In this document: piece by piece, positions 1 through 64,000 of the stretch
Layout: each line of letters starts with the position of its first letter
Position numbering within the stretch: the stretch's first letter is position 1
Assembly: GCA_031402655.1 (NCBI GenBank)
Contig: JANNSO010000054.1
Span: 19,058 to 83,057 of the forward strand
Origin: Spirochaetota bacterium
GTDB lineage: Bacteria; Spirochaetota; Spirochaetia; Treponematales; UBA12059
Direction: 5' to 3'
Length of the DNA stretch: 64,000 nucleotides
The notes under the pieces: model-generated
What the model was told of the DNA's origin: nothing
Seen by the model: the letters and a program-made list of their open reading frames with translations, nothing else
Database searches by the model: none
Translations under genes and position numbers: made by a program

Positions 1-779
1 CAGTTCCCGACATGCATCCATTGCCCCGCCGGACCCGCGGACCCTGCATACCGGATCGGCATGCCGTCCTCACCGTACAAGTCGCCCCCCGCTCCCAGAA
101 GCAATGCGTGCCCACCGGCCACGTCGTAATCGCTGGGGTCATGAACCGAGAAGGCGCAGTCCGCCTCGCCGACCGCAACCAGGGCGAAGCGATAGGCTAT
201 GCTGGGTTCTGCGCGAAAGCGATACGGCGCGCAGATACCGGAAAACACAGGGCTGGCCGTATCCGAGCCGCCGCTCGCGATTACCAGCGGCTTGCCGGAA
301 ACGGAAACTCTGTCTGCCGCGCTTACCAGTTCTCCGCCCCGAATCAGCGGACCGCCTTGCGCCCAGAAAAAAATATCACCAAAGCCCGACCGTGCCGAAT
401 AGGCGAATACAACGCCCAACACGGGTATGTCCCCGCAAATAAGCCCGATGGAGACCGCCGAACCCCGCCGTCCCGAAAGATACGCGTCGGTGCCGTCGTT
501 GGGATCCACGAGCCAGCGCAGGCTTTTTTCTGGAGGACCCGCGGAAAAGCGATTGCTTTCGGGGAGCTCTTCGCCGCGGAACCCATAATTTGGGTAGCGG
601 GAATCGAGCATGTCGTGAATCAGTTTCTCGGCTTGCGCATCCGCATCGCACTTGCCCCGCCCCCCTGGTGCGCCGCCGGGCGCATTGAACGCTTGGAGCA
701 ACAGCTCACCCGCTGCGATTGCGGCCAGTACTGCCGCATTCAGCTGCTCAGAGTATATCGAAACATAGCGTTCCGCCAT
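1..779 (-). CDS. inositol monophosphatase family protein (N-terminal part; gene runs off the left edge)
   Basis: Absent from the ORF track because it has no stop in the window. Manual translation of the - strand from ATG at 779 gives MAERYVSIYSEQLNAAVLAAIAAGELL...LRWLVDPNDGTDAY...DYDVAGGHALL without stops. WxVDPxDGT and D-x-AGG match IMPase/SuhB-fold motifs. The + ORF 12..890 is its antisense shadow. Confidence 0.7.
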   Translation of the reverse strand, partial: MAERYVSIYSEQLNAAVLAAIAAGELLLQAFNAPGGAPGGRGKCDADAQAEKLIHDMLDSRYPNYGFRGEELPESNRFSAGPPEKSLRWLVDPNDGTDAYLSGRRGSAVSIGLICGDIPVLGVVFAYSARSGFGDIFFWAQGGPLIRGGELVSAADRVSVSGKPLVIASGGSDTASPVFSGICAPYRFRAEPSIAYRFALVAVGEADCAFSVHDPSDYDVAGGHALLLGAGGDLYGEDGMPIRYAGSAGPAGQWMHVGN

Positions 780-820
780 GCCACGTGCTTGCCTGCTTGT
801 ATCGCGCAGCGAATCATGCA

Positions 821-1849
821 TCAAACTTCGAAAACCCAGCCTTCGGGCGCCTTGATGTCGCCGATCTGTATGCCCACCAGCGTATCATAAAGCTTGCGGC
901 TTACCGGTCCTACTTTTTCCTTGTCGTAGAAAACATGTTCCCTGTCCTCATGGCAGATGGAGGCTATGGGGCTGATGACCGCCGCGGTACCGCAGGCGCC
1001 GGCTTCGGCGAATTCGTCGAGCCTGTCAACGAAGACATCGCGTTCCTCCACCTGCAAGCCCAGATATTCCCTGGCTACATGCAACAGGGAGATCCTGGTA
1101 ATGCTCTGCAGGATCGACGGGGAGTTTGGTGTAATAAATTTATTATCTTTGGTAATGCCGAAAAAGTTGGCGGCGCCGACTTCCTCTATCTTGGTGTGGG
1201 TCGACGGGTCAAGGTAGATGGCGTCCGCGTAGCCCTTATCCTTGGCGATCTTATTGGAAAGCAGGCTTGCCGCGTAGTTGCCGCCGACTTTCGCCTGACC
1301 CGTTCCCTGGGGAGCGGCGCGGTCGAACTCGGAAACCATGAAGCTTACCGGACTCAGGCCTTTCTTGAAATACGGCCCCACAGGGCTGCAAAAAATGCCA
1401 AAGTGAAACTCGGGGGCCGAGCGCACTCCTAAATTGTCGCCCACTCCCATGAGATAGGGGCGCAGGTACAGGGATGCTCCGGTTCCATAAGGCGGCAGCC
1501 ATTTGTAATTGGCGCGAACGACCTTCTTGCAGGCCTCTATGAATCTGTCCTCGGGAAACCGGGGCATGACGAGGCGATCGCAACTGCGCTGCATGCGTTT
1601 GGCGTTCTCGTCGGGGCGAAAAAGCAATATCCTGCCGTCCTTGGCCGTATACGCCTTCAGCCCTTCGAAACAGGCCTGCCCATAATGAATAGCGGTGGAA
1701 GCCTCGCTGATTTTCAAGCGATTGCTTCTGACAAGGAGACCGTCGTTCCAGCTGCCGTCTTTCCAGCCTGCCGCGAAACGCCATGCGGTTTTGGTATAGG
1801 TAAAACCCAGTGAAGCCCAGTCGACAGCCGCTTTTTTTCCGGTTTTCAT
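821..1849 (-). CDS. ilvE: branched-chain amino acid aminotransferase
   Basis: 342-aa ORF with fold-type IV aminotransferase blocks: [40 protein letters not shown]. Confidence 0.9.
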
Positions 1850-1956
1850 GTGCGCTCGCCTCCAATTTCATGGACAGTTTCGGCGAATGGCGACAGAATG
1901 TCAAGATTGAAACAATTCGTCTTGACCTGAAAATTCGATCGGACTAGACTGGATCC

Positions 1957-2877
1957 ATGAAATTTCTTTACCCGTTTTTTTTTATAATCCTGCTTGTTGC
2001 CTGCACAGGCGTCAAAACGGGTATTCTTGCCACAAGCGAACCCAATGACAGGCATGCAACCATGCGTTTAAGCGTATCTTCCGATCCTCACTGGGGAAGC
2101 AAAATCGGCAACCCGTCGGCTAGGGCTTCGATTATCCGACGCCTTGCGCAGGAAAACCCTAAAATAGACGCATTCATACTGCTTGGCGACATAACGGATT
2201 TCGGCGGCGCCTGGTGGCAGGCGCGGGAGGCCTTCCAGGAACTCGATGCCGGCCTTGGGGGGATTCCGCTGATTACCATTCCAGGCAATCACGATCTATG
2301 GCTCGGAGGGCTGGCGCACTTTCGGAACTATTTCAGGAACCCGCGCGGCGCCGGGGATGACTCGAGCGCCCCCTTCTTTTCGCTGGACATAGGCGTCTCG
2401 ATACTCGTTTTTCTGGATATCCCGTCAGGTTCAGAAACTTTCACTTTTGCCCAGAAATCCTGGCTTGTCGGCGTCCTTTCGTCCGCCAAGTCATCCGGCA
2501 GGCCGGTTATAGTTTTCTCACACAGCTTCTTTTACGCTTCCGGCTACCGCAATTCATTCAGCGGCAAAAAATGGTACGACGATAAGAAAAACCTGGCCGC
2601 GCTGGAGCCGCTATTCAGGGAATATGGGGTTAAGCTCGTAATCAGCGGCCACAACCACTATTTGGAATTGCTGGAATCAGGCGGCGTAAGCTACGCAATC
2701 GTAGGCGCCATGGGCGGACGCCTCGACCCCGTTCCCACCTACGTCTCGCCGGCATCGCTGTGGTTCGAACAAGGTACCCACGGCAGCCTCGAGCTGGAAA
2801 TAAGCGACGGCAGGATATCGATGCGCTTCGTGGATCCGCTTGGCTCCGTGCTAAAGGAACATTCGATACTTTTTTAA
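1957..2877 (+). CDS. metallophosphoesterase, probable lipoprotein
   Basis: Hydrophobic N-terminus ending in lipobox-like LLVAC. Calcineurin-like phosphoesterase motifs GDITDFG, GNHD, GHNH. Confidence 0.8.
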   Translation: MKFLYPFFFIILLVACTGVKTGILATSEPNDRHATMRLSVSSDPHWGSKIGNPSARASIIRRLAQENPKIDAFILLGDITDFGGAWWQAREAFQELDAGLGGIPLITIPGNHDLWLGGLAHFRNYFRNPRGAGDDSSAPFFSLDIGVSILVFLDIPSGSETFTFAQKSWLVGVLSSAKSSGRPVIVFSHSFFYASGYRNSFSGKKWYDDKKNLAALEPLFREYGVKLVISGHNHYLELLESGGVSYAIVGAMGGRLDPVPTYVSPASLWFEQGTHGSLELEISDGRISMRFVDPLGSVLKEHSILF

Positions 2878-2880
2878 GCG

Positions 2881-4047
2881 TCAGCGCTTGCCGAAAATAT
2901 CCTCGAGCGCGGCCGAGGTTCGGGCAAAGACTTCCTCGAACGATCCCATGCCGTCTACTTTTACCACCCCGTGCAATTGGTTATATTTTGCTATCACGGG
3001 AACGGTCTTCGTCTCATGCTCGGAAAGCCGCTGCACGATCTTGCCCGTGGTATTGTCGTACGGCATGCAGCGGTCCGTCTTCCGGCGTTCGTCAAGGCGC
3101 TTGATAAGCTCGAGCGTCGGCACTTCGATCTCGATTACGCGGGAGATAGACGAGCCGTGCTTTTTCAGGAGGCCGTCGAGTATGTACGACTGCACGAGGG
3201 TTCTTGGGAATCCCTTGAATATGAATCCTTTAACGTCCTTACAGCTCTCGAGCTTCTTTTCAATCAGCTGAACCACGACTTCTTCGGGCACGAGCTGGCC
3301 GCTGCTGTAGAGCTTGAAGATATTTTCACCCACCAGGCTGCCCGACTTGATCTCTTCCTCGAGCATCGCCCCGGTGGCGACATACTCAAGGCCGTATTTC
3401 TTTGCGAGCGCCGCGCCCTGGGATCCGCGCCCCGAACCCGGATAGCCGAAAATAACCAGGTTGACCAAATGGCGGGACAGCTCGTCCGCGATGACGGCGC
3501 AGATGGAGGCGTTTACCTCTTCGATACTCCTGCCGCCATCGACTTTTTGGTAGATGCCCTTATCGCGATAAAAGTCCAGGACGGGCAGAGTCTTTTCGTT
3601 ATATTCGCGAAGCCGGTTGCGTATAACTTTTTCGTTGTCATCCAGCCGGCCGGAAGTCTTTCCGCGATTCATAAGCCTGGTTACCGACACCTCCTCTTCT
3701 ACTTCAAGGCTGATAAGGCAATGAAGGGAAGTGCTCAATTTAATCATGAGGCCTTCGAGGATATAGCACTGGATGTAAGTTCGAGGAAAGCCGTCAAAAA
3801 GGAATCCGTTGGCGTTTGGATTCTCGGTTATTGTTTTTTCTATTATCTGCACGATGATCTCGTCCGAAACTAGTCCACCGGACGCGATTATGCTTTTGGC
3901 TTCAAGGCCCAATTTGCTCTCGGCAGCAAGCTCCTTTCGGAGCAGGTCACCTGTGGATATATAAAAAAGATTGTATTCCTTGACTAAAAAATCCGACTGT
4001 GTACCTTTACCCGCACCAGGCGGACCGAATAGCGCTATGTTTATCAT
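2881..4047 (-). CDS. two-domain (tandem) adenylate kinase-like protein
   Basis: 388 aa. Residues 1-190 form a short-LID adenylate kinase (GPPGAGKGTQ P-loop, DGFPRT, NRGKTSGRLDDN). Residues 195-388 form a second Adk-like domain with an altered P-loop GYPGSGRGSQ (nt 3418..3447) and KGFPRT. Confidence 0.85.
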   Translation of the reverse strand: MINIALFGPPGAGKGTQSDFLVKEYNLFYISTGDLLRKELAAESKLGLEAKSIIASGGLVSDEIIVQIIEKTITENPNANGFLFDGFPRTYIQCYILEGLMIKLSTSLHCLISLEVEEEVSVTRLMNRGKTSGRLDDNEKVIRNRLREYNEKTLPVLDFYRDKGIYQKVDGGRSIEEVNASICAVIADELSRHLVNLVIFGYPGSGRGSQGAALAKKYGLEYVATGAMLEEEIKSGSLVGENIFKLYSSGQLVPEEVVVQLIEKKLESCKDVKGFIFKGFPRTLVQSYILDGLLKKHGSSISRVIEIEVPTLELIKRLDERRKTDRCMPYDNTTGKIVQRLSEHETKTVPVIAKYNQLHGVVKVDGMGSFEEVFARTSAALEDIFGKR

Positions 4048-4171
4048 GGCTGACTCCCTTCGAAAAACGTGGTTTCCATTACGCCAGTTTCGTATAGCTT
4101 GGCCATTGCGTCAAGGAAAATAGAAAATAAAGGAGAGCTCCTAAAGCTTCGGTTTTGCGAGATCTCCTCAA

Positions 4172-5713
4172 TCAAATATTCCGTGCGTACATCCGCGAAA
4201 GGTTTTTAAGCCACAGCCTCTGGGCAGAATCGAATTGCCCTTCTTGCAGCCTCCAGGTCCAGTTTCCGCCGACGGTCGACGGGGTATTCATCCTGCTATC
4301 GCTGTCCAGTTCCAGTATATCCTGAATCTGAACTATCGCGATGCGCGCGGAAGACTTGAGCGCTTCGCGTACGAGAGCCTGGCAAATATGCGGCGGGCGG
4401 TAGCCAAGGTATTCCTCCAAAAAGGCAATATCCTCCACGGCCGCCTTTTTGAATTTGCCCACCAGCGTATCATTGTCGTGCGTACCCGTATAGACAACGC
4501 AGTTTTCCGGATAATTGTGGGGAAAAAAAACATTGTCAGGCGACAGCGCGTCTCCAGATTCCCTGGAATCAAATGCGAATTGCAAAATCTTCATTCCGGG
4601 AAAACCGTAGCTGTCCCGAAGATCCCTGACTCCGTCCGTGATAAAACCCAAATCTTCCGCTATGATCGGTAGATTCGTTCCCAGCCTTTTTTTCAATACC
4701 CTGAAGAGCTCGTGGCCGGGCGCTTTTTCCCAGGTCCCAATGCGCGCGGTAAGAGCCTTGCCCGGAACCGCCCAATACGCCTCGAAGCCCCTGAAGTGGT
4801 CGATGCGAACCATATCGTATACACCCAGCGAATAACGCAGACGCTCCGTCCACCAGGCGAATTTTTCTTTCCGGTGGGCGGACCAGCGATAAACGGGATT
4901 CCCCCAAAGCTGTCCGTCCTCGCTGAAATAATCCGGAGGAACGCCGGAAACCTTCCTGGGAATTTTGGCGGAGTCCAGATCAAAAAGCTCGGGTCTCGAC
5001 CAGACGTCAGCCGAATCCAGCGCGGTAAAAATCGGCAGATCCCCAACGATTCGGATGCCTTTGCCGTTCGCGTAATCCTTGAGCTTGTTCCATTGGTTAT
5101 AAAAAAAATACTGCTGAACCTGTACCGCCTCGATTTCGTCGCTGTTGCCCTTTTCCCATTCGGCTACGGCCTTGCGCTCGGCGTTTCTCAACTCGATCGG
5201 CCAGTACGAATTCCACGTCGAAGAAGATACACCGTTCCTGGCGGCCATTTCGTCATAGTGATTCTTTATGGAGCGGTAAATCGCATAGTCCGAAAGCCAT
5301 TTTTTATGGCGGGTGACGAAATGCACATATTTCTTGCTGTTGCTCTGATCCTGCAGGAATCTCCTGGCCGCTTTTTTAAGGATGGGCCGCTTAGCCTCGA
5401 TCAGCCGGCCGAAATCTACTTTATCCGCGCTCAGGCTTACCAGGGAATCGAGATCGGACTGGGATATAAGCGCTTCGTTGAACAGCGCCAGCGGATCGAT
5501 AAACAGCTCGTTTCCCGCGAAGCTGGAAAAAGAAGAATACGGCGAATCTCCGTATCCTGTGGGACCCAGAGGCAAAATCTGCCAGAGAGTCTGGCCGGCT
5601 TCTGCCAGGGCATCCACAAAATCGAAAGCGGCTTTTCCAAAATCGCCGATACCGTATTTTCCGGGCAGGGAACTTATATGCAATAGGACACCGCTCGATC
5701 GCGCGCAGGTCAT
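4172..5713 (-). CDS. malQ: 4-alpha-glucanotransferase (amylomaltase, GH77)
   Basis: Typical MalQ N-terminus RSSGVLLHISSLPGKYGIGDFG and full-length GH77-like ORF. Start set at ATG 5713, 5 nt after GGAGGA (the track ORF begins at TTG 5725). Confidence 0.9.
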   Translation of the reverse strand: MTCARSSGVLLHISSLPGKYGIGDFGKAAFDFVDALAEAGQTLWQILPLGPTGYGDSPYSSFSSFAGNELFIDPLALFNEALISQSDLDSLVSLSADKVDFGRLIEAKRPILKKAARRFLQDQSNSKKYVHFVTRHKKWLSDYAIYRSIKNHYDEMAARNGVSSSTWNSYWPIELRNAERKAVAEWEKGNSDEIEAVQVQQYFFYNQWNKLKDYANGKGIRIVGDLPIFTALDSADVWSRPELFDLDSAKIPRKVSGVPPDYFSEDGQLWGNPVYRWSAHRKEKFAWWTERLRYSLGVYDMVRIDHFRGFEAYWAVPGKALTARIGTWEKAPGHELFRVLKKRLGTNLPIIAEDLGFITDGVRDLRDSYGFPGMKILQFAFDSRESGDALSPDNVFFPHNYPENCVVYTGTHDNDTLVGKFKKAAVEDIAFLEEYLGYRPPHICQALVREALKSSARIAIVQIQDILELDSDSRMNTPSTVGGNWTWRLQEGQFDSAQRLWLKNLSRMYARNI

Positions 5714-5833
5714 GATTTCCTCCAAGCTAAGGGCTACAGTGTAGCCAAGCTTGTCTTTCTAATCAAGCGCGCCTTAATAAAATTCTTCTCCATCCCCTAT
5801 TGCCACTGGACCGGTGTTTTCCTATAGTAAGGC

Positions 5834-6865
5834 ATGGCCTCGATCGAAGCAAGCAAATTTACTTTTACCGTTGAGGGAACCGAGCGCCGCCGCAGGCTCG
5901 ACGACGTGGTGTGCGAACGCCTGTGCCTTCTCCTCAAGGAAAGCGCTGCTCAAATTTCGCGCACCAAGGTCCGAAGGATGATATCGGAAGGAACCGTTTC
6001 TATAAACGGCAGGCCGGTATACACCACGACCCTGAGCGTAAAACCGGAAGACAGAATAAGCGTTTTTCTGGACCGGGAACGGTTCCTGCGGGAAAAAAAA
6101 CCGGATGATATAAAGCTGGAGCTGAGTAAAAACCAAATACTTTTCGAAGACGACTGGATAGTCATCCTGGACAAACCGGCGGGAATTCCCACGGAATCCA
6201 CCATCGTTGCCTCCCGCGACAGCCTGCATGCCGCGCTTCTGAGGTTCCTCTCCGCGCGCCACGCCCCGGGCCGCGCGGCTTCCGAAACGCCTCCCTACGC
6301 CGGCCTGCATCATCGCCTTGACCGCGAAACATCCGGGGTTATATTGTTCGCCAGGAACCCGGACGCCAACGCGCCGCTCCACGCCGCTTTCGAGCATCAC
6401 GAAGTGATAAAAATATATGAGGCGTTATGTTCGAGCCCTTCGGGCGGAACAAATCCGGCCGGCCGGGCAAGCCCTGAATTCACCGTGTCCAACATGATGG
6501 GCAGGGTCTCCGCCAAAAGCGCTCGCGCACAATGGGGAGAACTAAAATCGGGCGGACAGCGCGCCGAGACTGCGTTCCGGATTCTGGCTCAATATCCAAG
6601 CGGTACGCACATGCAGGCCATGCCGCGCACCGGGCGAACCCACCAGATACGCGTGCATCTCGCCGGTTTAGGCATGCCCATACTGGGCGATTCGCTATAC
6701 GGCGGCCGCACGGAATTAGGCGCACATAAGATAGGCAGGGTAATGCTTCATGCGATGAGCCTGGAGCTGCGCCACCCGATAAACGGGAAGCGCCTATGCG
6801 TCAAATCCCCCCTGCCAGCCGATTTCATGGAGTGCCTGGAGCGACTCGGGGAGACAAAGCGTTGA
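5834..6865 (+). CDS. RluA-family rRNA pseudouridine synthase with N-terminal S4-like domain (RluD-like)
   Basis: Catalytic-Asp block HRLDRETSGVILFA and HQIRVHLA block. S4-like RNA-binding N-terminus. Confidence 0.85.
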   Translation: MASIEASKFTFTVEGTERRRRLDDVVCERLCLLLKESAAQISRTKVRRMISEGTVSINGRPVYTTTLSVKPEDRISVFLDRERFLREKKPDDIKLELSKNQILFEDDWIVILDKPAGIPTESTIVASRDSLHAALLRFLSARHAPGRAASETPPYAGLHHRLDRETSGVILFARNPDANAPLHAAFEHHEVIKIYEALCSSPSGGTNPAGRASPEFTVSNMMGRVSAKSARAQWGELKSGGQRAETAFRILAQYPSGTHMQAMPRTGRTHQIRVHLAGLGMPILGDSLYGGRTELGAHKIGRVMLHAMSLELRHPINGKRLCVKSPLPADFMECLERLGETKR

Positions 6866-7818
6866 GGGTCTTCGATCCGCTCGGACTCTCGGAGGCATTC
6901 GCATTTCGTGAAAATTTAATAACGCAAGGAACCGACACCCTCAGGCTTTACTCGGGACTCTCCGACGGTACGGACGGCCTGTTCGTCGACAGGTTCGCCG
7001 GTTTCATCTCGGCGACGCTTTATGACCCGCTCATGGCCGGAGCGGCCGCGGCGCTCGCAGCGAGCCTGGAATCCCTGTTTCCCGGCGCAGCCGTCCTTGT
7101 CAAAGCCAGAAAAGACGCGTTTACGAACCAATACGAGTATCTGCATAATCCCCTATGGAGGCGCGAACAGGTGCTTACCTCCTGCGAGGGCGGGCTTCGC
7201 TACGAGATTCACAGCGACCCGCGGCACGACTATGGCCTGTATACAGATACGAAAGCAGCCCGATCCGCTCTGGCTGCCGAGTCGGGCGGGAAGACGATAC
7301 TCAACCTTTTTTCGTACACCTGCGCATTTGCCGTAGCCGCAACGGAGGCTGGCGGCAAACCGGTGAACATCGACCCCAGCCGCGATTACCTGGATTGGGG
7401 GGGACGCAACGCCGCATTGAACAAGCAGACTTTCCTGCGCTATGTGGACACGACCCAGGGCTATTTGGCGCGCCACCTGCGGCGGCTGGAATCCGGAAAG
7501 GATAAGCCTTACGATATTTGCGTCATGGATCCTCCCGCCTTCCTCGTAGGTCGCGGATCGGAACGGCTGGCCCGAAACATGTGGAAATTATGGGCAGACC
7601 AGCTCAAAAAATGTCAGTGCCGCCGCTTTATGCTCGTTTTCAATGATAAATCACCGCAAAACCGTAAGGAACAGCAAGAAACGTTACTAAAAATCTTCGA
7701 TTACGCAATACAGTTCGAAGAACTAGCCCAAAGCCCGGATGTTCTTGGCCAACAACTCACCGGAAACCAGGACAGCTTTTACCTCTCTCCCTCGGTATTT
7801 TGGGCAATCCGGGATTGA
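6796..7818 (+). CDS. class I SAM-dependent (rRNA) methyltransferase, RlmI/RlmK-like
   Basis: SAM-MTase core with ILNLFSYTCAF and VMDPPAF motifs. ATG 6796 overlaps the upstream gene by 70 nt. TTG 6862 (TTGA overlap with the upstream stop) is an equally plausible start. Confidence 0.75.
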   Translation: MRQIPPASRFHGVPGATRGDKALRVFDPLGLSEAFAFRENLITQGTDTLRLYSGLSDGTDGLFVDRFAGFISATLYDPLMAGAAAALAASLESLFPGAAVLVKARKDAFTNQYEYLHNPLWRREQVLTSCEGGLRYEIHSDPRHDYGLYTDTKAARSALAAESGGKTILNLFSYTCAFAVAATEAGGKPVNIDPSRDYLDWGGRNAALNKQTFLRYVDTTQGYLARHLRRLESGKDKPYDICVMDPPAFLVGRGSERLARNMWKLWADQLKKCQCRRFMLVFNDKSPQNRKEQQETLLKIFDYAIQFEELAQSPDVLGQQLTGNQDSFYLSPSVFWAIRD

Positions 7819-7829
7819 GCCCTGTCCCC
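7817..7829 (+). repeat. copy of 13-nt word GAGCCCTGTCCCC
   Basis: Exact copy spanning the TGA stop of the methyltransferase gene, in the 18-nt gap between convergent genes. Confidence 0.9.
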
Positions 7830-7836
7830 ATTTTTT

Positions 7837-9846
7837 CTACTTGAGCGCTCTTGCAGAATTCAGCACGGCGAGCAGGGCAACGCCGACATCCGCGATCACC
7901 GCTTCCCACATGGCAGCCATGCCAAATGCGCCAAAACTAAGGAACACCAGTTTTACCGTCAGGGCGAATGCCACATTCTGGATTACTATCGCCCGAGTTC
8001 TTCTGGCGCGGAAAATCGCCTCCGCCACGCGTGAAGGCTCATCGCTCATGATAACCACATCGGCACTTTCCACCGCTGCATCCGAGCCGGCCCCGCCCAT
8101 GGCAATACCCGTGTCGGCGCGTGCAAGCACCGGCGCATCGTTGACGCCGTCTCCCACAAACACCACGGAACCCCTGTTACCGGAGGCACCCAGACCGCTT
8201 TCCCGTATTATGCTTTCCAGCCTCTCAAGCTTGTGCTCGGGTAAAAGCTGGTGATGAACCTCTTCTATCCCCGCTTCGGCCGCTGCCCTTAAAGCCGCGG
8301 ACTCGGTGTCGCCGGTAAGCATGGCGATCCGCGTTACGCCCAGCTTGCGCAGGGAAACCATGGCGGCATTGCTGTCCGGCTTCAGGGTATCGGCTACGCT
8401 GATCCGGCCCGCATATTTTCCCGCCACGGCAACGTGGATCACGGTATTCTCGAACCTCAAGCCCCCGGGCGGGCAATCGTGCGGAATGTTCTTCAGATGC
8501 AATAAATTATCACCCCCGGCAAGCACCTCCTCGCCGCCGAGCGTAGCCACGGTTCCGTGCCCCGGGATTTCGCTGTAGGTTCCTTCGTCACAGCCGGGAT
8601 GGACGCTGCCGGTTTCCGCGAAGGCTCCTCGAATCGCTCGAGCCAAAGGATGGTTGGAGTGCGTGCCCGCCGCAGCCGCATGGCGCAGCAATTCAGGTGC
8701 CGTAAAGCCGTTGGCGGGTACAAGTTCGTGTACCCGGAAATCGCCGCTGGTCAAGGTTCCCGTCTTGTCGAACACGACGGTCTTCACATCGGCGAGCGAG
8801 TCGAGCACCCGAGCGCCTTTTATGAGGATGCCCCGCCTTGCGGCGCCTCCCAGCCCACCGAAATACGCAAGGGGAACGCTTATGACAAAGGCGCAGGGGC
8901 AGGAAATTACCAGCAGCACCAGAGCCCTGTATGCCCAGTCGGCAAAGCTGCGGTGAACTCCGACGATGAGTCCGCTCAAAGGAGGGACAAGAGCCACCAG
9001 AAGGGCCGCCACGACGACCGCCGGTGTGTACCAGCGGGCAAATCGCGTTATAAATAATTCAGTCCTGGCTTTTGCCTTGGAGGCGTTCTCCACCAGTTCG
9101 ACGATTTTGGCCGACGATGACTCCGAAGCCTTCTTGTCCGCCCGTACGATAAAGGCGGCATCGCGGGCAATATAGCCGGATAAGGCGATATCCCCGGGGA
9201 CAGCCTGGCGCGGCAAAGATTCCCCGGTCATCGATGCGGTATCGAAGGATCCTGTGCCCTCGATAATCTCCCCATCCACGGGGACTCGCTCACCCGGCCT
9301 TACCAGCACCAGCTCTCCTACAACGACGCCCTCGGGTGACAACTCGATCCAGGTGCCGCTTCGCTGTACGCGAGCCATGTCCGGCCTGAGCGCAAGCAGC
9401 GCCCGTATCGACCGGCGGCTCTTGTCGGCAGCGCCATCCTGCAGCATCTCGCCTATTTTATAAAATACCATGACGCCGATTGCCTCTTCCATAGCGCCAA
9501 TCGCGAATGCGCCGAGTGACGCAATGGCCATCAGGAACATCTCGTCGAAAACCCGCCCTCTAAGTATATTCCTCAGGGCGGACCACAGCACATCGTAGCC
9601 CGCCAGCAAATATGCGCCGGCAAAAAGCAGCAGTGCCAGTACCGGAACCCAAGACCCTCGAGCCTCCGCGTCACTTCCTGTCAATAAAAAATATGAAGCC
9701 AGGGCAATAAGCACCGAGATTCCCAAAGGAAGCAGTTTAGCGAAGACTACTTTAGACCCCCCGGATTCCACAGGCTTACCCATATCTTTTGCGCCAGCGC
9801 TGTTAGCACAGCAGGAACACGAAGTTTCCGCAGCTTGTATCTTCAT
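7837..9846 (-). CDS. heavy-metal translocating P1B-type ATPase (Cd/Zn/Co-type)
   Basis: 669 aa. CPC membrane motif (SCPCAF), DKTGTLT phosphorylation site, GDGVNDAP hinge, Cys-rich N-terminus CSCCAN. Lies 1 nt downstream of the arsR-family gene. Confidence 0.9.
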   Translation of the reverse strand: MKIQAAETSCSCCANSAGAKDMGKPVESGGSKVVFAKLLPLGISVLIALASYFLLTGSDAEARGSWVPVLALLLFAGAYLLAGYDVLWSALRNILRGRVFDEMFLMAIASLGAFAIGAMEEAIGVMVFYKIGEMLQDGAADKSRRSIRALLALRPDMARVQRSGTWIELSPEGVVVGELVLVRPGERVPVDGEIIEGTGSFDTASMTGESLPRQAVPGDIALSGYIARDAAFIVRADKKASESSSAKIVELVENASKAKARTELFITRFARWYTPAVVVAALLVALVPPLSGLIVGVHRSFADWAYRALVLLVISCPCAFVISVPLAYFGGLGGAARRGILIKGARVLDSLADVKTVVFDKTGTLTSGDFRVHELVPANGFTAPELLRHAAAAGTHSNHPLARAIRGAFAETGSVHPGCDEGTYSEIPGHGTVATLGGEEVLAGGDNLLHLKNIPHDCPPGGLRFENTVIHVAVAGKYAGRISVADTLKPDSNAAMVSLRKLGVTRIAMLTGDTESAALRAAAEAGIEEVHHQLLPEHKLERLESIIRESGLGASGNRGSVVFVGDGVNDAPVLARADTGIAMGGAGSDAAVESADVVIMSDEPSRVAEAIFRARRTRAIVIQNVAFALTVKLVFLSFGAFGMAAMWEAVIADVGVALLAVLNSARALK

Positions 9847-9847
9847 C

Positions 9848-10219
9848 TCATTTTCCTTTCTGTTCTATAAGGTGACTCCCGGCGACATGAAGAATATCCC
9901 TCACATGCTCGTCATCCAGTGTATAAAAAATTACTTTTCCATCCCGCCTGGGTCGAACAAGGCGGGTCCGCCGTAAAATTGCCAACTGATGGCTGATTGC
10001 GGACTGAGTCATCTCAAGAGCTGCCGCTAGGTCGCAGACACAAAGTTCCGACGCGGAAAGCGCATTCAGGATCCGCAAACGCGTGGCATCGGCAAATACC
10101 TTGAACAAGTCGGCAAGTGGAAGCAGCTCAGTCACGGGCATTTCTGCTTTTCGCGCAGCGTCCAGCGCGTCCGCATGAAGCTCGAGACAGGAACAGATGG
10201 GAATGGTGTCTGATTTCAT
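9848..10219 (-). CDS. ArsR/SmtB-family metal-sensing transcriptional repressor
   Basis: Winged-helix signature ATRLRILNAL..ELCVCDLAAAL..SAISHQLAILR. Start set at ATG 10219 behind GAGAGG (the track ORF extends to 10318). Confidence 0.85.
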   Translation of the reverse strand: MKSDTIPICSCLELHADALDAARKAEMPVTELLPLADLFKVFADATRLRILNALSASELCVCDLAAALEMTQSAISHQLAILRRTRLVRPRRDGKVIFYTLDDEHVRDILHVAGSHLIEQKGK

Positions 10220-10243
10220 GATTAACCTCTCAAACACATGTTC

Positions 10244-10294
10244 ATATGAGCATTTGTTCATATGTAATATAATCCAGTTTGAATGTTTGTGCAA
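10244..10294 (-). promoter_or_regulatory. putative sigma70-type promoter plus ArsR/SmtB-type operator of the arsR-ATPase operon
   Basis: The - strand reads TTGCAC-17 nt-TATATT (10294..10266). This is followed by the 9-2-9 imperfect inverted repeat ATATGAACA-AA-TGCTCATAT (10263..10244). CATATGAACA occurs twice, 16 bp apart. Confidence 0.5.
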
Positions 10295-10465
10295 GAGAAA
10301 TTTATAAAACTGCAACATTGTTTCGATGGAAGCAGGTACAGAATCGCAAAGCGCGCAGGCGCCGGTAGTTTTGATTCGGCGGAGCCACTCCGCTTCCGCT
10401 GACTGATAAAGGCAAGACAGGCTCCTATTTCGGGTAAAACAAGAGCCTCTCTTTTATTAACTAAT

Positions 10466-10707
10466 GGGGACCTCTAAAAACTTCAGTTTTGAGAGGCCTA
10501 CCATTAAAAAACCTGATTCCTCTAAGGAATCAGCGAGGGACCTCTGATAACCAACAAGGTTATTAGCAGCTTGTTGAAAAAGCTTGTGGCTTTTCCAACA
10601 AGCTAAAACATTCCTCGCATTTGATTACAAATGCTGCGGAAATGTTACATTTTGGAAGTGTTGAAAATCCTCATCCGAGGATTTTCAAAACCCTGTTAGA
10701 GGTCCCC
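10466..10707. mobile_element. MITE/PATE-like non-autonomous element (242 bp) made of six hairpins
   Basis: Perfect 12-bp terminal inverted repeats: GGGGACCTCTAA (10466..10477) and TTAGAGGTCCCC (10696..10707). Flanked on both sides by TAAT. Hairpins at 10471-10496, 10513-10533, ~10542-10564, 10571-10601, 10617-10634 and 10661-10688. No ORF. An internal TIR-like GGGACCTCTGATAA at 10537 suggests a nested or composite structure. Confidence 0.6.
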
Positions 10708-12440
10708 TAATTCTTTCCGCCTGCCAGCACGAAGCGCTTGACCTTTTTCGTGGTCGTCATTTCCAGCGGCTCTTCGAGCAGTTTTACCCTGCTGATTCTC
10801 TGGTACGGGAGCATTTCGGCATTCACCTTGTCCACGATAACCTGCATCGCCGCGAGCAGGAGCTCCGTGCCCCGGGCGGCGCTCGCATAGGTATCGGAAA
10901 AATCCTTTGCCGGGTAGATAAAAGCTTCGATTTCCTCGCCGGGGTCATCGCCGGATCCGGAACTCGCCGCAACGTATCCCCGTATCAACACCTGCTCCAC
11001 CTGGGGGAACAACTGGAAGCGGTGTTCTATCTCCTCGGGGTAGACATTCTTGCCGCCCGAGGTAACGATGAGATTTTTGGCCCTGCCGGTTAAGTAAAGA
11101 TAATTATCCCCGTCAATGTAGCCCACATCCCCGGTCTTGAGCCAACCATCCTTGGATAGCACCTCATCCGTGGCAGCCTGGTTTTTATAATACCCCTGCA
11201 TTACCACGGGGCCGCGCACCATGATTTCGCCGCGCTGGTCGTGATCCGGTTCCAGAATCCGCACTTCAAGCTGGGGAATTATTTTGCCGACACTGGTCTC
11301 CTTGTATGCTTCCACAGGATTCAAGGTAAGTATGGGACTCGTTTCCGTTAGTCCATAACCCTGGACAAAATTAATGCCCAACTGGTTGTATTTGCGAAAC
11401 ACGCTGGGAGCCAGCGGTCCGCCACCCGAGATACAGATACGTATCGTCCTGAGGCTAGCCTTGTCCAGCACCGAGCCGAACAATACTTTACCCGGATTCA
11501 TCTTGAATACTTTCTTAATAAACCCCGAGATACCCATCAAGGCACGGATTATTCCGAATACAAACGCTCCTTTTTGCCTAATTCCCTTCATGATTCCGTC
11601 CAGGACCTTGTTAAAAAGCAAAGGTACGCCGAGAAGCATGGTTACTTTTGCTTCCTTTAAATCCTGGAGTATTGCCTTGGTTACCATGCGCTGGCCAAAT
11701 ACAATTTCGGCTCCGACGGATATGGCCTCGATAAAAACCGCAAGCATCGTATAAGAATGGTGGAGCGGCAAAAGGGCGTAAAAAATATCGCTTGCAAAAA
11801 TTTCCATGTTGCACTGCGCAAGAAAGCAGTCGGAAACCAAATTGGCATGCGTGAGCATGACTCCCTTGGGAGTTCCCGTGGTACCGCTGGTAAACAAAAT
11901 CGCCGCCACATCACTCTCTAAGGCCTGTTCAGGCAGGGGATACTCATCCTTGACGGGCAGAGCGTACAGATATCCTGCCTTATTTTTGGAAAGCGACCAC
12001 CGTGCAAGGAGACCAAGCCTGGCAGGCTCGAAGTTATCAAACTTCTCTTCATCGATAAATAAGCCCTTGGCATCCGAAGCTCGGATTATTTTTTCGATTT
12101 CTTCGTTTTTCAGCTGATAATCGATGGGAACGACAACTGCGCCGGCTTGAAGTATCGCCAGATACGCCACAGCCCACTCGGGCGAATTTTTGCCGCTTAC
12201 AGCCACTTTGTCGTGCCTATGAATGCCATTGGCAGCAAGAAATCCCGCAAGTCTCTCGATTTTGTTTAAAGCTTCATTATAGGTTATTGAGTTTCTTCCC
12301 GGATCATAGACGGTAAAGCAAGCCCTGTCCCCAAACTGGGCCGCGGTTAAATGAAACAGTTGGGGAAGAGTCGGCCATTCGCCCGAAAAAAAGCTGCCTT
12401 TATGTTTCTTCAAAGATTCCAGTGGTTCCAAGCCGGGCAT
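10707..12440 (-). CDS. long-chain-fatty-acid--CoA ligase (AMP-dependent synthetase/ligase)
   Basis: 577 aa. AMP-binding motif TSGTTGTPKGVMLTH, GYGLTETS, GWLKTGDVGYID. Confidence 0.9.
   Translation of the reverse strand: MPGLEPLESLKKHKGSFFSGEWPTLPQLFHLTAAQFGDRACFTVYDPGRNSITYNEALNKIERLAGFLAANGIHRHDKVAVSGKNSPEWAVAYLAILQAGAVVVPIDYQLKNEEIEKIIRASDAKGLFIDEEKFDNFEPARLGLLARWSLSKNKAGYLYALPVKDEYPLPEQALESDVAAILFTSGTTGTPKGVMLTHANLVSDCFLAQCNMEIFASDIFYALLPLHHSYTMLAVFIEAISVGAEIVFGQRMVTKAILQDLKEAKVTMLLGVPLLFNKVLDGIMKGIRQKGAFVFGIIRALMGISGFIKKVFKMNPGKVLFGSVLDKASLRTIRICISGGGPLAPSVFRKYNQLGINFVQGYGLTETSPILTLNPVEAYKETSVGKIIPQLEVRILEPDHDQRGEIMVRGPVVMQGYYKNQAATDEVLSKDGWLKTGDVGYIDGDNYLYLTGRAKNLIVTSGGKNVYPEEIEHRFQLFPQVEQVLIRGYVAASSGSGDDPGEEIEAFIYPAKDFSDTYASAARGTELLLAAMQVIVDKVNAEMLPYQRISRVKLLEEPLEMTTTKKVKRFVLAGGKN
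12321..12337 (+). repeat. intragenic copy of the word (AGCCCTGTCCCCAAACT)
   Basis: Exact 12-mer. The 17 nt are identical to array unit 38018..38034. On the coding (-) strand it encodes QFGDRAC of the CoA ligase. Confidence 0.9.
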
Positions 12441-12626
12441 AGAGCCTCCTTTGGGGATTTATCAAAACACTTTAGCAATAGGAACGATAGGGAAGCTCTC
12501 ATAAATGCAGTCTTTAGAGGCAACCAGCATTCTATGATAGTTCCAGTTTCTTAAAAAAAGCAAGTAACCATCGTATAATTTGTTTTTTATGCTATACTGG
12601 CGACTACAGGCTGCAAGGGAGATTTC

Positions 12627-13361
12627 ATGTCAACGAAGGGTTCAAGCATTATAAATAGCTTCATGGCAATCGCGATTCTAGCTCTGGCGTCATGTTCTAC
12701 CCGGGCAAGCATGATTCTCAAGGAAAATGGGGATGCTTCAGTCGCGGTCTATTTTGAGATACCGGCAGCCGTTGAGCTGAAACTCAGGAATCTTGCCGCC
12801 GGAGATTCCGTTTCGGGCAGCTTTTTCGACGCGGCAGCGGTTGAAACGGGCTTGCGTACGCGCGGACTTATCGTGCATGAATCAAGAACTCCCGACGCTC
12901 GCTCGTACAGCGGGTCTTTCGATATAAAATCCCTGCCCTTATTTATTCAAAATGATCCCGAGCTTTCGAAGGCCGGAATCCTTTCCTTTTCCCGCGAAAA
13001 AGGATGGGCGGAAGTCCGTATTCGCATAACAAGGTTAAATTCGAGAGCCCTGGTCAATTTATTTCCCAGTGTCGACATGCAGCTCCTGGAGTCGCTCTCC
13101 CCGCCTGCACTGTTCGATCTTCCTGTCAGCAAGGCTAATTACCGTTCCATGCTTGCCGCGCTCCTGGGAAAAGCCGCAATCGAGGCAATTGATGCCAGTT
13201 CTTTTATCTTATCAATCAGCGTTCCCGGTCCGATATTAGAAAACGATGGCGGTGTAGTCAAAGCCTCTTCCAACGGCCGGATATTCGTATGCACCGTACC
13301 TGTTCTGGATGCCATGACTTTGGAACAGGCTATCACCCTGCGCATCCGGTGGAAAGAATAG
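12627..13361 (+). CDS. hypothetical lipoprotein
   Basis: 244-aa ORF with signal peptide and lipobox (ILALASCS). No recognisable domain. Heads the phosphatase/partner-switching gene string. Confidence 0.6.
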   Translation: MSTKGSSIINSFMAIAILALASCSTRASMILKENGDASVAVYFEIPAAVELKLRNLAAGDSVSGSFFDAAAVETGLRTRGLIVHESRTPDARSYSGSFDIKSLPLFIQNDPELSKAGILSFSREKGWAEVRIRITRLNSRALVNLFPSVDMQLLESLSPPALFDLPVSKANYRSMLAALLGKAAIEAIDASSFILSISVPGPILENDGGVVKASSNGRIFVCTVPVLDAMTLEQAITLRIRWKE

Positions 13362-13442
13362 CCAAGGCAGCTGTGGAATGTCATAAAGTTACCCCCCTAC
13401 TGCGCGTAATGATAGAGAATCTTTTTTCGAGGAGCATATGAC

Positions 13443-14834
13443 GTGGAATTTCAAGCTGTAAGATCATCGGTGTCCGCTATCATCAGGATGATAGTTTCGG
13501 TCATTTTTGGCTTTTTAATTTATTACGTCACGCAAGGCTTTTCCCTCCTCAACACTACCGTTGTCGCGGCGTCGACCTTCCTGATATTTTTTCTTACGCA
13601 GCGGCGCTTCATAAGAACGTATACGGAACGAATCCGCCAAAAGATGCAGCTGCGGGGAATGACCAAGTTGCTCAATGTTTTCGTGGACCGCGTAAGCACA
13701 TGCTTTACCATGCCCGAGTTCGTAAGCGCTATTCGAGAAACACTCGAACTACCCCTCGATGCATCGGCCATGCTCATCCGAAGCAACACATGGGATCTAC
13801 TCTACGGCAGCCCCGCAAGCTTGAGCACCGATCCCTTGACGATTTCAGTACTCAAGAAAAATTTCCGCGAGCTTTCGGAAGGCTTCGGATACCTCGACGA
13901 CCGCTTTAGCCTGAGCCTCCGCAAGAGCGAGGCTCGCGGCATCTTCATCTTTTGCAAGGGTTATTACCTCTTCATCTTCTTTCGCGCCTGCACCGTCATA
14001 GATAACGACGCTTTCCGCATCCTGTACGGCGAGCTGCTGATATTTTTCGACCGCGTCCTTACGGTAGCGAGGCTTTTTCAAATCGCGGCGCTCTCAAAAG
14101 AATGGCGGCAGATTGCCGAGACGCAGCGTACTTTCCTGCCTGCCACCCTGCCGCAGCATCCCAAGCTTACCATGGCCGCCTATTTTCGGCCTCTGGTAAA
14201 CGTATCCGGCGATTATTACGACGCGGTGCAGGTTGATGAGGATCATTTCCTGCTTGTCATGGGCGATGTATCGGGCAAAGGCCTGGGCGCGGCCTTGGTA
14301 ATGGGTATCATTACCAACACCATACGTACCGCTACGAACAAACTGGATCTCGCCGAAATCCTGGGCAAGTGCGATTCCGCGATACAGGAAATGGGCTTTG
14401 AGGATAAATATACCGTGCTGTTTCTTGGTCTCATCGATCTTAAAAAAAGGTCTTTGTCATACATCAACGCAGCGCTGCCCGATCAGTTCCTCGTGGTTAA
14501 GACCATCAAGGGGGCTACGATCAAAAGGCTCGAATCAAACCAGGGCATCGTGGGGCTCGTGCCCATAGACAGCGTCCAGGTAAGCGAAGTGGAATTGCGC
14601 TCCGACGATATATTGATACTTACCACGGACGGGCTGACCGAACTGGAAAACTCCGAGGGAGTCCCCCTGGATGAGTCGCCGGAATTTAATCGAATTTTAA
14701 AGGAAGCAGGGGAGATACCTATAGACGATCTCGTGGAGCGGCTCGCAACCCTGGGCGAAACCTATACCGCGGGGAAGGCCCTGCGCGATGATATTACAAT
14801 TCTCGCAGTCAAGGCAGGACGATTATGGGATTGA
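13443..14834 (+). CDS. membrane-anchored PP2C/SpoIIE-family serine phosphatase
   Basis: Two N-terminal TM segments. SpoIIE block SGDYYDAV..LVMGDVSGKGLGAAL..TTDGLTE..RDDITILAV. GTG start. Confidence 0.85.
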   Translation: MEFQAVRSSVSAIIRMIVSVIFGFLIYYVTQGFSLLNTTVVAASTFLIFFLTQRRFIRTYTERIRQKMQLRGMTKLLNVFVDRVSTCFTMPEFVSAIRETLELPLDASAMLIRSNTWDLLYGSPASLSTDPLTISVLKKNFRELSEGFGYLDDRFSLSLRKSEARGIFIFCKGYYLFIFFRACTVIDNDAFRILYGELLIFFDRVLTVARLFQIAALSKEWRQIAETQRTFLPATLPQHPKLTMAAYFRPLVNVSGDYYDAVQVDEDHFLLVMGDVSGKGLGAALVMGIITNTIRTATNKLDLAEILGKCDSAIQEMGFEDKYTVLFLGLIDLKKRSLSYINAALPDQFLVVKTIKGATIKRLESNQGIVGLVPIDSVQVSEVELRSDDILILTTDGLTELENSEGVPLDESPEFNRILKEAGEIPIDDLVERLATLGETYTAGKALRDDITILAVKAGRLWD

Positions 14835-16960
14835 TACTTTTTACCTATCTTGCTGCGTTTATCACGCTTATAGTCGCCTTTCGCTCCACCAGGCATCTGA
14901 GCGGCTCCGACATAAACGTCTTCAGGCTTGCGGTTTTGGCGATTTTCGCTTTTTCGCTCCTCTTTGCAACCGGATATTTATTGGCTCCTACCCAAACAGG
15001 CTTGGCTCTTATAATGCTGCGCTGGTCCGGTGCGCTTACCATGGCCGCCAGCCTGTGCTTTTTAAGGCTGGCCATTACCTATCCATATGGAAGAAAGCAA
15101 TACCTGCTTGACGCAATCCTTATCATCGCGGCCGGAATTTTCGCCTGGCGCAGCGGGGGTACCGAAGACTACCTGCAAGGTGTCCGGTGGGGAAACCTCC
15201 AGCTGCTTCGAGCAACGGGTTCAAGATATTTCCTGTTCGAGGCACTGACCACCGGGAGCGGGATACTCGCGGCCTTTATTCTTTTAGTGCGCTCTTATAT
15301 TATTCGCAGCAAAGTCTACAGCCAGCAAGTCCGCGTTTTCAGCGCAGGGGTTTTTGGCTTTGCATCCCTGAACTTCCTGCTCGGAACCTGGTTGCCATTC
15401 AAGGGTTTCCACTTCCTGCACCCGCTAACTCCCGTTTCGTCCATACTGGCAGTAGCCGCAGCGCTTTATATCTTTAATTCATCGCGAATTTTCCATTCAC
15501 CGACCGTCGCAAAAACCATATTGTCACGCATACTCCTGTTTTTGCTTTTCGGAACCCCGCTCGGAATAATAATTAGCGTCGCGTTTATTGTAAATTCGAG
15601 CATGGCGTTTATAAGCGTTCTAGCCTGCGCCATTTTCTACTTCATTGCGGGGCAGCTGGCGGAAAACTTTGCCCAGACCAGATTCGGTTCGGCCCGCGAT
15701 GAAAGCGCCCGCGAGAACCTGGAGGCGGAGATCGCGCACATAGACCTTTCCCTGGGCCGGGAATCCGTGCTTAAAGACCTGTTCGGAATTCTGGCTCCCA
15801 CGTTTGGATGCGAATCGCTGACGGTTCTCAGCGAAACTGAAACCGGCGCACTCCAGAAAATATTTCCCGAGGAATCCACCCGTGCGGACTACGAACACGG
15901 AGACCCCATACTCGACGTAATTTCAGGCATAGACAGCAAAGTGCTGCTTAAAACGGACATCATTACATCTCCCTCCTACAGGGATGTAAAAGCCCCGCTC
16001 CTGACATTATTCGAAGCCTACAATACGGAAGCCATGATCGTTGCCAAAGAAGGCAGGCGCATTATAGGAATATTCATATTCGGCCCCAAGCGAAACGGCT
16101 CGGACTACGACGAGCTTGATTACCAGATGTTCCTGGCCATCCAGGGCAAACTCTTCGTCGTGGCATATTATGTGCGGCATGTAGCCAGGGAATCCCTTCT
16201 TGCCACCGTCGAAAAAGAAATCGGACTTGCCGACCAAATCGTGCGATCGGTCCAGGAGCACATCGACAAGGTGGAGCATCCGTCGGTGGATGTCTCCTTC
16301 ATCTGCCGTTCGACGCGCCATCTTGGCGGCGATCTGTACGATTCGGTGCAAATATCCCCGCACCGATGGTTCTTCGTGGTGGGGGACGTTTCGGGCAAAG
16401 GGCTAAACGCGGCGATGTCCATGGTAATCCTCAAATCGATTATCAGGGGACTGCTGCGCGAAGAAAGCGACTTTGTAAAGCTCGTAGCCCGGACAAATAC
16501 GTTTATAAAAAATCACCTGCCGCGCGGAACATTTTTTGCCGGACTCTTCGGGTTTATCGCATTGGATAAGGGTTCCATATATTTCATCAATTGCGGGATC
16601 CCCGCCGTGTTTTTCAGGTCGCCCGGGCTGGACACCGTCATCGAAGCGCAAGGCGAAGGCCGGATGCTCGGCATCGTAAAGAATGTGGAGCCGCATCTCA
16701 AGCAAAGAAAACTGCCCTTGACGCCGGGCTCAACGGTTGTAATCACCACGGACGGCATCGTCGAGGCCGAGAGCCTCCGTGGCGAGAGGTACGGCAAGGA
16801 GCGCATCGTGCGCATCATGAATGAAAACAAAGGCGCAAGCGCGAAAGCCATGGTAGATGCGGTCATTGCCAGCGCAACATCCTTTACCGACAATAAACTC
16901 GACGATGACATCACCATACTAGCCCTGAATTACTATGGACACAAGGAGAAAGCACAATGA
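14825..16960 (+). CDS. polytopic membrane sensor PP2C/SpoIIE-family serine phosphatase
   Basis: 711 aa. About 8 N-terminal TM helices and a central GAF-like region. SpoIIE block GGDLYDSV..VVGDVSGKGLNAAM..TTDGIVEA..DDDITILAL. 10-nt overlap with the upstream phosphatase gene. Confidence 0.85.
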   Translation: MGLILFTYLAAFITLIVAFRSTRHLSGSDINVFRLAVLAIFAFSLLFATGYLLAPTQTGLALIMLRWSGALTMAASLCFLRLAITYPYGRKQYLLDAILIIAAGIFAWRSGGTEDYLQGVRWGNLQLLRATGSRYFLFEALTTGSGILAAFILLVRSYIIRSKVYSQQVRVFSAGVFGFASLNFLLGTWLPFKGFHFLHPLTPVSSILAVAAALYIFNSSRIFHSPTVAKTILSRILLFLLFGTPLGIIISVAFIVNSSMAFISVLACAIFYFIAGQLAENFAQTRFGSARDESARENLEAEIAHIDLSLGRESVLKDLFGILAPTFGCESLTVLSETETGALQKIFPEESTRADYEHGDPILDVISGIDSKVLLKTDIITSPSYRDVKAPLLTLFEAYNTEAMIVAKEGRRIIGIFIFGPKRNGSDYDELDYQMFLAIQGKLFVVAYYVRHVARESLLATVEKEIGLADQIVRSVQEHIDKVEHPSVDVSFICRSTRHLGGDLYDSVQISPHRWFFVVGDVSGKGLNAAMSMVILKSIIRGLLREESDFVKLVARTNTFIKNHLPRGTFFAGLFGFIALDKGSIYFINCGIPAVFFRSPGLDTVIEAQGEGRMLGIVKNVEPHLKQRKLPLTPGSTVVITTDGIVEAESLRGERYGKERIVRIMNENKGASAKAMVDAVIASATSFTDNKLDDDITILALNYYGHKEKAQ

Positions 16961-17286
16961 CGGGAATCAGCATACAGGTAAGCGAGCGGGGTCATTACAC
17001 CGTTCTGACGATAAGCGGACCGATCAACAGCTATACGTTTTCCGAATTGCAGGAAAAAGTCCTGAAATTCGCCGGTAAAAAAGACCTCGCCATAGATCTT
17101 TCAGGAGTTTCGTCGATGACCAGCGCGGGTATCGGAGTTATGCTCGCCGCAGTGGAAGACGCGGAATCCACCGGCAAGAAAATTTTCATCGTTTCCCCTT
17201 CTGAGGTCTCCAGGCTCGCCATCGAATCCACCGGATTCCTGGAAACCTTCCCCATTATTTCAAGCCTGAAAGACCTCCCGACCTAA
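16957..17286 (+). CDS. STAS-domain anti-sigma-factor antagonist (RsbV/SpoIIAA-like)
   Basis: 109 aa. DLSGVSSMTSAGIGVML with a candidate phospho-serine. ATGA start/stop overlap with the phosphatase gene. Confidence 0.85.
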   Translation: MTGISIQVSERGHYTVLTISGPINSYTFSELQEKVLKFAGKKDLAIDLSGVSSMTSAGIGVMLAAVEDAESTGKKIFIVSPSEVSRLAIESTGFLETFPIISSLKDLPT

Positions 17287-17296
17287 GCGGATCCAA

Positions 17297-17776
17297 ATGC
17301 GCCCAACCACTGACCGTAAAAGTAAAAAAATATTCTTAAGGCTCGCAAAGTCCCGGAAAAGCATCATGCGCTTCGAGGCATTCGTCCGGCAAAGCGGGTT
17401 TCTGACCGAGCGGGAAAAATTCCTGCTGCTTATCGCGGGCAACGAAGTTTGTGATAATTTAATAACGCACGGGGAAGTGGGCTTCCGGGGAATAACCTGC
17501 TGCATCCGAAAGCAGAACGACAGGATAATCCTGTCGTTCTACGTGGAAAGCCACGCGATATTCAGGGAATTCGCCGACTGGCTGAAATCCTCGCCTACGC
17601 TCGAACCGCGCTTCGACGAAAAGGAAAAGCGCTGGCACGGACTTGGACTGACCATGTGCGGCAACCTCGCAAAGAGCATCCGCTACCGCCCCGGCATAAA
17701 AATCGACAGGGTCTACCTCGAGTTCGATATATGCGGCAGGGCGGTAAACCTTATTCCTGCCCTACCAAAGCCTTGA
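17297..17776 (+). CDS. divergent RsbW/SpoIIAB-like anti-sigma factor / serine kinase
   Basis: 159 aa directly after the STAS gene. N-box-like AGNEVCDNLITHG and G-box-like HGLGLTM, but no clear DxGxG box, so the function call is tentative. Confidence 0.5.
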   Translation: MRPTTDRKSKKIFLRLAKSRKSIMRFEAFVRQSGFLTEREKFLLLIAGNEVCDNLITHGEVGFRGITCCIRKQNDRIILSFYVESHAIFREFADWLKSSPTLEPRFDEKEKRWHGLGLTMCGNLAKSIRYRPGIKIDRVYLEFDICGRAVNLIPALPKP

Positions 17777-18725
17777 TATAGTGAAGCCTTCCGTACAGTT
17801 CGGGATGTGCCGAATTCCTGCGGGATAAACGCCCTTTAAGCTTGCCAAGCGCATCCACCTTACGCGAGTCCATCCAGGTACGCATTTCCTCCAGTATTTG
17901 CGGTACGGCTTCAAAGCCCCGGCCATACAGCGCGGAACACAACTGCACGGCACCTGCTCCCGCGGACACGAGCCTAAGCACTGTCTGCCCATCATAGACG
18001 CCGCCCGACGCCGCCAAATCGAGTCCTACACGGCCTTCCAGAAGCGCTATCCAGCGAAGACTCTCGTGATACATTTCAGGGCTGCTTCGGCTTGGGCCGG
18101 CCTTCAGGCTCATTGAGTCCAAATCTATGTCCATCCGGTAGAAGCGGTTGAACAAAACAGCCCCGCGCGCACCGGATTTACCGAAACGATACAGAATATT
18201 CCCCGGGTTGGAATATGCAGAACCGATTTTTACCGCAACGGGAATCTTAACCGTTTTGCAGACTGCTGCCACTGTCGCAACCAGGGAATCTTCCATCACG
18301 GATGACGATTCTTCTATATTAAGAGGAACATGGCCAATATTCAGCTCAATAGCCGCCGCACCGGCGGATTCGAGTTTTTTCGCGAAATCGACCCACCAGG
18401 AACCGCCGGTACAGTTAATGCTGGCAAATACAGGAACATCAACCGACTTTTTGGCGGAAGAGACTAGATCAAGATATTCGGAAGTACCTTCGGACATGCC
18501 CATACCGCTCAGAAACGCCTCCGCTTCCGGATGGCTTTCCACTTCCCGCTCTATACCGGCCAACTCTGCCCGAAGCTGCTCTTCAAAAAGCGACTTGAGC
18601 ACCACGGCAGCTGCGCCGGCATTGACCGCTGCCTCCACGCCTTTTAGGTTCGAAGTCAAACCGGAGGACGCGACAATAAGCGGATTCTTAAGATGCAAGC
18701 CTAAATAATCCAACGATAAATCCAT
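17751..18725 (-). CDS. dihydroorotate dehydrogenase-like protein (class 1 DHOD/DHPD TIM-barrel family)
   Basis: LGLHLKNPLIVASSGLTS N-terminus and FMN-barrel-like sequence throughout. Start set at ATG 18725 after AAGGAGA. 26-nt convergent overlap with the RsbW-like gene. Confidence 0.8.
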   Translation of the reverse strand: MDLSLDYLGLHLKNPLIVASSGLTSNLKGVEAAVNAGAAAVVLKSLFEEQLRAELAGIEREVESHPEAEAFLSGMGMSEGTSEYLDLVSSAKKSVDVPVFASINCTGGSWWVDFAKKLESAGAAAIELNIGHVPLNIEESSSVMEDSLVATVAAVCKTVKIPVAVKIGSAYSNPGNILYRFGKSGARGAVLFNRFYRMDIDLDSMSLKAGPSRSSPEMYHESLRWIALLEGRVGLDLAASGGVYDGQTVLRLVSAGAGAVQLCSALYGRGFEAVPQILEEMRTWMDSRKVDALGKLKGRLSRRNSAHPELYGRLHYIKALVGQE

Positions 18726-18833
18726 GATAAATTCTCCTTCGCCTCTTGCAACGATGCTTACAATACAAAGTATATGCATGAAATCTTTGAAGAGCAAGAA
18801 AGAACAATGGAAAATATTCTCGCGAGGTAGGGG

Positions 18834-19883
18834 TCAGTTAGCGAGGCTCACCCTGTTTCGGCCCTCTTGTTTGGATCGGTACATGGCCTTGTCTGCCCGG
18901 TCAATTATCGATTTACCTGATAGATCGCGAAAATCGTCGAATTCTGCGACGCCAAGAGAGATTGTTACGGACAGTTTAAGCCCTTCATACTCGGTAACGC
19001 TCTTCGCAACGCTCTCGCGTATCCGCTCGGCGATGATATTTGCGTGCGCCAGGTCCGTATTTGGCAAAAGGATGCAGAATTCCTCGCCGCCATAGCGCGC
19101 CGCAATGTCGCCTGGCCTGGTACTTTGCTGCGTTAGACTGGCCACATGCTTAAGAACGGCATCTCCGCAAAGATGTCCGTAGGTGTCGTTGAATTTCTTG
19201 AAGTGATCAATGTCGGTCATGATAACGCAGAGTGGCTTGCCGCCGATGGAGCTCTGTTCCATCTTTTCTATCAGCACCGTATAAAAATAGTGCTTCATGC
19301 GCAACTTGGTCATCATATCGGTCGTAGTCATTTCGAACAGGAAGGTGTTGTTAATCGCTATTGCCGCAAGCGAAGCGATATTCAGCACGTATTCTTTTTC
19401 ATAGTCGCTAAACTCGGTTCCCATGATCTGGTCGCCTAAAATGATCAAGCCATTGATTACACCTTTGGTCTTGAGGGGAACCACAAGTGTGGGACCAAGC
19501 AATTCCAGGCGCTCGAGTCCACCAAGCGAGCCAAGCCTGGTACGAATCTCGTCAAGCGTGTAGCAGCGGTACTCGCGGGAAAACAGCTTCATCGCGGAAA
19601 TGTCCTCGGCGAGCGTGTAATCGGCATTATGATCGACCTCGAAACCCTTATAGTTTCGGTGTAGGCTGAAATGCGTTGAATCGATTCCCTTTTTTGCGTA
19701 GAGAGCCGCTTTGAGAACCTTCATTTGACCCATGATGGTATAGAGGATGGAATCAATCAAGATTATATAATCGAGCGTTGAGTTGAGACTTTTTGATATT
19801 TCGAGAAGCTGCTTCAGGTCGAATATTTGTTTTTCGTATTCTTCCCGACTCTCTTCGCTAAAATCGCTTTTAGATTCTGCCAT
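18834..19883 (-). CDS. GAF-GGDEF diguanylate cyclase
   Basis: GGDEF domain with DHFKKFNDTYGHLCGD and active-site RYGGEEF. Start set at ATG 19883; the longer track ORF would overlap purQ. Confidence 0.85.
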   Translation of the reverse strand: MAESKSDFSEESREEYEKQIFDLKQLLEISKSLNSTLDYIILIDSILYTIMGQMKVLKAALYAKKGIDSTHFSLHRNYKGFEVDHNADYTLAEDISAMKLFSREYRCYTLDEIRTRLGSLGGLERLELLGPTLVVPLKTKGVINGLIILGDQIMGTEFSDYEKEYVLNIASLAAIAINNTFLFEMTTTDMMTKLRMKHYFYTVLIEKMEQSSIGGKPLCVIMTDIDHFKKFNDTYGHLCGDAVLKHVASLTQQSTRPGDIAARYGGEEFCILLPNTDLAHANIIAERIRESVAKSVTEYEGLKLSVTISLGVAEFDDFRDLSGKSIIDRADKAMYRSKQEGRNRVSLAN

Positions 19884-19977
19884 ACGCCTTAGTATTACAC
19901 TCTCCGTTGGCAAAGTATAGTATCTAAACAGGGAATAATCCAGACGAATTGGAGATTTATGTGTTTTTATTACTCGC

Positions 19978-20724
19978 TTACCCGTTCTTTGTCTTCCATG
20001 CAACCGCTTTCTGGAAAATTTCAAGGCCTAGTCCACCATCAAACCCTCTCCGCCGATAGGGATGGGTGTCTGCATTTATAAAAGCCTCTGGATGCGGCAT
20101 CATGCCTAAAACCCGACCGCTTTTGTCGCAGATACCGGCGATATCATGTACAGCTCCATTAGGGTTTAACCCGTCATATCGCAAAGCAACATGATGCCCG
20201 CTTTCCAGGCGCTCCAATACGGCCTGGTCCCGGGCCACGAAGCGTCCTTCGCCATGCCGGATTGGAAGCATGCGCGGCCCTAAGCCCGAAGTCCAGACAC
20301 AGGGACCTATCTCGAATCGGACCGGAACCCAGTTGTCTTCGTAGCGGCCGTGATTGTTATGCACCAGAGAAACAACTGGTTCGCCCTTATTGTCAAAGTT
20401 CGGTAAAAGCCCTGTTTTTACCAGGGTCTGGAAGCCGTTGCATATGCCTATGACCAACCCCCCGTCGGCTACGAAACATTTGAGCTCTGTCCCCATTCGG
20501 GAGCGAAACAAGTTTGCCGCTACAAGCCCTGACCCTAAATGATCGCCGAAGGAGAATCCACCGGGAAAACCGAGATACTGATAGGCAGCCAAAACGGATG
20601 GGTCGGCAATAAGGTCTGCAGCATGCATACGCGTAGCATCCGCTCCCGCCATGGTAAATGCAGCAGCCAATTCTTCATCGGCATTAACTCCATATCCAGT
20701 AACAATTAACGCTCGAGTTTTCAT
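19978..20724 (-). CDS. purQ: phosphoribosylformylglycinamidine synthase, glutaminase subunit
   Basis: Class I amidotransferase with GICNGFQ nucleophile elbow and MPHPE. Immediately downstream of purL. Start at ATG 20724. Confidence 0.9.
   Translation of the reverse strand: MKTRALIVTGYGVNADEELAAAFTMAGADATRMHAADLIADPSVLAAYQYLGFPGGFSFGDHLGSGLVAANLFRSRMGTELKCFVADGGLVIGICNGFQTLVKTGLLPNFDNKGEPVVSLVHNNHGRYEDNWVPVRFEIGPCVWTSGLGPRMLPIRHGEGRFVARDQAVLERLESGHHVALRYDGLNPNGAVHDIAGICDKSGRVLGMMPHPEAFINADTHPYRRRGFDGGLGLEIFQKAVAWKTKNG
20482..20494 (+). repeat. one-mismatch variant GAGCTCTGTCCCC inside purQ
   Basis: Same variant as at 33861 and 46290. On the coding (-) strand it encodes MGTEL. Confidence 0.8.
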
Positions 20725-20734
20725 GCAAAATTCC

Positions 20735-23700
20735 TCATACGATTGGCGTTTTGAAAGCATTTTCGATGGATTCAAGGCTCACCCTAATGGCTTCTTTATC
20801 CTCGATCTTAATGGAAAGCAGCTCCTGTTTGGTGGTTTCACCTATGTAACGATGGGGAGAGCCGCGCAGAGTAGCTTCAAAGCGCTCGCGATCCTGCCTC
20901 CTTATGGAAACCACGAAGCGGCCACCTGATTCGCAGAACAATGCCCTTGCAGCATATTCGGCGTATGCATGCTCTTTAGGGCCGGACCGCGGCAAAGCGT
21001 TCAGCGTGACAGTTGCGCCCAGGCGGCCTCCCAGGCACGATTCGGCCAATGCAACGGCAATACCGCCATCTGAGCAGTCGTGGCAGGAACGCACGATCCG
21101 GCCAGAAATAGCGTGCGCAAGCGCTTCATACAACTTTTTCGCGCGTTCAAGGTCAACATCCGGCGCCGGTCCATAAAGAGGCGCCGATACAATGGGGACA
21201 GGGCTCGAATTTAGGTTCGAATTTGGGCTCGAATTTAGGTTCGAATTTGGGCCGGGAAAACTTGAAGCGATGCGCTCGAACATGGTACAGCCGAGCTCTC
21301 CGTTTGTGTCCCCGAGAACATAGATTAGGTTACCCGGTTCCAGGAAGTCGGTGGATATGGACTTGCGCACGTCCGTTACCGAGCCCATGAGGGTGACAAG
21401 CAAAGTCGGCCTGACGGAGATCTTCCTGCCGCCCGCGTAGGCATCGTTTTTCATGGAATCCTTGCCTGATACAAGCGGCAGACCGTAACACAGGCAGGCT
21501 TGGCGAAGCCCTTTGCACGCGCGCACGAGTTGTGCCGCCTTGAAGGCGCCATCGGGGGTGCTCGCCGATTCCACGGGGTCGGGCCAGCAAAAATTGTCCA
21601 GCGCGGCGGCCTTGCCCGGGTCTCCTCCAAGGGCTATGTGCGCGCGGTAGGCTTCGTCTACAGCCATGCGAGCCATGACCGCCGTATCGTAATCGGAGTA
21701 ACGGGGACAGATCCCGTGAGTAACGCTGACGCCGCGCTGCGTGGTATAGTCGATGCGCATCACGCCGCCATCGCTGGGCGCGTCGCGCTTTATGCCGGTA
21801 AAGGGCTTCTCCACGGAACGCCCCTGTACCTCATGGTCGTACTGGCGCACGAGGAATTCCTTGCTGGCTACGTTTGGGTCCGCCAGTATGCGAAGCAGGG
21901 TTTCGGTCCAGTCGCTCTTTATCGCGATTGGGTCGTGGCGTCTGGCGACAGGGCTCCATAGCGCCGGAATCTCCATGGCCGGCAGTCCCCGATGGAGGAA
22001 CTCGAGCGACAAGAGCCCCGCGGGCTGCCCGTTGGCAGTTATTTCTATATAACCGGAATCGGTAAACTCTCCCACAACCGTAGCCTCGACGTCGCGGCGC
22101 AGCGCCAGCTCGGCGAGCTGCGCGATTTTCTCCCCGGCTACCGACAGGCTCATCCTCTCCTGGCTTTCGGATACCAGGATTTCCCAGGGAGAGAGGCCGG
22201 GATATTTGAGAGGACATTTGGAAAGATCAATACTAATACCGCCCGAAGACTCCGCCATCTCGCCCAAACTGGATGAAAGCCCGCCGGCGCCGTTGTCTGT
22301 AATTGCCTCGTACAAGCCAAGGTCGCGCGCCTCCAGGAGAAAATCGGTCATGCGCCGCTGGATTATGGGGTCGCCTATCTGCACGGCGGAAACGGGGCTC
22401 AGCTCGTCGAGAGCCAAGCTGGAGAACGTGGCACCGTGAATGCCGTCCTTGCCCACGCGGCCGCCCAGCATCACCGCCAGAGCTCCGGGCCGCACCGTTT
22501 TTTCCCATGATGGCAGCCCGTTTACGGTCTCGGGCATGATGCCCCCGGTACCGCAAAAGACAAGGGGCTTACCCATGAAACTTTCATCAAATAGAAAAGC
22601 CCCGGCGACGGTCGGGATTCCTGACTGGTTGCCTCCGTCCACGATTCCTTTGTGCACGCCTTCGAGAACCTCGCGCGGGTGCATGAGCCCCAGGGGAATA
22701 TCGGCATCGGGTGTGGCGGGATTGGCAAAGCACAGCACGTTGGTATTGAAGAGCGGCTTGGCACCCATCCCCGTACCTAAAATGTCCCGGTTTACGCCGA
22801 CGATGCCGGTAATCGCGCCTCCATAGGGGTCAAGCGCGCTGGGGCTGTTGTGGGTCTCGGCTTTTACGCACAGAACGCTGCCTTCATGAAAAGCCACGAC
22901 CCCGGCATTGTCGGTGAACACCGAGCGCAAAAAAGGCTTCGAAGGCGCAAGATCCTCCGTGGTTTTTTTTATGTATGTTTTGTAAAGCGACTGAATTATT
23001 TCCGTGGGCTTCCCGGTTTCCTGGTATTTAATGGTGGCATTGAAAATTTTATGCTTGCAATGTTCGCTCCAGGTTTGGGCCAGCATTTCGATCTCGACAT
23101 CGGTAGAATCGACGGGCAAACCGCGTTTCGTCCGTTCCTCGCGAACCGCGGGATCGGCGAAATAAGAGCGGATGCGTTGCATTTCAGGCAGGGTAAGCGC
23201 AAGGAGGCGCGAGCTTGAAAGCTCTTGCAGCGCTGCATCATCCATCGCGGCAAGCGCTATGATTTCGGGGTCAAGGCGGTCGTGCAATGCGGGAGCGGCA
23301 TATTCAGCCGGGGGGCGGGTTCCGCTTGCCCATTCCGCGGCTCCGATTATTACAGAACTCTGGACCAGGGGGTTGTGCAGAAAGGAAGCGGCTCGAAGAG
23401 CCATGCCTCTGTCCAAAATTCCAAAAAGCAGATATTGCCTTGCCGTTGATACCGGCGGCGCATCTTTTCCCGTCTCCAATTTGAGGGCTTCATGCGCCGT
23501 AATGGCAAGCGTGTCGGTGACGCCGGGTTTCCATGCCACTTCCACCAGCCACGACCAGCCGCTCAATTCGGGATCGGCAGCGAGAAATCCGTCGAAACGC
23601 AGGGTTTGCACGACAGGATCCGAAAAAACAAGGCGCGCCAGGTCCTGGGACACAAGCGCGCCTGGCAGTATGACGTCCACTACCGCGACCGCGACTTCCG

Positions 23701-23785
23701 TGCCCAGCCGGCGCGACAACTTCGCGGCAATGCCGCGCTCGCGGCCGTCAAGGCCGCGATCGATAAATTTAATTTCGATACGCAT
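20735..23785 (-). CDS. purL: phosphoribosylformylglycinamidine synthase subunit PurL with ~200-aa N-terminal (PurS-like?) extension
   Basis: 1016 aa. SEHCKHKIFNA, AETHNSPSALDPYGGA and HDCSDGG blocks of PurL. Longer than stand-alone PurL and carries an in-frame repeat insertion (see 21194..21251). Confidence 0.9.
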   Translation of the reverse strand: MRIEIKFIDRGLDGRERGIAAKLSRRLGTEVAVAVVDVILPGALVSQDLARLVFSDPVVQTLRFDGFLAADPELSGWSWLVEVAWKPGVTDTLAITAHEALKLETGKDAPPVSTARQYLLFGILDRGMALRAASFLHNPLVQSSVIIGAAEWASGTRPPAEYAAPALHDRLDPEIIALAAMDDAALQELSSSRLLALTLPEMQRIRSYFADPAVREERTKRGLPVDSTDVEIEMLAQTWSEHCKHKIFNATIKYQETGKPTEIIQSLYKTYIKKTTEDLAPSKPFLRSVFTDNAGVVAFHEGSVLCVKAETHNSPSALDPYGGAITGIVGVNRDILGTGMGAKPLFNTNVLCFANPATPDADIPLGLMHPREVLEGVHKGIVDGGNQSGIPTVAGAFLFDESFMGKPLVFCGTGGIMPETVNGLPSWEKTVRPGALAVMLGGRVGKDGIHGATFSSLALDELSPVSAVQIGDPIIQRRMTDFLLEARDLGLYEAITDNGAGGLSSSLGEMAESSGGISIDLSKCPLKYPGLSPWEILVSESQERMSLSVAGEKIAQLAELALRRDVEATVVGEFTDSGYIEITANGQPAGLLSLEFLHRGLPAMEIPALWSPVARRHDPIAIKSDWTETLLRILADPNVASKEFLVRQYDHEVQGRSVEKPFTGIKRDAPSDGGVMRIDYTTQRGVSVTHGICPRYSDYDTAVMARMAVDEAYRAHIALGGDPGKAAALDNFCWPDPVESASTPDGAFKAAQLVRACKGLRQACLCYGLPLVSGKDSMKNDAYAGGRKISVRPTLLVTLMGSVTDVRKSISTDFLEPGNLIYVLGDTNGELGCTMFERIASSFPGPNSNLNSSPNSNLNSSPVPIVSAPLYGPAPDVDLERAKKLYEALAHAISGRIVRSCHDCSDGGIAVALAESCLGGRLGATVTLNALPRSGPKEHAYAEYAARALFCESGGRFVVSIRRQDRERFEATLRGSPHRYIGETTKQELLSIKIEDKEAIRVSLESIENAFKTPIV
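21194..21206 (-). repeat. intragenic exact copy of GAGCCCTGTCCCC in purL
   Basis: The + strand shows GGGGACAGGGCTC. On the coding strand it reads ..TCG AGC CCT GTC CCC.. = SSPVP. Confidence 0.9.
21204..21251. repeat. in-frame tandem repeat, 12 nt x4 (24 nt x2), inside purL
   Basis: ctcgaatttagg / ttcgaatttggg / ctcgaatttagg / ttcgaatttggg. Encodes PNSNLNSSPNSNLNSS and abuts the 13-nt word. Confidence 0.9.
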
Positions 23786-23818
23786 TGGAACAAACCCTAG
23801 CCGATTCAGGTTAAAACA

Positions 23819-25621
23819 TCAATACTCGAGCTGTATATCCTCGCTGGCGGACTTGTGCTTCATCTTTACGTACAGCACCGCGGACTCCCGCCTGTAGAAA
23901 TATCCGGACGCATTGTAGATCTCGAACTCGGAATCCATATTATAGCTTATATTATATAACTTAATGTTGACGTAGGGCTTGATTCCGTACAGCGTCAGGT
24001 AATGCGAGATTCCAACGGGAAAGTCCGCCGTAAAGACGGCGGTCTTGGCTCCCTTCGCAAGGCGAAGCAAAGATGAACCGGTCCACGCCCAAACACCCGG
24101 CCCCAATTCCTTGTAAAAACTGACGGCATGGGGGTAAAAAGGAGAAATCGCGATATACGGGTATGCCGTCTCGGCCATGATTTTTTCCGCCGAAGGCTCT
24201 ATGGTACCGGATTTTATAGTAATATACTCTGGAAGCGACCCATTACCGTCGCCGAGCTTGAGTATGCTGGACAGCAGACTCTGGCCTATTCCCGCGTAGA
24301 TGGCTTTACCCGTAGCCTCAGCCATCTTTACGAGCAGTACGCCGGCGCGCAGGCCGGCAAGAGTGTCGGATCGGCCCTCGGAGCCCGTTTGAAGGAAGAA
24401 CCCCGAATCGGTCTTTCGGATCGCCGATGCGATATTCTTATCCACTAGGTCGGCGGCGCGGGCGAAGGGATTTTCAGTTTCGCCAAGATATCCGCGGGCG
24501 GCGAGGTAGTTTTCCACGATCTGCAGCGATTGAAGGAGGTCCGACTGGGCAAACTCCATGGCTCGGGCCACCGACATAGCCTCCTGCGCCAAAGCATAGG
24601 GCGATCGGTCAAACAGGAATTCCACGATACCGGGCTTATAAAATATTTCTATCGATTTTGCCTGCACCATTTTTTCCAGAGTTTTTACCTCCGCCAAATC
24701 GCTTTCCTCGCGCGAACTCATCTTGCTCGCGGTATGCCCCGCGAAAACCGTGGCCTTCCAACTATAAGACTCCGGATAATTAGCCCTGACATAGGAGCAT
24801 GCCTTTGCGGCGGCATCATAGCTTCCCCTGTGCAAAGCCTCGGCAACATATGCCATAAAAGCGGTTTCCGAAAATCCGGGGGTGCCTGATTCGTTTCTCC
24901 AGCGGATACTTTCGGGACTGAAGCGGCTGGACGAAAGCCCGTTCCAAGCCTTGTCCTGCCAGGCAGCGATTTCTTTGCCCCATAGCACCGGATCCAGGGG
25001 AGTCTGGGCAAGATACTGTACCGAAGATTCCGGCATATTCGCGTCCACCTGGCTAAGCACCAAAGGCCGCACCAGACCCCGCAGTATCACCAGCGATAAA
25101 AAGCCTTTTTCCTGGCCCACCGATGCATTTTCCAGCTTCCAGAGCTTGCTGCTCTGCTTAAGCCTCAGGGTGCTGGATTCGTCGACCGACGAAATTCTGG
25201 TACGCCCGGTCAGCTTGTAGGCAATAAAACATTTTGCAGCGGCTTCTTTTAAGGCAACGCCGACTACGACGGATCCGCTCGCGTCTTCCTTGACTGTAAC
25301 TTGTTCTTTGTTGCTGAAATAAACAATAACACCAGTATCGGTTTCCGAGTAGCGCAGGGGAAAAGCCTTTACTTCCTCGCCGGTACCGGTGCGATATCGC
25401 AGCGGGTTCGTGGAGGAAAACAGGAGCCTGATCGAGGCATGGCCGATTTCAAGCGACTCCAAACCCGCCGCTTTGCCGGCGCCTCTTGCCTTGATCAAAA
25501 ATTGCCCTTTTGAGGAGACGAGTGCGCCATCCGTCGGAAATTGCGTAACGACAAGCAGGACGAATACCCCAAGGTATAAAAATAAAATTGAAATGAATCT
25601 TCCAAAACCGGACATTTTCAT
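23819..25621 (-). CDS. hypothetical membrane-anchored protein
   Basis: 600-aa ORF with a single N-terminal TM (FISILFLYLGVFVLLVV). No recognisable domain by eye. Confidence 0.6.
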   Translation of the reverse strand: MKMSGFGRFISILFLYLGVFVLLVVTQFPTDGALVSSKGQFLIKARGAGKAAGLESLEIGHASIRLLFSSTNPLRYRTGTGEEVKAFPLRYSETDTGVIVYFSNKEQVTVKEDASGSVVVGVALKEAAAKCFIAYKLTGRTRISSVDESSTLRLKQSSKLWKLENASVGQEKGFLSLVILRGLVRPLVLSQVDANMPESSVQYLAQTPLDPVLWGKEIAAWQDKAWNGLSSSRFSPESIRWRNESGTPGFSETAFMAYVAEALHRGSYDAAAKACSYVRANYPESYSWKATVFAGHTASKMSSREESDLAEVKTLEKMVQAKSIEIFYKPGIVEFLFDRSPYALAQEAMSVARAMEFAQSDLLQSLQIVENYLAARGYLGETENPFARAADLVDKNIASAIRKTDSGFFLQTGSEGRSDTLAGLRAGVLLVKMAEATGKAIYAGIGQSLLSSILKLGDGNGSLPEYITIKSGTIEPSAEKIMAETAYPYIAISPFYPHAVSFYKELGPGVWAWTGSSLLRLAKGAKTAVFTADFPVGISHYLTLYGIKPYVNIKLYNISYNMDSEFEIYNASGYFYRRESAVLYVKMKHKSASEDIQLEY

Positions 25622-25767
25622 GGAAAGGACTATACTGATTTTCCGTAAAAGCTACAAGTGCACACGATTATGGATGCAGGGGATTATGGAGTTGTGCAAC
25701 GGCAATTTTCAAGCTATTATTTACCCGCCGTTCTCCTTGGCGAGAACTTTAAAATACGGGAGAAACA

Positions 25768-27195
25768 ATGAGCTATCGCCTGCAATCAATACGATTTCTT
25801 TTTATTGCCTCGATTTTTTGTTCACTTGCCTTTACTGCTTGCGTAAGCGCGCCAAAGCCCGCTGCCAAGCCCGATTCCAGCCATCAAAAAGCTCTGACCG
25901 AACAGGAAAAGGACATGATGGAAGTCGAGGTAATCTATCGGCTTGCCAAAAAAGGAGAGCTGAAAGAGGCTGTCGACCGAATAAGCTTGCTCTCGGGCAA
26001 GAAACCGGAAAATGAGGAATACAGGCTGCTGCATGCTTCGCTGCTCATTTCCATGCAGGAGTACGAGAAGGCAAGGCTCATACTCAATGCCTTGCTGTCG
26101 GTAAAACCCGACAATGTCGAAGCCTTGTTCCTTTCGGCGGAAATAGACAGGTTCAGCGGAAACAGTAAAAACCTGGCCGCAACCCTCGAAAAAATCCTGC
26201 TCGCGAACCCCGGCAACCTGGGGGCTCTCGCCTCACTCGGGGATCTGCATTATGACGGCAAAAATTATGTAAAGGCTGAAGCGTACTTTGCGAAGGCGCT
26301 GGCGATAGAACCCAACGATGTCGCTTCCCTTACCGGCCTCGCGCGAGTCCAATATCGGCGGGAAGACTTTAAAAGCGCCAAGGCCAACCTGGACAAAGCC
26401 GTAGCCGCCGCCCCGGACGAACCACTTGTCTACCTTGACCGCAGCCGCGTGAATTACCAATTGGGAAAGTATGCGGAATGCGAAACCGACCTCAACAAAA
26501 GCATCGAGCTGGAACCATATTCATCCTGGAATTTTTTGGAGCGCGGCAGGCTTTACATGGATACGGGCCGGAGCGAAATGGCTCTGGCGGACTTCAACAA
26601 GTCCATCGAGCTGGACCCGGGCTACTTCCTGTGCTATGTCTACCGGGCTGCGATCTTTGAAGAGTCCGGGCGCGACGCCGAAGCCTTTGACGATTATAAA
26701 AAAGTAACACAGCTCAACGGCGACTACTGGTACGCGTACGAAGCCATCGGAGTCCTGGCTTTTCGCAGGCAATTATGGACGGAAGCCTTCGCCGCCTTTG
26801 ACAAGGCAGCCGGATTTACGGAAAACCACGGCGAGTACTACATAGCCGCGGGATTGGCCCTTATGCTCAACAAGGAAGCCAAGGCCGCAAAAGACTATTC
26901 GGCCAAAACGCTCCCCAGGATAAACCGCGAAAAAGAACCTGCGCAATGGCTTATGCTGCGTCTTATATACGACCAAAACGAAACGACTCCGGAACTCGAG
27001 CTTAAGATAAGCTCGGAAAAAAGCATGGACACCAAAGCCGCCCTGCTTTTCTACCTGGGCGAATACTGGATAGCGAAAGGCAGACCCGAATTAGGCGGCA
27101 AATATCTGCTCTTATCCATTGGCGAGGACAGACAGGGAACCAACGAATGGCGCATGGCCGAAGCCGAGCTTAAACGGCTCGGAATAGAGCCGTGA
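25768..27195 (+). CDS. TPR-repeat lipoprotein
   Basis: Lipobox SLAFTAC. Multiple TPR-like 34-aa repeats (..AEAYFAKALAIEPND.., ..ALADFNKSIELDPG..). Confidence 0.8.
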   Translation: MSYRLQSIRFLFIASIFCSLAFTACVSAPKPAAKPDSSHQKALTEQEKDMMEVEVIYRLAKKGELKEAVDRISLLSGKKPENEEYRLLHASLLISMQEYEKARLILNALLSVKPDNVEALFLSAEIDRFSGNSKNLAATLEKILLANPGNLGALASLGDLHYDGKNYVKAEAYFAKALAIEPNDVASLTGLARVQYRREDFKSAKANLDKAVAAAPDEPLVYLDRSRVNYQLGKYAECETDLNKSIELEPYSSWNFLERGRLYMDTGRSEMALADFNKSIELDPGYFLCYVYRAAIFEESGRDAEAFDDYKKVTQLNGDYWYAYEAIGVLAFRRQLWTEAFAAFDKAAGFTENHGEYYIAAGLALMLNKEAKAAKDYSAKTLPRINREKEPAQWLMLRLIYDQNETTPELELKISSEKSMDTKAALLFYLGEYWIAKGRPELGGKYLLLSIGEDRQGTNEWRMAEAELKRLGIEP

Positions 27196-28136
27196 GCCAA
27201 AACGAGTTTGCACGACTGCTTTCGATAACGGGCAGGTACCCCGCTATCGCCGTACAGGCTCACGATTTTCCCGACCCGGACGCCGCAGCAGCCGCGTTCG
27301 GCCTAGCGGAGCTTCTTCGACAGCACGGTAGAAGCGCTCGCGCTACCTGGCACGGCATGGCACGCAGCCGAAGCCTAGCCAACCTTGCGCTTGAAACAAG
27401 CATCAAACTGTATCCCGAGCCGCCAAAAGCCCCCGAAGCGCTGATTTTTGTCGACTGTGCTCCCGAAAACGGCAACGTAAGCATGGGAGACGCTTCGATC
27501 ATAGCTGTTATAGACCATCATGTACCCGCACACGAAGTAATTGCTCCATTTGTAGACATACGCATGGAGGCAGGATCCTCCTGCTCCATAATCGCCCAAT
27601 ATTGGAAACAGTCAGCCCTGTCCCCACCGAAGGGATTTGCCACGGCCATGCTGGCCGGCTTGCAATCCGATACCGACTTCCTGTCACTCGGTGTAGGCTC
27701 GCTGGAAGTCGAGGCATTTGCCTTTCTTGCCCCTTTGGCCGACATTAGCGCAGCCACGCGCATGCTTAAAACCAATATGGAACACAGCGAACTGGTGGCC
27801 ATTACCCGGGCTTTGGCGGTCGCCGACGTGTATGGCGACAGGATATTGGCCCAGGTAGACATGAATTGCAGCCAGGAAGCGCTTTCCATAGCCGCGGATC
27901 TGGCCCTACGTGCCCGCGAGGTTAAAATCTCGGTAGTCTACTGCGAGGACGGCGAGCACTACAGGCTATCGGTACGCTCCCGGGACCCGGATATGCCGGC
28001 GTTTATTCTGATACGGGAGTTGACGAGAGGCATCGGGTCGGGTGGTGGCCACGCACGCAGCGCAGGTGGTATCATCGCCAAGAAGGATTTCCCCGGCGAT
28101 GCAAGCCTGCTTACGCGCCTTTCCGCAATTCGATAA
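27192..28136 (+). CDS. DHH/DHHA1-family phosphoesterase (NrnA-like)
   Basis: DHH motif IAVIDHHVP and DHHA1 motif GGGHARSAGG. GTG start overlaps the TPR gene stop. Confidence 0.8.
   Translation: MSQNEFARLLSITGRYPAIAVQAHDFPDPDAAAAAFGLAELLRQHGRSARATWHGMARSRSLANLALETSIKLYPEPPKAPEALIFVDCAPENGNVSMGDASIIAVIDHHVPAHEVIAPFVDIRMEAGSSCSIIAQYWKQSALSPPKGFATAMLAGLQSDTDFLSLGVGSLEVEAFAFLAPLADISAATRMLKTNMEHSELVAITRALAVADVYGDRILAQVDMNCSQEALSIAADLALRAREVKISVVYCEDGEHYRLSVRSRDPDMPAFILIRELTRGIGSGGGHARSAGGIIAKKDFPGDASLLTRLSAIR
27613..27625 (+). repeat. intragenic copy CAGCCCTGTCCCC
   Basis: Exact 12-mer AGCCCTGTCCCC. Encodes QSALSP of the DHH protein. Confidence 0.9.
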
Positions 28137-28177
28137 TGCTCCATTCCTGAATTTTTACTACAAAAATCGGAGATTAA

Positions 28178-29350
28178 ATGACTGACACAAGCACTATAGT
28201 CGAGCTGAACGGCAGACGATTCGTCATAATCGGCACAGCCCATGTATCGCAGGAAAGCGTCAACGACGTTGGCCGGGCATTCGAGGAAGAGAAACCGGAC
28301 CGGCTCTGCGTCGAGCTGGATGCCGCTCGCCTCAATTCCATGACCAATCCCGACTCCTGGGAAAAAATGAACATCGTCAAGGTAATCAAGGATGGAAAAG
28401 CCTTCCTGCTTTTAGCCAATCTCGCATTGGCCTCGTTTCAAAAAAAAATGGGTGCGGACGCGGGCATAAAACCGGGCGCAGAAATGCTGGCCGCGGTAAA
28501 AGCCGCCGAGCTTGCGGGAATCCCCTACTCACTGTGCGACCGCGACGTGCAAACCACCTTGCGGCGAGCCTGGAGCAAGTCCAATTTTTGGAACAAAGCA
28601 AAACTCCTGGCCCAGCTCGTCGGAGGAGCGTTTACTTCCGAAAAACCCGACGCCGCGGAAATCGAGAAACTAAAGGACAAATCCGAACTGGATTCCATGA
28701 TGACCGAGCTTGCGGATTATCTTCCCAGCGTCAAGGAAGTACTCATCGACGAGCGCGACCGCTATCTGGCGGCCAAAATATGGTCCTCTTCAGGTTCTCG
28801 CGTACTTGCGGTGGTAGGCGCGGGACACGCGCCAGGCATTGCCGCCTGGCTTGAAAAATTCGCGGGCGGCGAATCCACCGATATCGGCGGCATCGACACG
28901 GTGCCTCCAAAGAGCCTGCTGTCCAAGGCCGCCGGCTGGGCGCTTCCCGCCCTCATCGTCGCTTTAATTGTAGCCGGTTTTTTTACCTCCGGCGCCGATA
29001 AGAGTCTCGAACTCGTCGTGCGCTGGCTGCTCCTGAACGGCTCGCTGGCGGCTTTGGGCTCGCTTTTGTGCCTGGCTCATCCTTTGACCATACTCGTGTC
29101 ATTCGTAAGCGCGCCCCTCGCGACCCTCAACCCGTTTCTGGCGGTGGGCATGTTCGCCGGACTCTGCGAAGCATGGCTCCGGAAACCCCAGGTCGCGGAT
29201 TTCGAGAACCTGAGCTCGGACAGTACCAGCATCCGGGGATTCTACCGTAACAAAGTAACCCATATCCTGCTTATCTTTTTCCTATCCAGCATCGGCGGGG
29301 CTATCGGCAACTTTATCAGCATTCCCGCATTGGCATTGGGGCTTAAATGA
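28178..29350 (+). CDS. TraB/GumN family protein
   Basis: N-terminal signature FVIIGTAHVSQESV, ERDRYLA, and C-terminal TM segments. Confidence 0.85.
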   Translation: MTDTSTIVELNGRRFVIIGTAHVSQESVNDVGRAFEEEKPDRLCVELDAARLNSMTNPDSWEKMNIVKVIKDGKAFLLLANLALASFQKKMGADAGIKPGAEMLAAVKAAELAGIPYSLCDRDVQTTLRRAWSKSNFWNKAKLLAQLVGGAFTSEKPDAAEIEKLKDKSELDSMMTELADYLPSVKEVLIDERDRYLAAKIWSSSGSRVLAVVGAGHAPGIAAWLEKFAGGESTDIGGIDTVPPKSLLSKAAGWALPALIVALIVAGFFTSGADKSLELVVRWLLLNGSLAALGSLLCLAHPLTILVSFVSAPLATLNPFLAVGMFAGLCEAWLRKPQVADFENLSSDSTSIRGFYRNKVTHILLIFFLSSIGGAIGNFISIPALALGLK

Positions 29351-29378
29351 TGGCGGGTAAGCGGGAAGTCGCGAAAGC

Positions 29379-30302
29379 CTAGTCTTTCAAGCGCATTTCG
29401 TTGAGCCCGTATTGTTCGGCATGTTCGCCTCCGCCGGCGGGTTCGACGTGCACCACGATGTCATAAACGCCTTCGATGCGGTCTTTGATGGCTTTTTCCA
29501 CCGATTGCGCGATGTCGTGGGCTTCGCGTACGGTTTTGCCGCCGTCCACCTCGATGTCCAGGTCGATGTCGTAGAAGGACGCAAGCTTGCGGACACGAGT
29601 GCGGTGCGGGTTCCCGGCTCCGGATACCGAGCGGACAGCCTCGAAAACCGAGTGGTACAAGGCGGGATCGGCGCTGCCGTCCATTATTTCCTCACTTGCC
29701 TCGCGAAACACCCCGACTGCCGACTTCATGACCCAAAGACTCACCAGTATCGCCATGATCGCATCTACCAAAGGAGTCTTGAGCAGCTGCGTCAGGACGA
29801 GGCCAACCAGGACGCTCAGCGACATGATTACGTCGTTGCGCATGTTTTTACCGTTGGCGATCAGCATTGACGAGTTGGTTTTTTTACCGATGGCGAATTG
29901 CGTCCATGCCAGGAACAATTTGCCGATTACCGAGGCGATGGTTGCCCAGATAGCCAAAGCCGATGGAATCTCGCTGGACAAGCCGCTGCGCAGGTTATGG
30001 ATAGTAGTCAGCAGCAATTGGGCTCCCGCGAAAAAAATGACAAAAGAAAGTATTGCGGTAGCCGTGGTTTCCGCTCGGGCGTGGCCATAGGGGTGCTCTT
30101 TATCCGAAGGTTTCACGCTTATCGAGGCTGCCATAAACGCTATGAGGGAAATCACGACGTCAGTCGAGGAATCCACACCGTCTCCCACGACCGCCAGGGA
30201 TCCTGCGATGAAGCCGCCTGCTATTTTAACGACCGCCAATACCGCGTTGCCCCAAAGGCTTATGGAAGCGGCTAATTTTATTTGTCCTGTTCTGTCTTGC
30301 AT
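29379..30302 (-). CDS. cation diffusion facilitator (CDF) family transporter
   Basis: 307 aa. Six TM helices with the DSSTD / HxxxD-type pattern, and a C-terminal cytoplasmic domain (DLDIEVDG..VVHVEP). Confidence 0.9.
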   Translation of the reverse strand: MQDRTGQIKLAASISLWGNAVLAVVKIAGGFIAGSLAVVGDGVDSSTDVVISLIAFMAASISVKPSDKEHPYGHARAETTATAILSFVIFFAGAQLLLTTIHNLRSGLSSEIPSALAIWATIASVIGKLFLAWTQFAIGKKTNSSMLIANGKNMRNDVIMSLSVLVGLVLTQLLKTPLVDAIMAILVSLWVMKSAVGVFREASEEIMDGSADPALYHSVFEAVRSVSGAGNPHRTRVRKLASFYDIDLDIEVDGGKTVREAHDIAQSVEKAIKDRIEGVYDIVVHVEPAGGGEHAEQYGLNEMRLKD

Positions 30303-30423
30303 AGAACGAGTCTAGATGTAAAAAAGCAAAAACGCAAGAAAAGAAGGGCTTTTGATAATCGATATCAATGACAGGCAGTACGCGGTTCACCCTTAAAAAA
30401 AATCGCTAATGCGCGTATCTTTC

Positions 30424-30452
30424 TTGAAATTTGCCTTTCTATCATCTATGAT
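30424..30452 (+). promoter_or_regulatory. putative sigma70-type promoter
   Basis: TTGAAA (30424..30429)-17 nt-TATGAT (30447..30452), about 40 nt upstream of the small ORF and REC-PP2C gene. Confidence 0.45.
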
Positions 30453-30490
30453 AATGGATACATCGGGTAAAACCGGAGGAGCATACTGTA

Positions 30491-30625
30491 ATGGCCTATA
30501 AACTTGACGGAGCGAAATTCGCTACAATAGAGGAGCTTGTCGAAGCTCTTTATCCTATGTACGCTGACAAAATGTCCGAAGCAGAATTTAAAAAATATGC
30601 AGAGGAAAAAGCGGAGAAAAGCTGA
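30491..30625 (+). CDS. small hypothetical protein (44 aa)
   Basis: Below the ORF-track cutoff. ATG 8 nt after GGAGGAG. MAYKLDGAKFATIEELVEALYPMYADKMSEAEFKKYAEEKAEKS. Ends 9 nt before the REC-PP2C gene. Coding status unproven. Confidence 0.3.
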   Translation: MAYKLDGAKFATIEELVEALYPMYADKMSEAEFKKYAEEKAEKS

Positions 30626-30634
30626 GGCTCTTCC

Positions 30635-32287
30635 ATGAGTGTAGATGAACGCTCGCGCTTTCGGCACGAAGCCCGCACCTTTCTCAATCATATAATTGGC
30701 TATGCCGAACTTCTTGCAGTGCAAGCCGAATCAAGCCCGGATCAGCTTCTTTCTTCCGCGCTTACGCAGATGAGAACCGCGGCCGTAGGGTTAAGGGAAC
30801 CGGTTCAGGAATATCTTCTGGCACTGACGGCTGATTCCGACAAGCAGGCACCCGCCGAGGTGCTTGAAGAGTTGAAAAAAAGGATCTATTCCTATATATA
30901 CGACGTTATTTCCCTAACCCAGACATCTCGCAGACTGGCCGTAGCAGCCGCTGAAAAAGACATACAATCCGATGTCCAGAAAGTCCATGAAGCCTCCAAC
31001 TCGCTCGTAGACCTGTTCTCTGATTTTTCGGAGGAAGCATCCTATAACAAAAAAACAGGTGAAACGATACCGAATGCGCCTCGCGCGGCCTTCGTCGATA
31101 CCGCAAAAGCAAAACGCGCGGGAAGAATCTTGATCGTTGACGACAACGAGTTCAACCGTGACCTCCTGGCACGGCATCTGGAACGCCAGGGTCACGTCGT
31201 ATGCGTGGCAGGCGACGGGCGCGAGGCATTCGAGATATTGGAAAAAGCGCCTTTCGACATCGTGCTTCTGGACGTTATGATGCCGGGGATGAACGGTTTC
31301 CAGTTTTTGGAAGTGCTCAAGGCCGATACCAAGCTCCGCGACCTTTCGGTTATTGTAATATCAGCCCTCGAAGATTCGGTATCCATAGCCCACTGCATCG
31401 AAATGGGCGCGGAAGATTACCTTCTGCGCGAATTCGATCCCATCATCCTCCGGGCGCGAATCGACAACCTGCTTGAAAAAAAAGAATACAAAAAGCAAAA
31501 CGACCTCGTGATGCACCGCCTGATGGATACGCAGACAAAGCTCGCGGCGGAGCTTCGCGACGCAGCTACCTATGTGCGCAGCCTACTGCCTAAACGCCTC
31601 CGCTGGAACCACGTTGCCGCCGACTGGGCGTTTACGCCCTCTCTCAGTTTAGGCGGCGACTGTTTCTATTACCACCGTATCGACGAAAACCGCCTCTGCC
31701 TATTTCTAATAGACGTCAGTGGACACGGTATCGAGGCAGCCCTGCTTTCCGTCACCATCATGAACGTCCTGCGAAACCTGAGCCTGGGCAATGCGGATCT
31801 CGGCTCGCCTGCCAGCGTCCTGAATCTCCTGAACCGATCCTTCCGAATCGAGGATCAGAACAACATGTTCTTTACCATATGGTACGGGGTTTACGACGCC
31901 TCCACCAGGACACTGCGCTACGCATCGGGCGGTGCTCCACCCGCGATATTTATTGGTCCCGATGGAAAGACGACGGAATTAAGCGGTAACGGTTGCATAA
32001 TCGGAGTGGATGAAACCGCCGCTTACGAGGAAAATTCGGTAAGCATACTTCCGGGCTCCCATATGTATTTATTCAGCGACGGTATTTTCGAAGTACGCAA
32101 AAGCGACTCTACCATGCTGGAGTGGCAGGAGTTCATGGACATACTCCTCGTGCACCATCACGAATGCGCCATGGCTCCCTCCTGCCTGTCTCCGATAAAC
32201 CGGATCGTGGAAGCGGTACGCGCCATTACCGGGCAGGAATATTTCGACGACGATGTATCCATCATGGAGTTTGCGTTTAATGACTGA
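30635..32287 (+). CDS. response-regulator receiver / PP2C (SpoIIE) phosphatase fusion with H-box-like N-terminus
   Basis: REC: ILIVDDNEFNRDLL..DIVLLDVMMPGMNG. SpoIIE: GGDCFYY..FLIDVSGHGIEAALL..FSDGIFE..DDDVSIMEF. The N-terminal FRHEARTFLNHIIGYAELL resembles a histidine-kinase H-box. Confidence 0.9.
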   Translation: MSVDERSRFRHEARTFLNHIIGYAELLAVQAESSPDQLLSSALTQMRTAAVGLREPVQEYLLALTADSDKQAPAEVLEELKKRIYSYIYDVISLTQTSRRLAVAAAEKDIQSDVQKVHEASNSLVDLFSDFSEEASYNKKTGETIPNAPRAAFVDTAKAKRAGRILIVDDNEFNRDLLARHLERQGHVVCVAGDGREAFEILEKAPFDIVLLDVMMPGMNGFQFLEVLKADTKLRDLSVIVISALEDSVSIAHCIEMGAEDYLLREFDPIILRARIDNLLEKKEYKKQNDLVMHRLMDTQTKLAAELRDAATYVRSLLPKRLRWNHVAADWAFTPSLSLGGDCFYYHRIDENRLCLFLIDVSGHGIEAALLSVTIMNVLRNLSLGNADLGSPASVLNLLNRSFRIEDQNNMFFTIWYGVYDASTRTLRYASGGAPPAIFIGPDGKTTELSGNGCIIGVDETAAYEENSVSILPGSHMYLFSDGIFEVRKSDSTMLEWQEFMDILLVHHHECAMAPSCLSPINRIVEAVRAITGQEYFDDDVSIMEFAFND

Positions 32288-33293
32288 ATTGAAGATGCGC
32301 AGGCCAGACGATTTCCATGTGCACCTGCGGCAGGGACCCGCTCTGGCCTTATATTCAGCGCGATCCGCCCTGTATTTCGGGAGAATTCTGGTCATGCCCA
32401 ACGTAACGCCTCCGATAAGGAGCGCCACGGGCGTCATTGATTACCGGACGTCGATAGAACGCGCGCTGACGGTGGCAGGCGGACTCTGCAGCGCGCTAAT
32501 GAGCTTCAAGCTGATTCCCGGCATGGGAGCCGATGCCGTGTTTGCATGCGCCAAGGCCGGTGCCGTCGCGGGAAAATACTACCCGGCGGGCACAACCACC
32601 AACTCAGCCGACGGCGTTCCCAATCCACTGTCGATACGCGAAGAACTGCTGGCCATGGAAGAGTCCGGATTGGTGCTCTCCATACACGGAGAAGACCCCG
32701 CCGCGCCTGCGCTACAACGGGAAAGCGCTTTTTTACCGGTGCTCGAAAAGCTGGCTGCCGGGTATCCGAGGATGCGCATCGTCCTCGAGCATCTGTCCAC
32801 CGCGGACGCCGTTATTAAAATTTTATCACTTCCGGACCGCATAGCCGCCACGATCAGCGCGCACCACCTTGCCTACACCGTCGACGACGTCCTGGGCGAC
32901 CGGCTCGATGCGGCATATTTCTGCAAACCCGTCCTGAAGCACGAGTCGGACAGGCTGGCCCTGCTCGAGGCTGCGACATCCGGCTCGCCGCGCTTTTTTT
33001 TCGGCAGCGACAGCGCCCCGCACGCGCGCGCGGCCAAGGAAAGCGGCAAAGCCCCGGCCGGAGTGTACGCCGCGCCGGTTGCGCTCGCCATCCTTGCGCA
33101 GGTATTCGAACAAGCAGGCAAGTTGAGCGCACTGGAGCGATTCTGCTCCGAATCGGGTGCGCGCTTCTATGGACTTCCCCTTAACGGCGGGACTATTCGC
33201 CTGGCCCGCGAAGGATGGACTGTACCAGCCGAAATAGACGGCGTCGTTCCGCTGGCATCCGGCAAAATTCTAAGCTGGCAGGTCAAAGCCTAA
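32280..33293 (+). CDS. pyrC: dihydroorotase
   Basis: RRPDDFHVHLRQG (HxH metal site), as in E. coli-type PyrC. Start at ATG 32280, overlapping the upstream stop by 8 nt. Confidence 0.9.
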   Translation: MTELKMRRPDDFHVHLRQGPALALYSARSALYFGRILVMPNVTPPIRSATGVIDYRTSIERALTVAGGLCSALMSFKLIPGMGADAVFACAKAGAVAGKYYPAGTTTNSADGVPNPLSIREELLAMEESGLVLSIHGEDPAAPALQRESAFLPVLEKLAAGYPRMRIVLEHLSTADAVIKILSLPDRIAATISAHHLAYTVDDVLGDRLDAAYFCKPVLKHESDRLALLEAATSGSPRFFFGSDSAPHARAAKESGKAPAGVYAAPVALAILAQVFEQAGKLSALERFCSESGARFYGLPLNGGTIRLAREGWTVPAEIDGVVPLASGKILSWQVKA

Positions 33294-33384
33294 ACAGGCA
33301 GGAGACGCCGGATAGCGGCCGCTCTGCACGCCTTACGAGGATCGGTACAGGATTTCATTCTTGTGCAGTTCTTATAAAGATACT

Positions 33385-33418
33385 GGAAAAGCCTCTCCGA
33401 GGCTGGCTTTTCCTTTAC
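33385..33418 (+). terminator. putative intrinsic terminator after pyrC
   Basis: GGAAAAGCC (33385..33393) pairs with GGCTTTTCC (33405..33413). An inner AGCCTC/GAGGCT stem is possible. Followed by a T-rich tail. Confidence 0.45.
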
Positions 33419-33453
33419 ATTCGATTATAATCAAGAATGCAGTGGGGTACATT

Positions 33454-34230
33454 ATGATCGAGAATTCCGATACCGGCGGACGGGTATTATACAAGGACGC
33501 TGACCATCAATTTATATGGCTGGGTTCCGACTCGCACCAGAAACAAGGTGTCGTTCAAACCATGCAATACCTGCTAATCGACAAGGGTCGCGGAGTCCTG
33601 CTCGATCCGGGTGGAGTGCATCTGTTCCCCCGGGTCGTAGCGGCGGTTAGTCGTTATATATCCATAGAAGATATCGATACCATTTTCTTTTCCCACCAGG
33701 ATCCCGACGTTTCCAGCGGGATAGCCCTTTGGCTCGGCGTTACAAAAGCAAGAATGTATATTCCCGACCTGTGGCGGCGATTTCTGCCGCATTTTGGCAT
33801 CATGGATACGAGTCGCATCATGTCCATCGAGGAAACCGGCAAGTCGCTCAAGCTTGCCTCGGGGACAGAGCTCGTTTTTGTTCCGTCTCATTATATGCAT
33901 TCACCTGCGGCATTCTCCTTGTACGATAACCGCGCGCGCATTCTATTTTCCGCCGACATTGGCGGCGCCGTATTCCCCGATGGCCAGGAAACAGTTTTTG
34001 TCGATGATTTCCCCGGACATATCAAGCATATAGAAGGATTTCACAAGCGCCTTATCGGATCAAACTCGGTAGCCAGGCTCTGGGTGGATAATGCCCGCCG
34101 ACTTGCCCCGGACATGATAGCGCCCCAACATGGAGCCATTTACCACGGCGATTCCCTAAAAGCATTCCTTGACTGGCTTTCTGCCCTGAAATGCGGCATC
34201 GATATTGCAGAAACCCTGTACCGGATGTAA
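33454..34230 (+). CDS. MBL-fold di-iron protein (flavodiiron-core / ODP-like, no flavodoxin domain)
   Basis: [29 protein letters not shown] and IAPQHGAIY align with the di-iron ligand blocks of flavodiiron beta-lactamase-like domains. Start at ATG 33454, downstream of the terminator-like hairpin. Confidence 0.75.
33861..33873 (-). repeat. one-mismatch variant (GGGGACAGAGCTC on + strand) inside the MBL-fold gene
   Basis: Encodes SGTEL. Same variant as at 20482 and 46290. Confidence 0.8.
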
Positions 34231-34234
34231 TGCC

Positions 34235-35101
34235 ATGGAAGAAACAAATCAGCTGACACAGCGGGATAAAAATTACGGAGACGCGATATTCCGGTTTTCC
34301 ACCGGCTATAACAAAAGCGTCATACTTCAATCGGTAACTCAGCACTCACTGGATATACTCGACGAATCCATGTCGAACATCGAGTCGAGCCTGTCTACCA
34401 TCGTCACGGCGTTCGAGGAGATTCGAGCCACCAGCAGCAGCACCACCATAAATGCCGAGCGAATTGACGGCATGATGGGCGAAATACAGATAAATAACGA
34501 GGCAATGAACACAGGCATCGCCGGACGCATGAGCGACGTTGAAAAAGGGGTTTCCAGCGCTAAGGAAATCGGAGCCATGTTCAATCTGCTGCGCGAAAAA
34601 ACCAGCAAGGTAGTCGGCATTACGGGTTCTATACGAGACGTTTCCGACCGAACAAATATTCTAGCCATAAATGCGTCGATAGAAGCGGCCAGAGCCGGAA
34701 ATTTCGGCAGGGGCTTCAGGATCATCGCCGACGAGGTGCGAACTCTCGCCGGTCAGACGGGCGATTTCGCGAAGCAGATAGATACCAGCCTCGGGGATTT
34801 CAGCGAGGCGGTAAATGCCATGACCAAACGCATGAACGAATTTGTGGAAATGTTCACCCGCTTCCGTGAATCTTTCGCCGAAGTTATGGCGAACTCGCGA
34901 GAAAACGCCACCAGCGTTAAAAACGCAGGTCAGCTTTTAACGCAAATATCAGGCGCAATCAAAGAAGAAACAATCGCCTTGAGCGATGGCCTCCACTCGC
35001 TTGAGACCATATCTTCAAACGCCAAAGATACGCACGCGGTCTTCGGCGCTTTAAAAGATAGTCATTCATTCCTTGATACTCTGCTCGGCAAGGCGGATTG
35101 A
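34235..35101 (+). CDS. soluble methyl-accepting chemotaxis protein (signalling domain only)
   Basis: Highly conserved MCP hairpin [38 protein letters not shown]. No TM segment. ATG 34235 is 4 nt after the upstream stop. Confidence 0.85.
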
Positions 35102-36068
35102 TCCGGTGCGTGCCGTGATCACCGACAACCGGTTCGGAAACGTATCGGAGGAACGCGATGTGCTCGACCCGCTGGGAATAGACCTGGAAGTAGCGCAGTG
35201 CCGCTCATCCGCCGATGTGGGACGCGCATGCGCCGATGCCGACGCGGTACTGGTAAACATGGCTCCCGTGGATGCCGAAGCAATAGCTGCCATGCAGAAT
35301 TGCCGGGTAATTGCCCGTTACGGAATAGGCCTCGACAATATCGATCTTGACGCCGCACAAAAGCGAAATATTAAAGTTTACAACGTAACTGGCTATTGCG
35401 ACGATGATGTGGCTCAGCACGCGTTGGGTATGCTTCTCGCAATGCTCCGCGACATACCAGGCAGGAACGCTGCCGTTCATAACGGGGCATGGAACCTGCC
35501 TGCAGCCCAATACACCGTAGCCGGAGCCAGCATCGGGGTATTAGGATTCGGCGGATCTGGCAAAGCGTTTACGCGATCGATACTTGCCTTGAATCCCGCA
35601 CGCATCATGGTCTACAGTCCCAGTACCGATCAAGCAAAGCTTGACGCGCAATTGGGGTCTCTCGCTTCCCTCATGGGCATCCCGCTTATCGCCGTAACCC
35701 GCGACAGGCTCCTCGCGGAAGCATCGATTATAGCGATACACCTGCGGCTCTGCGACGACACGCGAGCCCTGTTTAACGATGACGCCTTTGCCCGCATGCG
35801 ACGCGGCAGTTTTCTCGTAAACACCGCGAGAGGTGCTATCATTGACCCTAATGCTCTGCAGCGTGCGCTCGATTCAGGTATTATTTCAGGCGCCGCTCTC
35901 GATGTGCTCGATACCGAACCACCCCCCATCGGCCACCCCCTTTTGGGACACCCGCGAGTGCTTTTATCCGATCATTGCGCTTATCGGTCTGTGCGCTCCA
36001 TACATGAGCTGAAGCGCCGTACAGCGGAAAACGCAGCCAGAGGGTTAGGACTCCTGCCACCCGAATAA
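35073..36068 (+). CDS. D-isomer-specific 2-hydroxyacid dehydrogenase (CtBP-like)
   Basis: NAD fold [11 protein letters not shown] and catalytic region [15 protein letters not shown] 35106 is an alternative start that avoids overlap with the MCP gene. Confidence 0.85.
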
Positions 36069-36177
36069 AGTCCCCTCAGTTACCGCCCCCCAAGCGCTTC
36101 CTTTGCACCCAGCAATTCATGCCCTGAACCTCCCAAAATGAGGCTCCCGGTAAAATATAGCGCGATACGGATATAAT

Positions 36178-36190
36178 CAGCCCTGTCCCC
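36178..36190 (+). repeat. intergenic copy CAGCCCTGTCCCC
   Basis: Exact 12-mer, followed by AAGGGC (a short GCCC/GGGC stem is possible). Confidence 0.9.
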
Positions 36191-36265
36191 AAGGGCATAT
36201 TTTCGATCTGGTCCTGTTTCGAACTAGCCGTTGCAACAATTCAGCCGCCAGAGTATTCTTGCTCA

Positions 36266-37345
36266 GTGAATACAACTAACAACGATCGCACCACGACACC
36301 CCGACGCTCCGAACTGGCAATCTGCGGCATGGAAGCCGTACGAGCTCTCGCAGACGCGCGCCCCGATGCAGTCCGTCGCCTCTTTTTCAGCGAGGAAGCG
36401 GCACCCGCCTTTGGCTCCCTCTGTTCTCATTTGGCCACGCAGAAAAGACTATACCGCATAGCCGAATCTGCGGAACTTGAACGGCTTTCCGGCAGCATTC
36501 ACCATCAAGGCGTCGTAGCTATGATTCACGACGATAAGCTTCAAACGCTCACCAGCGACGTGATTCAAGCCTGGGCAGCAGAAAACGCCAGAGTCCTGCT
36601 GCTCGACCGGGTAGGCGACGACCATAACCTCGGATCCATCGCAAGGTCCGCAGCCTTTTTCGGGTACAGCGCAATTATACTTACTAAAACGGAAGGCTCG
36701 GCGAAACTATCAACGAGCGCATATCGCGTAGCCCGCGGCGGGCTCGAACGCTTGCAGGTTTATATCGAAGACAGTGCACAAGCCTGCATCAAGCGATGCA
36801 AGGGATTACTAACCAGTGCGGGAGCCGATCATAGAGGAGGAATCGATCTCCGCGATTTCAAAGCCAAACACGGAACCGGGAACCTGCCTCCCGTAATCAT
36901 CCCCAATGAAAATCCACGAGGTTCCGGCCACGCAAGAACCGGCGAACCAGAAATCGCCCCAAGCCCCAGCTCTCGTGGAATACTCGTTGTATTCGGCAAT
37001 GAGGAGACGGGATTATCGGCAGGCGCCAGGGCTTCTTGTGATTACCTGATCCGCATTTGCGGTATTGGCTCAGTCGAAAGCCTCAATGTTTCTCAAGCAG
37101 CAACTGTTTTTCTCTACGAGCTTGCACCCACAGCCTGGACTGCCCAACCTTCTTTTTCGAGCCCGCCTGACAATGAATCACACGTTTCGCAAGGTGACTT
37201 CCCGAAGGCTTTTCGCCCAAGTGGTCAGTCACGACCCACGGATTCCAATAAGAGACCACGCCCGCAACATGACTCCAGAAATCCATTGCGCACGCCTTCC
37301 GGAACTCCGGGGAAACCCAGGTTTACCCGCCCCGACAGGAAGTAA
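36266..37345 (+). CDS. TrmH/SpoU-family RNA 2'-O-methyltransferase (RlmB-like) with basic low-complexity tail
   Basis: SpoU motifs LLLDRVGDDHNLGSIARSA, VVFGNEETGLS and ESLNVSQAATVFLYEL. GTG start. About 70-aa Pro/Arg/Ser-rich C-terminal tail. Confidence 0.85.
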   Translation: MNTTNNDRTTTPRRSELAICGMEAVRALADARPDAVRRLFFSEEAAPAFGSLCSHLATQKRLYRIAESAELERLSGSIHHQGVVAMIHDDKLQTLTSDVIQAWAAENARVLLLDRVGDDHNLGSIARSAAFFGYSAIILTKTEGSAKLSTSAYRVARGGLERLQVYIEDSAQACIKRCKGLLTSAGADHRGGIDLRDFKAKHGTGNLPPVIIPNENPRGSGHARTGEPEIAPSPSSRGILVVFGNEETGLSAGARASCDYLIRICGIGSVESLNVSQAATVFLYELAPTAWTAQPSFSSPPDNESHVSQGDFPKAFRPSGQSRPTDSNKRPRPQHDSRNPLRTPSGTPGKPRFTRPDRK

Positions 37346-37351
37346 AAACGC

Positions 37352-37747
37352 ATGCGGGTCATGCTCGATACGAATTGCATCGACGCGCTGCTCAAGGACA
37401 TAGAAACCTATTCAGCCTTGCTGAACCGCAAGGATATTCGGCTGCTGGTAACTCAAATACAAATAGAGGAACTACAGGCTATTCCTGAAGCGCAAAAGCG
37501 CCAAGCAGCGCTTGCGATAGCAAAAACTCTATGCTCAACACTTACTGCACCTTCAACAAACGGGGAACAAGGACAATGGGACTTCAAACATGCCCATGAT
37601 AAAGCCATACTTGCAGCCTCAAAACACTGCCGCATGCTTGTTTCTAATGATTTAGGCCTTCTTAACCTTGCAAATGCAAATGGGAAACGGGCAATTACCT
37701 GGAGTGTTTTTGTGAAGAATTTTGTATTTTCAGCTAAAAAGTTTTAA
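37352..37747 (+). CDS. PIN-domain protein (VapC-like nuclease fold)
   Basis: 131 aa. MLDTN at the N-terminus, then QIEEL, HDKAILAA and LVSNDLGL, placing four acidic residues in the PIN pattern. No adjacent antitoxin-sized ORF seen. Confidence 0.55.
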   Translation: MRVMLDTNCIDALLKDIETYSALLNRKDIRLLVTQIQIEELQAIPEAQKRQAALAIAKTLCSTLTAPSTNGEQGQWDFKHAHDKAILAASKHCRMLVSNDLGLLNLANANGKRAITWSVFVKNFVFSAKKF

Positions 37748-37812
37748 AGACTAAATAAAACCGAAAATATTAAGACTTTGGGGGGACCTCTGTTTACTCT
37801 CACCCCATACAT

Positions 37813-38105
37813 GAGCCCTGGTACAAGCTTCTTATACGCGACTCCTATACGAGCCCTGTCCCCGAACTACCTTGCGCCTCTGTACACGCCACATGCAGGT
37901 GCCCTGTCCCCGAACTAACCCCGACATACCCTGCCCCTCTATACACTTCACCTATACGAGCCCTGTCCCCGAACTTCCCCCGACATACCCTGCCCTTCTG
38001 TACACATCACATGCAGGAGCCCTGTCCCCAAACTACCTTGCCCCTCTATACACTTCACCTATACGAGCCCTGTCCCCGAACTTCCCCCGACATACCTCCC
38101 TCACC
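37813..38105 (+). repeat. tandem array: 5 intact + 1 degenerate copies of the GAGCCCTGTCCCC word in 48/59-bp units
   Basis: Word starts at 37851, 37899 (GTG variant), 37958, 38017 and 38065, with a degenerate copy at 37813. Spacing is 48, 59, 59, 48 bp and all copies share one orientation. Inter-word segments are homologous to each other (accttgc/accctgc-ccctct-a/g-tacac..). The array ends 53 bp before the RAYT-like gene. Confidence 0.9.
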
Positions 38106-38157
38106 AAACTTTTTTATTTTTCGAATGCACTACAGTAAATCACTGCGTTGATTTAGT

Positions 38158-38673
38158 ATGAGACACAGAAGAATCTTACAAGACGGGGCTTGCTATCATG
38201 TCACGGCGCAAGTCAATAAAAAGGATATGATCCTTGACATTTGCTCCACCAAAGAACTATTCATAGAGGTTCTAAAACGAGCTAAGGCAAAATACAAATT
38301 CCGCGTGGAAAATTTTACCGTCATGGGAAATCATTATCACTTGATGATTCAACCAAAAAACGGGATTTCTTTATCCGCAATAATGCGGTGGATAATGAGC
38401 GTATTTGCCATGGCATATAATCGCCGCACTAATTCCTGCGGGCATGTATGGAATGGCAGATTTTTTTCAAGGATTGTTGAGAACCTCGATCAGTTTTTAA
38501 AAATATTCGGCTATATTGACGAGAATCCCGTTATGGCGCAATTGGTTGAGAATAAAACAGATTGGCGATTCGGAGGAATTTGGCATCACCGTCGGGGCTT
38601 ACACTCGATTGTCGATGAATCACCTGAGTTTATATTACGTTTTTTCCCAGAACACAGGTGCTTTTGCCCTTAA
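38158..38673 (+). CDS. REP-associated tyrosine transposase-like protein (IS200/IS605-type Y1 HUH, COG1943)
   Basis: 171 aa. ACYHVTAQ, HUH motif GNHYHLMIQP, GHVWNGRFFSRIV, and catalytic Tyr context FGYIDENPVMAQLV. The gene is visibly AT-richer (~42% GC in the first 100 nt) than its surroundings. Confidence 0.8.
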   Translation: MRHRRILQDGACYHVTAQVNKKDMILDICSTKELFIEVLKRAKAKYKFRVENFTVMGNHYHLMIQPKNGISLSAIMRWIMSVFAMAYNRRTNSCGHVWNGRFFSRIVENLDQFLKIFGYIDENPVMAQLVENKTDWRFGGIWHHRRGLHSIVDESPEFILRFFPEHRCFCP

Positions 38674-38767
38674 CACCAAGTTCTATCACGAGGAGGACAA
38701 TAAAACAAAAACCAGATGCAAGCCTTTCGCTGGCACCTGGCTTTCCATAACGCTTCAGAAACAATAA

Positions 38768-39313
38768 TTATGGTGCCGTCGCCACCATGAGCACTGCAGG
38801 ATTTGAAAAATCGAGAGGAATTGTCACTGCTCTCGCAGCCAATTCAAGGTTTAGCATATAAAGAGCCTGCTTGCTATCCCCCATAAGTTCCAGGTTCTGC
38901 AGTATTTCGTTGGCATTTTTCTCTTCCTCGAGCTGCTCATTGATATACCAGCGAACAAGATTCTCGGTACCATAATCCTTTTCTGCTTGAGCGAGTTCCA
39001 GCAATTCCCGAATTGAGGCTGTTACCCATTTCTCGTGCTTGAGAACCTCCTGAAAAGTTGCCTTTATGTCAGCGCTTTTTATTTCGGGCGCATCAATCCT
39101 GGCAAGAACCGGAGCTGCTCCCTGATCGATAAGATAGGTATAGAATTTCATTGCATGAAACATCTCTTCGTGGAACTGGGTCATAAGCCATTTCGCTACA
39201 CCTAGATAGCCAGTGCCTGCGAGCTTGGCGGACATTGCCATATACAGGTAGGCGGAATACATTTCTCTGTTTATCTGAAGATTAATCCTGTCTGCAAGTT
39301 TCTGTGAAAGCAT
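38768..39313 (-). CDS. ferritin (non-haem, Ftn-type)
   Basis: INREMYSAYLYMAMS and QFHEEMFHAMKF ferroxidase-centre blocks. 181 aa. Confidence 0.9.
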   Translation of the reverse strand: MLSQKLADRINLQINREMYSAYLYMAMSAKLAGTGYLGVAKWLMTQFHEEMFHAMKFYTYLIDQGAAPVLARIDAPEIKSADIKATFQEVLKHEKWVTASIRELLELAQAEKDYGTENLVRWYINEQLEEEKNANEILQNLELMGDSKQALYMLNLELAARAVTIPLDFSNPAVLMVATAP

Positions 39314-39423
39314 GTGTTTCTCCTTGTAACGTAATAATTAGCAATTCGGCTGGTCTACGGTGCCGTTTTTAGTAATATAGTGAAACCTGGATAGAAATTC
39401 AAATTTGCCGGGCAGTTAATGAT

Positions 39424-39592
39424 GTTCTCTGATTATCAAGCCAAGTATTAACAGGTTGTTGAAAAAGCTTGTGGCTTTTCCAACAATCTTAAACATTCCT
39501 CGCATTTGATTACAAATGCTACGGTAATGTTACATTTTGGAAGTGTTGAAAATCCTCATCCGAGGTTTTTCAACACCCAATTAAAGGACTCC
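39424..39592. repeat. second, end-decayed copy of the multi-hairpin element (matches 10537..10707)
   Basis: Core 39456..39578 differs from 10571..10693 at 6 of ~123 positions by eye. All three hairpins are retained. The terminal GGGACCTCT / AGAGGTCCC ends are degenerate (TTCTCTGAT.. / ..TTAAAGGACTCC). Confidence 0.85.
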
Positions 39593-39644
39593 TCTATAAA
39601 CTATGCCTCCCCTTTGAAACACCCAGCCTGGTTTTCCCCTGGCT

Positions 39645-39656
39645 GGGGACAGGGCT
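39645..39656 (-). repeat. intergenic copy (GGGGACAGGGCT on + strand)
   Basis: Exact 12-mer in reverse orientation. Overlaps a CCCAGCC..GGCTGGG stem. Confidence 0.9.
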
Positions 39657-39812
39657 TGAGAAGAAGGTGCTGCCTGGATGTCGCAATTTTCAAGCTGCAA
39701 AAATCAAATATTGGAAGCTCCAATAACCCTGTCGGTTATCAGAACTTCCAATATGTCTGTTTGACCAAAGAAATGCCGTTAAAACATATTCCTTGTTATT
39801 TTATTTTTTTAC

Positions 39813-40550
39813 ATGCATAATAAAACGAGTATGAACAATCTGTTTATCTTATATTCTGCCCTTGCAGCCTTCGGCGTAGGGGTAACCGTTGTAGATCTAT
39901 TTGGAATCTTCGACCATTTTTCAGGTTCGGCATCCGGTGGGCATGCTGGCAGCCACGATAGTGATAACGATGGCGGGCATCCCGCCGATACGGTATCGCA
40001 CGACGGAGCAGGCCATGATTCCACCCACCACGACGCCATCAGCATCAGCCCGATGCATGATGCCCACCATGGCAACACTCTTCATGCGTCAGGGCAGGAA
40101 ACTCATTCCGGTTCATATGTAGCGTCCGCCGACTCAGGCACAAAAATCGTCGCAAAAACCCTGGCTGTTTTGCGCTCTGGCGTTTATTTCAGCCTGGGGG
40201 CGGGGCTTACTGGTTTATTTGCCCTGTTAACCAAAGTTTCGACGGTTCCGAGTCTCCTATGGAGTGCAGGCGCAGGCATTTTTATAATGATTTTTGCGCG
40301 ACTTTTACGCTCCTTTATCCGCAAAGACCTGGATTCCTCGCTAAAACCCGAAGAATTTCTCATGGAACCGGCTATAGTGAGCGTTTCTGTCCAGCCCGGG
40401 GCGATGGGCAAGGCAATCGTACGTCATGCGGACCTTGAAACGGAGTTATTTGTCCGTGCTAAGGATGCTTTGCTTGTAGTAAAAAAAGGCACGATGGTAA
40501 GAATTGTGGATTATACCGACGACTGCTATTGGATAGAACCCGAGTTATAA
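39813..40550 (+). CDS. NfeD-like membrane protein with histidine-rich loop
   Basis: TM segments, a ~65-aa loop with about 14 His (GGHAGSHDSDNDGGHPADTVSHDGAGHDSTHHDAISISPMHDAHHGNTLH), and a C-terminal beta-rich domain (GKAIVRHADLETELFVRAKD..GTMVRIVDY). Sits directly upstream of flotillin genes, as NfeD/YuaF does. Confidence 0.55.
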   Translation: MHNKTSMNNLFILYSALAAFGVGVTVVDLFGIFDHFSGSASGGHAGSHDSDNDGGHPADTVSHDGAGHDSTHHDAISISPMHDAHHGNTLHASGQETHSGSYVASADSGTKIVAKTLAVLRSGVYFSLGAGLTGLFALLTKVSTVPSLLWSAGAGIFIMIFARLLRSFIRKDLDSSLKPEEFLMEPAIVSVSVQPGAMGKAIVRHADLETELFVRAKDALLVVKKGTMVRIVDYTDDCYWIEPEL

Positions 40551-40587
40551 CGCATTTTTTCTATTGTAGAAAGGGAGGATCGTGTTT

Positions 40588-41919
40588 ATGGACATTATCA
40601 AGGAAGCGTTTGCGAACGCTTCGGGCTTGCTGTTTGGAGGACTTGGAGTCGTGGCTTTCATTGCCCTGGTGGCGCTCTTGAAGGCAACAATCCGCGTTGC
40701 GTCTCCGGACCGCATCCTCGTGGTTACCGGCCGCAAGACTACGCATAAAGGTCGAACATTCGGTTTTTCGGTGGATCGCGGGCGCACGCTCGTGATTCCC
40801 TATTTTCAGTCCATGGGCAGCCTTGATCTGGGGGTATTCCCGGTCAATGTGCGCGTGGAAGGCGTAAACAGCGCCAACGGCATCACCGTTGGGGCGGACG
40901 CAACCGCCTGCGTATGCATCGATGACGACGACGACGCCATGCTTTACAGCGCGGTCGAGCGACTGATGGGCAAGGACAACAAGCAGATATACGACCAGGT
41001 TCAGCAAACGCTCGTGGGAAATTTCCGCGGTGCGCTCAACAAGGCAACCCCGCTCCAGGCTATCGGCATGGAAGAAATAGCCGAAGGCCAGGAAGACCAT
41101 GTCGATTTAGGCGAACGGGCGCAATTCCGCGCAGAACTGTTAACAGATATTAACTCCGATCTCAGGTCCTTCGGCATGAAGGTGGTTTCGGTTTCCCTGC
41201 AAAAAATCTGGGACACGTCCAATTACATCGCCAACCTTGCGCAGAAAACCCTGGCGGAAAAACGACGCCAGGTGGAGATAGAGGAATCCCGGCTGCACGC
41301 CATCGCCGACCAGTCGGAAAGCGACGCGCGCAAGCATATCGAAGTTGCAAAATCCCAAGCCGACGAGGCAATAATCCTGGCACGTCAGGAACTTGAAGTA
41401 TACCGCAGGGAGTCAGCCGGTCTTGTAGAAGGCGCAAGGCTCATGGCCGACCAGTCAATCGCGGAATCAAAAAACTCCGGCGAGGCTGCGGTCCAAGCCG
41501 AGCTCATCGAACTGCAGAAACTCAAGAACATGTCTTCCGTTACCCTTGGCGCCGAAGCCCGCGAGGAATCGGCACGGATGGTCGCAGACGGCGAAAGCCA
41601 GGCGGTAGGTATCCGCGAATCGGCACGCAACGAAATACTCAAGTTCAAAGCCAAGTTATTGGCGGACTACGGCGACGACGCTTCCAGCGTCATGTTCCTG
41701 CAGCAAAAACTTCCTGCGCTGTTCGAGTCTTACCTCGCCGCAATCGAGCACGGCTCGGTGGACAATCTCGTCGTTATGAACGACCAGGAGGGTTTCTCCG
41801 GAGCCGTGAACCGCGGACCTCGGGCTTTCGCGGATTTCCTGCATACTTTCACCGAGGCTTTCGGAGTCGACGTCAAGGCGCTTGCCATGCCCGATTCGAA
41901 AAAAGGAGCTGCCAAATGA
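40588..41919 (+). CDS. flotillin / SPFH (band 7) domain protein
   Basis: N-terminal TM plus SPFH domain, then a long Ala/Glu/Gln-rich coiled-coil. ATG 40588 is 9 nt after GGGAGG (the track ORF starts at GTG 40582). Confidence 0.85.
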   Translation: MDIIKEAFANASGLLFGGLGVVAFIALVALLKATIRVASPDRILVVTGRKTTHKGRTFGFSVDRGRTLVIPYFQSMGSLDLGVFPVNVRVEGVNSANGITVGADATACVCIDDDDDAMLYSAVERLMGKDNKQIYDQVQQTLVGNFRGALNKATPLQAIGMEEIAEGQEDHVDLGERAQFRAELLTDINSDLRSFGMKVVSVSLQKIWDTSNYIANLAQKTLAEKRRQVEIEESRLHAIADQSESDARKHIEVAKSQADEAIILARQELEVYRRESAGLVEGARLMADQSIAESKNSGEAAVQAELIELQKLKNMSSVTLGAEAREESARMVADGESQAVGIRESARNEILKFKAKLLADYGDDASSVMFLQQKLPALFESYLAAIEHGSVDNLVVMNDQEGFSGAVNRGPRAFADFLHTFTEAFGVDVKALAMPDSKKGAAK

Positions 41920-43181
41920 TAGCGTTCATACTTGCACTTGGCGGCTTGGTAGGCATCACCGTACTGTTTCAGCTGCTTACCAACATGAAGATAGTCGGAG
42001 GAAACGAACTGGGCGTCGTCGCCGGTTCAGGAGGAAACAAAGGTTTCCGAACGCTGTCCGGCGGACGCGCCTTTATCATCCCGCTGTTACAAAAATTTAA
42101 CAAATTTGACCTGACGCCCGTTACCATCGAGGTTGTGGTAGATTCCGCGCTGGCAGCGGGTATCGTGCCGCTCAACGTCAAATCTACGGTGTCTTTCGCC
42201 ATCGCCAGCAACGAAGTTGGCCGCAGCCACGCAGTTACGCGTATTCTGTCGCTTGCCGCCAACCGAGACAACCTGCGCCGCGTTGCGAGCGACATTATCG
42301 AAGGACACCTCCGCGACTCGATAGCCAGCATGACGCCCGAACAAGTGATGAAAGACAAAGACACGCTTGTAGCCAAAATGATCAACGTATGCAAGAACGA
42401 CCTGGAAAACATCGGGCTTGAAATTACCACGATGAACATTGCCGACGTCGATGACCACCGCCTGCCGGGCGTCGAGGAACCGGATCTGTATATGGCGCTG
42501 CTCAAGCGCATCCAGTCCACCAATGCCGAGACCAAGGCGCGGCAGGCCCAGGCGGAAGCCAAAGCGGCAAGCGCAGAGCAGGCTGAAGCCCGCCGTGCGG
42601 AAACCGAGGTGAAAAACCTGAAAAACGAGCTCGAACGTCTCAAAGCCGACGTTCGGGTGCGCATGGCACAGGAATCCCAGCGACAAAAAGTCGGCGTAGA
42701 ACAGGAGGCTGCCAATGCAAGAGCCCGTGTTTCTGGCATCAAGGGGCAGGTGGAAGCCGAAAAGCAAAATATTGAAATGTTAAAAAATAAGTACAAGGCA
42801 GAGGTCGTCACGCCCTCGATCGCCACAAGCATGAACGCGATACTAAAAGCCAAGGCAGACGTTGCTCAATGGAAGGGCGTAGCGCAGGCCGAGCTCAACC
42901 AGCTCGCAGTAACGTTAAAAACCATGCAGGATGCGGGTGGTGAGGCCAGGCGCGCCTGGATAATCGACAACTTCGAGAAGCTGTTTACCCCGTTTGCGGG
43001 AATGCTGGCCAAGTATCCGGCAACACACGTATCGGTTCTTACGGGAGCCGGCGGCGACTATGCCCCTATTTCGGCGATTCACCCCAACGCCGTCATGTCC
43101 GCAAGAAACGATATGGTCGCGGCAGCCCTCGAAGGCGTGTCCAAGCCGGACACAGCGGGGAAAATAGCGGACAAAAAATAA
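41916..43181 (+). CDS. flotillin / SPFH (band 7) domain protein, second paralogue
   Basis: Same architecture (TM, SPFH, EA-rich coiled coil AQAEAKAASAEQAEARRAE). ATGA overlap with the upstream flotillin gene. Confidence 0.85.
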   Translation: MIAFILALGGLVGITVLFQLLTNMKIVGGNELGVVAGSGGNKGFRTLSGGRAFIIPLLQKFNKFDLTPVTIEVVVDSALAAGIVPLNVKSTVSFAIASNEVGRSHAVTRILSLAANRDNLRRVASDIIEGHLRDSIASMTPEQVMKDKDTLVAKMINVCKNDLENIGLEITTMNIADVDDHRLPGVEEPDLYMALLKRIQSTNAETKARQAQAEAKAASAEQAEARRAETEVKNLKNELERLKADVRVRMAQESQRQKVGVEQEAANARARVSGIKGQVEAEKQNIEMLKNKYKAEVVTPSIATSMNAILKAKADVAQWKGVAQAELNQLAVTLKTMQDAGGEARRAWIIDNFEKLFTPFAGMLAKYPATHVSVLTGAGGDYAPISAIHPNAVMSARNDMVAAALEGVSKPDTAGKIADKK

Positions 43182-43205
43182 TCCGATCTAAATTAAAGCG
43201 GATGC

Positions 43206-43236
43206 CCGCCTGCCTACCAGGGCAGGCGGTTTTTTT
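43206..43236 (+). terminator. rho-independent terminator of the nfeD-flotillin operon
   Basis: CCGCCTGCC (43206..43214) pairs with GGCAGGCGG (43221..43229), followed by a T7 run (43230..43236). The T-run overlaps the stop of the convergent GGDEF gene. Confidence 0.75.
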
Positions 43237-44764
43237 ATCGCTGATCGCGACCTTTCGCAAAATACATGCGCTTGTCGGCAAGGGACAACAACTCCTCCAA
43301 TTCCGGAAGCTCAGAGCCGATGGCAGTGGCGGTTCCTATGCTTGCGGAAAGTGTTATAACAATGGTTCCGGAATTTATCGTCGCGCAGCATACCAATTGC
43401 CTCAGTTTGCCTGCGACAAGCTTTACGTCATCCTCGCTGGTCTCAGGAAACGCAAATACGAATTCATCGCCGCCGTACCTCCCTAGAAAATCGCAGGTGC
43501 GGAGCGCAGAAGCGCACAGCTGACTGACCAGGCAGAGAGCCCTGTCCCCGATTGTATGCCCGTGCATATCGTTAATTGTCTTGAAAGCATTCAAATCCAT
43601 GATGGCAACGCTGAATGACCGGCCATAACGTCTGGCACGCTCCAACTCGAGACGCCCCCGCTCAAAAAAGCTGCGGCGATTCATGAGGCTCGTAAGCTCA
43701 TCCGTCGAAGCAAGGTGTAAAAGCCTATCGTTCAGGGCTACCTGGTCGCTTATGTCGCTCAGCCGGTAAATCGTCCCCATCAAGTGGCTGTTCTTGTCCA
43801 ATAATATTGTAGCCGCAACGGTATAGCTTCTCTTGCCTTGCAGCGTGGCTACCTGAAAAGCAAGCGGCGGTTCTGCCGGAAGGGGCAGTTCCTGTTGCAC
43901 TAGAAACGGCAGGAGAACATCATGTGCCGAAACTACCGATTTATCATTCTTCGTGGCTAAAGCGGGCAATAGATCAGAAGCCTTCCGATTGTAATCGACA
44001 ACCGTTCCCAAAGCATCGGCAACAATGAGAGCATCGCCCATTTGCTCAAAAATCCTATCACGGGCAAGCGGTAGAAGATCATGCAGCCGAAACCGCGTGA
44101 AACCCCAGGCAAAGAAAGGTGCTGCAGCAGCCAGCAATACCGGAGAAAAGTCTATGCCGTTGGGAGTCAGGTTCAGCAGATACAGGATGTTACCCACCCA
44201 AGGCAAAAGCGAACCTGCCAAAAAGCATAAAGCCTGCCTTCTCCGGTAAATTTTTTGCGTAACTGCGCCTTTAATAAAAACAAAAGTTCCAAAAACCAGT
44301 GCCAGCTCAAGATATGCAATACTCACAAAATACCAGGGTCCTCGCTCGAAAGCCAGAATGGTCATTCCATTTATAACCCTGATGGTCGGGTTTATATAAA
44401 ACAGCGAATGCTTATCCTGCAATAAAACAAGCACGAACGTGATGGCCGGAATGACAAAAAACATGGGAGCCGGCAACTTGAAACGGCTGCCTCCCTCATA
44501 ATCCCGGACTATCAGAATCCAGAAAGCAGGAAGAAATGCAATGCCGATATATTCTATCCGGATCAGCAGCAATACCAGCTCAAGCGACTGGGACTTGAGC
44601 TCAAGGGCATACCCGCCGGCATAAAATACAAAACAGACGCAAAGAAAAGCAAACCAACATGTCCCCTGCTTTTTCAAAGCCTGAATAAACGCGAATACGG
44701 CCAGGGTACCGCTGCTTCCAGCGCCCATCAACAAGGCAATAAGCACAAACATGTCTATTTGCAT
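43235..44764 (-). CDS. polytopic membrane PAS-GGDEF diguanylate cyclase
   Basis: About 7 N-terminal TM helices and a PAS-like segment. GGDEF domain with NAFKTINDMHGHTIGD and RYGGDEFVF. Confidence 0.85.
   Translation of the reverse strand: MQIDMFVLIALLMGAGSSGTLAVFAFIQALKKQGTCWFAFLCVCFVFYAGGYALELKSQSLELVLLLIRIEYIGIAFLPAFWILIVRDYEGGSRFKLPAPMFFVIPAITFVLVLLQDKHSLFYINPTIRVINGMTILAFERGPWYFVSIAYLELALVFGTFVFIKGAVTQKIYRRRQALCFLAGSLLPWVGNILYLLNLTPNGIDFSPVLLAAAAPFFAWGFTRFRLHDLLPLARDRIFEQMGDALIVADALGTVVDYNRKASDLLPALATKNDKSVVSAHDVLLPFLVQQELPLPAEPPLAFQVATLQGKRSYTVAATILLDKNSHLMGTIYRLSDISDQVALNDRLLHLASTDELTSLMNRRSFFERGRLELERARRYGRSFSVAIMDLNAFKTINDMHGHTIGDRALCLVSQLCASALRTCDFLGRYGGDEFVFAFPETSEDDVKLVAGKLRQLVCCATINSGTIVITLSASIGTATAIGSELPELEELLSLADKRMYFAKGRDQR
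43537..43549 (+). repeat. intragenic exact copy GAGCCCTGTCCCC
   Basis: On the coding (-) strand GGG GAC AGG GCT CTC encodes GDRAL, within the conserved GHxxGD block of the GGDEF domain. Confidence 0.9.
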
Positions 44765-44806
44765 TCAGGACCTTCCTTAAATACATCTATCCCGGTTTTT
44801 ACTTTG

Positions 44807-46132
44807 TCAGAGAATCTGCCCCAGCAGAATAACATACAATACCGCAATAAGGAAAAAAATCATGAGCGGCAGGGCTATGCGCCGAATCGTCGTGGCCGAA
44901 CCCGTCCCAAAGTGTTCCGCACTGACAGCCATGCAGACGTGCAATGGACTCAACATCATGCCGGCGTAACCCGCTGCCCCGGAAAGAACCACGACGGCCT
45001 CCCGTGGAAAGCTTCCTTCCGCCGAGAACAGGCCAAGCACAATGGGAAAAGCCAAGCCGACATAACCGAATCCAACCCCGGTAATCAATCCGGCAATGAA
45101 CGGAAGCAGCACAGCCACAATTAACGGAGAAATACCGAGTGTGGATAGCTCTGCCGTTGCGGAGCCAGCGACACCCCCGGCTTCCAGCAGCGCTGAAAAG
45201 CAGCGGATACCGGCGATCACGGCGACCATCTTGATCGATGCCGGAGTTATGGATTTCTTGAATATTCCCTTCGCCCTGTTACGAAAGATGATAAACAGGG
45301 AAGCTGCTGCTAGACCGATCAATATCGGGAAGAATCGCCCCGCTAAAATGTTTACCCTGGCCGAAAAACCTAAATATTGCCCCAGAAGCTTCCATGCGAC
45401 ATCAAAAAAAACATACGTTCCCAAAACTATTGCCAGAGGTGCAAATCCTTTTATCGCGAGCGAAAGCCGGGACCCAGAGTTGCGGGCGGGGGACAGGGCT
45501 CCGCCAATTCCGGCCTCGTTGATGGTAGCAGAGTTTTTTGTCCGTTTCAGGATAAAAATAGTACCTAGAACAAACAAAGACACCGGAGCGTATAGATTCA
45601 GGAGTATAAGCCGGCCCACCGATATGTTCGCGAGTGTAGAAGTAAGGATAAAAGCTGGGTATAAAGGCCAACTCAGCTCGAGATTATGCCTGAACCAGTA
45701 ATTTATCGCTGAAAGCCTATCCGCCCCTTGAGTACGGCCAGGATCTAGCGCATCCACAAGTGGAGCGGAAAGGACCGCCCCTCCGGGCATCGGTAGCGTT
45801 CCAATCAGTAAAGGCGCGATAGGCAAAGCGGCATTGCTTGTTCTTGTAATAACCCGAATCGCATTGTTGAATGCATCCAGTGCGCCTGCGTTTTTCATGG
45901 CAATGGAAAAAGCCATAATACTAACCATCAATCCAAGAAGAAGCAGAGTATCCGGATCGAGAATCTCGAGAATTATGGTTAAAGCCACCTGTTTTGGGGA
46001 CAGGTCTTGGAAAAAGGCAAAAACAACACCTCCTGCAAGTGCTGCCAGGCCCAAATGGACTTTTTTTGCGCTCGCAAGAACGATAAGGGCAAATATTACA
46101 AGAATTTGAAATAGAACTGGAACAACCGACAC
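44807..46132 (-). CDS. polytopic integral membrane protein (DUF401-like putative transporter)
   Basis: 441 aa, about 10-12 TM helices, GTLPMPGGAVLSAP block. GTG start 7 nt after GGGGAGG. The family assignment is from memory and is tentative. Confidence 0.65.
   Translation of the reverse strand: MSVVPVLFQILVIFALIVLASAKKVHLGLAALAGGVVFAFFQDLSPKQVALTIILEILDPDTLLLLGLMVSIMAFSIAMKNAGALDAFNNAIRVITRTSNAALPIAPLLIGTLPMPGGAVLSAPLVDALDPGRTQGADRLSAINYWFRHNLELSWPLYPAFILTSTLANISVGRLILLNLYAPVSLFVLGTIFILKRTKNSATINEAGIGGALSPARNSGSRLSLAIKGFAPLAIVLGTYVFFDVAWKLLGQYLGFSARVNILAGRFFPILIGLAAASLFIIFRNRAKGIFKKSITPASIKMVAVIAGIRCFSALLEAGGVAGSATAELSTLGISPLIVAVLLPFIAGLITGVGFGYVGLAFPIVLGLFSAEGSFPREAVVVLSGAAGYAGMMLSPLHVCMAVSAEHFGTGSATTIRRIALPLMIFFLIAVLYVILLGQIL
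45489..45501 (-). repeat. intragenic exact copy (GGGGACAGGGCTC on + strand)
   Basis: The coding (-) strand reads GGA GCC CTG TCC CCC = GALSP. Confidence 0.9.
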
Positions 46133-46164
46133 AAAAAACCTCCCCTGAAGTTCAATATCATGGG

Positions 46165-46194
46165 ATTATAAGGGTTTATTTATCCGCTGTACAA
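46165..46194 (-). promoter_or_regulatory. putative sigma70-type promoter of the DUF401-like gene
   Basis: The - strand reads TTGTAC (46194..46189)-18 nt-TATAAT (46170..46165), immediately downstream of the 34-bp repeat array. Confidence 0.4.
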
Positions 46195-46216
46195 GGATTA
46201 TTTCGCGGCAGCATAT

Positions 46217-46310
46217 AAAGTGGGGACAGGGCTCAGCTAAAACGGCTTACAAAGTGGGGACAGGGCTCAGCTAAATCGGTATATAAAGTGGGGACAGAGC
46301 TCACTATAAA
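46217..46310 (-). repeat. 3 x 34-bp tandem direct repeats, each carrying the word
   Basis: AAAGTGGGGACAGGGCTCAGCTAAA(A/T)CGG.. units start at 46217, 46251 and 46285. Word copies are at 46222, 46256 (exact) and 46290 (GAGCTC variant). Lies between the TonB-like stop and the DUF401-like promoter. Confidence 0.9.
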
Positions 46311-46315
46311 AAAGC

Positions 46316-47260
46316 CTAAAATCGGTAGGTAAAGCTTCCTTCTATGGCGATTTTACCGGTATTGGAGAATTGAGCCCTCTGGAAACCGTATAACACAGCC
46401 TCATCAATATCAGAATAACCGCTGCCGCTTCCGGGCATTATCGTTACTTGCTGGAGTTGAGCGCCTTTTCCAGCCGAATATGCGGCCACCTTAAAGCGGA
46501 GAGTTACAGGTCGCAGGTTTTTGCCATTTTTATAATCTGCTGATTCTGTGTCAAATCCTGCATCCTCCAAAATAATCCAAAGCGTTGGACGAAGGCTAAA
46601 GTCAGGCTGCTTACTATTTTTCAATTGCCAGGAATTCCCCTGCCTCAGATAAGCGGCTTCAAACTCTTTTTTTCGCATGGCGGCGGTACCGCTTAAGCCG
46701 CTCAAGTCCGGTATTCTGGCATATATCGCGTCGGAAACCGTAAAAGGCAGCGGCATAAATAGATTTATGGGCACATAGCCGCCTCGCCGTACGCTGTCCG
46801 GGCTCCCCATTACGGAAATATCGTAAGAATTCCCTGCTTCGGAACCCTTCAAAACGAGATTGCCGGCCCCCGTGGAAGGCTGGGCGATTGGATCAACTTT
46901 AGGTGCTGCCGGTTTGGGCTTAGCCGGGTCCGGTGCGGGAACCATCTTTGCAGGCATAGTTACAGTCGGCGAAGGAACGGACACTTGGGCAGGTTCGGCA
47001 ATTTCAGGGGTTGGCGCATCAGGCTCCGGAATGACGATTTCTTCAGTAGGAGCATCTACCCTGACCTCGTCTACACCCTCAGGTTTGCCCAGCCGCACCA
47101 CGATGGGACCGGAAAAATCCGTGAACTCCTTGACGGAGAAAAGATTGGAGAGCATTATTCCCGCGAGGAGCAAGGCATACAGCAAGGCGGCGATGGAGAC
47201 GGAAGTTATATTTCGTTTACGCTCTTCGCGTCGAAGCCATGCGTCCCGGACACTTGTCAT
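46316..47260 (-). CDS. TonB-family energy transducer
   Basis: N-terminal TM, Pro-rich spacer (PEPDAPTPEIAEP..PAKPKPAAPK), and a C-terminal TonB-like segment SGSGYSDIDEAVLYGFQRAQF. Follows exbB-exbD with a 4-nt overlap. Confidence 0.6.
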   Translation of the reverse strand: MTSVRDAWLRREERKRNITSVSIAALLYALLLAGIMLSNLFSVKEFTDFSGPIVVRLGKPEGVDEVRVDAPTEEIVIPEPDAPTPEIAEPAQVSVPSPTVTMPAKMVPAPDPAKPKPAAPKVDPIAQPSTGAGNLVLKGSEAGNSYDISVMGSPDSVRRGGYVPINLFMPLPFTVSDAIYARIPDLSGLSGTAAMRKKEFEAAYLRQGNSWQLKNSKQPDFSLRPTLWIILEDAGFDTESADYKNGKNLRPVTLRFKVAAYSAGKGAQLQQVTIMPGSGSGYSDIDEAVLYGFQRAQFSNTGKIAIEGSFTYRF

Positions 47261-47673
47261 GGTCCGGGCTTCGCAGTTTGCGTTGCCAGCCCTACCGCAT
47301 CTACCCCATTCTGCCTTAACGCATCCAGAAGACTGACCACAAGCTGATAAGGCGCGGCGGCTTGCGCGGACAGCGTTGCGCGCACGTCAGCCGTGGTCTT
47401 GCCCTCCAGCTGGCTCTTGATCACGGCAACCGCGCCCTTGGCATCGGTGCGCACCTTGTTGACGTACACTTCCTGATCGCTGACCGCGACTACGGAGAGC
47501 TCGGTCGAGGTGATTGCCGCCGCGGTGCTCGAATCGGGCAGGGTCAGGGCGATGCCGGGAGCCATCTTGAAGGTGCTCGAAATCATGAAGAATATAACCA
47601 ATTGAAACACCACGTCGATGAGCGGCGTCAGGTCCACGATGACATTAGGTTTGAGGCGGCGTTCGAATATCAT
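47257..47673 (-). CDS. exbD: ExbD/TolR biopolymer transport protein
   Basis: 138 aa. LTPLIDVVFQLVIFFM signature. Confidence 0.85.
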   Translation of the reverse strand: MIFERRLKPNVIVDLTPLIDVVFQLVIFFMISSTFKMAPGIALTLPDSSTAAAITSTELSVVAVSDQEVYVNKVRTDAKGAVAVIKSQLEGKTTADVRATLSAQAAAPYQLVVSLLDALRQNGVDAVGLATQTAKPGP

Positions 47674-48338
47674 TGGGGGCTTGCCTTGACTGCCGGTTTT
47701 TCCGGCGGTCGCCGGCCGTTTTCGTCGTTCCTTCGGCCCGAGCTTATCATGAGGATGAGGGCGTTGACCTGGCTCTCCATCTTGATGAGGATGAGGTTGA
47801 CCTTGTTTACGAGGATGTTATAGAAAATTACGGCAGGCACGGCGACCACGATTCCTCCCACCGTGGTGATGAGTGCCTCGGACACGCCTTTCGCGAGGAT
47901 GGATGGATCGGCTACCGCTCCGAATCGGCCCAATACTCCGAAAGCCTTCATTGTACCCGTAACTGTTCCCAGCAGTCCCAATAGAGGCGCGATATGCGCG
48001 ATGGTTCCCAAGGTCGATACGTTTTTCTCCAGCCGGGGGATTTCCTGGTTGGCGGCTTCTTTGAGCACTTCTTTTTGGAGGGCGTGCGTGTACTCGCGAT
48101 GATCGATTCCCACTTTGATAAGGGCCGAAAGCGGAGACATGTTGTTGTCACAAATGGACAACGCCTCATTGTAGTGACCTTTTACCACCGACGCCTTTAT
48201 TCGCGCATACAGTTTGTCCTCGTCGACGTTGATTCGCCTAAAATATAACAAGCGCTCAATGATTATGACCGCGCCTACCACGGATAAAAACATTATCACC
48301 CATAATACAAAGCCGCCCAGTACGATAAAATCAAGCAT
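47670..48338 (-). CDS. exbB: MotA/TolQ/ExbB proton-channel protein
   Basis: 222 aa. GLLGTVTGTMKAF signature and three TM helices. Confidence 0.85.
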   Translation of the reverse strand: MLDFIVLGGFVLWVIMFLSVVGAVIIIERLLYFRRINVDEDKLYARIKASVVKGHYNEALSICDNNMSPLSALIKVGIDHREYTHALQKEVLKEAANQEIPRLEKNVSTLGTIAHIAPLLGLLGTVTGTMKAFGVLGRFGAVADPSILAKGVSEALITTVGGIVVAVPAVIFYNILVNKVNLILIKMESQVNALILMISSGRRNDENGRRPPEKPAVKASPQ

Positions 48339-48409
48339 TATAGCGCCTCCATCGTCATTTTTTTCAAAATGTCACGAAAATGCATCTATAAAATAGCACA
48401 TTTCGGGTA

Positions 48410-50269
48410 TTAAATCTGTTTATCCATGTATTCGACGCTCTGATGGCGGAAATAAGTCTCATACAACTGCGCGTAATGGCCTCCGCGTGCGAGCATTTCC
48501 TTGTGCGATCCTTCTTCGATGATCGTGCCTTTTTCCAGCACGATGATCCTATCGGTAAAACGCACGGTGGAAAGACGGTGTGCAATGACTATTGCGGTGC
48601 GGCCTATCATAACCGTTTCGAGGCCTTCCTGAATCTGAGCCTCGGTAAACGGGTCGACGCTTGAGGTCGCCTCGTCCAGAATAAATATCGACGGATCTTT
48701 TAAAAGGACCCTGGCAAGCGATACGAGCTGCCGCTGTCCCATGCTAACCGACGAGCCCCGGTGGCCGGTCTGTGTGGAAAGCCCCTCGGGCAAGTCGTCC
48801 ACCCAGTCTCCCCTTCCCAGGGACCGTGCGGCCTTTTCCACGTCCGCGTCGCTGGCTGCCGGCTTCGCATAGCGGATATTCTCCAGCACGGTTCCGGGAA
48901 ACAGGAAGGGATCCTGCGACACGAGCCCGATGGATGAGCGCAGGGTATCGAGGGGAATCGCGCGGATATCAGCGCCGTTTATAGCTATGGAGCCCCCCTG
49001 GAATTCATAGAATCGGCAAAGCAGTTTTACGATGCTCGATTTTCCGGCGCCGGTCCTTCCGACGATGGCTATTTTTTCCCCAGGAGCAATCCTTAAGGAA
49101 AAATCCGCGAGAACGGTTTCCTTGCTGGAGTAATAAAAATTCACTTCCTGAAACGTTATTTCCGAGCCGCATTTTTCTTCTTCGCCGCAAACGGGAATCT
49201 GCGGCTTTGTTGGTCCGTCGGCCGCGCTTCCGCCCGATTCCGCGGCTGGAGTCTGCCTGACCCGCGGTTCGCGGTCCACGAGGCTGAATACGCGCTCGGC
49301 GGCGGCAAGGCCGTCCTGGAGCTGGCTCCAGAAGCTGGCTATGTTTAGGAGCGGCCACCAAAAATACGCCACTGCCTGCATGAACAGAAACCACTCGCCC
49401 AGGCTTATGGCGCCTGTCCTTACAATCTGGCCGCCAGCATAGGCGACAGCCCCGTTACCGACGCCCGCCGCAATCGCGACCACGGGAAAAATAAGCTGCA
49501 TTACGATGCCGCGCCGCAGATGGTAGCGGTAGGATAGCTTATTGTCGATTTTAAACTCGTTCCATAGCGCCCGTTCCCGGCGAAAACCCTTGGCTACCGA
49601 TATGCCCGAAATCGATTCCTGAATGCGTCCGTTTACTTCCGCGGTAACGCGCTTGGCATTTTTGGTAACGAAGCGGGCAAGTTTGCGGAATCCTATGGCA
49701 ACGCCAACGGCGAGGGGCGCCATGGCCAGAAGCAGGAGCGACAGGCGCCAGCTAATGCCCATCAGATACACGAAGAAAAACGCCACGAGCATCAACTGCG
49801 AAAGGAAATCGGTTACCAGAGCGATAATTCCCGCAAAATCCTCGGTATCCGTAGTTATCCTGCTTACAACCTTGCCCGAGGAGTTCTCGTCATAGAACGA
49901 CAGGTCGTGCTCCATAGCCTTGCCAAAAGCGTCCGAGCGTAATTGGCTGATGCTCTGACCCACGACACGCCCCGACAGGTAATGCCTGGCGAAATTAAAA
50001 AGCCACCCTATGACGCCGAAAGCTCCTACGGCGCATGCCAATCCTATAATCACTCCCGTTGCCGTTGCGGTAGCCGCCGTATCCAACGCGCGGGCAATTA
50101 CCGTAAGGGCAGCGAATTCGGATAGGGCGGCCGCTGCGAGCACAAACCCCACGACGGCGAGCCTGGCCTTGAAGGGCATAAAATAGGCGCCCATCCTCTT
50201 GAACAATTCCCTATCCGTATATTTTCTGTCGTATGCCTCTGATTCGAGGCCGTCCATGATAAAACCCAT
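48410..50269 (-). CDS. ABC exporter, fused permease/ATP-binding subunit
   Basis: 6-TM exporter domain. Walker A GRTGAGKSS, signature VSMGQRQ, Walker B ILDEATS. Confidence 0.9.
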   Translation of the reverse strand: MGFIMDGLESEAYDRKYTDRELFKRMGAYFMPFKARLAVVGFVLAAAALSEFAALTVIARALDTAATATATGVIIGLACAVGAFGVIGWLFNFARHYLSGRVVGQSISQLRSDAFGKAMEHDLSFYDENSSGKVVSRITTDTEDFAGIIALVTDFLSQLMLVAFFFVYLMGISWRLSLLLLAMAPLAVGVAIGFRKLARFVTKNAKRVTAEVNGRIQESISGISVAKGFRRERALWNEFKIDNKLSYRYHLRRGIVMQLIFPVVAIAAGVGNGAVAYAGGQIVRTGAISLGEWFLFMQAVAYFWWPLLNIASFWSQLQDGLAAAERVFSLVDREPRVRQTPAAESGGSAADGPTKPQIPVCGEEEKCGSEITFQEVNFYYSSKETVLADFSLRIAPGEKIAIVGRTGAGKSSIVKLLCRFYEFQGGSIAINGADIRAIPLDTLRSSIGLVSQDPFLFPGTVLENIRYAKPAASDADVEKAARSLGRGDWVDDLPEGLSTQTGHRGSSVSMGQRQLVSLARVLLKDPSIFILDEATSSVDPFTEAQIQEGLETVMIGRTAIVIAHRLSTVRFTDRIIVLEKGTIIEEGSHKEMLARGGHYAQLYETYFRHQSVEYMDKQI

Positions 50270-50271
50270 TC

Positions 50272-52038
50272 TTACACCCTCGCAAAAAGACGGCGATAAT
50301 CATCGGATCCTGCCAAGAGGTCCTCATGCTTGCCCTGCGCCACCAGCCTCCCGCCCTCGAGAAGCAGGATGTGGTCCGCCCAGCGAATCTGCGACAGGCG
50401 ATGCGTAATCAGGAAGGTTGTCCTGCCTTCGCCCGCGCGGCGCATGGCTTTCTGTATTTCATCCTCAGTACGCGAATCCACGGCGCTCGTCGAATCGTCC
50501 AGGATAAGGATGCGCGGGTCGGCTATAAAGGCTCGGGCTATGGCGATTCGCTGCTTCTGCCCACCGGACATGGTTACGCCGCGCTCGCCCACCGTTGTCG
50601 CGTAGCCTTTTTCGAAGCTGCTTATAAAAGCATCCGCCTGAGCCTCCGCCGCCGCCCGGCGGATATCTTCCCCCGTGGCACCGGGCTTGCCGAACGCTAT
50701 ATTTTCTTCTATGGATTTGCCGAACAGGAACACGTCCTGCTCCACGGCCGCCGTCTGCGAACGCAGGCTTTCCAGGTTCCACGCGCGCACGTCCGTACCA
50801 TCCACCAGTATGCTTCCCCTGCTTGCGTCGAACACGCGCGTAACGAGGCGCGCCAGGCTGGTTTTGCCCGAACCGGTCCTGCCAACCACGGCGACGGTCT
50901 GCCCCGGCTTGACGACGAACGAAACGTCCTTGAGGACGCTGGAGCCCTCATCTCCGCCGAAAGAGAAGGAAACATTACGGAATTCGACGGTACCCTTGAT
51001 AGTCTCGCTGCGGCCATTCACGTTTTCATCTAGGTCGGTACGGGCATTTATCGTTTCCAGCACGCGGCCGGCGCTGGAAAGGCCCATCTGAAACAAGTTA
51101 AAAGAAAATAACGAAATAAAGGTGGTAAAACGGAATGCGTCGTACATCATCATGTAGCTAACCGCTTCGCCCGCGCTGATCTGACCCGAGCGCCACAGTA
51201 AAAGCGCGTGAAGGAATCCCGCTCCCCAGGCTATGGCAAAAGCCAACAGGGGCCAATATTTGCCCTCGACCTTGGCTACCTGGATGTAGAGATCGCGGAG
51301 CCTCCCCGCGTTCAGGGCGAACTTGACCGTCTCCCTCACCTCGCCCAGGTTCGACTTGACGGTCTCGATGCCCTCGAGGGAATCGGCAAGGTCGGCGTTC
51401 ATCTGTCCGAAACGCTCCCGCTGCTCGTCGGTCAAGGGATTCAGTTTCCTGTTATAATGCCGTACCGTAATAAACAGGCTTAGCATGAACAGCGAGGGAA
51501 CAAGCAGCAACCTCGGGTCTATAAGCGCCACCATGACAAGGGGGACTATGCTGGTTAGGGCGGAATCGACGATGAGCGCCACACCCGGGGAGAACATCAG
51601 GTTAAGAAAATGTACGTCGTTGGTTGCGCGGGCCATTAGGTCGCCCACCTTCATTTTGGAATGAAAAGTCTGGCTCTTGCCCAACAGCGACTCGAAGAGT
51701 TCGGCACGGGCATCCCGTTCTATTTTCTGAGCCAGGAATTCAAACGACAGGTTTCGGGTTATTCCTCCCAAACCCTGCACCACGGCTGCTCCCGCGATGG
51801 TTCCCGCTAAAATGAGCAAATCGAAGTTCGTCCAGTCGGGACGCGACAGAAGGTCGAAACCGCTTCCCACCAGAAGCTTGACGCCTGCGTAGGCAATATT
51901 ATTGGCAAGGGCAAAAACAAGGGCCAAAACCGGGAGCCACGGGTAGGCCATGATATGGGAAATAATCCATTTGCCTGGAGTCCTGGTATCATAGGCGCGA
52001 GCCTCGCCGGATCTGAACTCGCTTGACTGCTGCTGCAT
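50272..52038 (-). CDS. ABC exporter, fused permease/ATP-binding subunit (partner of the downstream half)
   Basis: Walker A GRTGSGKTS, signature MSGGQKQ, Walker B ILDDSTS. A 2-nt gap to the next ABC gene suggests a heterodimeric exporter. Confidence 0.9.
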   Translation of the reverse strand: MQQQSSEFRSGEARAYDTRTPGKWIISHIMAYPWLPVLALVFALANNIAYAGVKLLVGSGFDLLSRPDWTNFDLLILAGTIAGAAVVQGLGGITRNLSFEFLAQKIERDARAELFESLLGKSQTFHSKMKVGDLMARATNDVHFLNLMFSPGVALIVDSALTSIVPLVMVALIDPRLLLVPSLFMLSLFITVRHYNRKLNPLTDEQRERFGQMNADLADSLEGIETVKSNLGEVRETVKFALNAGRLRDLYIQVAKVEGKYWPLLAFAIAWGAGFLHALLLWRSGQISAGEAVSYMMMYDAFRFTTFISLFSFNLFQMGLSSAGRVLETINARTDLDENVNGRSETIKGTVEFRNVSFSFGGDEGSSVLKDVSFVVKPGQTVAVVGRTGSGKTSLARLVTRVFDASRGSILVDGTDVRAWNLESLRSQTAAVEQDVFLFGKSIEENIAFGKPGATGEDIRRAAAEAQADAFISSFEKGYATTVGERGVTMSGGQKQRIAIARAFIADPRILILDDSTSAVDSRTEDEIQKAMRRAGEGRTTFLITHRLSQIRWADHILLLEGGRLVAQGKHEDLLAGSDDYRRLFARV

Positions 52039-52068
52039 AGAAGCACCTCGCTTAAGATCGGTTATAAA

Positions 52069-53598
52069 TCATTCCGCGATGGCACGCGCTACTTTCAAGC
52101 CGTCGCAGGCGGAGCTTACGATCCCCCCCGACCAGCCTCCGCCCTCGCCGCACAGGTACAGGTTCGGGTAGCCGCAACTGAGCGTCTCGGGGTCGCGTTT
52201 TACCTGTATCGGCGCGGAGGTCTTGCTTTCGAGTCCAAGCAAAATGCCTCCGTCAAAACCTTTGAGGGTTCTGCAGAATTGGGTTAGGCCTTCCTGCAAG
52301 GCCGCGATGATGGGCTGTGGAAGGCTTCTCCGCAAATCCGCCTGGACTGTCCCCAGCGAGTACGTGGATGCCGGAAGAACCGACTTGTCCTTGAGCCCCA
52401 GGAAATTCCTGATGCTCATCGCAGGAGCTTTGTAGCCGCCTCCAAGCGAATAAAAGGATCGCTCGAGGTTTTCGAGCCAATCCAGGGAAGCCTCCGGCTT
52501 GGTGTCCGCGCCAAGCAGCCGCTCCAGATTGATGCCCGCAACGATTGCCGCATTCGCGAATTGGCCGTTGCGCGCGTAATTGCTCATGCCGTTTACGACG
52601 CTCGTTCCTTCGTACGCGGCCGCGGGAACCACCCTGCCCCCTGGACACATGCAGAACGAATATACGCCGGTACCGTCTTTTGCCTGTGCAGCCAGGCGAT
52701 ACTCGGCCGCCTTGACCGCGGGCAGGTTGGGCTTGCCCCATTGTGCCAGGTTTACCATTCGCTGCTCATGTTCGGCGCGAAACCCTAAAGCGAAATTCTT
52801 GTTGCCGAATGGAACTCCGCGGCTCATGAGCATCCGGTAAGTCTCCATGGCGGAGTGGCCGCACGCGAAAATAACGTGGTCCGCGTCGATTACCCCACCG
52901 CCGGTCTCCACTCCGGCGACGGATCCGCTTTTAAGGACTATATCCGTAACCAGCGTGTCAAAAAGGAAGGTGCAGCCCAGCGCTTCGAGATCGTCCCTTA
53001 TCTTCGCGGTCATGGTGAATAAATTATCGCTTCCAAGGTGAGGATGCGTCATGTAGGAAATTTCCTCGGGAGCGCCGGCCTTTATAAAAGAGTCGAACAC
53101 GAAATTGCGCTCCGCATCCAGGCCTTTGGTCCGCGAACTCAGTTTTCCGTCGGAGAAGGTTCCCGCACCCCCCTCGCCGAACGAATAGTTGTTCGATTTC
53201 GGGAATGCGCCGCCCCGCTCGAAGGCTTTGATCGCGTCTTTCCGCTCCTGCACGCGGCTGCCCCGCTCGATGACGGTTACCATAAATCCGCACATGCACA
53301 GGTAGCGTGCCGCGAATGTACCTGCCGGCCCCGAGCCCACGACGATAACGCGGCTCTCGCGTTTCCGGAATTCCGGCGTCAGGACAGGTACCTTGGGTTG
53401 TTCTCCCGTCATAATCTCGACCGAACTTACGCCAACCCTGCATTGCCAGAAAACATCGGGCTTTTTCCTTGCGTCGAGGCTTTTTTTAAGAACCTTAAAA
53501 GTAAAAACCCCAAGACCCGTCCTTTTTGCTATATTGTTCCGAAGCTCCCCATCCTGGGCGCCGCAATGCAAGCGTATGTCATATTCCTCGTATCCCAT
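52069..53598 (-). CDS. FAD-dependent oxidoreductase (COG2509-type)
   Basis: Dinucleotide fold VIVVGSGPAGTFAA, and GEGGAGTFSDGKL typical of the uncharacterised FAD-dependent dehydrogenase family. Confidence 0.75.
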   Translation of the reverse strand: MGYEEYDIRLHCGAQDGELRNNIAKRTGLGVFTFKVLKKSLDARKKPDVFWQCRVGVSSVEIMTGEQPKVPVLTPEFRKRESRVIVVGSGPAGTFAARYLCMCGFMVTVIERGSRVQERKDAIKAFERGGAFPKSNNYSFGEGGAGTFSDGKLSSRTKGLDAERNFVFDSFIKAGAPEEISYMTHPHLGSDNLFTMTAKIRDDLEALGCTFLFDTLVTDIVLKSGSVAGVETGGGVIDADHVIFACGHSAMETYRMLMSRGVPFGNKNFALGFRAEHEQRMVNLAQWGKPNLPAVKAAEYRLAAQAKDGTGVYSFCMCPGGRVVPAAAYEGTSVVNGMSNYARNGQFANAAIVAGINLERLLGADTKPEASLDWLENLERSFYSLGGGYKAPAMSIRNFLGLKDKSVLPASTYSLGTVQADLRRSLPQPIIAALQEGLTQFCRTLKGFDGGILLGLESKTSAPIQVKRDPETLSCGYPNLYLCGEGGGWSGGIVSSACDGLKVARAIAE

Positions 53599-53601
53599 GG
53601 T

Positions 53602-54906
53602 TCAATCCTTCCTTTCTTCGATAAAAGCCGCAGCACTGTTCCCCGCAAGCCAGCCCGTGGAAACGGCCGCCTGGATATTGTACCCGCCGGTGTCGCCATC
53701 AATGTCCAGCACTTCGCCTGCAAAAAACAAGCCGGGAACCAGGCGAGACTGCATGCTCTTCTGGTCCACTTCCTCGAGGCTCACTCCCCCGCGGCTTGCC
53801 ATGGACTCGTTGAACCCTCCGAGAGCTGCGATTATAAAAGATTCACCGGTAATTCCCTGGGCCAGCCGCGCGCGCACACCCTTGGGCAGCTCCGCGGTTT
53901 TAAGCTCATCCCGCACGCCGGCTATCTGGCACAGCTTCAATGCGATTCGCTCGGCTGCGCAAAACTCAGTCACCATGTTCTTGACCAGCCGGCGCGGGTT
54001 GTCGCGCGCGTAATCGGACATGGCGCTTACCGCGTCGTCGAACCTGTCGAAACAGCCCAGGGGAATTCGTATCTCGTATCCGGGACGCATCCACCGGGAC
54101 GCGTCGACTATGCCCGGCCCCGAGAGGCCTGTATGCGTTATCAGCACGTCGTTTAGGTTCCAGGCCACAGTGCGACCCTCGGCGCGGATTTCCACGGGGA
54201 TTTTTTTAAGCGAAATTCCGGCGCAGTCAACCCAGGCAAAGTGGTCGACGTAGACCGGCGAGAGAGCCGGCCCCGTTTCGGCTATCATGTGGCCAAGGCT
54301 CCGGGCAAACGACCAGCCCTCGCCGGTAGAGCCCGTTTCCGGATACGTCGACCCCCCGGTGGCGATGACGATGCTTTTCGCGGCGAAGGAATCTTCCTGT
54401 GCCTGAATCGCAAAGCCGGCTTCCGTGTTATTAATTTTTGTTACATGCACGTTCGTAAAAATACTGATGCCCAGCGATTCGGCCTGTCCGGTAAATGCGT
54501 TGAGTATGTCCAGCGAGCGTTTGGATTCCGGAAAAACCTTGCCGTTCTCCTCGATTATCGACGGAACGCCGCGATCGGCCATGAAGTCCACCAGATCCGC
54601 GTTGGAGAAGGAGTACATGGCGTGCTTGAGGAATCGTCCCGCCGAACCCACGGCGCGGATGCCGTACTCGTCGGGATCGCCGGGCATCTTCGAGCCTCCG
54701 CCGAACTTGCCCAGAAAATCCTCGATATCGCCTTCATGGGTATAGTTGCACTGCCCCGCGCCGGATGTCAGGAGCTTTCGCCCCGGACGCGGTCCTTTTT
54801 CCAATAAAACGACGCTTGCGTCCCGATTGCGCTTCGCCGCCGCAATCGCGGCCATCAAACCGGCCGGACCACCCCCGATTACGACGATATCGTAAGTTTC
54901 CATCAT
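53602..54906 (-). CDS. NAD(P)/FAD-dependent oxidoreductase, HI0933/BaiN-like
   Basis: YDIVVIGGGPAGLMAA, GRKLLTSGAGQCNYTH, and C-terminal FFAGEVLDIDGDTGGYN. Confidence 0.8.
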   Translation of the reverse strand: MMETYDIVVIGGGPAGLMAAIAAAKRNRDASVVLLEKGPRPGRKLLTSGAGQCNYTHEGDIEDFLGKFGGGSKMPGDPDEYGIRAVGSAGRFLKHAMYSFSNADLVDFMADRGVPSIIEENGKVFPESKRSLDILNAFTGQAESLGISIFTNVHVTKINNTEAGFAIQAQEDSFAAKSIVIATGGSTYPETGSTGEGWSFARSLGHMIAETGPALSPVYVDHFAWVDCAGISLKKIPVEIRAEGRTVAWNLNDVLITHTGLSGPGIVDASRWMRPGYEIRIPLGCFDRFDDAVSAMSDYARDNPRRLVKNMVTEFCAAERIALKLCQIAGVRDELKTAELPKGVRARLAQGITGESFIIAALGGFNESMASRGGVSLEEVDQKSMQSRLVPGLFFAGEVLDIDGDTGGYNIQAAVSTGWLAGNSAAAFIEERKD

Positions 54907-55105
54907 TGCACCTCAAAAAACCTCAATATCGCCTAGAGGGAACCTCGAAAACTTGAGTTTTGCGGGGTTCCCTATATTCTTCCCCATAATACCCGTTAAG
55001 CGGCGCGGTGGTCAAATAGCAATCCGCTATTGCATTTCGCAATTCCCCTCTATATTATATGATACTGGACTTACGGTCTGTTCTGTTAATTTCCGGAGGT
55101 GCTAT

Positions 55106-56116
55106 ATGCTGATGCTTCGTTCAAAAAAACTTGTGGGTATCGATCCACGGTCCTGGGAGCATCCCGCGGATCGCGCCGCGCTGGCCGCGCTCAGGCAACT
55201 TCCTGGTTTTGATGAAATCGCGCGAAAAATCATGTCCCTTACCTCGGAACGCTCTCTGCGGCTCTTGTTCATCGCCAATGCGGTAAAAGTAAGCCCGACT
55301 CAATTCCCGCGCATCAAAACCATGATAGACAAGGTTACGGATATTTTCGACTGGCCCCAGACTCCCGATGTGTTCGTTTCCCAAAGTCCGTTCCTTAACG
55401 CGGGCACGTATGGAGCGGACGCGCCATTCATCGTGCTCAATTCTTCCGCGCTCAAGTCCCTGGACGACGATGAATTGTGCTCGGTGATAGCCCACGAGAT
55501 GGGCCACATCATGAGCGGCCACGTGCTCTACAAGACGCTTTTATATTTTCTTCTCAATATTTCTCTTTCGTTTATCCCCGGAGCCGATATCGCCGTAATC
55601 CCCATAGTTCTGGCCCTGAAGGAATGGGACAGAAAAAGCGAGCTGACCGCCGATCGGGCCGGACTCCTGGCGGTGCAGAACGAGGAAGCCAATTACCGCC
55701 TGCTCATGAAAATGGCGGGAGGAGATGACGTAAGCCAGCTTAATCTCAACGACTTCTTCAACCAGGCGGCCGAATACGAGGCCAAAAACGACCTTGTAGA
55801 CAGCGTCCACAAGCTAATGAACTTGCTGGGCGAGACTCATCCCTTTGCGGTCATCCGCCTCAAGGAGCTAAAAACTTGGGCAGCCGGAGGTCATTACTCC
55901 ACTATCCTCTCGGGCAGCTACCTCAGAAAAGGCGTTAATAGCGCAAACTCAGGAGACGAGTTCAAGACCGCATGGGATTCCTACCAAAACGATTTCGGAG
56001 CCAGCGAAGATCCGCTCGCAAAGGCAGCCAAAGGCGTCGGCGACTTTTTATCGCAGGCCGGCAACACGATAAACGCGACACTCGGAGATATATTCGGCAA
56101 CAACAAGCGGCCGTAG
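55106..56116 (+). CDS. M48-family zinc metallopeptidase
   Basis: HEXXH motif AHEMGHIMSGH. Start at ATG 55106, 8 nt after GGAGGT (the track ORF extends to 54953). Confidence 0.85.
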   Translation: MLMLRSKKLVGIDPRSWEHPADRAALAALRQLPGFDEIARKIMSLTSERSLRLLFIANAVKVSPTQFPRIKTMIDKVTDIFDWPQTPDVFVSQSPFLNAGTYGADAPFIVLNSSALKSLDDDELCSVIAHEMGHIMSGHVLYKTLLYFLLNISLSFIPGADIAVIPIVLALKEWDRKSELTADRAGLLAVQNEEANYRLLMKMAGGDDVSQLNLNDFFNQAAEYEAKNDLVDSVHKLMNLLGETHPFAVIRLKELKTWAAGGHYSTILSGSYLRKGVNSANSGDEFKTAWDSYQNDFGASEDPLAKAAKGVGDFLSQAGNTINATLGDIFGNNKRP

Positions 56117-56169
56117 AGCCTGCTTTTATAAATCGAAACCGGGGAATAAACCGGACATGAGGGTATAAA

Positions 56170-57444
56170 ATGAAATTCATCGTATTGGGCATAGCCGTGC
56201 TTATGTACGGGCTGGTAATCGCGTTCTCGCACAAAAAAGCCTGGTTCACGCTGAGTGCAGGACTCATCGTCACGATACTCGGGGTGGTTACGCCCGTTCA
56301 GGTTTTGGCCGAACTGATAAACTGGAACGTGCTCCTCATCTACGTTGGCAGTTTGATAATCGCCGACCTGTTCATCTATTCGAGAGTTCCCTCGGTAATC
56401 GCGGACAAGATCGTGGAACGCTCGCCGACCCTGGGCTGGGCGGTGGTCGCCATCCTCATCATGACCGGCATCATCTCGGCATTCGTGGAAAACGTGGCTA
56501 CGGTGTTGGTTATGGCTCCCATCGCGCTCGCGCTCAGCGACAAGATGAAGGTGGATCCCCGCTATTTCATGATAGGACTTGCGGTCATGTCCAATCTCGA
56601 AGGTACGGCAACGCTGATCGGAGACCCGCCCTCGATGATATTCGCCGGTTTTGCCGGCTATTCGTTCAACGATTTCTTTTTCTACGAAGGCCGTCCCTCG
56701 GTGTTTTTCGCCGTGCAATTGGGAATGCTGGTAGGCTCTGCGTTTTTCTTCTGGTACTACAGGAAGATGGGCAAGACCAAGCTGGACATGCCGGACGAAA
56801 AAATCCTGTCGATGGTACCCAGCTGGCTGCTCATTTTCCTGATCGTCGGACTTGCGACAATCTCCTTCCTGTTCGAGGGATTCAATCTGCTGTCCGGTGG
56901 TTTCGTAATGCTGCTCGGCATTATCGGCCTGCTCTGGTTCCGCTTCATCCGCAAGGAAAGCAACGAAAAGACCATTGGTCTCGTCAAGAGCCTGGACTGG
57001 GAAACAATTTTATTCCTGGTCGGAATTTTCGTCGTGCTTGGCGCGATCACGAAAACCGGCCTGCTGGACGATTTTTCTAGGTTCCTCGCCGGCGTGGTCG
57101 GTGATAACGTGCTCCTGGGTTTCGTGCTTATCGTGGGCATCTCGGTAATCCTGTCCGGCTTCATAGACAACGTGCCGTACATAATCGTTATGCTTCCCGT
57201 GGCAGCCAAGCTATCGGCCGCGATGGGGCTCAAGCCCGAGTTGTACATGTTCGGCCTGCTCATCGGCTCGTGCCTGGGCGGCAACCTTACGCCCTTCGGC
57301 GCGTCGGCCAACGTGGTAGCCGTAGGTCTGCTCAAGAAACGCGGCACCGTTCTTAAGTTCAGCGAATGGACCAAGGTGGCCGTACCCTTTACCGTGCTGA
57401 CTACGGTTGCGTCCTCTTTATTCGTATGGATAGTCTGGCGCTGA
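56170..57444 (+). CDS. ArsB/NhaD/SLC13-superfamily permease
   Basis: 424 aa, about 10-12 TM helices, ion-transporter-superfamily-like repeats. Substrate not inferable. Confidence 0.75.
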   Translation: MKFIVLGIAVLMYGLVIAFSHKKAWFTLSAGLIVTILGVVTPVQVLAELINWNVLLIYVGSLIIADLFIYSRVPSVIADKIVERSPTLGWAVVAILIMTGIISAFVENVATVLVMAPIALALSDKMKVDPRYFMIGLAVMSNLEGTATLIGDPPSMIFAGFAGYSFNDFFFYEGRPSVFFAVQLGMLVGSAFFFWYYRKMGKTKLDMPDEKILSMVPSWLLIFLIVGLATISFLFEGFNLLSGGFVMLLGIIGLLWFRFIRKESNEKTIGLVKSLDWETILFLVGIFVVLGAITKTGLLDDFSRFLAGVVGDNVLLGFVLIVGISVILSGFIDNVPYIIVMLPVAAKLSAAMGLKPELYMFGLLIGSCLGGNLTPFGASANVVAVGLLKKRGTVLKFSEWTKVAVPFTVLTTVASSLFVWIVWR

Positions 57445-57466
57445 GATTTCGAGGGGAGTTTTTTGC

Positions 57467-57934
57467 ATGGATGCTTCAAAGACGATAGCGCTCGTGGCGC
57501 ACGACAACCGCAAGGCCGCTCTCATGGAATGGGTGTCCTACAACTGGGCTACCCTCATCTGCCACAAGATCGTGTGCACGGGCACCACGGGAAGACTCGT
57601 GGAAGAAACCATAACCAGAATGGCGGGAGGCAAGCGCCCCGATGAACTGGACATGCGCAGGCTCAAATCCGGCCCACTTGGGGGCGACCAGCAGCTGGGC
57701 GCCCTCATCTCGGACGGAGCGATAGACGCTGTCATATTCTTCTGGGACCCGATGTCTCCCCAGCCGCACGACGTGGACATAAAGGCGCTTCTGCGCATAG
57801 CGGTGCTGTACGACGTCCCGATGGCATGCAACCGCTCCACCGCCGACTTCGTCATTTCCAGCCCGCTTATGCACAAGGAATACACGCCGATGCCGCTGGA
57901 CCTTACCGATTACATAGACCGGAAAATTTTATGA
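57467..57934 (+). CDS. mgsA: methylglyoxal synthase
   Basis: IALVAHDNRK, CTGTTG, SGPLGGDQQLGA and PHDVDIKALLRIA blocks. Confidence 0.9.
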   Translation: MDASKTIALVAHDNRKAALMEWVSYNWATLICHKIVCTGTTGRLVEETITRMAGGKRPDELDMRRLKSGPLGGDQQLGALISDGAIDAVIFFWDPMSPQPHDVDIKALLRIAVLYDVPMACNRSTADFVISSPLMHKEYTPMPLDLTDYIDRKIL

Positions 57935-57963
57935 TTTCGCACTCTCTCCATGGAGGATTTTAT

Positions 57964-59145
57964 ATGAAGCCAATGACAATGCTGCGAGTGCGAGTTTTCT
58001 TCCTTGCCTTGATTTTCGCCTGCCTGTCCGGCAACCTGTCCGCACAGGACGCGGAACCGGCGACACCGGGCATTGAACCGCTCGTCGAGATTCCGCAAAC
58101 GGACATCAAGCCCGATTTTGGCCTGGCCGGACTTAAATTCTACAGTCTCCAGATGTATGGCGGGATAAAAGGCCTGACAATCATCCCGGGTGCGCAGAGC
58201 AGGGCATTGCTGTATGCCGGCGGCGGTTATATAGGCGACGCCTATTACCGGGACCTTGCGTCGGGCGACGTACTCGTGCCGCAGCCGAGCGAGGCCGACC
58301 CCTTCCCCAACTCGGAGTTCAAGCGCTGGTTCGTTCAGGGCAAACTGGGCATGGACCTGGGCCTCGTGTACAACGAAGACCTGGAAAAAAACATGCTGTA
58401 CTCGATGATCTTCGTCAAGACGATGTACAGCGAATTCATGCCGGGAAGCGTAAGCAAAAACAATCCTATACTCTATGATACCTCCTATCCCGACCGCGAC
58501 GGCTTTTTTGAGACTTCGCTGTTTGCCAGCCTCTGCCTCGACCTTGTGCGCTACAATGCGGCAATACAGACCGCGCACGGTTTAGCCGGAGAAATTTCCG
58601 TAGACTGGACGCCGGGAATCACACTCAACACAGTATTCGGTTCAGCTGATTACCTGAGGCTAAACCTGACCGGCCGCGGTTTCTATACTGTACTGGAATC
58701 CGACAAATTCGGGCTCTACCTCGCCGAGAGGGCTATAGCCGATGTGCTGCTGGGCGACGATGGTTCAATTTCAGCCTTCGCGCGCCGCAATGTCGGCGGA
58801 CTTGACGTATTCAGCGGGGCAGGAGGCACCGTTCGCGGCATGGAGGGCGGCCGCTACGACAGCTTCGCCAAACTGATAAACAACCTGGAACTGCGCTTTA
58901 CCATGCTGCCGCTTTTCAAGGGCTTCCTCGTACCAGAGCTTTTTGCCTTCTTTGACATGGGCTTCGTAGACAACTTCGACTACAGCATCAATTTTAATAA
59001 GGGACTCTATTCCACCGGCGGCGGCATTTTCGTAAACCTGAGCGCATCCGGCGCAACCATCATGGATCTTGGCTACTATGTCTCCTACTCCATTACCGAA
59101 AAGCGTTTTAATCCGTTCAACATAGGATTCGGGCACCATTTCTAA
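57964..59145 (+). CDS. putative outer-membrane beta-barrel protein
   Basis: Start at ATG 57964 gives signal peptide MKPMTMLRVRVFFLALIFACLSGNLSAQD. Alternating hydrophobic pattern and C-terminal ..GFGHHF ending in Phe. Function unknown. Confidence 0.5.
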   Translation: MKPMTMLRVRVFFLALIFACLSGNLSAQDAEPATPGIEPLVEIPQTDIKPDFGLAGLKFYSLQMYGGIKGLTIIPGAQSRALLYAGGGYIGDAYYRDLASGDVLVPQPSEADPFPNSEFKRWFVQGKLGMDLGLVYNEDLEKNMLYSMIFVKTMYSEFMPGSVSKNNPILYDTSYPDRDGFFETSLFASLCLDLVRYNAAIQTAHGLAGEISVDWTPGITLNTVFGSADYLRLNLTGRGFYTVLESDKFGLYLAERAIADVLLGDDGSISAFARRNVGGLDVFSGAGGTVRGMEGGRYDSFAKLINNLELRFTMLPLFKGFLVPELFAFFDMGFVDNFDYSINFNKGLYSTGGGIFVNLSASGATIMDLGYYVSYSITEKRFNPFNIGFGHHF

Positions 59146-59152
59146 GAAAAAT

Positions 59153-59183
59153 ATCCGCATGCCATTTACAGCGGCATGCGGAT
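59153..59183. other. perfect 11-bp stem-loop between the OMP gene and the cyclase gene
   Basis: ATCCGCATGCC (59153..59163) pairs with GGCATGCGGAT (59173..59183), with a 9-nt loop. There is an A-run upstream but no T-run downstream on the + strand, so terminator status is uncertain. Confidence 0.4.
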
Positions 59184-59201
59184 GCATGATAATTCCATCT
59201 C

Positions 59202-62012
59202 ATGGACAATCCAAAAAAGATAAAGACAAAGCCTTCGAATTTTTCGCGCATGACGATCGCGCTTTTAATGCTTGCAGGCACATGCGCGGGCTTGGGCCTG
59301 GCTGCGTACCTGGGCAGGGATTTTCTTGCATCGCCCCCTTTTTCCGCCAGCATGCCCTTCAAATACCTTCGATCCGCAATCGTATCCTCCAAGGGCAAAA
59401 TAGTTGCCGTGGATTCGGGAGAACGCAGGCTGCTGGGACTTGATGTCAATGCCCGCCTCTCGTTCCTCGCCAAGGGCGAACAGAGGAAAAACGGGTTCTA
59501 CAGCGGTCGGCCTATCGGTTTCGACTCGCTGGGGCGATTCTACATTGACAACACGGTCCTGGACATGGCTTCCTTCAATACCGCGCAAAGACAAATTCTG
59601 CGATTCAGCGGAGCAGGCAAGTTCCTGGGCGTCGTAGACCAATTCAGTTTCGAAGACGAGGCCATGTCCGACTGGGAAACGCACCCCGTGTTTACCCAGA
59701 TGCACGCAGACACCTTGTTTTGGTTCAAGAAAGACGGCGATGCCTGGACTCTGCGCTCGATTTCCGCCTTCGATACAGCGGCTTTGAAAGCCGACAAAGT
59801 GCAAGTTTTTACTCTGGGAGATTTTAACGTCTATGAGGCTGCCGATATCGCCGTCCTGTCCCCCGACGAATTCTACGTGCTTTCGAAAGACGGTTCGCTG
59901 GGGCGATGGACAAGCGCTAACGGGTTCGAAGCCTGGTTCGACAATGCCGGAATCGATACCCCCATCATACGATCCCCAACCGGCACGGCAATAGATTACC
60001 AGGGACGGATCCTGGTGATTGACGGCAAACGGCTGGTGTATCGCTTTGACCCGCGAGGCGATCCCATTCCCGTTCCCGTGCTTAACCCGGAAATAGCAAA
60101 GCGCGGCGGATATGCCGGGCAGATAGCCTTTCAGGAAATCGCAGCCCTTCCTAACGGCGGGTTTATCATGGGCAACGAGTTTTCCGGAGAGTTGCTGACA
60201 CTTTTGCCCAATGGCGCTATTTCATCGGTTCCTGCAATCGAATTCGGATCATCCTTCAAGATTCTGAATATCGTTATTTGGCTTTCATTAACCCTTTCCC
60301 TGCTCTGTGCCGTTTCGGTGCTCGTCATTTTTTACATAAAGGCCTTCAAGAAGCCCAGCTATCTCATCGTTAAGCAATTGCTCGCATTCATACCCCTCAT
60401 CGTCCTCATGGTTGCACTCGTGGCAACCTATGTCTATCAGGGTATATCAGAGCTGCTCGAGCAGCAAATCAAGGACAGGCTGCAACACCTGGCCGGGATC
60501 GGCGCATCCCGCATGTCTTCGGATGCAATCGATACGGATCAGGTCGAAACAGCCCGGTTTGAGGAGCTCCTGGGCTCGGACAGCCATAAAAGCATAGTTT
60601 CCGTGCTGGATGAGCTGGTAAACCTAAACGAGGACGAATGGAACTCCTATGTTTTTCCGTATCTTTACAGAAAAGCCGGAGGCGTTTGGTGGGCCATGGG
60701 TTCCTTCGATTATTTCGAGATCTACCCCTACTTCAAACCTGAATTCGAACGTATCATGGAAAAAGCGGAACCCATCTACTTCAAGTACAGCGATGTTTAC
60801 GGTTCTTGGCTGTCTGCCTGTGCACCGGTACTACGCGCGGACGGTTCCGTTGCGGCCGTATTCGAAGCATCCATGAGCGCGAATACGATTGACGAAGCGC
60901 AACGCAGCTACATAAAGCGCGCCGTAGTCGGAGGCCTCGCCATCCTGGCAGCCTTTCTGCTTGTTTTCGGCGCATTTACCGGCGGTTTGCTCCGTTCGAT
61001 CAGGGTACTCAAATCCGGCGCAGCGCGCCTGGCATCCGGCGATTACGAAGTCGAAGTAAAAATACATTCCCGCGACGAAATCGAAGATCTGGGACAATCA
61101 TTCAATTCGATGTCCCGCGAAATTAAAACCTACGTAAGCCGGCTTGAAGTGCTTAATCGTGCCAATAGCCGATTCGTTCCCAGCGAATTTCTATCCAGAC
61201 TAGGACGCGCCAGCATTACGGAGATAGGTCTGGGTGACCAGGTGCTTACCGACATGACCATCCTGTTCTCCGACATCCGCGATTTTACCAAGCTTACGGA
61301 AAAATTGGGGCCGGCGGGTACCATGGACTTCCTAAACGACTACCTGTCCAGAATGGGGCCATCGGTACGCGCAAACGGCGGTTTTGTTGATAAATACGTG
61401 GGCGACATGATTATGGCCCTGTTCCCGGAAAGCACCGATGGAGCAGTGGATTCCGTATTGGCCATGATGGATTCCCTGGATCTTTTCCGCAGCGAATTGG
61501 CTGCCGGGGGCGAATGGATGGTGGATGCAGGCTTTGGGCTGCACTCCGGGCCCTTGATGCTGGGGATTATAGGCGAGGAAGAGCGATTCGAGGGTACCGT
61601 AATCGCCGATGCCGTCAATCTGGCGTCCCGTATCGAGAGCCTCACTAAATTCTACGGCGTCCGCGCTCTTATTAGCGGGGAAGTAAAAGAAAAGCTGCTG
61701 CGTCCCCGGAGGCTCCGATTCATCGACATAGTCCATGTAAAGGGGAAAAGCCGACCGGCCAAACTCTATGAACTTATCGCCGGCGGAGATCCCGCCGCAA
61801 AGGCGAAGCTTGCATCGATGGTTCCGTATGTCCGTGGATTCGAGGAGTATAGCCGCAGTTCTTTTACCGAAGCGGCAAAATCCTTCACGGAAGCACTGCA
61901 AGTAGCGCCGGGGGACAGGCCCGCGCAGATACTCCTTGACCGCTGCATGAAGATGTTCGTAAGCGGCGCCCCGGCCGACTGGAAAGGCGTTACGGAATTC
62001 CACGATAAATAA
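59202..62012 (+). CDS. membrane sensor adenylate/guanylate cyclase (class III) with HAMP domain
   Basis: 936 aa. Large extracytoplasmic N-terminal region, TM helices, HAMP (SRDEIEDLGQSFNSM). Cyclase blocks ILFSDIRDFT, KYVGDMIMALF, GLHSGPLMLGIIG and ADAVNLASRIE. Confidence 0.9.
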   Translation: MDNPKKIKTKPSNFSRMTIALLMLAGTCAGLGLAAYLGRDFLASPPFSASMPFKYLRSAIVSSKGKIVAVDSGERRLLGLDVNARLSFLAKGEQRKNGFYSGRPIGFDSLGRFYIDNTVLDMASFNTAQRQILRFSGAGKFLGVVDQFSFEDEAMSDWETHPVFTQMHADTLFWFKKDGDAWTLRSISAFDTAALKADKVQVFTLGDFNVYEAADIAVLSPDEFYVLSKDGSLGRWTSANGFEAWFDNAGIDTPIIRSPTGTAIDYQGRILVIDGKRLVYRFDPRGDPIPVPVLNPEIAKRGGYAGQIAFQEIAALPNGGFIMGNEFSGELLTLLPNGAISSVPAIEFGSSFKILNIVIWLSLTLSLLCAVSVLVIFYIKAFKKPSYLIVKQLLAFIPLIVLMVALVATYVYQGISELLEQQIKDRLQHLAGIGASRMSSDAIDTDQVETARFEELLGSDSHKSIVSVLDELVNLNEDEWNSYVFPYLYRKAGGVWWAMGSFDYFEIYPYFKPEFERIMEKAEPIYFKYSDVYGSWLSACAPVLRADGSVAAVFEASMSANTIDEAQRSYIKRAVVGGLAILAAFLLVFGAFTGGLLRSIRVLKSGAARLASGDYEVEVKIHSRDEIEDLGQSFNSMSREIKTYVSRLEVLNRANSRFVPSEFLSRLGRASITEIGLGDQVLTDMTILFSDIRDFTKLTEKLGPAGTMDFLNDYLSRMGPSVRANGGFVDKYVGDMIMALFPESTDGAVDSVLAMMDSLDLFRSELAAGGEWMVDAGFGLHSGPLMLGIIGEEERFEGTVIADAVNLASRIESLTKFYGVRALISGEVKEKLLRPRRLRFIDIVHVKGKSRPAKLYELIAGGDPAAKAKLASMVPYVRGFEEYSRSSFTEAAKSFTEALQVAPGDRPAQILLDRCMKMFVSGAPADWKGVTEFHDK

Positions 62013-62167
62013 AAAATCGCTTATAGAAAAGCCATATCTATAAAACAACGCGGCAGTTGGCGACCATGTTCCCAGTTGCCACGTTGATTGTTTTGAGGTA
62101 TTCTCCCGAACGGCCGCTTAACAGAAATCTAATCAATTTCTAACAATCACCTCCCAAGGAGCCTGAA

Positions 62168-62965
62168 ATGAAATCTAGTACCCTGATGCGTACGCTGGTT
62201 TTTACCGCGTTGCTTGTTTTCCTCGCATCCTGCCAGAGAAAAGACGACGCGGTTACCCTGGCCGGGTCCACGGCATTCCAGCCGTTCGCAGAAAAGCTCG
62301 CTGAGGATTTTATGAGCGCCAACAAAGGCGCGAACATAACGGTTCAAGGCGGCGGGTCGGCAGTAGGCATAAACGCGGCCAACTCCGGGGCGGCACAGAT
62401 AGGCATGGCCGATCTCATCGAGCTTCCTACCGAAGCCGCCCAGCTGAAAGGCGTAATCGTCGCCAGGGACGGAATCGCCGTCGTAATAAATCCGGCCAAC
62501 CCGGTCTCCGATATCACGGTCGAGCAAATTCGCGGCCTCTTTTCCGGTACCATTAAAAACTGGAAGGACGTCGGCGGAGCCGATAAACCCGTTACGGTCG
62601 TTTCCCGGGAGGCCGGGTCGGGAACCCGTTCCTCCTTCGAGAAAATAATTGGCGGTATTTCCCTCTCCAAAGAAGCGGTAATACAGGACTCCAACGGAAC
62701 GATACGCGAAACCGTGGCGAACGACGCCAATGCAGTCGGATATCTTTCCCACGGATTGCTTTCCGAAAAGATCAAAGCCCTTTCCGTCAACGGTCAGCCC
62801 TCTACTACCGAGGCAATTCTAGCCGGAGCCTATCCCCTGGTAAGGCCGGTATATTTCCTTACGAAAGAGCCGGTTTCCACCGCCACTCAGGCTTTCATCG
62901 ACTATGTCTTAAGCCCTGAAGGCCAGAAAACCATTAAGGATAACGGGCTTATTCCCGCGAAATAA
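62168..62965 (+). CDS. pstS: phosphate ABC transporter substrate-binding protein
   Basis: Lipobox FLASC. GSTAFQPF and QGGGSAVGI blocks. Followed by pstC/pstA. Confidence 0.85.
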   Translation: MKSSTLMRTLVFTALLVFLASCQRKDDAVTLAGSTAFQPFAEKLAEDFMSANKGANITVQGGGSAVGINAANSGAAQIGMADLIELPTEAAQLKGVIVARDGIAVVINPANPVSDITVEQIRGLFSGTIKNWKDVGGADKPVTVVSREAGSGTRSSFEKIIGGISLSKEAVIQDSNGTIRETVANDANAVGYLSHGLLSEKIKALSVNGQPSTTEAILAGAYPLVRPVYFLTKEPVSTATQAFIDYVLSPEGQKTIKDNGLIPAK

Positions 62966-62996
62966 GCACACTGGGAAATTCGAGGAAAGGTTTTGC

Positions 62997-63860
62997 ATGA
63001 AGATACCACGCGAAAAGGTTGTCGAGTCGATACTGTTGCTCGTAGCCTGTTCCGCCATCCTAAGCCTCTCGCTGATCGCGTTGTTCATTCTAAAAGAAGG
63101 ACTTCCGTTCATGTTCAAGATCGGGCTGGACAAATTCCTTTTTTCCTCCGACTGGGAACCCCAGGCAGGGAAATATGGAATTTTCCCCATGATCGTGTCG
63201 TCGCTCTGGGTAACGGTCGGCGCCTTGCTCATAGGTGGTCCCTTGGGGGTGATGGGAGCGGTTTTTCTTACCGAATTCGCGCCAAAACGCATGATGCGCG
63301 TGGTCAAGCCCGCCATTGAGCTATTGGCCGGCATTCCCTCCGTCGTCTTTGGCTTCATAGGCGTCATGGTGCTGGCACCCTTTATCCGCGGCACCTTCGG
63401 CGGTCCGGGATTATCGGTATTGTCGGCGGCCGTTATTTTGGGAATCATGATACTCCCCACCGTGATGAGCATCTCCTGCGATGCCATAAACTCCGTTCCC
63501 TACAGTTACCGCGAAGGAGCCCGCGCCCTTGGCGCCACTCGATGGCAAGCGGTTCGCATGGTAGTGCTTAAGGCATCGCGCTCGGGAATCCTCGCAGGCC
63601 TAATCCTGGGAATGGGCCGCGCAATCGGCGAAACAATGGCGGTAATAATGGTGGCCGGAAACGCCGTCAAGGTGCCTTTTTCGCCCCTCGATTCAGTTAG
63701 AACCCTTACCGCCAATATTGCCCTGGAAATGGGTTACGCTACCGGCATGCACCGTCAAGCCCTGTTCGCAACCGGTGTCGTCCTCCTGGTAGTCATCATG
63801 TTTTTGAATGGCTTGGCCATGTCCATACTCAAAGGCAAGCTGGGCGGTAAAAAAAGATGA
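62997..63860 (+). CDS. pstC: phosphate ABC transporter permease
   Basis: 287 aa, 6 TM helices, permease loop YREGARALGATRWQ. Confidence 0.85.
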   Translation: MKIPREKVVESILLLVACSAILSLSLIALFILKEGLPFMFKIGLDKFLFSSDWEPQAGKYGIFPMIVSSLWVTVGALLIGGPLGVMGAVFLTEFAPKRMMRVVKPAIELLAGIPSVVFGFIGVMVLAPFIRGTFGGPGLSVLSAAVILGIMILPTVMSISCDAINSVPYSYREGARALGATRWQAVRMVVLKASRSGILAGLILGMGRAIGETMAVIMVAGNAVKVPFSPLDSVRTLTANIALEMGYATGMHRQALFATGVVLLVVIMFLNGLAMSILKGKLGGKKR

Positions 63861-64000
63861 AGCCTAAAAGCACCCAAAAGATCGCCGTGTCCGTCCTGGG
63901 CGGAGCGACCGTCCTTACCTTGCTCGTATTAATCTTTATTATATTGTTCGTGCTGCAGAAGGGCCTGCCGACTATCAGCCTGGCGTTCCTGTTCACCAGT
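63857..64000 (+). CDS. pstA: phosphate ABC transporter permease (N-terminal fragment; runs off the right edge)
   Basis: ATG 63857 overlaps the pstC stop (ATGA). MKPKSTQKIAVSVLGGATVLTLLVLIFIILFVLQKGLPTISLAFLFTS. Assigned from gene order. Confidence 0.7.
   Translation, partial: MKPKSTQKIAVSVLGGATVLTLLVLIFIILFVLQKGLPTISLAFLFTS

Follow-up and report, generated by a model that had tools for sequence, protein, structure and literature searches.

A word of 12–13 nt is over-represented in the DNA analysed here, and the effect is real and far above chance. We suggest that this word, which reads GGGGACAG-N-GCTC on its G-rich strand, is likely the core of a REP-like family of an apparently vertically inherited Spirochaetia RAYT (REP-associated tyrosine transposase, a Y1 HUH enzyme), and the word system appears on sequence grounds to be a new, hairpin-less variant of REP/RAYT. 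The window, meaning the whole 64,000-nt stretch under analysis, is DNA of an uncultured Spirochaetia bacterium. An earlier note on it had offered three explanations without ranking them: a REP-like family with its RAYT, which the evidence below supports, and an uptake signal or the site of an unrelated DNA-binding protein, which were partly testable here and are unsupported.

Copy number and null models

We detected 15 exact copies of GCCCTGTCCCC in the window, counting both strands, and none in any of 100 dinucleotide-preserving shuffles. The earlier note had listed the same 15, and every one held in coordinate and strand, as did three single-substitution variants, GAGCTCTGTCCCC, at 20482(+), 33861(-) and 46290(-). 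A search of the window with the 13-mer GAGCCCTGTCCCC at no more than one mismatch returned 19 matches against 0.08 expected, including one absent from that list (GAGCCCTGTCGCC, 21944(-)). The best-defined unit was the 12-mer AGCCCTGTCCCC, with 14 exact copies in the window; its copies at 0/1/2 mismatches numbered 14/6/9 against a total expectation of 5.6, so exact copies dominate. Comparison of the flanks of copies outside the arrays revealed no common sequence.

The word was present in genes and spacers with every reading frame represented. Between five and seven of the 12 word loci lie inside genes (5 exact and 2 variant copies), and intergenic density in the window is ~13-fold above in-gene density. 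That codon usage might explain the in-gene copies, a possibility raised earlier, fails because none of 2000 synonymous-codon shuffles attained the observed in-gene count. These shuffles preserved all protein sequences and per-gene codon usage, and gave an expectation of 0.025 in-gene 12-mers, where 5 were observed, and of 0.055 in-gene members of the C/T family, where 7 were observed. Chance, base composition or the codon usage of common peptides has only the moderate G+C content of the window in its favour; it is refuted by the dinucleotide shuffles, the 13-mer mismatch counts and the codon-preserving null, the same word is also enriched in independent sequence of a relative, and we regard its probability as negligible.

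Word density was 0.2–0.5 per kb across 64 kb of the window genome and 43 kb of its nearest relative. The loci appear regionally clustered, with none at one mismatch or fewer in 1–7.8 kb or 46.3–64 kb. Seven loci are in plus and five in minus orientation, and GC skew is negative in 15 of 16 4-kb bins, nearly window-wide, so the argument made previously against a replichore-polar signal stands. Such signals (Chi, KOPS) need strong orientation bias, and this candidate was rejected.

Copies in genes, spacers and arrays

The genes that carry the word had been assigned as AMP-binding CoA ligase, DHH/DHHA1, ODP/metallo-beta-lactamase, 7TM-GGDEF, DUF401, purL and purQ, and these assignments hold. The in-gene features are as follows.

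12320..12332, plus strand: word AAGCCCTGTCCCC in the AMP-binding CoA-ligase gene, antisense; encodes G-D-R-A with Arg codon AGG; identical in the relative at the corresponding N-terminal position (L130 22942)
20482..20494, plus strand: T-variant GAGCTCTGTCCCC in purQ, antisense; encodes G-T-E-L; identical in the relative
21194..21206, minus strand: word in purL, sense; encodes S-P-V-P within a variable loop; the relative reads GAGCCCTGTCCCT here
21201..21252, minus strand: 12-nt tandem repeat of TCGAATTTAGGT type, abutting and overlapping the 5' part of the purL word
21944..21956, minus strand: one-mismatch copy GAGCCCTGTCGCC in purL; family membership uncertain
27613..27625, plus strand: word CAGCCCTGTCCCC in the DHH/DHHA1 phosphoesterase gene, sense; A-L-S-P
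33861..33873, minus strand: T-variant in the ODP/metallo-beta-lactamase gene, antisense; G-T-E-L; identical in the relative despite differing flanking synonymous sites
43537..43549, plus strand: word in the 7TM-GGDEF gene, antisense; I-G-D-R-A-L
45489..45501, minus strand: word in the DUF401 gene, sense; encodes A-L-S-P within a loop of low conservation; the orthologue has the T-variant at these codons
45996..46007, minus strand: degenerate copy AGACCTGTCCCC in DUF401; intact T-variant word here in the orthologue

The copies outside genes are single words or arrays.

7817..7829, plus strand: lone word GAGCCCTGTCCCC flanked by convergent genes, overlapping with its first bases the TGA codon that ends the SAM-methyltransferase gene (6796-7818)
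36178..36190, plus strand: single intergenic word between 2-hydroxyacid dehydrogenase and SpoU genes
37813..38105, plus strand: array 1, five direct-orientation words with periods of 48/59 nt, plus strand C-rich
39645..39657, minus strand: lone intergenic word past the ferritin gene, in the opposite orientation to array 1
46211..46312, minus strand: array 2, three words, the last a T-variant, with a period of 34 nt, in the spacer that separates DUF401 from a 314-aa gene

Two of these had been described as single intergenic copies. The copy at 7817 does lie between convergent genes but shares bases with a stop codon, and the copy at 39645 lies in a 104-aa ORF; since we treated this ORF as spurious, the copy was counted as intergenic.

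The relative carries words at the same codons: four of eight in-gene orthologous loci have an identical word, against a background of 6.2% of 11-nt windows identical and a third-position (synonymous) identity of 0.50. All four syntenic intergenic loci keep the word in position and orientation while their flanks diverge. In the spacer at 36178 the word has the same orientation in the relative and is the longest conserved block, and at 39645 it is the sole long invariant block of the spacer across three lineages. Copies in genes and spacers have thus stayed intact over long divergence and are therefore maintained, either through selection for a site useful to the host or through RAYT-dependent homogenisation.

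At the in-gene copies that were checked (GGDEF, purQ and the second DUF401 site), what separates the word from sequences lacking it is a set of point substitutions or a very short conversion patch, with no insertion. At the GGDEF site the orthologue reads GGC GAC AAG GCT, two substitutions and no indels away, and encodes K where the window encodes R. The purQ site lies in an ungapped block in which 120 homologues are mostly RPAL/RPEL, so the purQ word arose by substitution. Cut-and-paste of an element does not explain the origin of the checked copies. In purL, the tandem repeat makes up most of a 24-aa in-frame insertion that an 86%-identical orthologue does not have, and it has expanded from the margin of a word that was already there.

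Substitution origin, together with copies in spacers and, in every reading frame, in genes, is also what a by-product of mutation or repair bias would show, for example through very-short-patch repair or methylation-linked drive acting on a word that no protein reads. Methylation-linked drive has been proposed for HIP1 of cyanobacteria, which resembles the word in being short, present in genes and spacers, made by substitution and conserved beyond expectation. HIP1, however, is an 8-bp palindrome linked to methyltransferases, whereas the word is linked to a RAYT and, at 12–13 nt and not self-complementary, is unlike known methylase- or repair-linked words. Such a bias would neither put arrays beside RAYT genes nor form the RAYT leader hairpin described below, and we consider it highly unlikely.

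Both arrays previously reported are real (37860-38086 with periods of 48/59 nt, and 46211-46303 with a period of 34 nt), and they are dynamic and local, with unit lengths that vary by locus and by lineage. In a 100%-identical strain array 1 has only three words, a 107-bp difference running from word to word, and in the relative the array 2 spacer holds two words with a 23-nt period. We looked in the window for inverted word pairs of the kind that form REPIN doublets and found none; the arrays are direct repeats. The arrays also appear to break short-read assemblies.

The RAYT gene and its association with the word

The final word of array 1 ends 80 nt upstream of the start of a gene that the earlier note had called RAYT-like.

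38158..38673, plus strand: RAYT, 171 aa, with HUH (H-Y-H) and Tyr (YIDENP) motifs intact

By profile, fold and motif tests its product is a bona fide RAYT. It scored 88.3 bits against NCBIfam NF047646 (REP-associated tyrosine transposase; cut-off 80) and 27 bits, below the cut-off of 55, against the IS200 model NF033573, and it matched Pfam PF01797 at E = 4e-13. The catalytic residues H59-x-H61 and Y119 are invariant in 10 homologues. The only PDB sequence match, E. coli TnpA-REP (4ER8), was also the best fold match (TM 0.69/0.72, against ~0.5 for IS608/IS200 transposases), in a comparison that rests on a predicted model of moderate confidence (mean pLDDT 71). The order SpoU-RAYT-ferritin is common to three lineages, with RAYT identities of 100, 78 and 71%; a single copy turned up in the regions sampled from the window's lineage, and some relatives have 2–4.

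Immediately upstream of the RAYT there are five words in the window, two in L131, and one and two in L133 and L134. In non-syntenic RAYT contexts, arrays of a variant word precede the RAYT, and the variant is the top or near-top k-mer of its locus.

L135: AGCTCTGTCCC, variant-word array upstream of RAYT
L136 and L142: CGAGCACTGTCCC, variant-word arrays upstream of RAYT
L138: GAGCTCTGTCCC, variant word on both sides of RAYT

We counted the family word GC[C/T/A]CTGTCCC in the 300 nt upstream of RAYTs in eight independent contexts from related MAGs, and found 17 in these 2.4 kb; the remaining 204 kb held 48, so that family words are 30-fold enriched upstream of RAYTs. At least one upstream family word was present in seven of the eight contexts, and two or more in six of those seven. 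Additionally, GCA_026398615.1 encodes two RAYT paralogues, each paired with its own word variant.

The earlier note had called the word non-palindromic and hence no classical REP hairpin. This holds for the present genome: when each copy in the window, L130 and L131 was folded as DNA with 30 nt of flank on either side, no stem-loop emerged (z -1.4 to +2.5). In distant relatives, however, the word serves as arm and 5' tag of a RAYT-leader hairpin. In L140 (four copies) and L141, the RAYT leader contains GGGGA followed by an 11-bp stem with an 8-nt loop whose arms are the word inverted, 22–24 nt before the RAYT start codon. These hairpins fold as DNA at -12 to -18 kcal/mol (z down to -4.9), 96% of pair cells are paired and three pairs show compensatory changes. 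The window's lineage does not have the hairpin, so only the half-site is present there.

Some observations count against the REP-like reading. The stem-loop that defines REPs is missing from the window and its closest relative, and five to seven of the 12 loci are in genes, where the checked copies arose with no indel. The full hairpin was seen in two independent lineages only, L137 had no family word within 300 nt of its RAYT and only a related palindrome (GGGGACAGTCCCC), the RAYT-proximal word in the window's lineage is oriented opposite to that in distant lineages, and T and A word variants are not cleanly separated by RAYT sequence identity.

The uptake-signal explanation holds that point mutation accumulates the word since the competence machinery prefers DNA that bears it. 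The word resembles Neisseria DUS and Pasteurellaceae USS in its 12–13-nt length, occurrence in both orientations and in coding frames as well as spacers, intergenic enrichment, substitution origin with no indels, dominance of exact copies and conservation at orthologous sites between species, and its density of 0.2–0.5 per kb is of the same order, though somewhat lower. This explanation leaves unaccounted for the 30-fold concentration immediately upstream of RAYT genes, seen in seven of the eight independent contexts, the presence in one genome of two variants that each accompany a different RAYT paralogue, and the word as both arms of the leader hairpin. DUS and USS typically occur as inverted terminator pairs, whereas the word forms direct tandem arrays with locus-specific periods. 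No competence genes were found among the window's genes, a weak test in 64 kb. Overall, we judge an uptake signal quite improbable.

It is also improbable that the word is a selected site for an abundant chromosomal protein other than the RAYT, such as a nucleoid organiser, segregation factor or global regulator, with the RAYT promoter merely carrying sites. The purifying-type conservation of place and sequence in coding and non-coding DNA would fit such a protein, as would the apparent regional clustering and the likeness of the arrays to iteron or centromere-like site clusters. However, the RAYT co-varies with the word and no candidate protein does, the variant switches between RAYT paralogues of one genome, and the compensatory changes in the hairpin argue for recognition of a single strand, in the manner of HUH enzymes.

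Under the REP-like reading, the full element in distant relatives is a 5' tag, GGGGA, plus the 11-bp hairpin, and the window's lineage lacks the second arm, carrying the tag and one arm as single copies and short direct-repeat arrays. The RAYT, as an HUH/Y1 single-strand DNA endonuclease-ligase, would recognise the 12–13-nt site, probably as ssDNA, and may cut and rejoin beside the word. Strand transfer between copies could create and resize local tandem arrays, as slippage at the word would too, and RAYT activity may seed new copies preferentially near the RAYT.

Likeness to known systems and meaning

The system is most readily compared with the REP/REPIN-RAYT systems of Gammaproteobacteria (E. 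coli REP/BIME with TnpA-REP, 4ER8; Pseudomonas REPINs with Group 2/3 RAYTs). Alike are the apparently vertically inherited, syntenic RAYT, the very short repeat that flanks it and is over-represented elsewhere in the genome, the pairing of different RAYT paralogues with different repeat variants, and the persistence of repeats at orthologous positions; only in the distant relatives is the element a 5' tag plus stem-loop as in classical REPs. A REP is a 20–40-nt imperfect palindrome that forms a stem-loop, whereas the word is a 12–13-nt non-palindromic half-site. REPs and REPINs are extragenic and occur as alternating BIMEs or inverted doublets, whereas the word forms direct tandem arrays and about half of its loci are in genes, some at conserved codons. 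The definition of the REP family includes a GTAG (or CGTC) tag at one end (PMC3733652); the conserved end of the word is instead GGGGA(CA), and GTAG lies 3 nt from the word in only two of five array-1 units. Screens for RAYTs and REPs based on 16-mers (PMC5581495), and likewise those based on palindromes, would probably miss so short a word.

The ends of IS200/IS605 elements (IS608, ISDra2) are likewise acted on by a Y1 HUH enzyme, and L140 and L141 share with them a subterminal hairpin near the 5' end of the gene; in L140 the RAYT is multi-copy and IS-like, with four copies in 10 kb. The window differs in that its enzyme fits the RAYT profile and fold better and is syntenic across the three sampled lineages, and in that copies of the word are scattered on their own, apart from the gene.

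Knowledge of REP/RAYT systems comes almost wholly from Proteobacteria, under a definition that rests on the stem-loop, and interest centres on the cellular benefit of RAYTs and their mode of repeat recognition. In the present lineage the repeat has in effect been dissected by nature, with tag and hairpin in the relatives and tag and one arm in this genome. The half-site alone is still abundant, conserved at orthologous codons and spacers, and tied to local tandem duplication, including within purL, an essential gene. Should the RAYT act on the half-site, this would define the minimal recognition element and show that RAYT-linked repeats can shape proteins, as at the GGDEF site (R vs K) and in PurQ (GTEL). 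A more speculative possibility, which we hold only tentatively and think rather unlikely, is that a domesticated RAYT reads the linear, hairpin-less 12-mer and that the word is a host-maintained signal under purifying selection across species and not a selfish REPIN population. If so, it would represent a new mode of DNA recognition by RAYTs and would point to a cellular function for the RAYT-repeat pair.

A short word repeated in genes and spacers

The 11-mer GCCCTGTCCCC occurs exactly 15 times on the two strands of the window and is absent from all 100 dinucleotide-preserving shuffles of it, and a recount bore out every coordinate and strand that the earlier note had read by eye. With up to one mismatch allowed, the 13-mer GAGCCCTGTCCCC has 19 matches in the window against 0.08 expected, including the three copies of the variant GAGCTCTGTCCCC that had been reported beside the exact ones. 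The unit is most sharply defined as the 12-mer AGCCCTGTCCCC, found 14 times without mismatch, usually with a G before it and an A or G after it. This word has 14 copies at zero, 6 at one and 9 at two mismatches, where about 5.6 are expected in total; such dominance of exact copies is unlike a decaying repeat family. Several copies are grouped in two arrays, the first of them upstream of a gene for a REP-associated tyrosine transposase (RAYT):

37813-38105 (+): array 1, five words
38158-38673 (+): RAYT gene, 171 aa, adjoining array 1
46211-46312 (-): array 2, three words

Tandem Repeats Finder and a repeat finder placed array 1 at 37860-38086 with periods of 48/59 and array 2 at 46211-46303 with a period of 34, so the two proposed tandem arrays are real. 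Outside them, the copies have no flanking sequence in common over 45 nt to either side, which makes the short word itself the repeated unit.

We called 52 genes in the window and shuffled the synonymous codons of each, preserving protein sequence and codon usage; the observed in-gene count was reached in none of 2000 shuffles.

In-gene counts of the word against the codon shuffle
12-mer AGCCCTGTCCCC: observed 5, expected 0.025
C/T family 12-mer: observed 7, expected 0.055

The excess inside genes, which the earlier note would have given up had codon usage accounted for it, thus persists, and the probability that chance, base composition or codon usage produces the word is negligible. Exact copies are translated in three frames, as G-D-R-A (with Arg as AGG), A-L-S-P and S-P-V-P, and the T variant as G-T-E-L. 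Non-coding DNA makes up only ~7% of the window yet has 5 of the 10 exact-word loci, an intergenic enrichment of ~13-fold.

Judged by PurL homologues, the window belongs to an uncultured lineage of Spirochaetia; the matches that carry names are Spirochaetia/Spirochaetales MAGs, with Rectinemataceae and Treponema at ~60% identity. Its gene content is that of an ordinary chromosome (purine synthesis, signalling, transport, ferritin), and a 388-aa protein at 2881-4047 (-) matches the adenylate-kinase domain twice and is apparently a tandem ADK fusion. GC skew is below zero across nearly the whole window while the word loci are mixed, seven on the plus and five on the minus strand, so the word, as had been argued, is not a replichore-polar signal. 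The RAYT gene has seven of the 12 word loci less than 10 kb away, an apparent 2-3-fold excess that is only marginally significant. This distribution hints at local spread of word copies. The 25 kb at 1-7800 and 46320-64000 hold no copy with one mismatch or fewer.

Searches for the word elsewhere returned little. In the full-text literature the word, its complement and its T and A variants appeared only in primers and unrelated eukaryotic sequences, never as bacterial repeats, and nothing relevant was found on over-represented oligonucleotides of spirochaetes. No Rfam family reached the gathering threshold anywhere in the window; genome and metagenome collections searched for two words 20-50 nt apart gave only unrelated high-G+C tandem repeats, and when all loci were compared with the window by BLAST, L001 and L002 were the sole matches.

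The RAYT gene and the words beside it

The suggestion of a RAYT-like enzyme next to array 1 proved right. Its product matches Pfam Y1_Tnp. Against NCBIfam NF047646, "REP-associated tyrosine transposase", it reaches 88.3 bits, above the cut-off of 80, whereas its 27 bits against the IS200 model fall short of the cut-off of 55. The sole PDB sequence match, E. coli TnpA-REP (4ER8), is also the best fold match of the AlphaFold model (pLDDT 71; TM 0.69/0.72), the transposases of IS608, IS200 and ISDra2 reaching TM ~0.5. Ten homologues all have the HUH histidines and the YIDENP Tyr. The order SpoU-RAYT-ferritin recurs in three lineages, with RAYT identities of 100, 78 and 71%, which makes the gene look vertically inherited and domesticated. 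A tblastn search of plasmids with the RAYT found distant transposases only, at 36% identity or less. Between SpoU and the RAYT lies a 131-aa ORF, 37352-37747 (+), whose N-terminus is PIN-like (MRVMLDTNCID) and which matches nothing in Pfam or NCBIfam. It is kept at this place in the closest relative (L131) and is a possible partner or neighbour of the RAYT.

The nearest relative, GCA_964485395.1 (PurL 86% identical), was sampled in two independent stretches, L130 and L131, giving 43 kb to set beside the 64 kb of the window's genome. Both are enriched for the word as well: with up to one mismatch, L130 has 5 matches in 23 kb and L131 has 10 in 20.5 kb. Directly upstream of the RAYT gene stand five words in the window, two copies of gatCAGCCCTGTCCCCa in L131, and one and two copies of AAGCCCTGTCCCC in the further RAYT-bearing loci L133 and L134. 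RAYT homologues at 53-60% identity lie in unrelated gene neighbourhoods and still have small arrays of variant words upstream, each with one central base changed and each the top or near-top k-mer of its own locus.

Variant words beside distant RAYT genes
L135: AGCTCTGTCCC
L136: CGAGCACTGTCCC
L138: GAGCTCTGTCCC, on both sides of the RAYT
L142: CGAGCACTGTCCC

L135 and L142 belong to one genome, GCA_026398615.1, with two RAYT paralogues, each with its own variant beside it; in each of the two regions sampled from this genome, the variant of the local paralogue is the only one present. Taking eight independent contexts together, the family words GC[A/C/T]CTGTCCC number 17 in the 2.4 kb that lead up to RAYT starts, against 48 in the other 204 kb, a 30-fold enrichment; seven of the eight have at least one such word ahead of the RAYT, for which we estimate a chance probability below 0.001 after allowing for an intergenic background of about one per kb. 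The RAYTs with the C variant form a separate clade. We rejected the idea that the middle base tracks RAYT phylogeny throughout: only the C clade is clean, and T and A are intermixed on RAYT identity.

It is unlikely that an unrelated DNA-binding protein reads the word. An uptake signal of the DUS/USS kind, which we hold to be improbable, and a product of repair bias of the HIP1 kind, which is highly improbable, would leave unexplained both the concentration of the word at RAYT genes and the pairing of one variant with each paralogue, as well as a RAYT leader hairpin made of the word. The hairpin is seen in L140 (four RAYT copies) and L141, 22-24 nt before the start codon:

L140: GGGGA-CAGTGCTCGGC-tcaatcaa-GCCGAGCACTG
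L141: GGGGA-CAGAGCTCGAT-gcaatcat-ATCGAGCTCTG

Each element is a 5' tag and a stem of 11 bp, both arms of which are the word, inverted, and folds as DNA at -12 to -18 kcal/mol (z down to -4.9). In the alignment 96% of pair cells are paired, with both-sided changes at three pairs; with no more than two independent lineages behind it, this covariation is suggestive, not strong. Classical REPs, too, consist of a tag and then a stem-loop. Folding 30 nt on each side of every word copy in the window, L130 and L131 gave no hairpin (z -1.4 to +2.5). The view that the word is not a classical REP hairpin therefore holds in the window; in L140 and L141 the word is a hairpin arm. The window's lineage thus has the tag and one arm only. 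Its RAYT-proximal copies are direct repeats in the orientation opposite to that of L140 and L141.

A hairpin, terminator or G-quadruplex was rejected as the common property of the copies, because hairpins are missing and the T and A variants lose the second G-run, so that G4 formation is not what is conserved. The minus strand of array 1 (37908-37995) has two of the three canonical G4 motifs in the whole window. L140, which comes from a related MAG, has four RAYT-like genes in 10 kb (1-10600), all with the tag-plus-hairpin leader; three are downstream of an RHS-repeat toxin cassette, in one case with an LRR protein between, and the fourth comes directly after the third. Here the same protein family behaves like an IS, with an apparent link to RHS cassette turnover. 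In L137 (7600-20500), a RAYT homologue adjoins AbiE-type defence genes and phage tail-like genes, and the repeat upstream of it is the palindrome GGGGACAGTCCCC, not the word.

Origin and upkeep of the copies

We aligned by codon the 27 orthologue pairs that the window forms with L130/L131. Identity at third positions came to 0.50, and no more than 6.2% of 11-nt windows matched in full. Of eight in-gene word loci, four (purQ, purL, ODP and CoA ligase) are nevertheless identical in both genomes, a fifth (DUF401) has a family member in both, C versus T, and three have the word in one genome only. At these last, the counterpart differs by substitutions, with no indel, as in the GGDEF gene, where GGG GAC AGG GCT, containing the word, faces GGC GAC AAG GCT (K to R). 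In PurQ the word falls in a block that is gap-free across 120 homologues, most of which read RPAL or RPEL and only four GTEL, so the peptide has been shaped by the word. Such copies arisen by substitution agree with drive or selection as modelled for DUS/USS or HIP1 and are the weakest point of a RAYT-linked reading, as transposition does not explain them. In the low-complexity tail at the C-terminus of SpoU, the relative has an insertion of 12 codons that contains a word (L131 9273), so some in-gene copies do come with inserted sequence. All four syntenic intergenic loci keep the word in the same spacer and orientation (before SpoU, in the RAYT upstream region, beyond ferritin and in the DUF401 spacer), and in two of the four it is the longest conserved block; the copies are thus old and maintained.

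Array unit lengths vary by locus and lineage (48/59, 34, 12, 50, 23, 18 and ~13 nt). Array 1 holds five words in the window and three in a Logan contig that is otherwise 100% identical, a word-to-word difference of 107 bp; array 2 was not polymorphic, being 100% identical in the other sample. Within purL, which encodes an essential enzyme of purine synthesis, a 12-nt tandem repeat at 21201-21252 (-) grew from the 5' edge of a word already present in the common ancestor. A variable loop thereby has an in-frame insertion of 24 low-complexity residues (…PNSNLNSSPNSNLNSS…), most of it encoded by this repeat and missing from the 86%-identical orthologue.

A probable variant of the REP/RAYT kind

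REPs are defined by a palindrome, a GTAG/CGTC tag and an extragenic location (PMC3733652). The window's repeat departs from all three and shares with REP/RAYT systems the association with a RAYT, so we class it as a variant of the REP/RAYT kind outside the REP family proper. Surveys of RAYTs tied abundant flanking 16-mers only to Groups 2 and 3 (PMC5581495), a measure that a word of 12-13 nt would probably escape. A second repeat, D2 (10542-10708 and 39427-39593; ~153-167 nt, 87-91% identical), bears two internal hairpins, e.g. GTGTTGAAAATCCTC-atcc-GAGGATTTTCAAAAC. It was rejected as a true REP, being missing from the corresponding spacer of relatives and not adjacent to a RAYT, and looks like a separate MITE-like element unrelated to the word. 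Two short-read contigs of the same strain stop inside D2.

We think it probable that the word belongs to a system of the REP/RAYT type whose repeat has shrunk to the recognition core. The RAYT would bind the word and cut beside it, most likely, as with related enzymes, on single-stranded DNA. The arrays would be made and resized by the joining of one word copy to another or by slippage at the copies, and selection or RAYT-dependent homogenisation would keep the copies intact.

Follow-up and report, generated by a model that had tools for sequence, protein, structure and literature searches.

A compact RAYT-class gene of Spirochaetota and the short, hairpin-less DNA word that accompanies it

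A gene for a 171-aa protein of the RAYT class and a short non-palindromic word that recurs beside it probably belong together as one system in which the usual DNA hairpins play no part. We draw this from a 64-kb stretch of a Spirochaetota genome (the window) and from related loci, because an array of the word adjoins the gene, other copies lie dispersed across this genome, and some 70 related loci show the pairing again. The word is 11–13 nt long with the core GGGGAC(A/G)G; it reads GGGGACAGGGCTC in the window genome and GAGCCCTGTCCCC on the other strand. Literature on RAYTs and spirochaetes, and on Treponema with REP or IS200, yielded no description of the gene–word system, and a search for the word sequences themselves returned unrelated primers only. 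A first-pass annotation, made from the letters of the window alone, had suspected a lineage in which REP-RAYT systems are poorly described, in keeping with the RAYT papers that we consulted, in which Spirochaetota do not feature.

Results

The annotation had taken the open reading frame downstream of the array (Table 1) for a RAYT-like HUH Y1 gene on the strength of YHV, NHYHL, GxxWxxRF-type and YIxxNP motifs. All are present in the translation, as CYHV, GNHYHL (the HUH motif), GHVWNGRFF and YIDENP, with NHYH at residues 58–61 and YIDENP at residues 119–124. Profile searches bear the call out: Pfam Y1_Tnp (PF01797, E 4e-13) is the sole domain match, with no C-terminal HTH domain detected by the same search, and the NCBIfam model REP_Tyr_transpos (NF047646) scores 88.3 bits (curated cut-off 80 bits), whereas the IS200 equivalog model reaches only 27 bits, under its cut-off of 55 bits. 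A sequence search of the PDB returned a sole match, 4ER8 (TnpA-REP). The same E. coli TnpA-REP structure is the top fold match of the AlphaFold model (pLDDT 87; TM 0.72–0.75), compared with a TM of ~0.5 for the IS200, IS608 and ISDra2 transposases; the model carries two short helices beyond the core. Because of the NCBIfam cut-offs and the agreement of the PDB sequence and fold matches on 4ER8, we assign the protein, from its sequence and predicted structure, to the RAYT class and not to ordinary IS200/IS605 TnpA. It also has both parts of the class-2 motif pair, HUH and Y---NP; among TnpA-Y1 proteins, the latter is the class-2 Y motif and Y---Q the IS200-type one (PMC6006769, Table 1). Residues H59, H61, Y119, N123 and P124 are invariant in an alignment of 20 homologues and dN/dS is 0.09–0.11: the gene is under purifying selection with its catalytic motifs intact. 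The protein belongs to a compact family of ~172-aa proteins that is spread across Spirochaetota.

Table 1. Positions of the RAYT gene, its neighbour and the word copies in the 64-kb window (L083 and L085 are syntenic loci).
Feature	Position	Strand	Remarks
Gene for predicted RAYT-class HUH/Y1 nuclease	38158..38673	+	171 aa; HUH is H59-Y-H61; Tyr is Y119 in YIDENP
Tandem array, 48/59-bp units	37790..38105	+	Five good GAGCCCTGTCCCC copies and a degenerate leading copy
GAGCCCTGTCCCC copies in upstream array	37851-37863, 37899-37911, 37958-37970, 38017-38029, 38065-38077	+	
Ferritin gene	38768..39313	-	Downstream of RAYT gene
Distal inverted word copy, AAGCCCTGTCCCC on minus strand	39645..39657	-	Beyond ferritin; same site kept in L083 and L085
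Second direct array of words at 46222, 46256 and 46290, 34-bp period	46211..46303	-	
Dispersed intergenic word upstream of SpoU methylase gene	36178..36190	+	Kept in L083, flanks unalignable
Dispersed intergenic word between convergent genes	7817..7829	+	
Word and 12/24-bp tandem repeat, in frame within purL	21194..21270	-	
Word within GGDEF domain coding sequence	43537..43549	+	L083: two substitutions away
Word within DUF401 gene	45489..45501	-	Site common to L083, there as GCTCTGTCCCC variant
Word within DHH domain coding sequence	27613..27625	+	
Word at N-terminal edge of AMP-binding enzyme ORF	12320..12332	+	Residues ~36-40
GAGCTCTGTCCCC variant within ORF 19978-20775 (minus strand)	20482..20494	+	
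GAGCTCTGTCCCC variant within conserved coding sequence	33861..33873	-	Encodes SGTEL; L083: AGGGACAGAGCTC at same site

The gene occurs once within the window, among SpoU, a PIN-like gene and ferritin, and the SpoU-PIN-RAYT-ferritin order recurs in L083 and L085, so that it keeps its syntenic position in genomes that have diverged by ~25%. Paralogues are usually 69–77% identical at the nucleotide level, with the likeness confined to the coding region. The gene is thus low-copy, vertically inherited and housekeeping-like, with divergent paralogues. A phage origin was rejected because viral contigs yielded no relatives of it.

These observations bear on a reading in which a complete and mobile IS of the IS200/IS605 type would have the gene as its transposase and the flanking words as its ends. 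The protein does share the HUH/Y1 catalytic fold and the Pfam Y1_Tnp match with IS200/IS605 TnpA, words lie in inverted orientation on its two sides (37851–38077, plus; 39645, minus), and in one MAG the copies are 88–95% identical, flanks included. Such an element would however enclose the host ferritin gene, and it would lack subterminal hairpins, a tnpB gene and other IS ends, none of which was found at the locus. Its would-be transposase falls under the IS200 equivalog cut-off, carries Y---NP and not Y---Q (PMC6006769, Table 1), is present in a single copy in 64 kb where multiple identical copies might be looked for, and keeps one chromosomal location in diverged genomes; its paralogues resemble one another within the coding region only. 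The reading is largely refuted and we regard it as extremely improbable, and the fear that the protein might prove to be an ordinary TnpA inside a complete IS was not borne out.

As had been described, a unidirectional five-copy array with 48/59-bp spacing precedes the gene. The copies, GAGCCCTGTCCCC(G/A)AACT, are all on the plus strand at intervals of 48, 59, 59 and 48 bp (the one at 37899 is a GTG variant), a degenerate sixth copy, GAGCCCTGGTACA, leads the array at ~37823, and the 48- and 59-bp units are versions of a single repeat that differ by an 11-bp indel (Tandem Repeats Finder score 233). From the end of the array near 38105 it is 53 bp to the RAYT ATG, and a sigma-70 promoter scan of the plus strand in this interval found no promoter-like site. 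On the 3' side the annotation had seen no copy until an inverted one beyond ferritin; this is the copy at 39645, 975 bp downstream of the gene. In the whole window the 11-mer GCCCTGTCCCC has 15 copies vs 0.00 expected (100 shuffles), and the 13-mer has 19 copies with at most one mismatch. Bertels et al worked with 16-mers; the over-represented flanking word, at 11–13 nt, is shorter. Array units folded as ssDNA gave no hairpin on either strand (z -0.12 to +1.5 vs shuffles), and REP-like folding of the units was rejected on this ground; the description of the repeat as non-palindromic and pointing in a single direction therefore stands. A 133-bp structured repeat at 39446–39578 was likewise rejected as the true cognate REP, because it is missing at the syntenic L083 and L085 loci, which retain the gene and the words. 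Between 36000 and 40500, known RNA families gave chance-level matches only. The array also produces a spurious ORF (37872–38138). G-quadruplexes are predicted for the G-rich strand of its 59-bp units.

Outside the array, words lie both between and within genes (Table 1). Comparison of the window with L083 shows words kept at matching sites while the surrounding intergenic DNA is unalignable, and the L083 array orthologous to 46211..46303 has two words with different spacers. The repeat in purL encodes an insert of ~26 aa (…PNSNLNSSPNSNLNSSPVP…) in a variable loop, and the word at the edge of the AMP-binding enzyme ORF, given the residues that it covers, is probably coding. Several words fall within conserved coding domains, and one is separated from its orthologue by point substitutions only, which is not as simple cut-and-paste mobility predicts. 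The pattern of coding copies and substitutions fits selection acting on the word itself, or a drive of a conversion-like kind.

The ~70 Spirochaetota loci with RAYT homologues carry lineage variants of the word around the core GGGGAC[AG]G. All of the compared loci were chosen for carrying the RAYT gene, and within them a word lies at most 200 bp upstream of the gene at 62/68 loci vs 59/304 control upstream gaps (odds ratio 43, p 2e-29); the worry that other copies of the gene might lack neighbouring words is thereby answered. Orientation is skewed beside the RAYT gene (53:8, p 3e-9) and is 55:69 beside other genes. The dominant dispersed variant is also the gene-proximal one in 36/42 loci, across 7 variants. 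Related words are over-represented at essentially all spirochaete loci that have a homologue (0.2–2.6 copies per kb in spirochaete loci) but not at the non-spirochaete loci. Neighbouring words form 179 direct vs 53 inverted pairs, mostly in head-to-tail arrays, and it is the word that recurs from array to array and at orthologous sites, whereas the spacers do not. In two-paralogue genomes, GGGGAC- and AGGGAC-type words tend to adjoin different paralogue clades, with a partial match. One carrier, Treponema sp. TIM-1 (locus L025), is cultivable. Many RAYT homologues sit at contig ends.

In the window's clade, the upstream words run opposite in direction to 53/61 of the gene-adjacent words family-wide. 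It follows either that the geometry need not be the same throughout or that the mechanism in this clade is a different one. An inversion between inverted words was rejected as the source of the reversed polarity on geometry, because the gene-relative arrangement would stay unchanged.

The three metagenome runs that hold the window genome had no excision or insertion junctions in their contigs. The only variation across them was a 107-bp difference (48+59) in the length of the upstream array, which is shorter in one Logan contig and may reflect assembly collapse; the second array (46211..46303) did not vary. Contigs of run X1 break within the upstream array, and word arrays in general break short-read assemblies and can yield spurious ORFs. 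A length difference of exactly one 48+59-bp double unit between assemblies is what would be expected if the array were a slippage minisatellite, the gene a decaying transposase relic and their adjacency due to chance. This explanation is nonetheless strongly disfavoured, and very improbable in our view, as it has to contend with a dN/dS of ~0.1 and invariant catalytic residues in the supposed relic, with the same adjacency at 62/68 independent loci, and with arrays and orthologous sites that have the word in common and not the spacer.

Discussion

The closest published precedent is the TIRYT or 'TIRtron' (Di Nocera et al, 2013; PMC3733652), which corresponds to TnpA-Y1 subclass 2.1 (Quentin et al, 2018; PMC6006769) and has also been equated with the Group 1 RAYTs (Bertels et al, 2017; PMC5581495). 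GGGGWSAS motifs flank these genes (PMC3733652, PMC6006769), and GGGGACAG fits that consensus (GGGG[AT][CG]A[CG]). Further points of likeness are the HUH/Y1 protein, which is RAYT-class and contains NH[YF]H, a low-copy gene, a G-rich flanking motif (here GGGGACAG) in opposite orientations on the two sides, the lack of REP hairpins, and a motif that is often reiterated and moderately dispersed. The nearest non-spirochaete relatives, which combine Y1_Tnp with a C-terminal HTH, carry GGGGTCA(G/C) on the upstream side of the gene and the complement of this motif on the downstream side, often in several copies, which is the published TIRYT layout (PMC3733652; PMC6006769). The next-best non-spirochaete protein matches (33–37% identity) are of the subclass-2.1 type.

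The spirochaete pair differs from TIRYTs in several respects. The protein has 171 aa and lacks the C-terminal HTH reported for all subclass-2.1 TIRYTs, in which the domain is Bac_DnaA_C, HTH_23 or HTH_28 and the median length 238 aa; the relatives L075, L076, L080 and L081 have the HTH domain. Its Y motif is YIDENP vs YIELNP or Y[IV]HLNP, and where TIRYTs have a long terminal inverted repeat it is accompanied by an 11–13-nt word. Copies of this word are dense (0.2–2.6 per kb), mostly head-to-tail and found inside genes as well, and the host phylum is Spirochaetota. Most family members keep the usual TIRYT flank layout, but the window's clade has its flanking words in the reverse polarity. We therefore describe the spirochaete gene–word pair as a variant of the TIRYT/RAYT theme, with no HTH, very short dense words and, in the window's clade, reversed polarity. 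The first-pass annotation had proposed an atypical RAYT/repeat relationship; as regards a putative cognate without a hairpin this holds, whereas TIRYT/Group-1 RAYTs with GGGGWSAS motifs provide a precedent (PMC3733652, PMC6006769). The layout that it found unusual is only partly so, since upstream direct arrays are the family norm and it is the word polarity in the window's clade that departs from it.

Resemblance to the REP/REPIN-RAYT systems (E. coli TnpA-REP, PDB 4ER8; Group 2/3) lies in 4ER8 as the best sequence and fold match and in a single-copy, vertical, housekeeping-like gene flanked by a sequence that is over-represented genome-wide. In both, clusters contain the repeat several times over along with DNA from its immediate surroundings, as PMC3733652 describes for REP clusters. 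REPs, however, are 20–40-bp palindromes with a GTAG tag that spread as inverted doublets, head-to-tail pairs being rare (PMC3733652), whereas the word has neither palindrome nor GTAG and is found more often in direct than in inverted pairs. TGTC/CGTC is present within the core, but no stem comes after it. The word was considered as a CGTC-tagged REP on this account and rejected, because the CGTC-tagged REPs reported in Spirochaetes are palindromes with 8–9-bp stems and without an associated transposase (PMC3733652).

With these comparisons in hand, we think it reasonably likely that the protein is a domesticated ssDNA nuclease/ligase, that its cognate is the non-hairpin word, and that cutting and joining makes the arrays and the dispersed copies. 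A vertically inherited enzyme with a HUH motif and one catalytic tyrosine would recognise the 11–13-nt non-palindromic word in place of a hairpin REP, probably as ssDNA exposed at replication forks, and would cut and rejoin near it. Repeated cut-and-join, or template switching between words, could then produce head-to-tail arrays of word plus local spacer as well as dispersed copies. The array upstream of the gene may be the enzyme's own binding platform, either a master copy or a site of autoregulation. We infer the binding, the chemistry and strand of cleavage, the origin of the arrays and any benefit to the host from sequence patterns.

Other short words are over-represented in genomes, among them DUS/USS, Chi and the cyanobacterial HIP1. 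The spirochaete word is like these in being short, non-palindromic and over-represented, with lineage dialects around a constant core and with copies in coding DNA; it differs in its tight and directional tie to one HUH-nuclease gene and in its tandem arrays, and no competence or RecBCD link was evident. It could thus be a site for another host function (a nucleoid or replication protein, a DUS/USS- or Chi-like signal, a regulatory site), in which case the copies next to the RAYT gene would be no more than part of its promoter region, perhaps an operator, and the gene would not act on the dispersed ones. Words within conserved coding domains, one of which arose or decayed by substitutions alone, are in line with this, as are the matching word positions across ~25% nucleotide divergence, which suggest a host function, the resemblance of the lineage variants to uptake-sequence dialects, and the lack of transposition junctions in the metagenome contigs. 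Against it, the link to the RAYT gene is far stronger than that to other genes (odds ratio 43) and its orientation is fixed there and at no other genes; distant non-spirochaete relatives of the protein, whose genomes lack the dispersed spirochaete words, still keep GGGG(A/T)(C/G)A(C/G) on both sides of the gene; word variants partly follow paralogues within one genome; and head-to-tail arrays with locus-specific spacers, as seen here, do not to our knowledge occur with uptake or Chi sequences. On balance we judge this alternative to be improbable.

The enzyme–word system may also be read more broadly, as a compact, hairpin-independent RAYT that across Spirochaetota 'writes' or homogenises a ssDNA word genome-wide, with dialects that co-evolve with the paralogues, in service of a host function. 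This would include the copies at conserved positions within genes, the function might be replication- or recombination-linked genome punctuation, and the partnership would serve the host instead of being selfish repeat spread. We put it forward as speculative and rather doubtful. Conservation at matching sites and copies in coding DNA are hints of a host-level role over pure parasitism. If genome-wide maintenance of the word is true, it would reveal a recognition mode common to the uncharacterised Group-1/TIRYT RAYTs.

The two papers in which TIRYTs are mentioned give sequence observations only, and the spirochaete family offers a minimal case for the host role of RAYTs and for how DNA targets are located in the large Group-1/TIRYT branch, which does without hairpins: a 171-aa enzyme without an accessory DNA-binding domain is paired with a target of ~12 bases without secondary structure. 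The 'dialects' that occur in nature go with enzyme clades and, in some cases, with paralogues of the same genome, so specificity should be directly testable with oligonucleotides. For two-paralogue genomes (e.g. the L011/L020 and L026/L030 pairs), the candidate dialect words are GGGGACAGAGC vs AGGGACAGAGC.

The transposase and its genomic setting

The first-pass annotation had described the ORF as a RAYT-like HUH Y1 transposase on the basis of its YHV, NHYHL, GxxWxxRF and YIxxNP motifs, and profile and structure comparisons bore this out. The 171-aa product contains CYHV, GNHYHL, GHVWNGRFF and YIDENP and has a Pfam Y1_Tnp match (E 4e-13). It scores above the cut-off of NCBI's curated model for REP-associated tyrosine transposases (RAYTs; 88.3 bits, cut-off 80) and below that of the IS200 equivalog (only 27 bits, cut-off 55). 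E. coli TnpA-REP (4ER8), the sole solved structure related to it by sequence, is also the best fold match of its AlphaFold model (pLDDT 87; TM 0.72–0.75 over 161 columns), followed by the IS200/IS608/ISDra2 transposases (TM ~0.5). The dN/dS of the gene is 0.09–0.11, with synonymous sites saturated. Judged from its sequence, the protein appears to be a catalytically intact RAYT-class enzyme under selection.

The identical protein was found in only two contigs, both short and both from freshwater-sediment metagenome runs, and homologs with 55–78% identity occur in Spirochaetota MAGs (e.g., Rectinemataceae, Treponemataceae and Spirochaetaceae). The family is compact (126 clusters at 50% identity, E <= 1e-30), and no relatives were found in the viral contigs searched. 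A paralog count, as the first-pass annotation had suggested, gave one copy in the 64-kb window. A syntenic locus, L083, shares the window's gene order (2-hydroxyacid dehydrogenase, SpoU methylase, small PIN-like ORF, RAYT, ferritin on the opposite strand, Band_7 genes), with 71% identity for the RAYT protein and 75–78% for the DNA across ~17 kb; in L085 (78% identical), RAYT is likewise followed by ferritin. Where genomes carry two or three paralogs, these are usually just 69–77% identical, with similarity confined to the coding region. Single copy, kept synteny, low dN/dS and diverged paralogs are the housekeeping-like properties that set RAYTs apart from insertion sequences (PMC5581495).

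There were some special cases. At L034 (~6380–6840), the main RAYT copy is preceded by tandem partial fragments of the gene. In Treponema sp. Po218_bin51 (L024, L065, L066), two RAYT copies share 88–95% identity, which extends over 136 bp of upstream and 320 bp of downstream sequence; these may reflect recent duplication of a gene-plus-flanks unit. L059 (contig CAXXOZ010000005.1), assigned to a Firmicutes bin ('uncultured Parasporobacterium sp.'), has CCTCCGTCCCC words and a RAYT of the spirochaete type (41% identity); either the contig is mis-binned or gene and words were horizontally transferred together.

Features of the window (positions in nt)
Feature	Position	Strand	Remark
Repeated word GAGCCCTGTCCCC(G/A)AACT	37851, 37899, 37958, 38017, 38065	+	spacing 48/59/59/48 bp
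RAYT gene	38158..38673	+	171 aa
Ferritin gene	38768..39313	-	between RAYT and inverted word
Next word on RAYT 3' side	39645	-	inverted, beyond ferritin
Second direct array (46-kb array)	46222/46256/46290		among the 19 13-nt copies
131-aa ORF between SpoU and array	37352-37747	+	sub-threshold PIN_4 match (E 0.009); conserved in L083, L085, L001
88-aa ORF through array	37872-38138	+	repeat-derived, low-complexity frame; almost certainly spurious
Canonical G-quadruplex motif GGG(G)CAGGGTATGTCGGGG(G)…GGGG	37908-37937, 37967-37995	-	one per 59-bp array unit
purL word + 12/24-bp tandem repeat	21194-21270	-	in frame within purL ORF 20735-23785
SpoU tail	37130-37345		low-complexity, Pro/Ser/Arg-rich
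~133-bp dispersed repeat	39446-39578, 10561-10693		two copies, 92–94% identical

A short direct word upstream of the gene

The earlier observation of five same-direction copies upstream of RAYT, with no 3' copy before an inverted one beyond ferritin, was confirmed in all details. The array scores 233 in Tandem Repeats Finder; its 48- and 59-bp units are a single repeat that varies by an 11-bp indel, with a degenerate copy ahead of the first unit. The 11-mer GCCCTGTCCCC occurs 15 times in the window (G+C 53.5%) against 0.00 expected, and the 13-nt word 19 times with at most one mismatch. By our own count, word density is ~20-fold higher in intergenic than in coding DNA; with all loci pooled, a loose pattern and crude ORF calls gave 1.94 words/kb intergenic vs 0.59/kb coding. 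The sole population variation seen was a contig from one run whose RAYT-upstream array is 107 bp (48+59) shorter, possibly an assembly collapse; contigs from another run break within this array. No variation was seen in the 46-kb array. The entire window has only three G-quadruplex motifs of the kind found in the array, and arrays of other lineages generally lack them.

Coupling of gene and word across Spirochaetota

A one-genome-per-species scan gave ~70 spirochaete and ten non-spirochaete loci with RAYT homologs. Over-represented relatives of the word (GCTCTGTCCCC, GCACTGTCCCC, CCTCTGTCCCC, CCTCCGTCCCC, GCTCCGTCCCC, GGTCTGTCCCC) were present in nearly all of the former and were not found in the latter. 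In 62/68 loci, at least one word is found in the 200 bp before the RAYT start; for other genes, comparable upstream gaps contain one in 59/304 cases (odds ratio 43, p 2e-29), so the possibility raised at first pass that other copies of the gene lack neighboring words does not hold. Typically there are 2–5 direct copies, the last 40–110 bp from the ATG, and copies in the opposite orientation often follow 240–600 bp downstream. The sense strand reads GGGGAC(A/G)G… in 53/61 RAYT-proximal words (p 3e-9), while words upstream of other genes are unbiased (55:69). RAYT gene and word are thus strictly coupled in position and orientation.

Proximal and dispersed copies also have matching dialects: across seven variants, the one next to the gene also dominates the dispersed copies, tallied away from the gene, in 36/42 informative loci. 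In the protein tree, the GGGGACGGAGG and GGGGACAGAGC dialects occupy separate large clades. In two-paralog genomes, AGGGAC- and GGGGAC-type words tend to adjoin different paralog clades (L020/L030 vs L011/L026/L017; L056 vs L050; L048 vs L063), a suggestive pattern that is not clean.

Comparison with REPs and TIRYTs

As the first-pass annotation had proposed, the repeat is non-palindromic: array units gave no hairpin on either strand (z -0.12 to +1.5 vs shuffles). The GTAG tag is absent, and neighboring words within 150 bp across all loci are 179 direct vs 53 inverted, favoring 20–50 bp spacing, which is the opposite of REPs, whose head-to-tail pairs are reported to be rare (PMC3733652). Absent fold, absent GTAG and direct-pair excess rule out that the word is a REP. 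Arrays share the word alone, with locus-specific spacers. Two loci carry unusual variants. L016 (9750–9935, 10770–11080) has GGGACAGACC upstream of RAYT, for which a 5-bp-stem hairpin is possible in the form CGGGGACAGACCCCG, and a different variant, GGGACAGAGC, downstream in the same orientation. L049 has the palindrome-like GGGGTCTGTCCCC (24 copies in 20 kb).

A precedent exists in the RAYT-like genes that Di Nocera et al named 'TIRYT/TIRtrons', which instead of REPs have flanking inverted repeats with GGGGWSAS in common, some with clustered, moderately abundant copies (PMC3733652). Quentin et al equated TIRYTs with TnpA-Y1 subclass 2.1, Bertels' Group 1, whose members have a C-terminal HTH domain, lack REPs and measure 238 aa at the median (PMC6006769). 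GGGGACAG fits GGGG[AT][CG]A[CG], and the closest non-spirochaete relatives recovered (33–37% identical, 280–300 aa) have Y1_Tnp with an HTH_23/28-type tail, GGGGTCA(G/C) 1–2x upstream and its complement 1–6x downstream. Given these sequence likenesses, kinship with TIRYTs is the best reading of the spirochaete system. Unlike TIRYTs, the spirochaete RAYT lacks an HTH domain and has YIDENP as its Y motif; its words are arrayed, dense (0.2–2.6 per kb) and very short, and polarity is reversed in the window's clade (window, L083, L085), with …CTGTCCCC upstream and GGGGACAG… beyond ferritin. Inversion between inverted words was considered as the source of this polarity and rejected, as it cannot yield the arrangement. 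The RAYT/repeat association first noticed in the window is real, and is best placed as a variant within a known, barely studied kind (TIRYT/Group-1-like RAYTs with GGGGWSAS flanks), here as a Spirochaetota-wide enzyme–word system.

Persistence of the word and its possible function

Words are retained long-term. Four sites orthologous in L083 (upstream of SpoU, beyond ferritin, within the DUF401 gene and the 46-kb array) keep the word intact, while their intergenic surroundings are essentially unalignable and array spacers differ. Window words also fall in real coding domains (DHH, GGDEF, DUF401), and probably in an AMP-binding enzyme; two substitutions separate the GGDEF copy from L083, meaning that this copy arose or decayed via point change. 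In purL, the insert adds ~26 aa (…GPNSNLNSSPNSNLNSSPVPIV…) in a loop where other spirochaete PurL proteins have different inserts and the closest homolog has none. At the SpoU 3' end of L083 (9225–9290), a non-conserved C-terminal tail holds three or four GGGGACAG-type words, and the window's SpoU tail is at the matching position; word arrays may have been absorbed into this reading frame.

Coding-region copies and positional conservation keep alive the main rival explanation, in which some other host factor uses the word and RAYT merely bears copies in its control region. This would leave unexplained both the gene-specific orientation bias and the motif beside the genes of distant relatives. 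The more probable reading is that RAYT itself acts on the word: it would recognize it, most plausibly on one strand of ssDNA like other HUH/Y1 enzymes and here without a hairpin, and would cut and rejoin close to it. Through that activity, or template switching it provokes, [word + spacer] units would build up head to tail into arrays and new copies would now and then appear, while the proximal array would also act as an operator or binding platform for the enzyme. The system is attractive because its word is a minimal candidate substrate on which a RAYT can be tested directly.

A separate structured repeat

The ~133-bp dispersed repeat folds as three strong hairpins (minimum free energy -33.4 kcal/mol, z -7.5). 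It is absent at the syntenic L083 locus and has no match in Rfam. In contigs of the source metagenome, its k-mer depth is 200–6900x vs ~8x in its flanks, and it is bordered by many different sequences. The repeat resembles a MITE-like or structured element of very high copy number.
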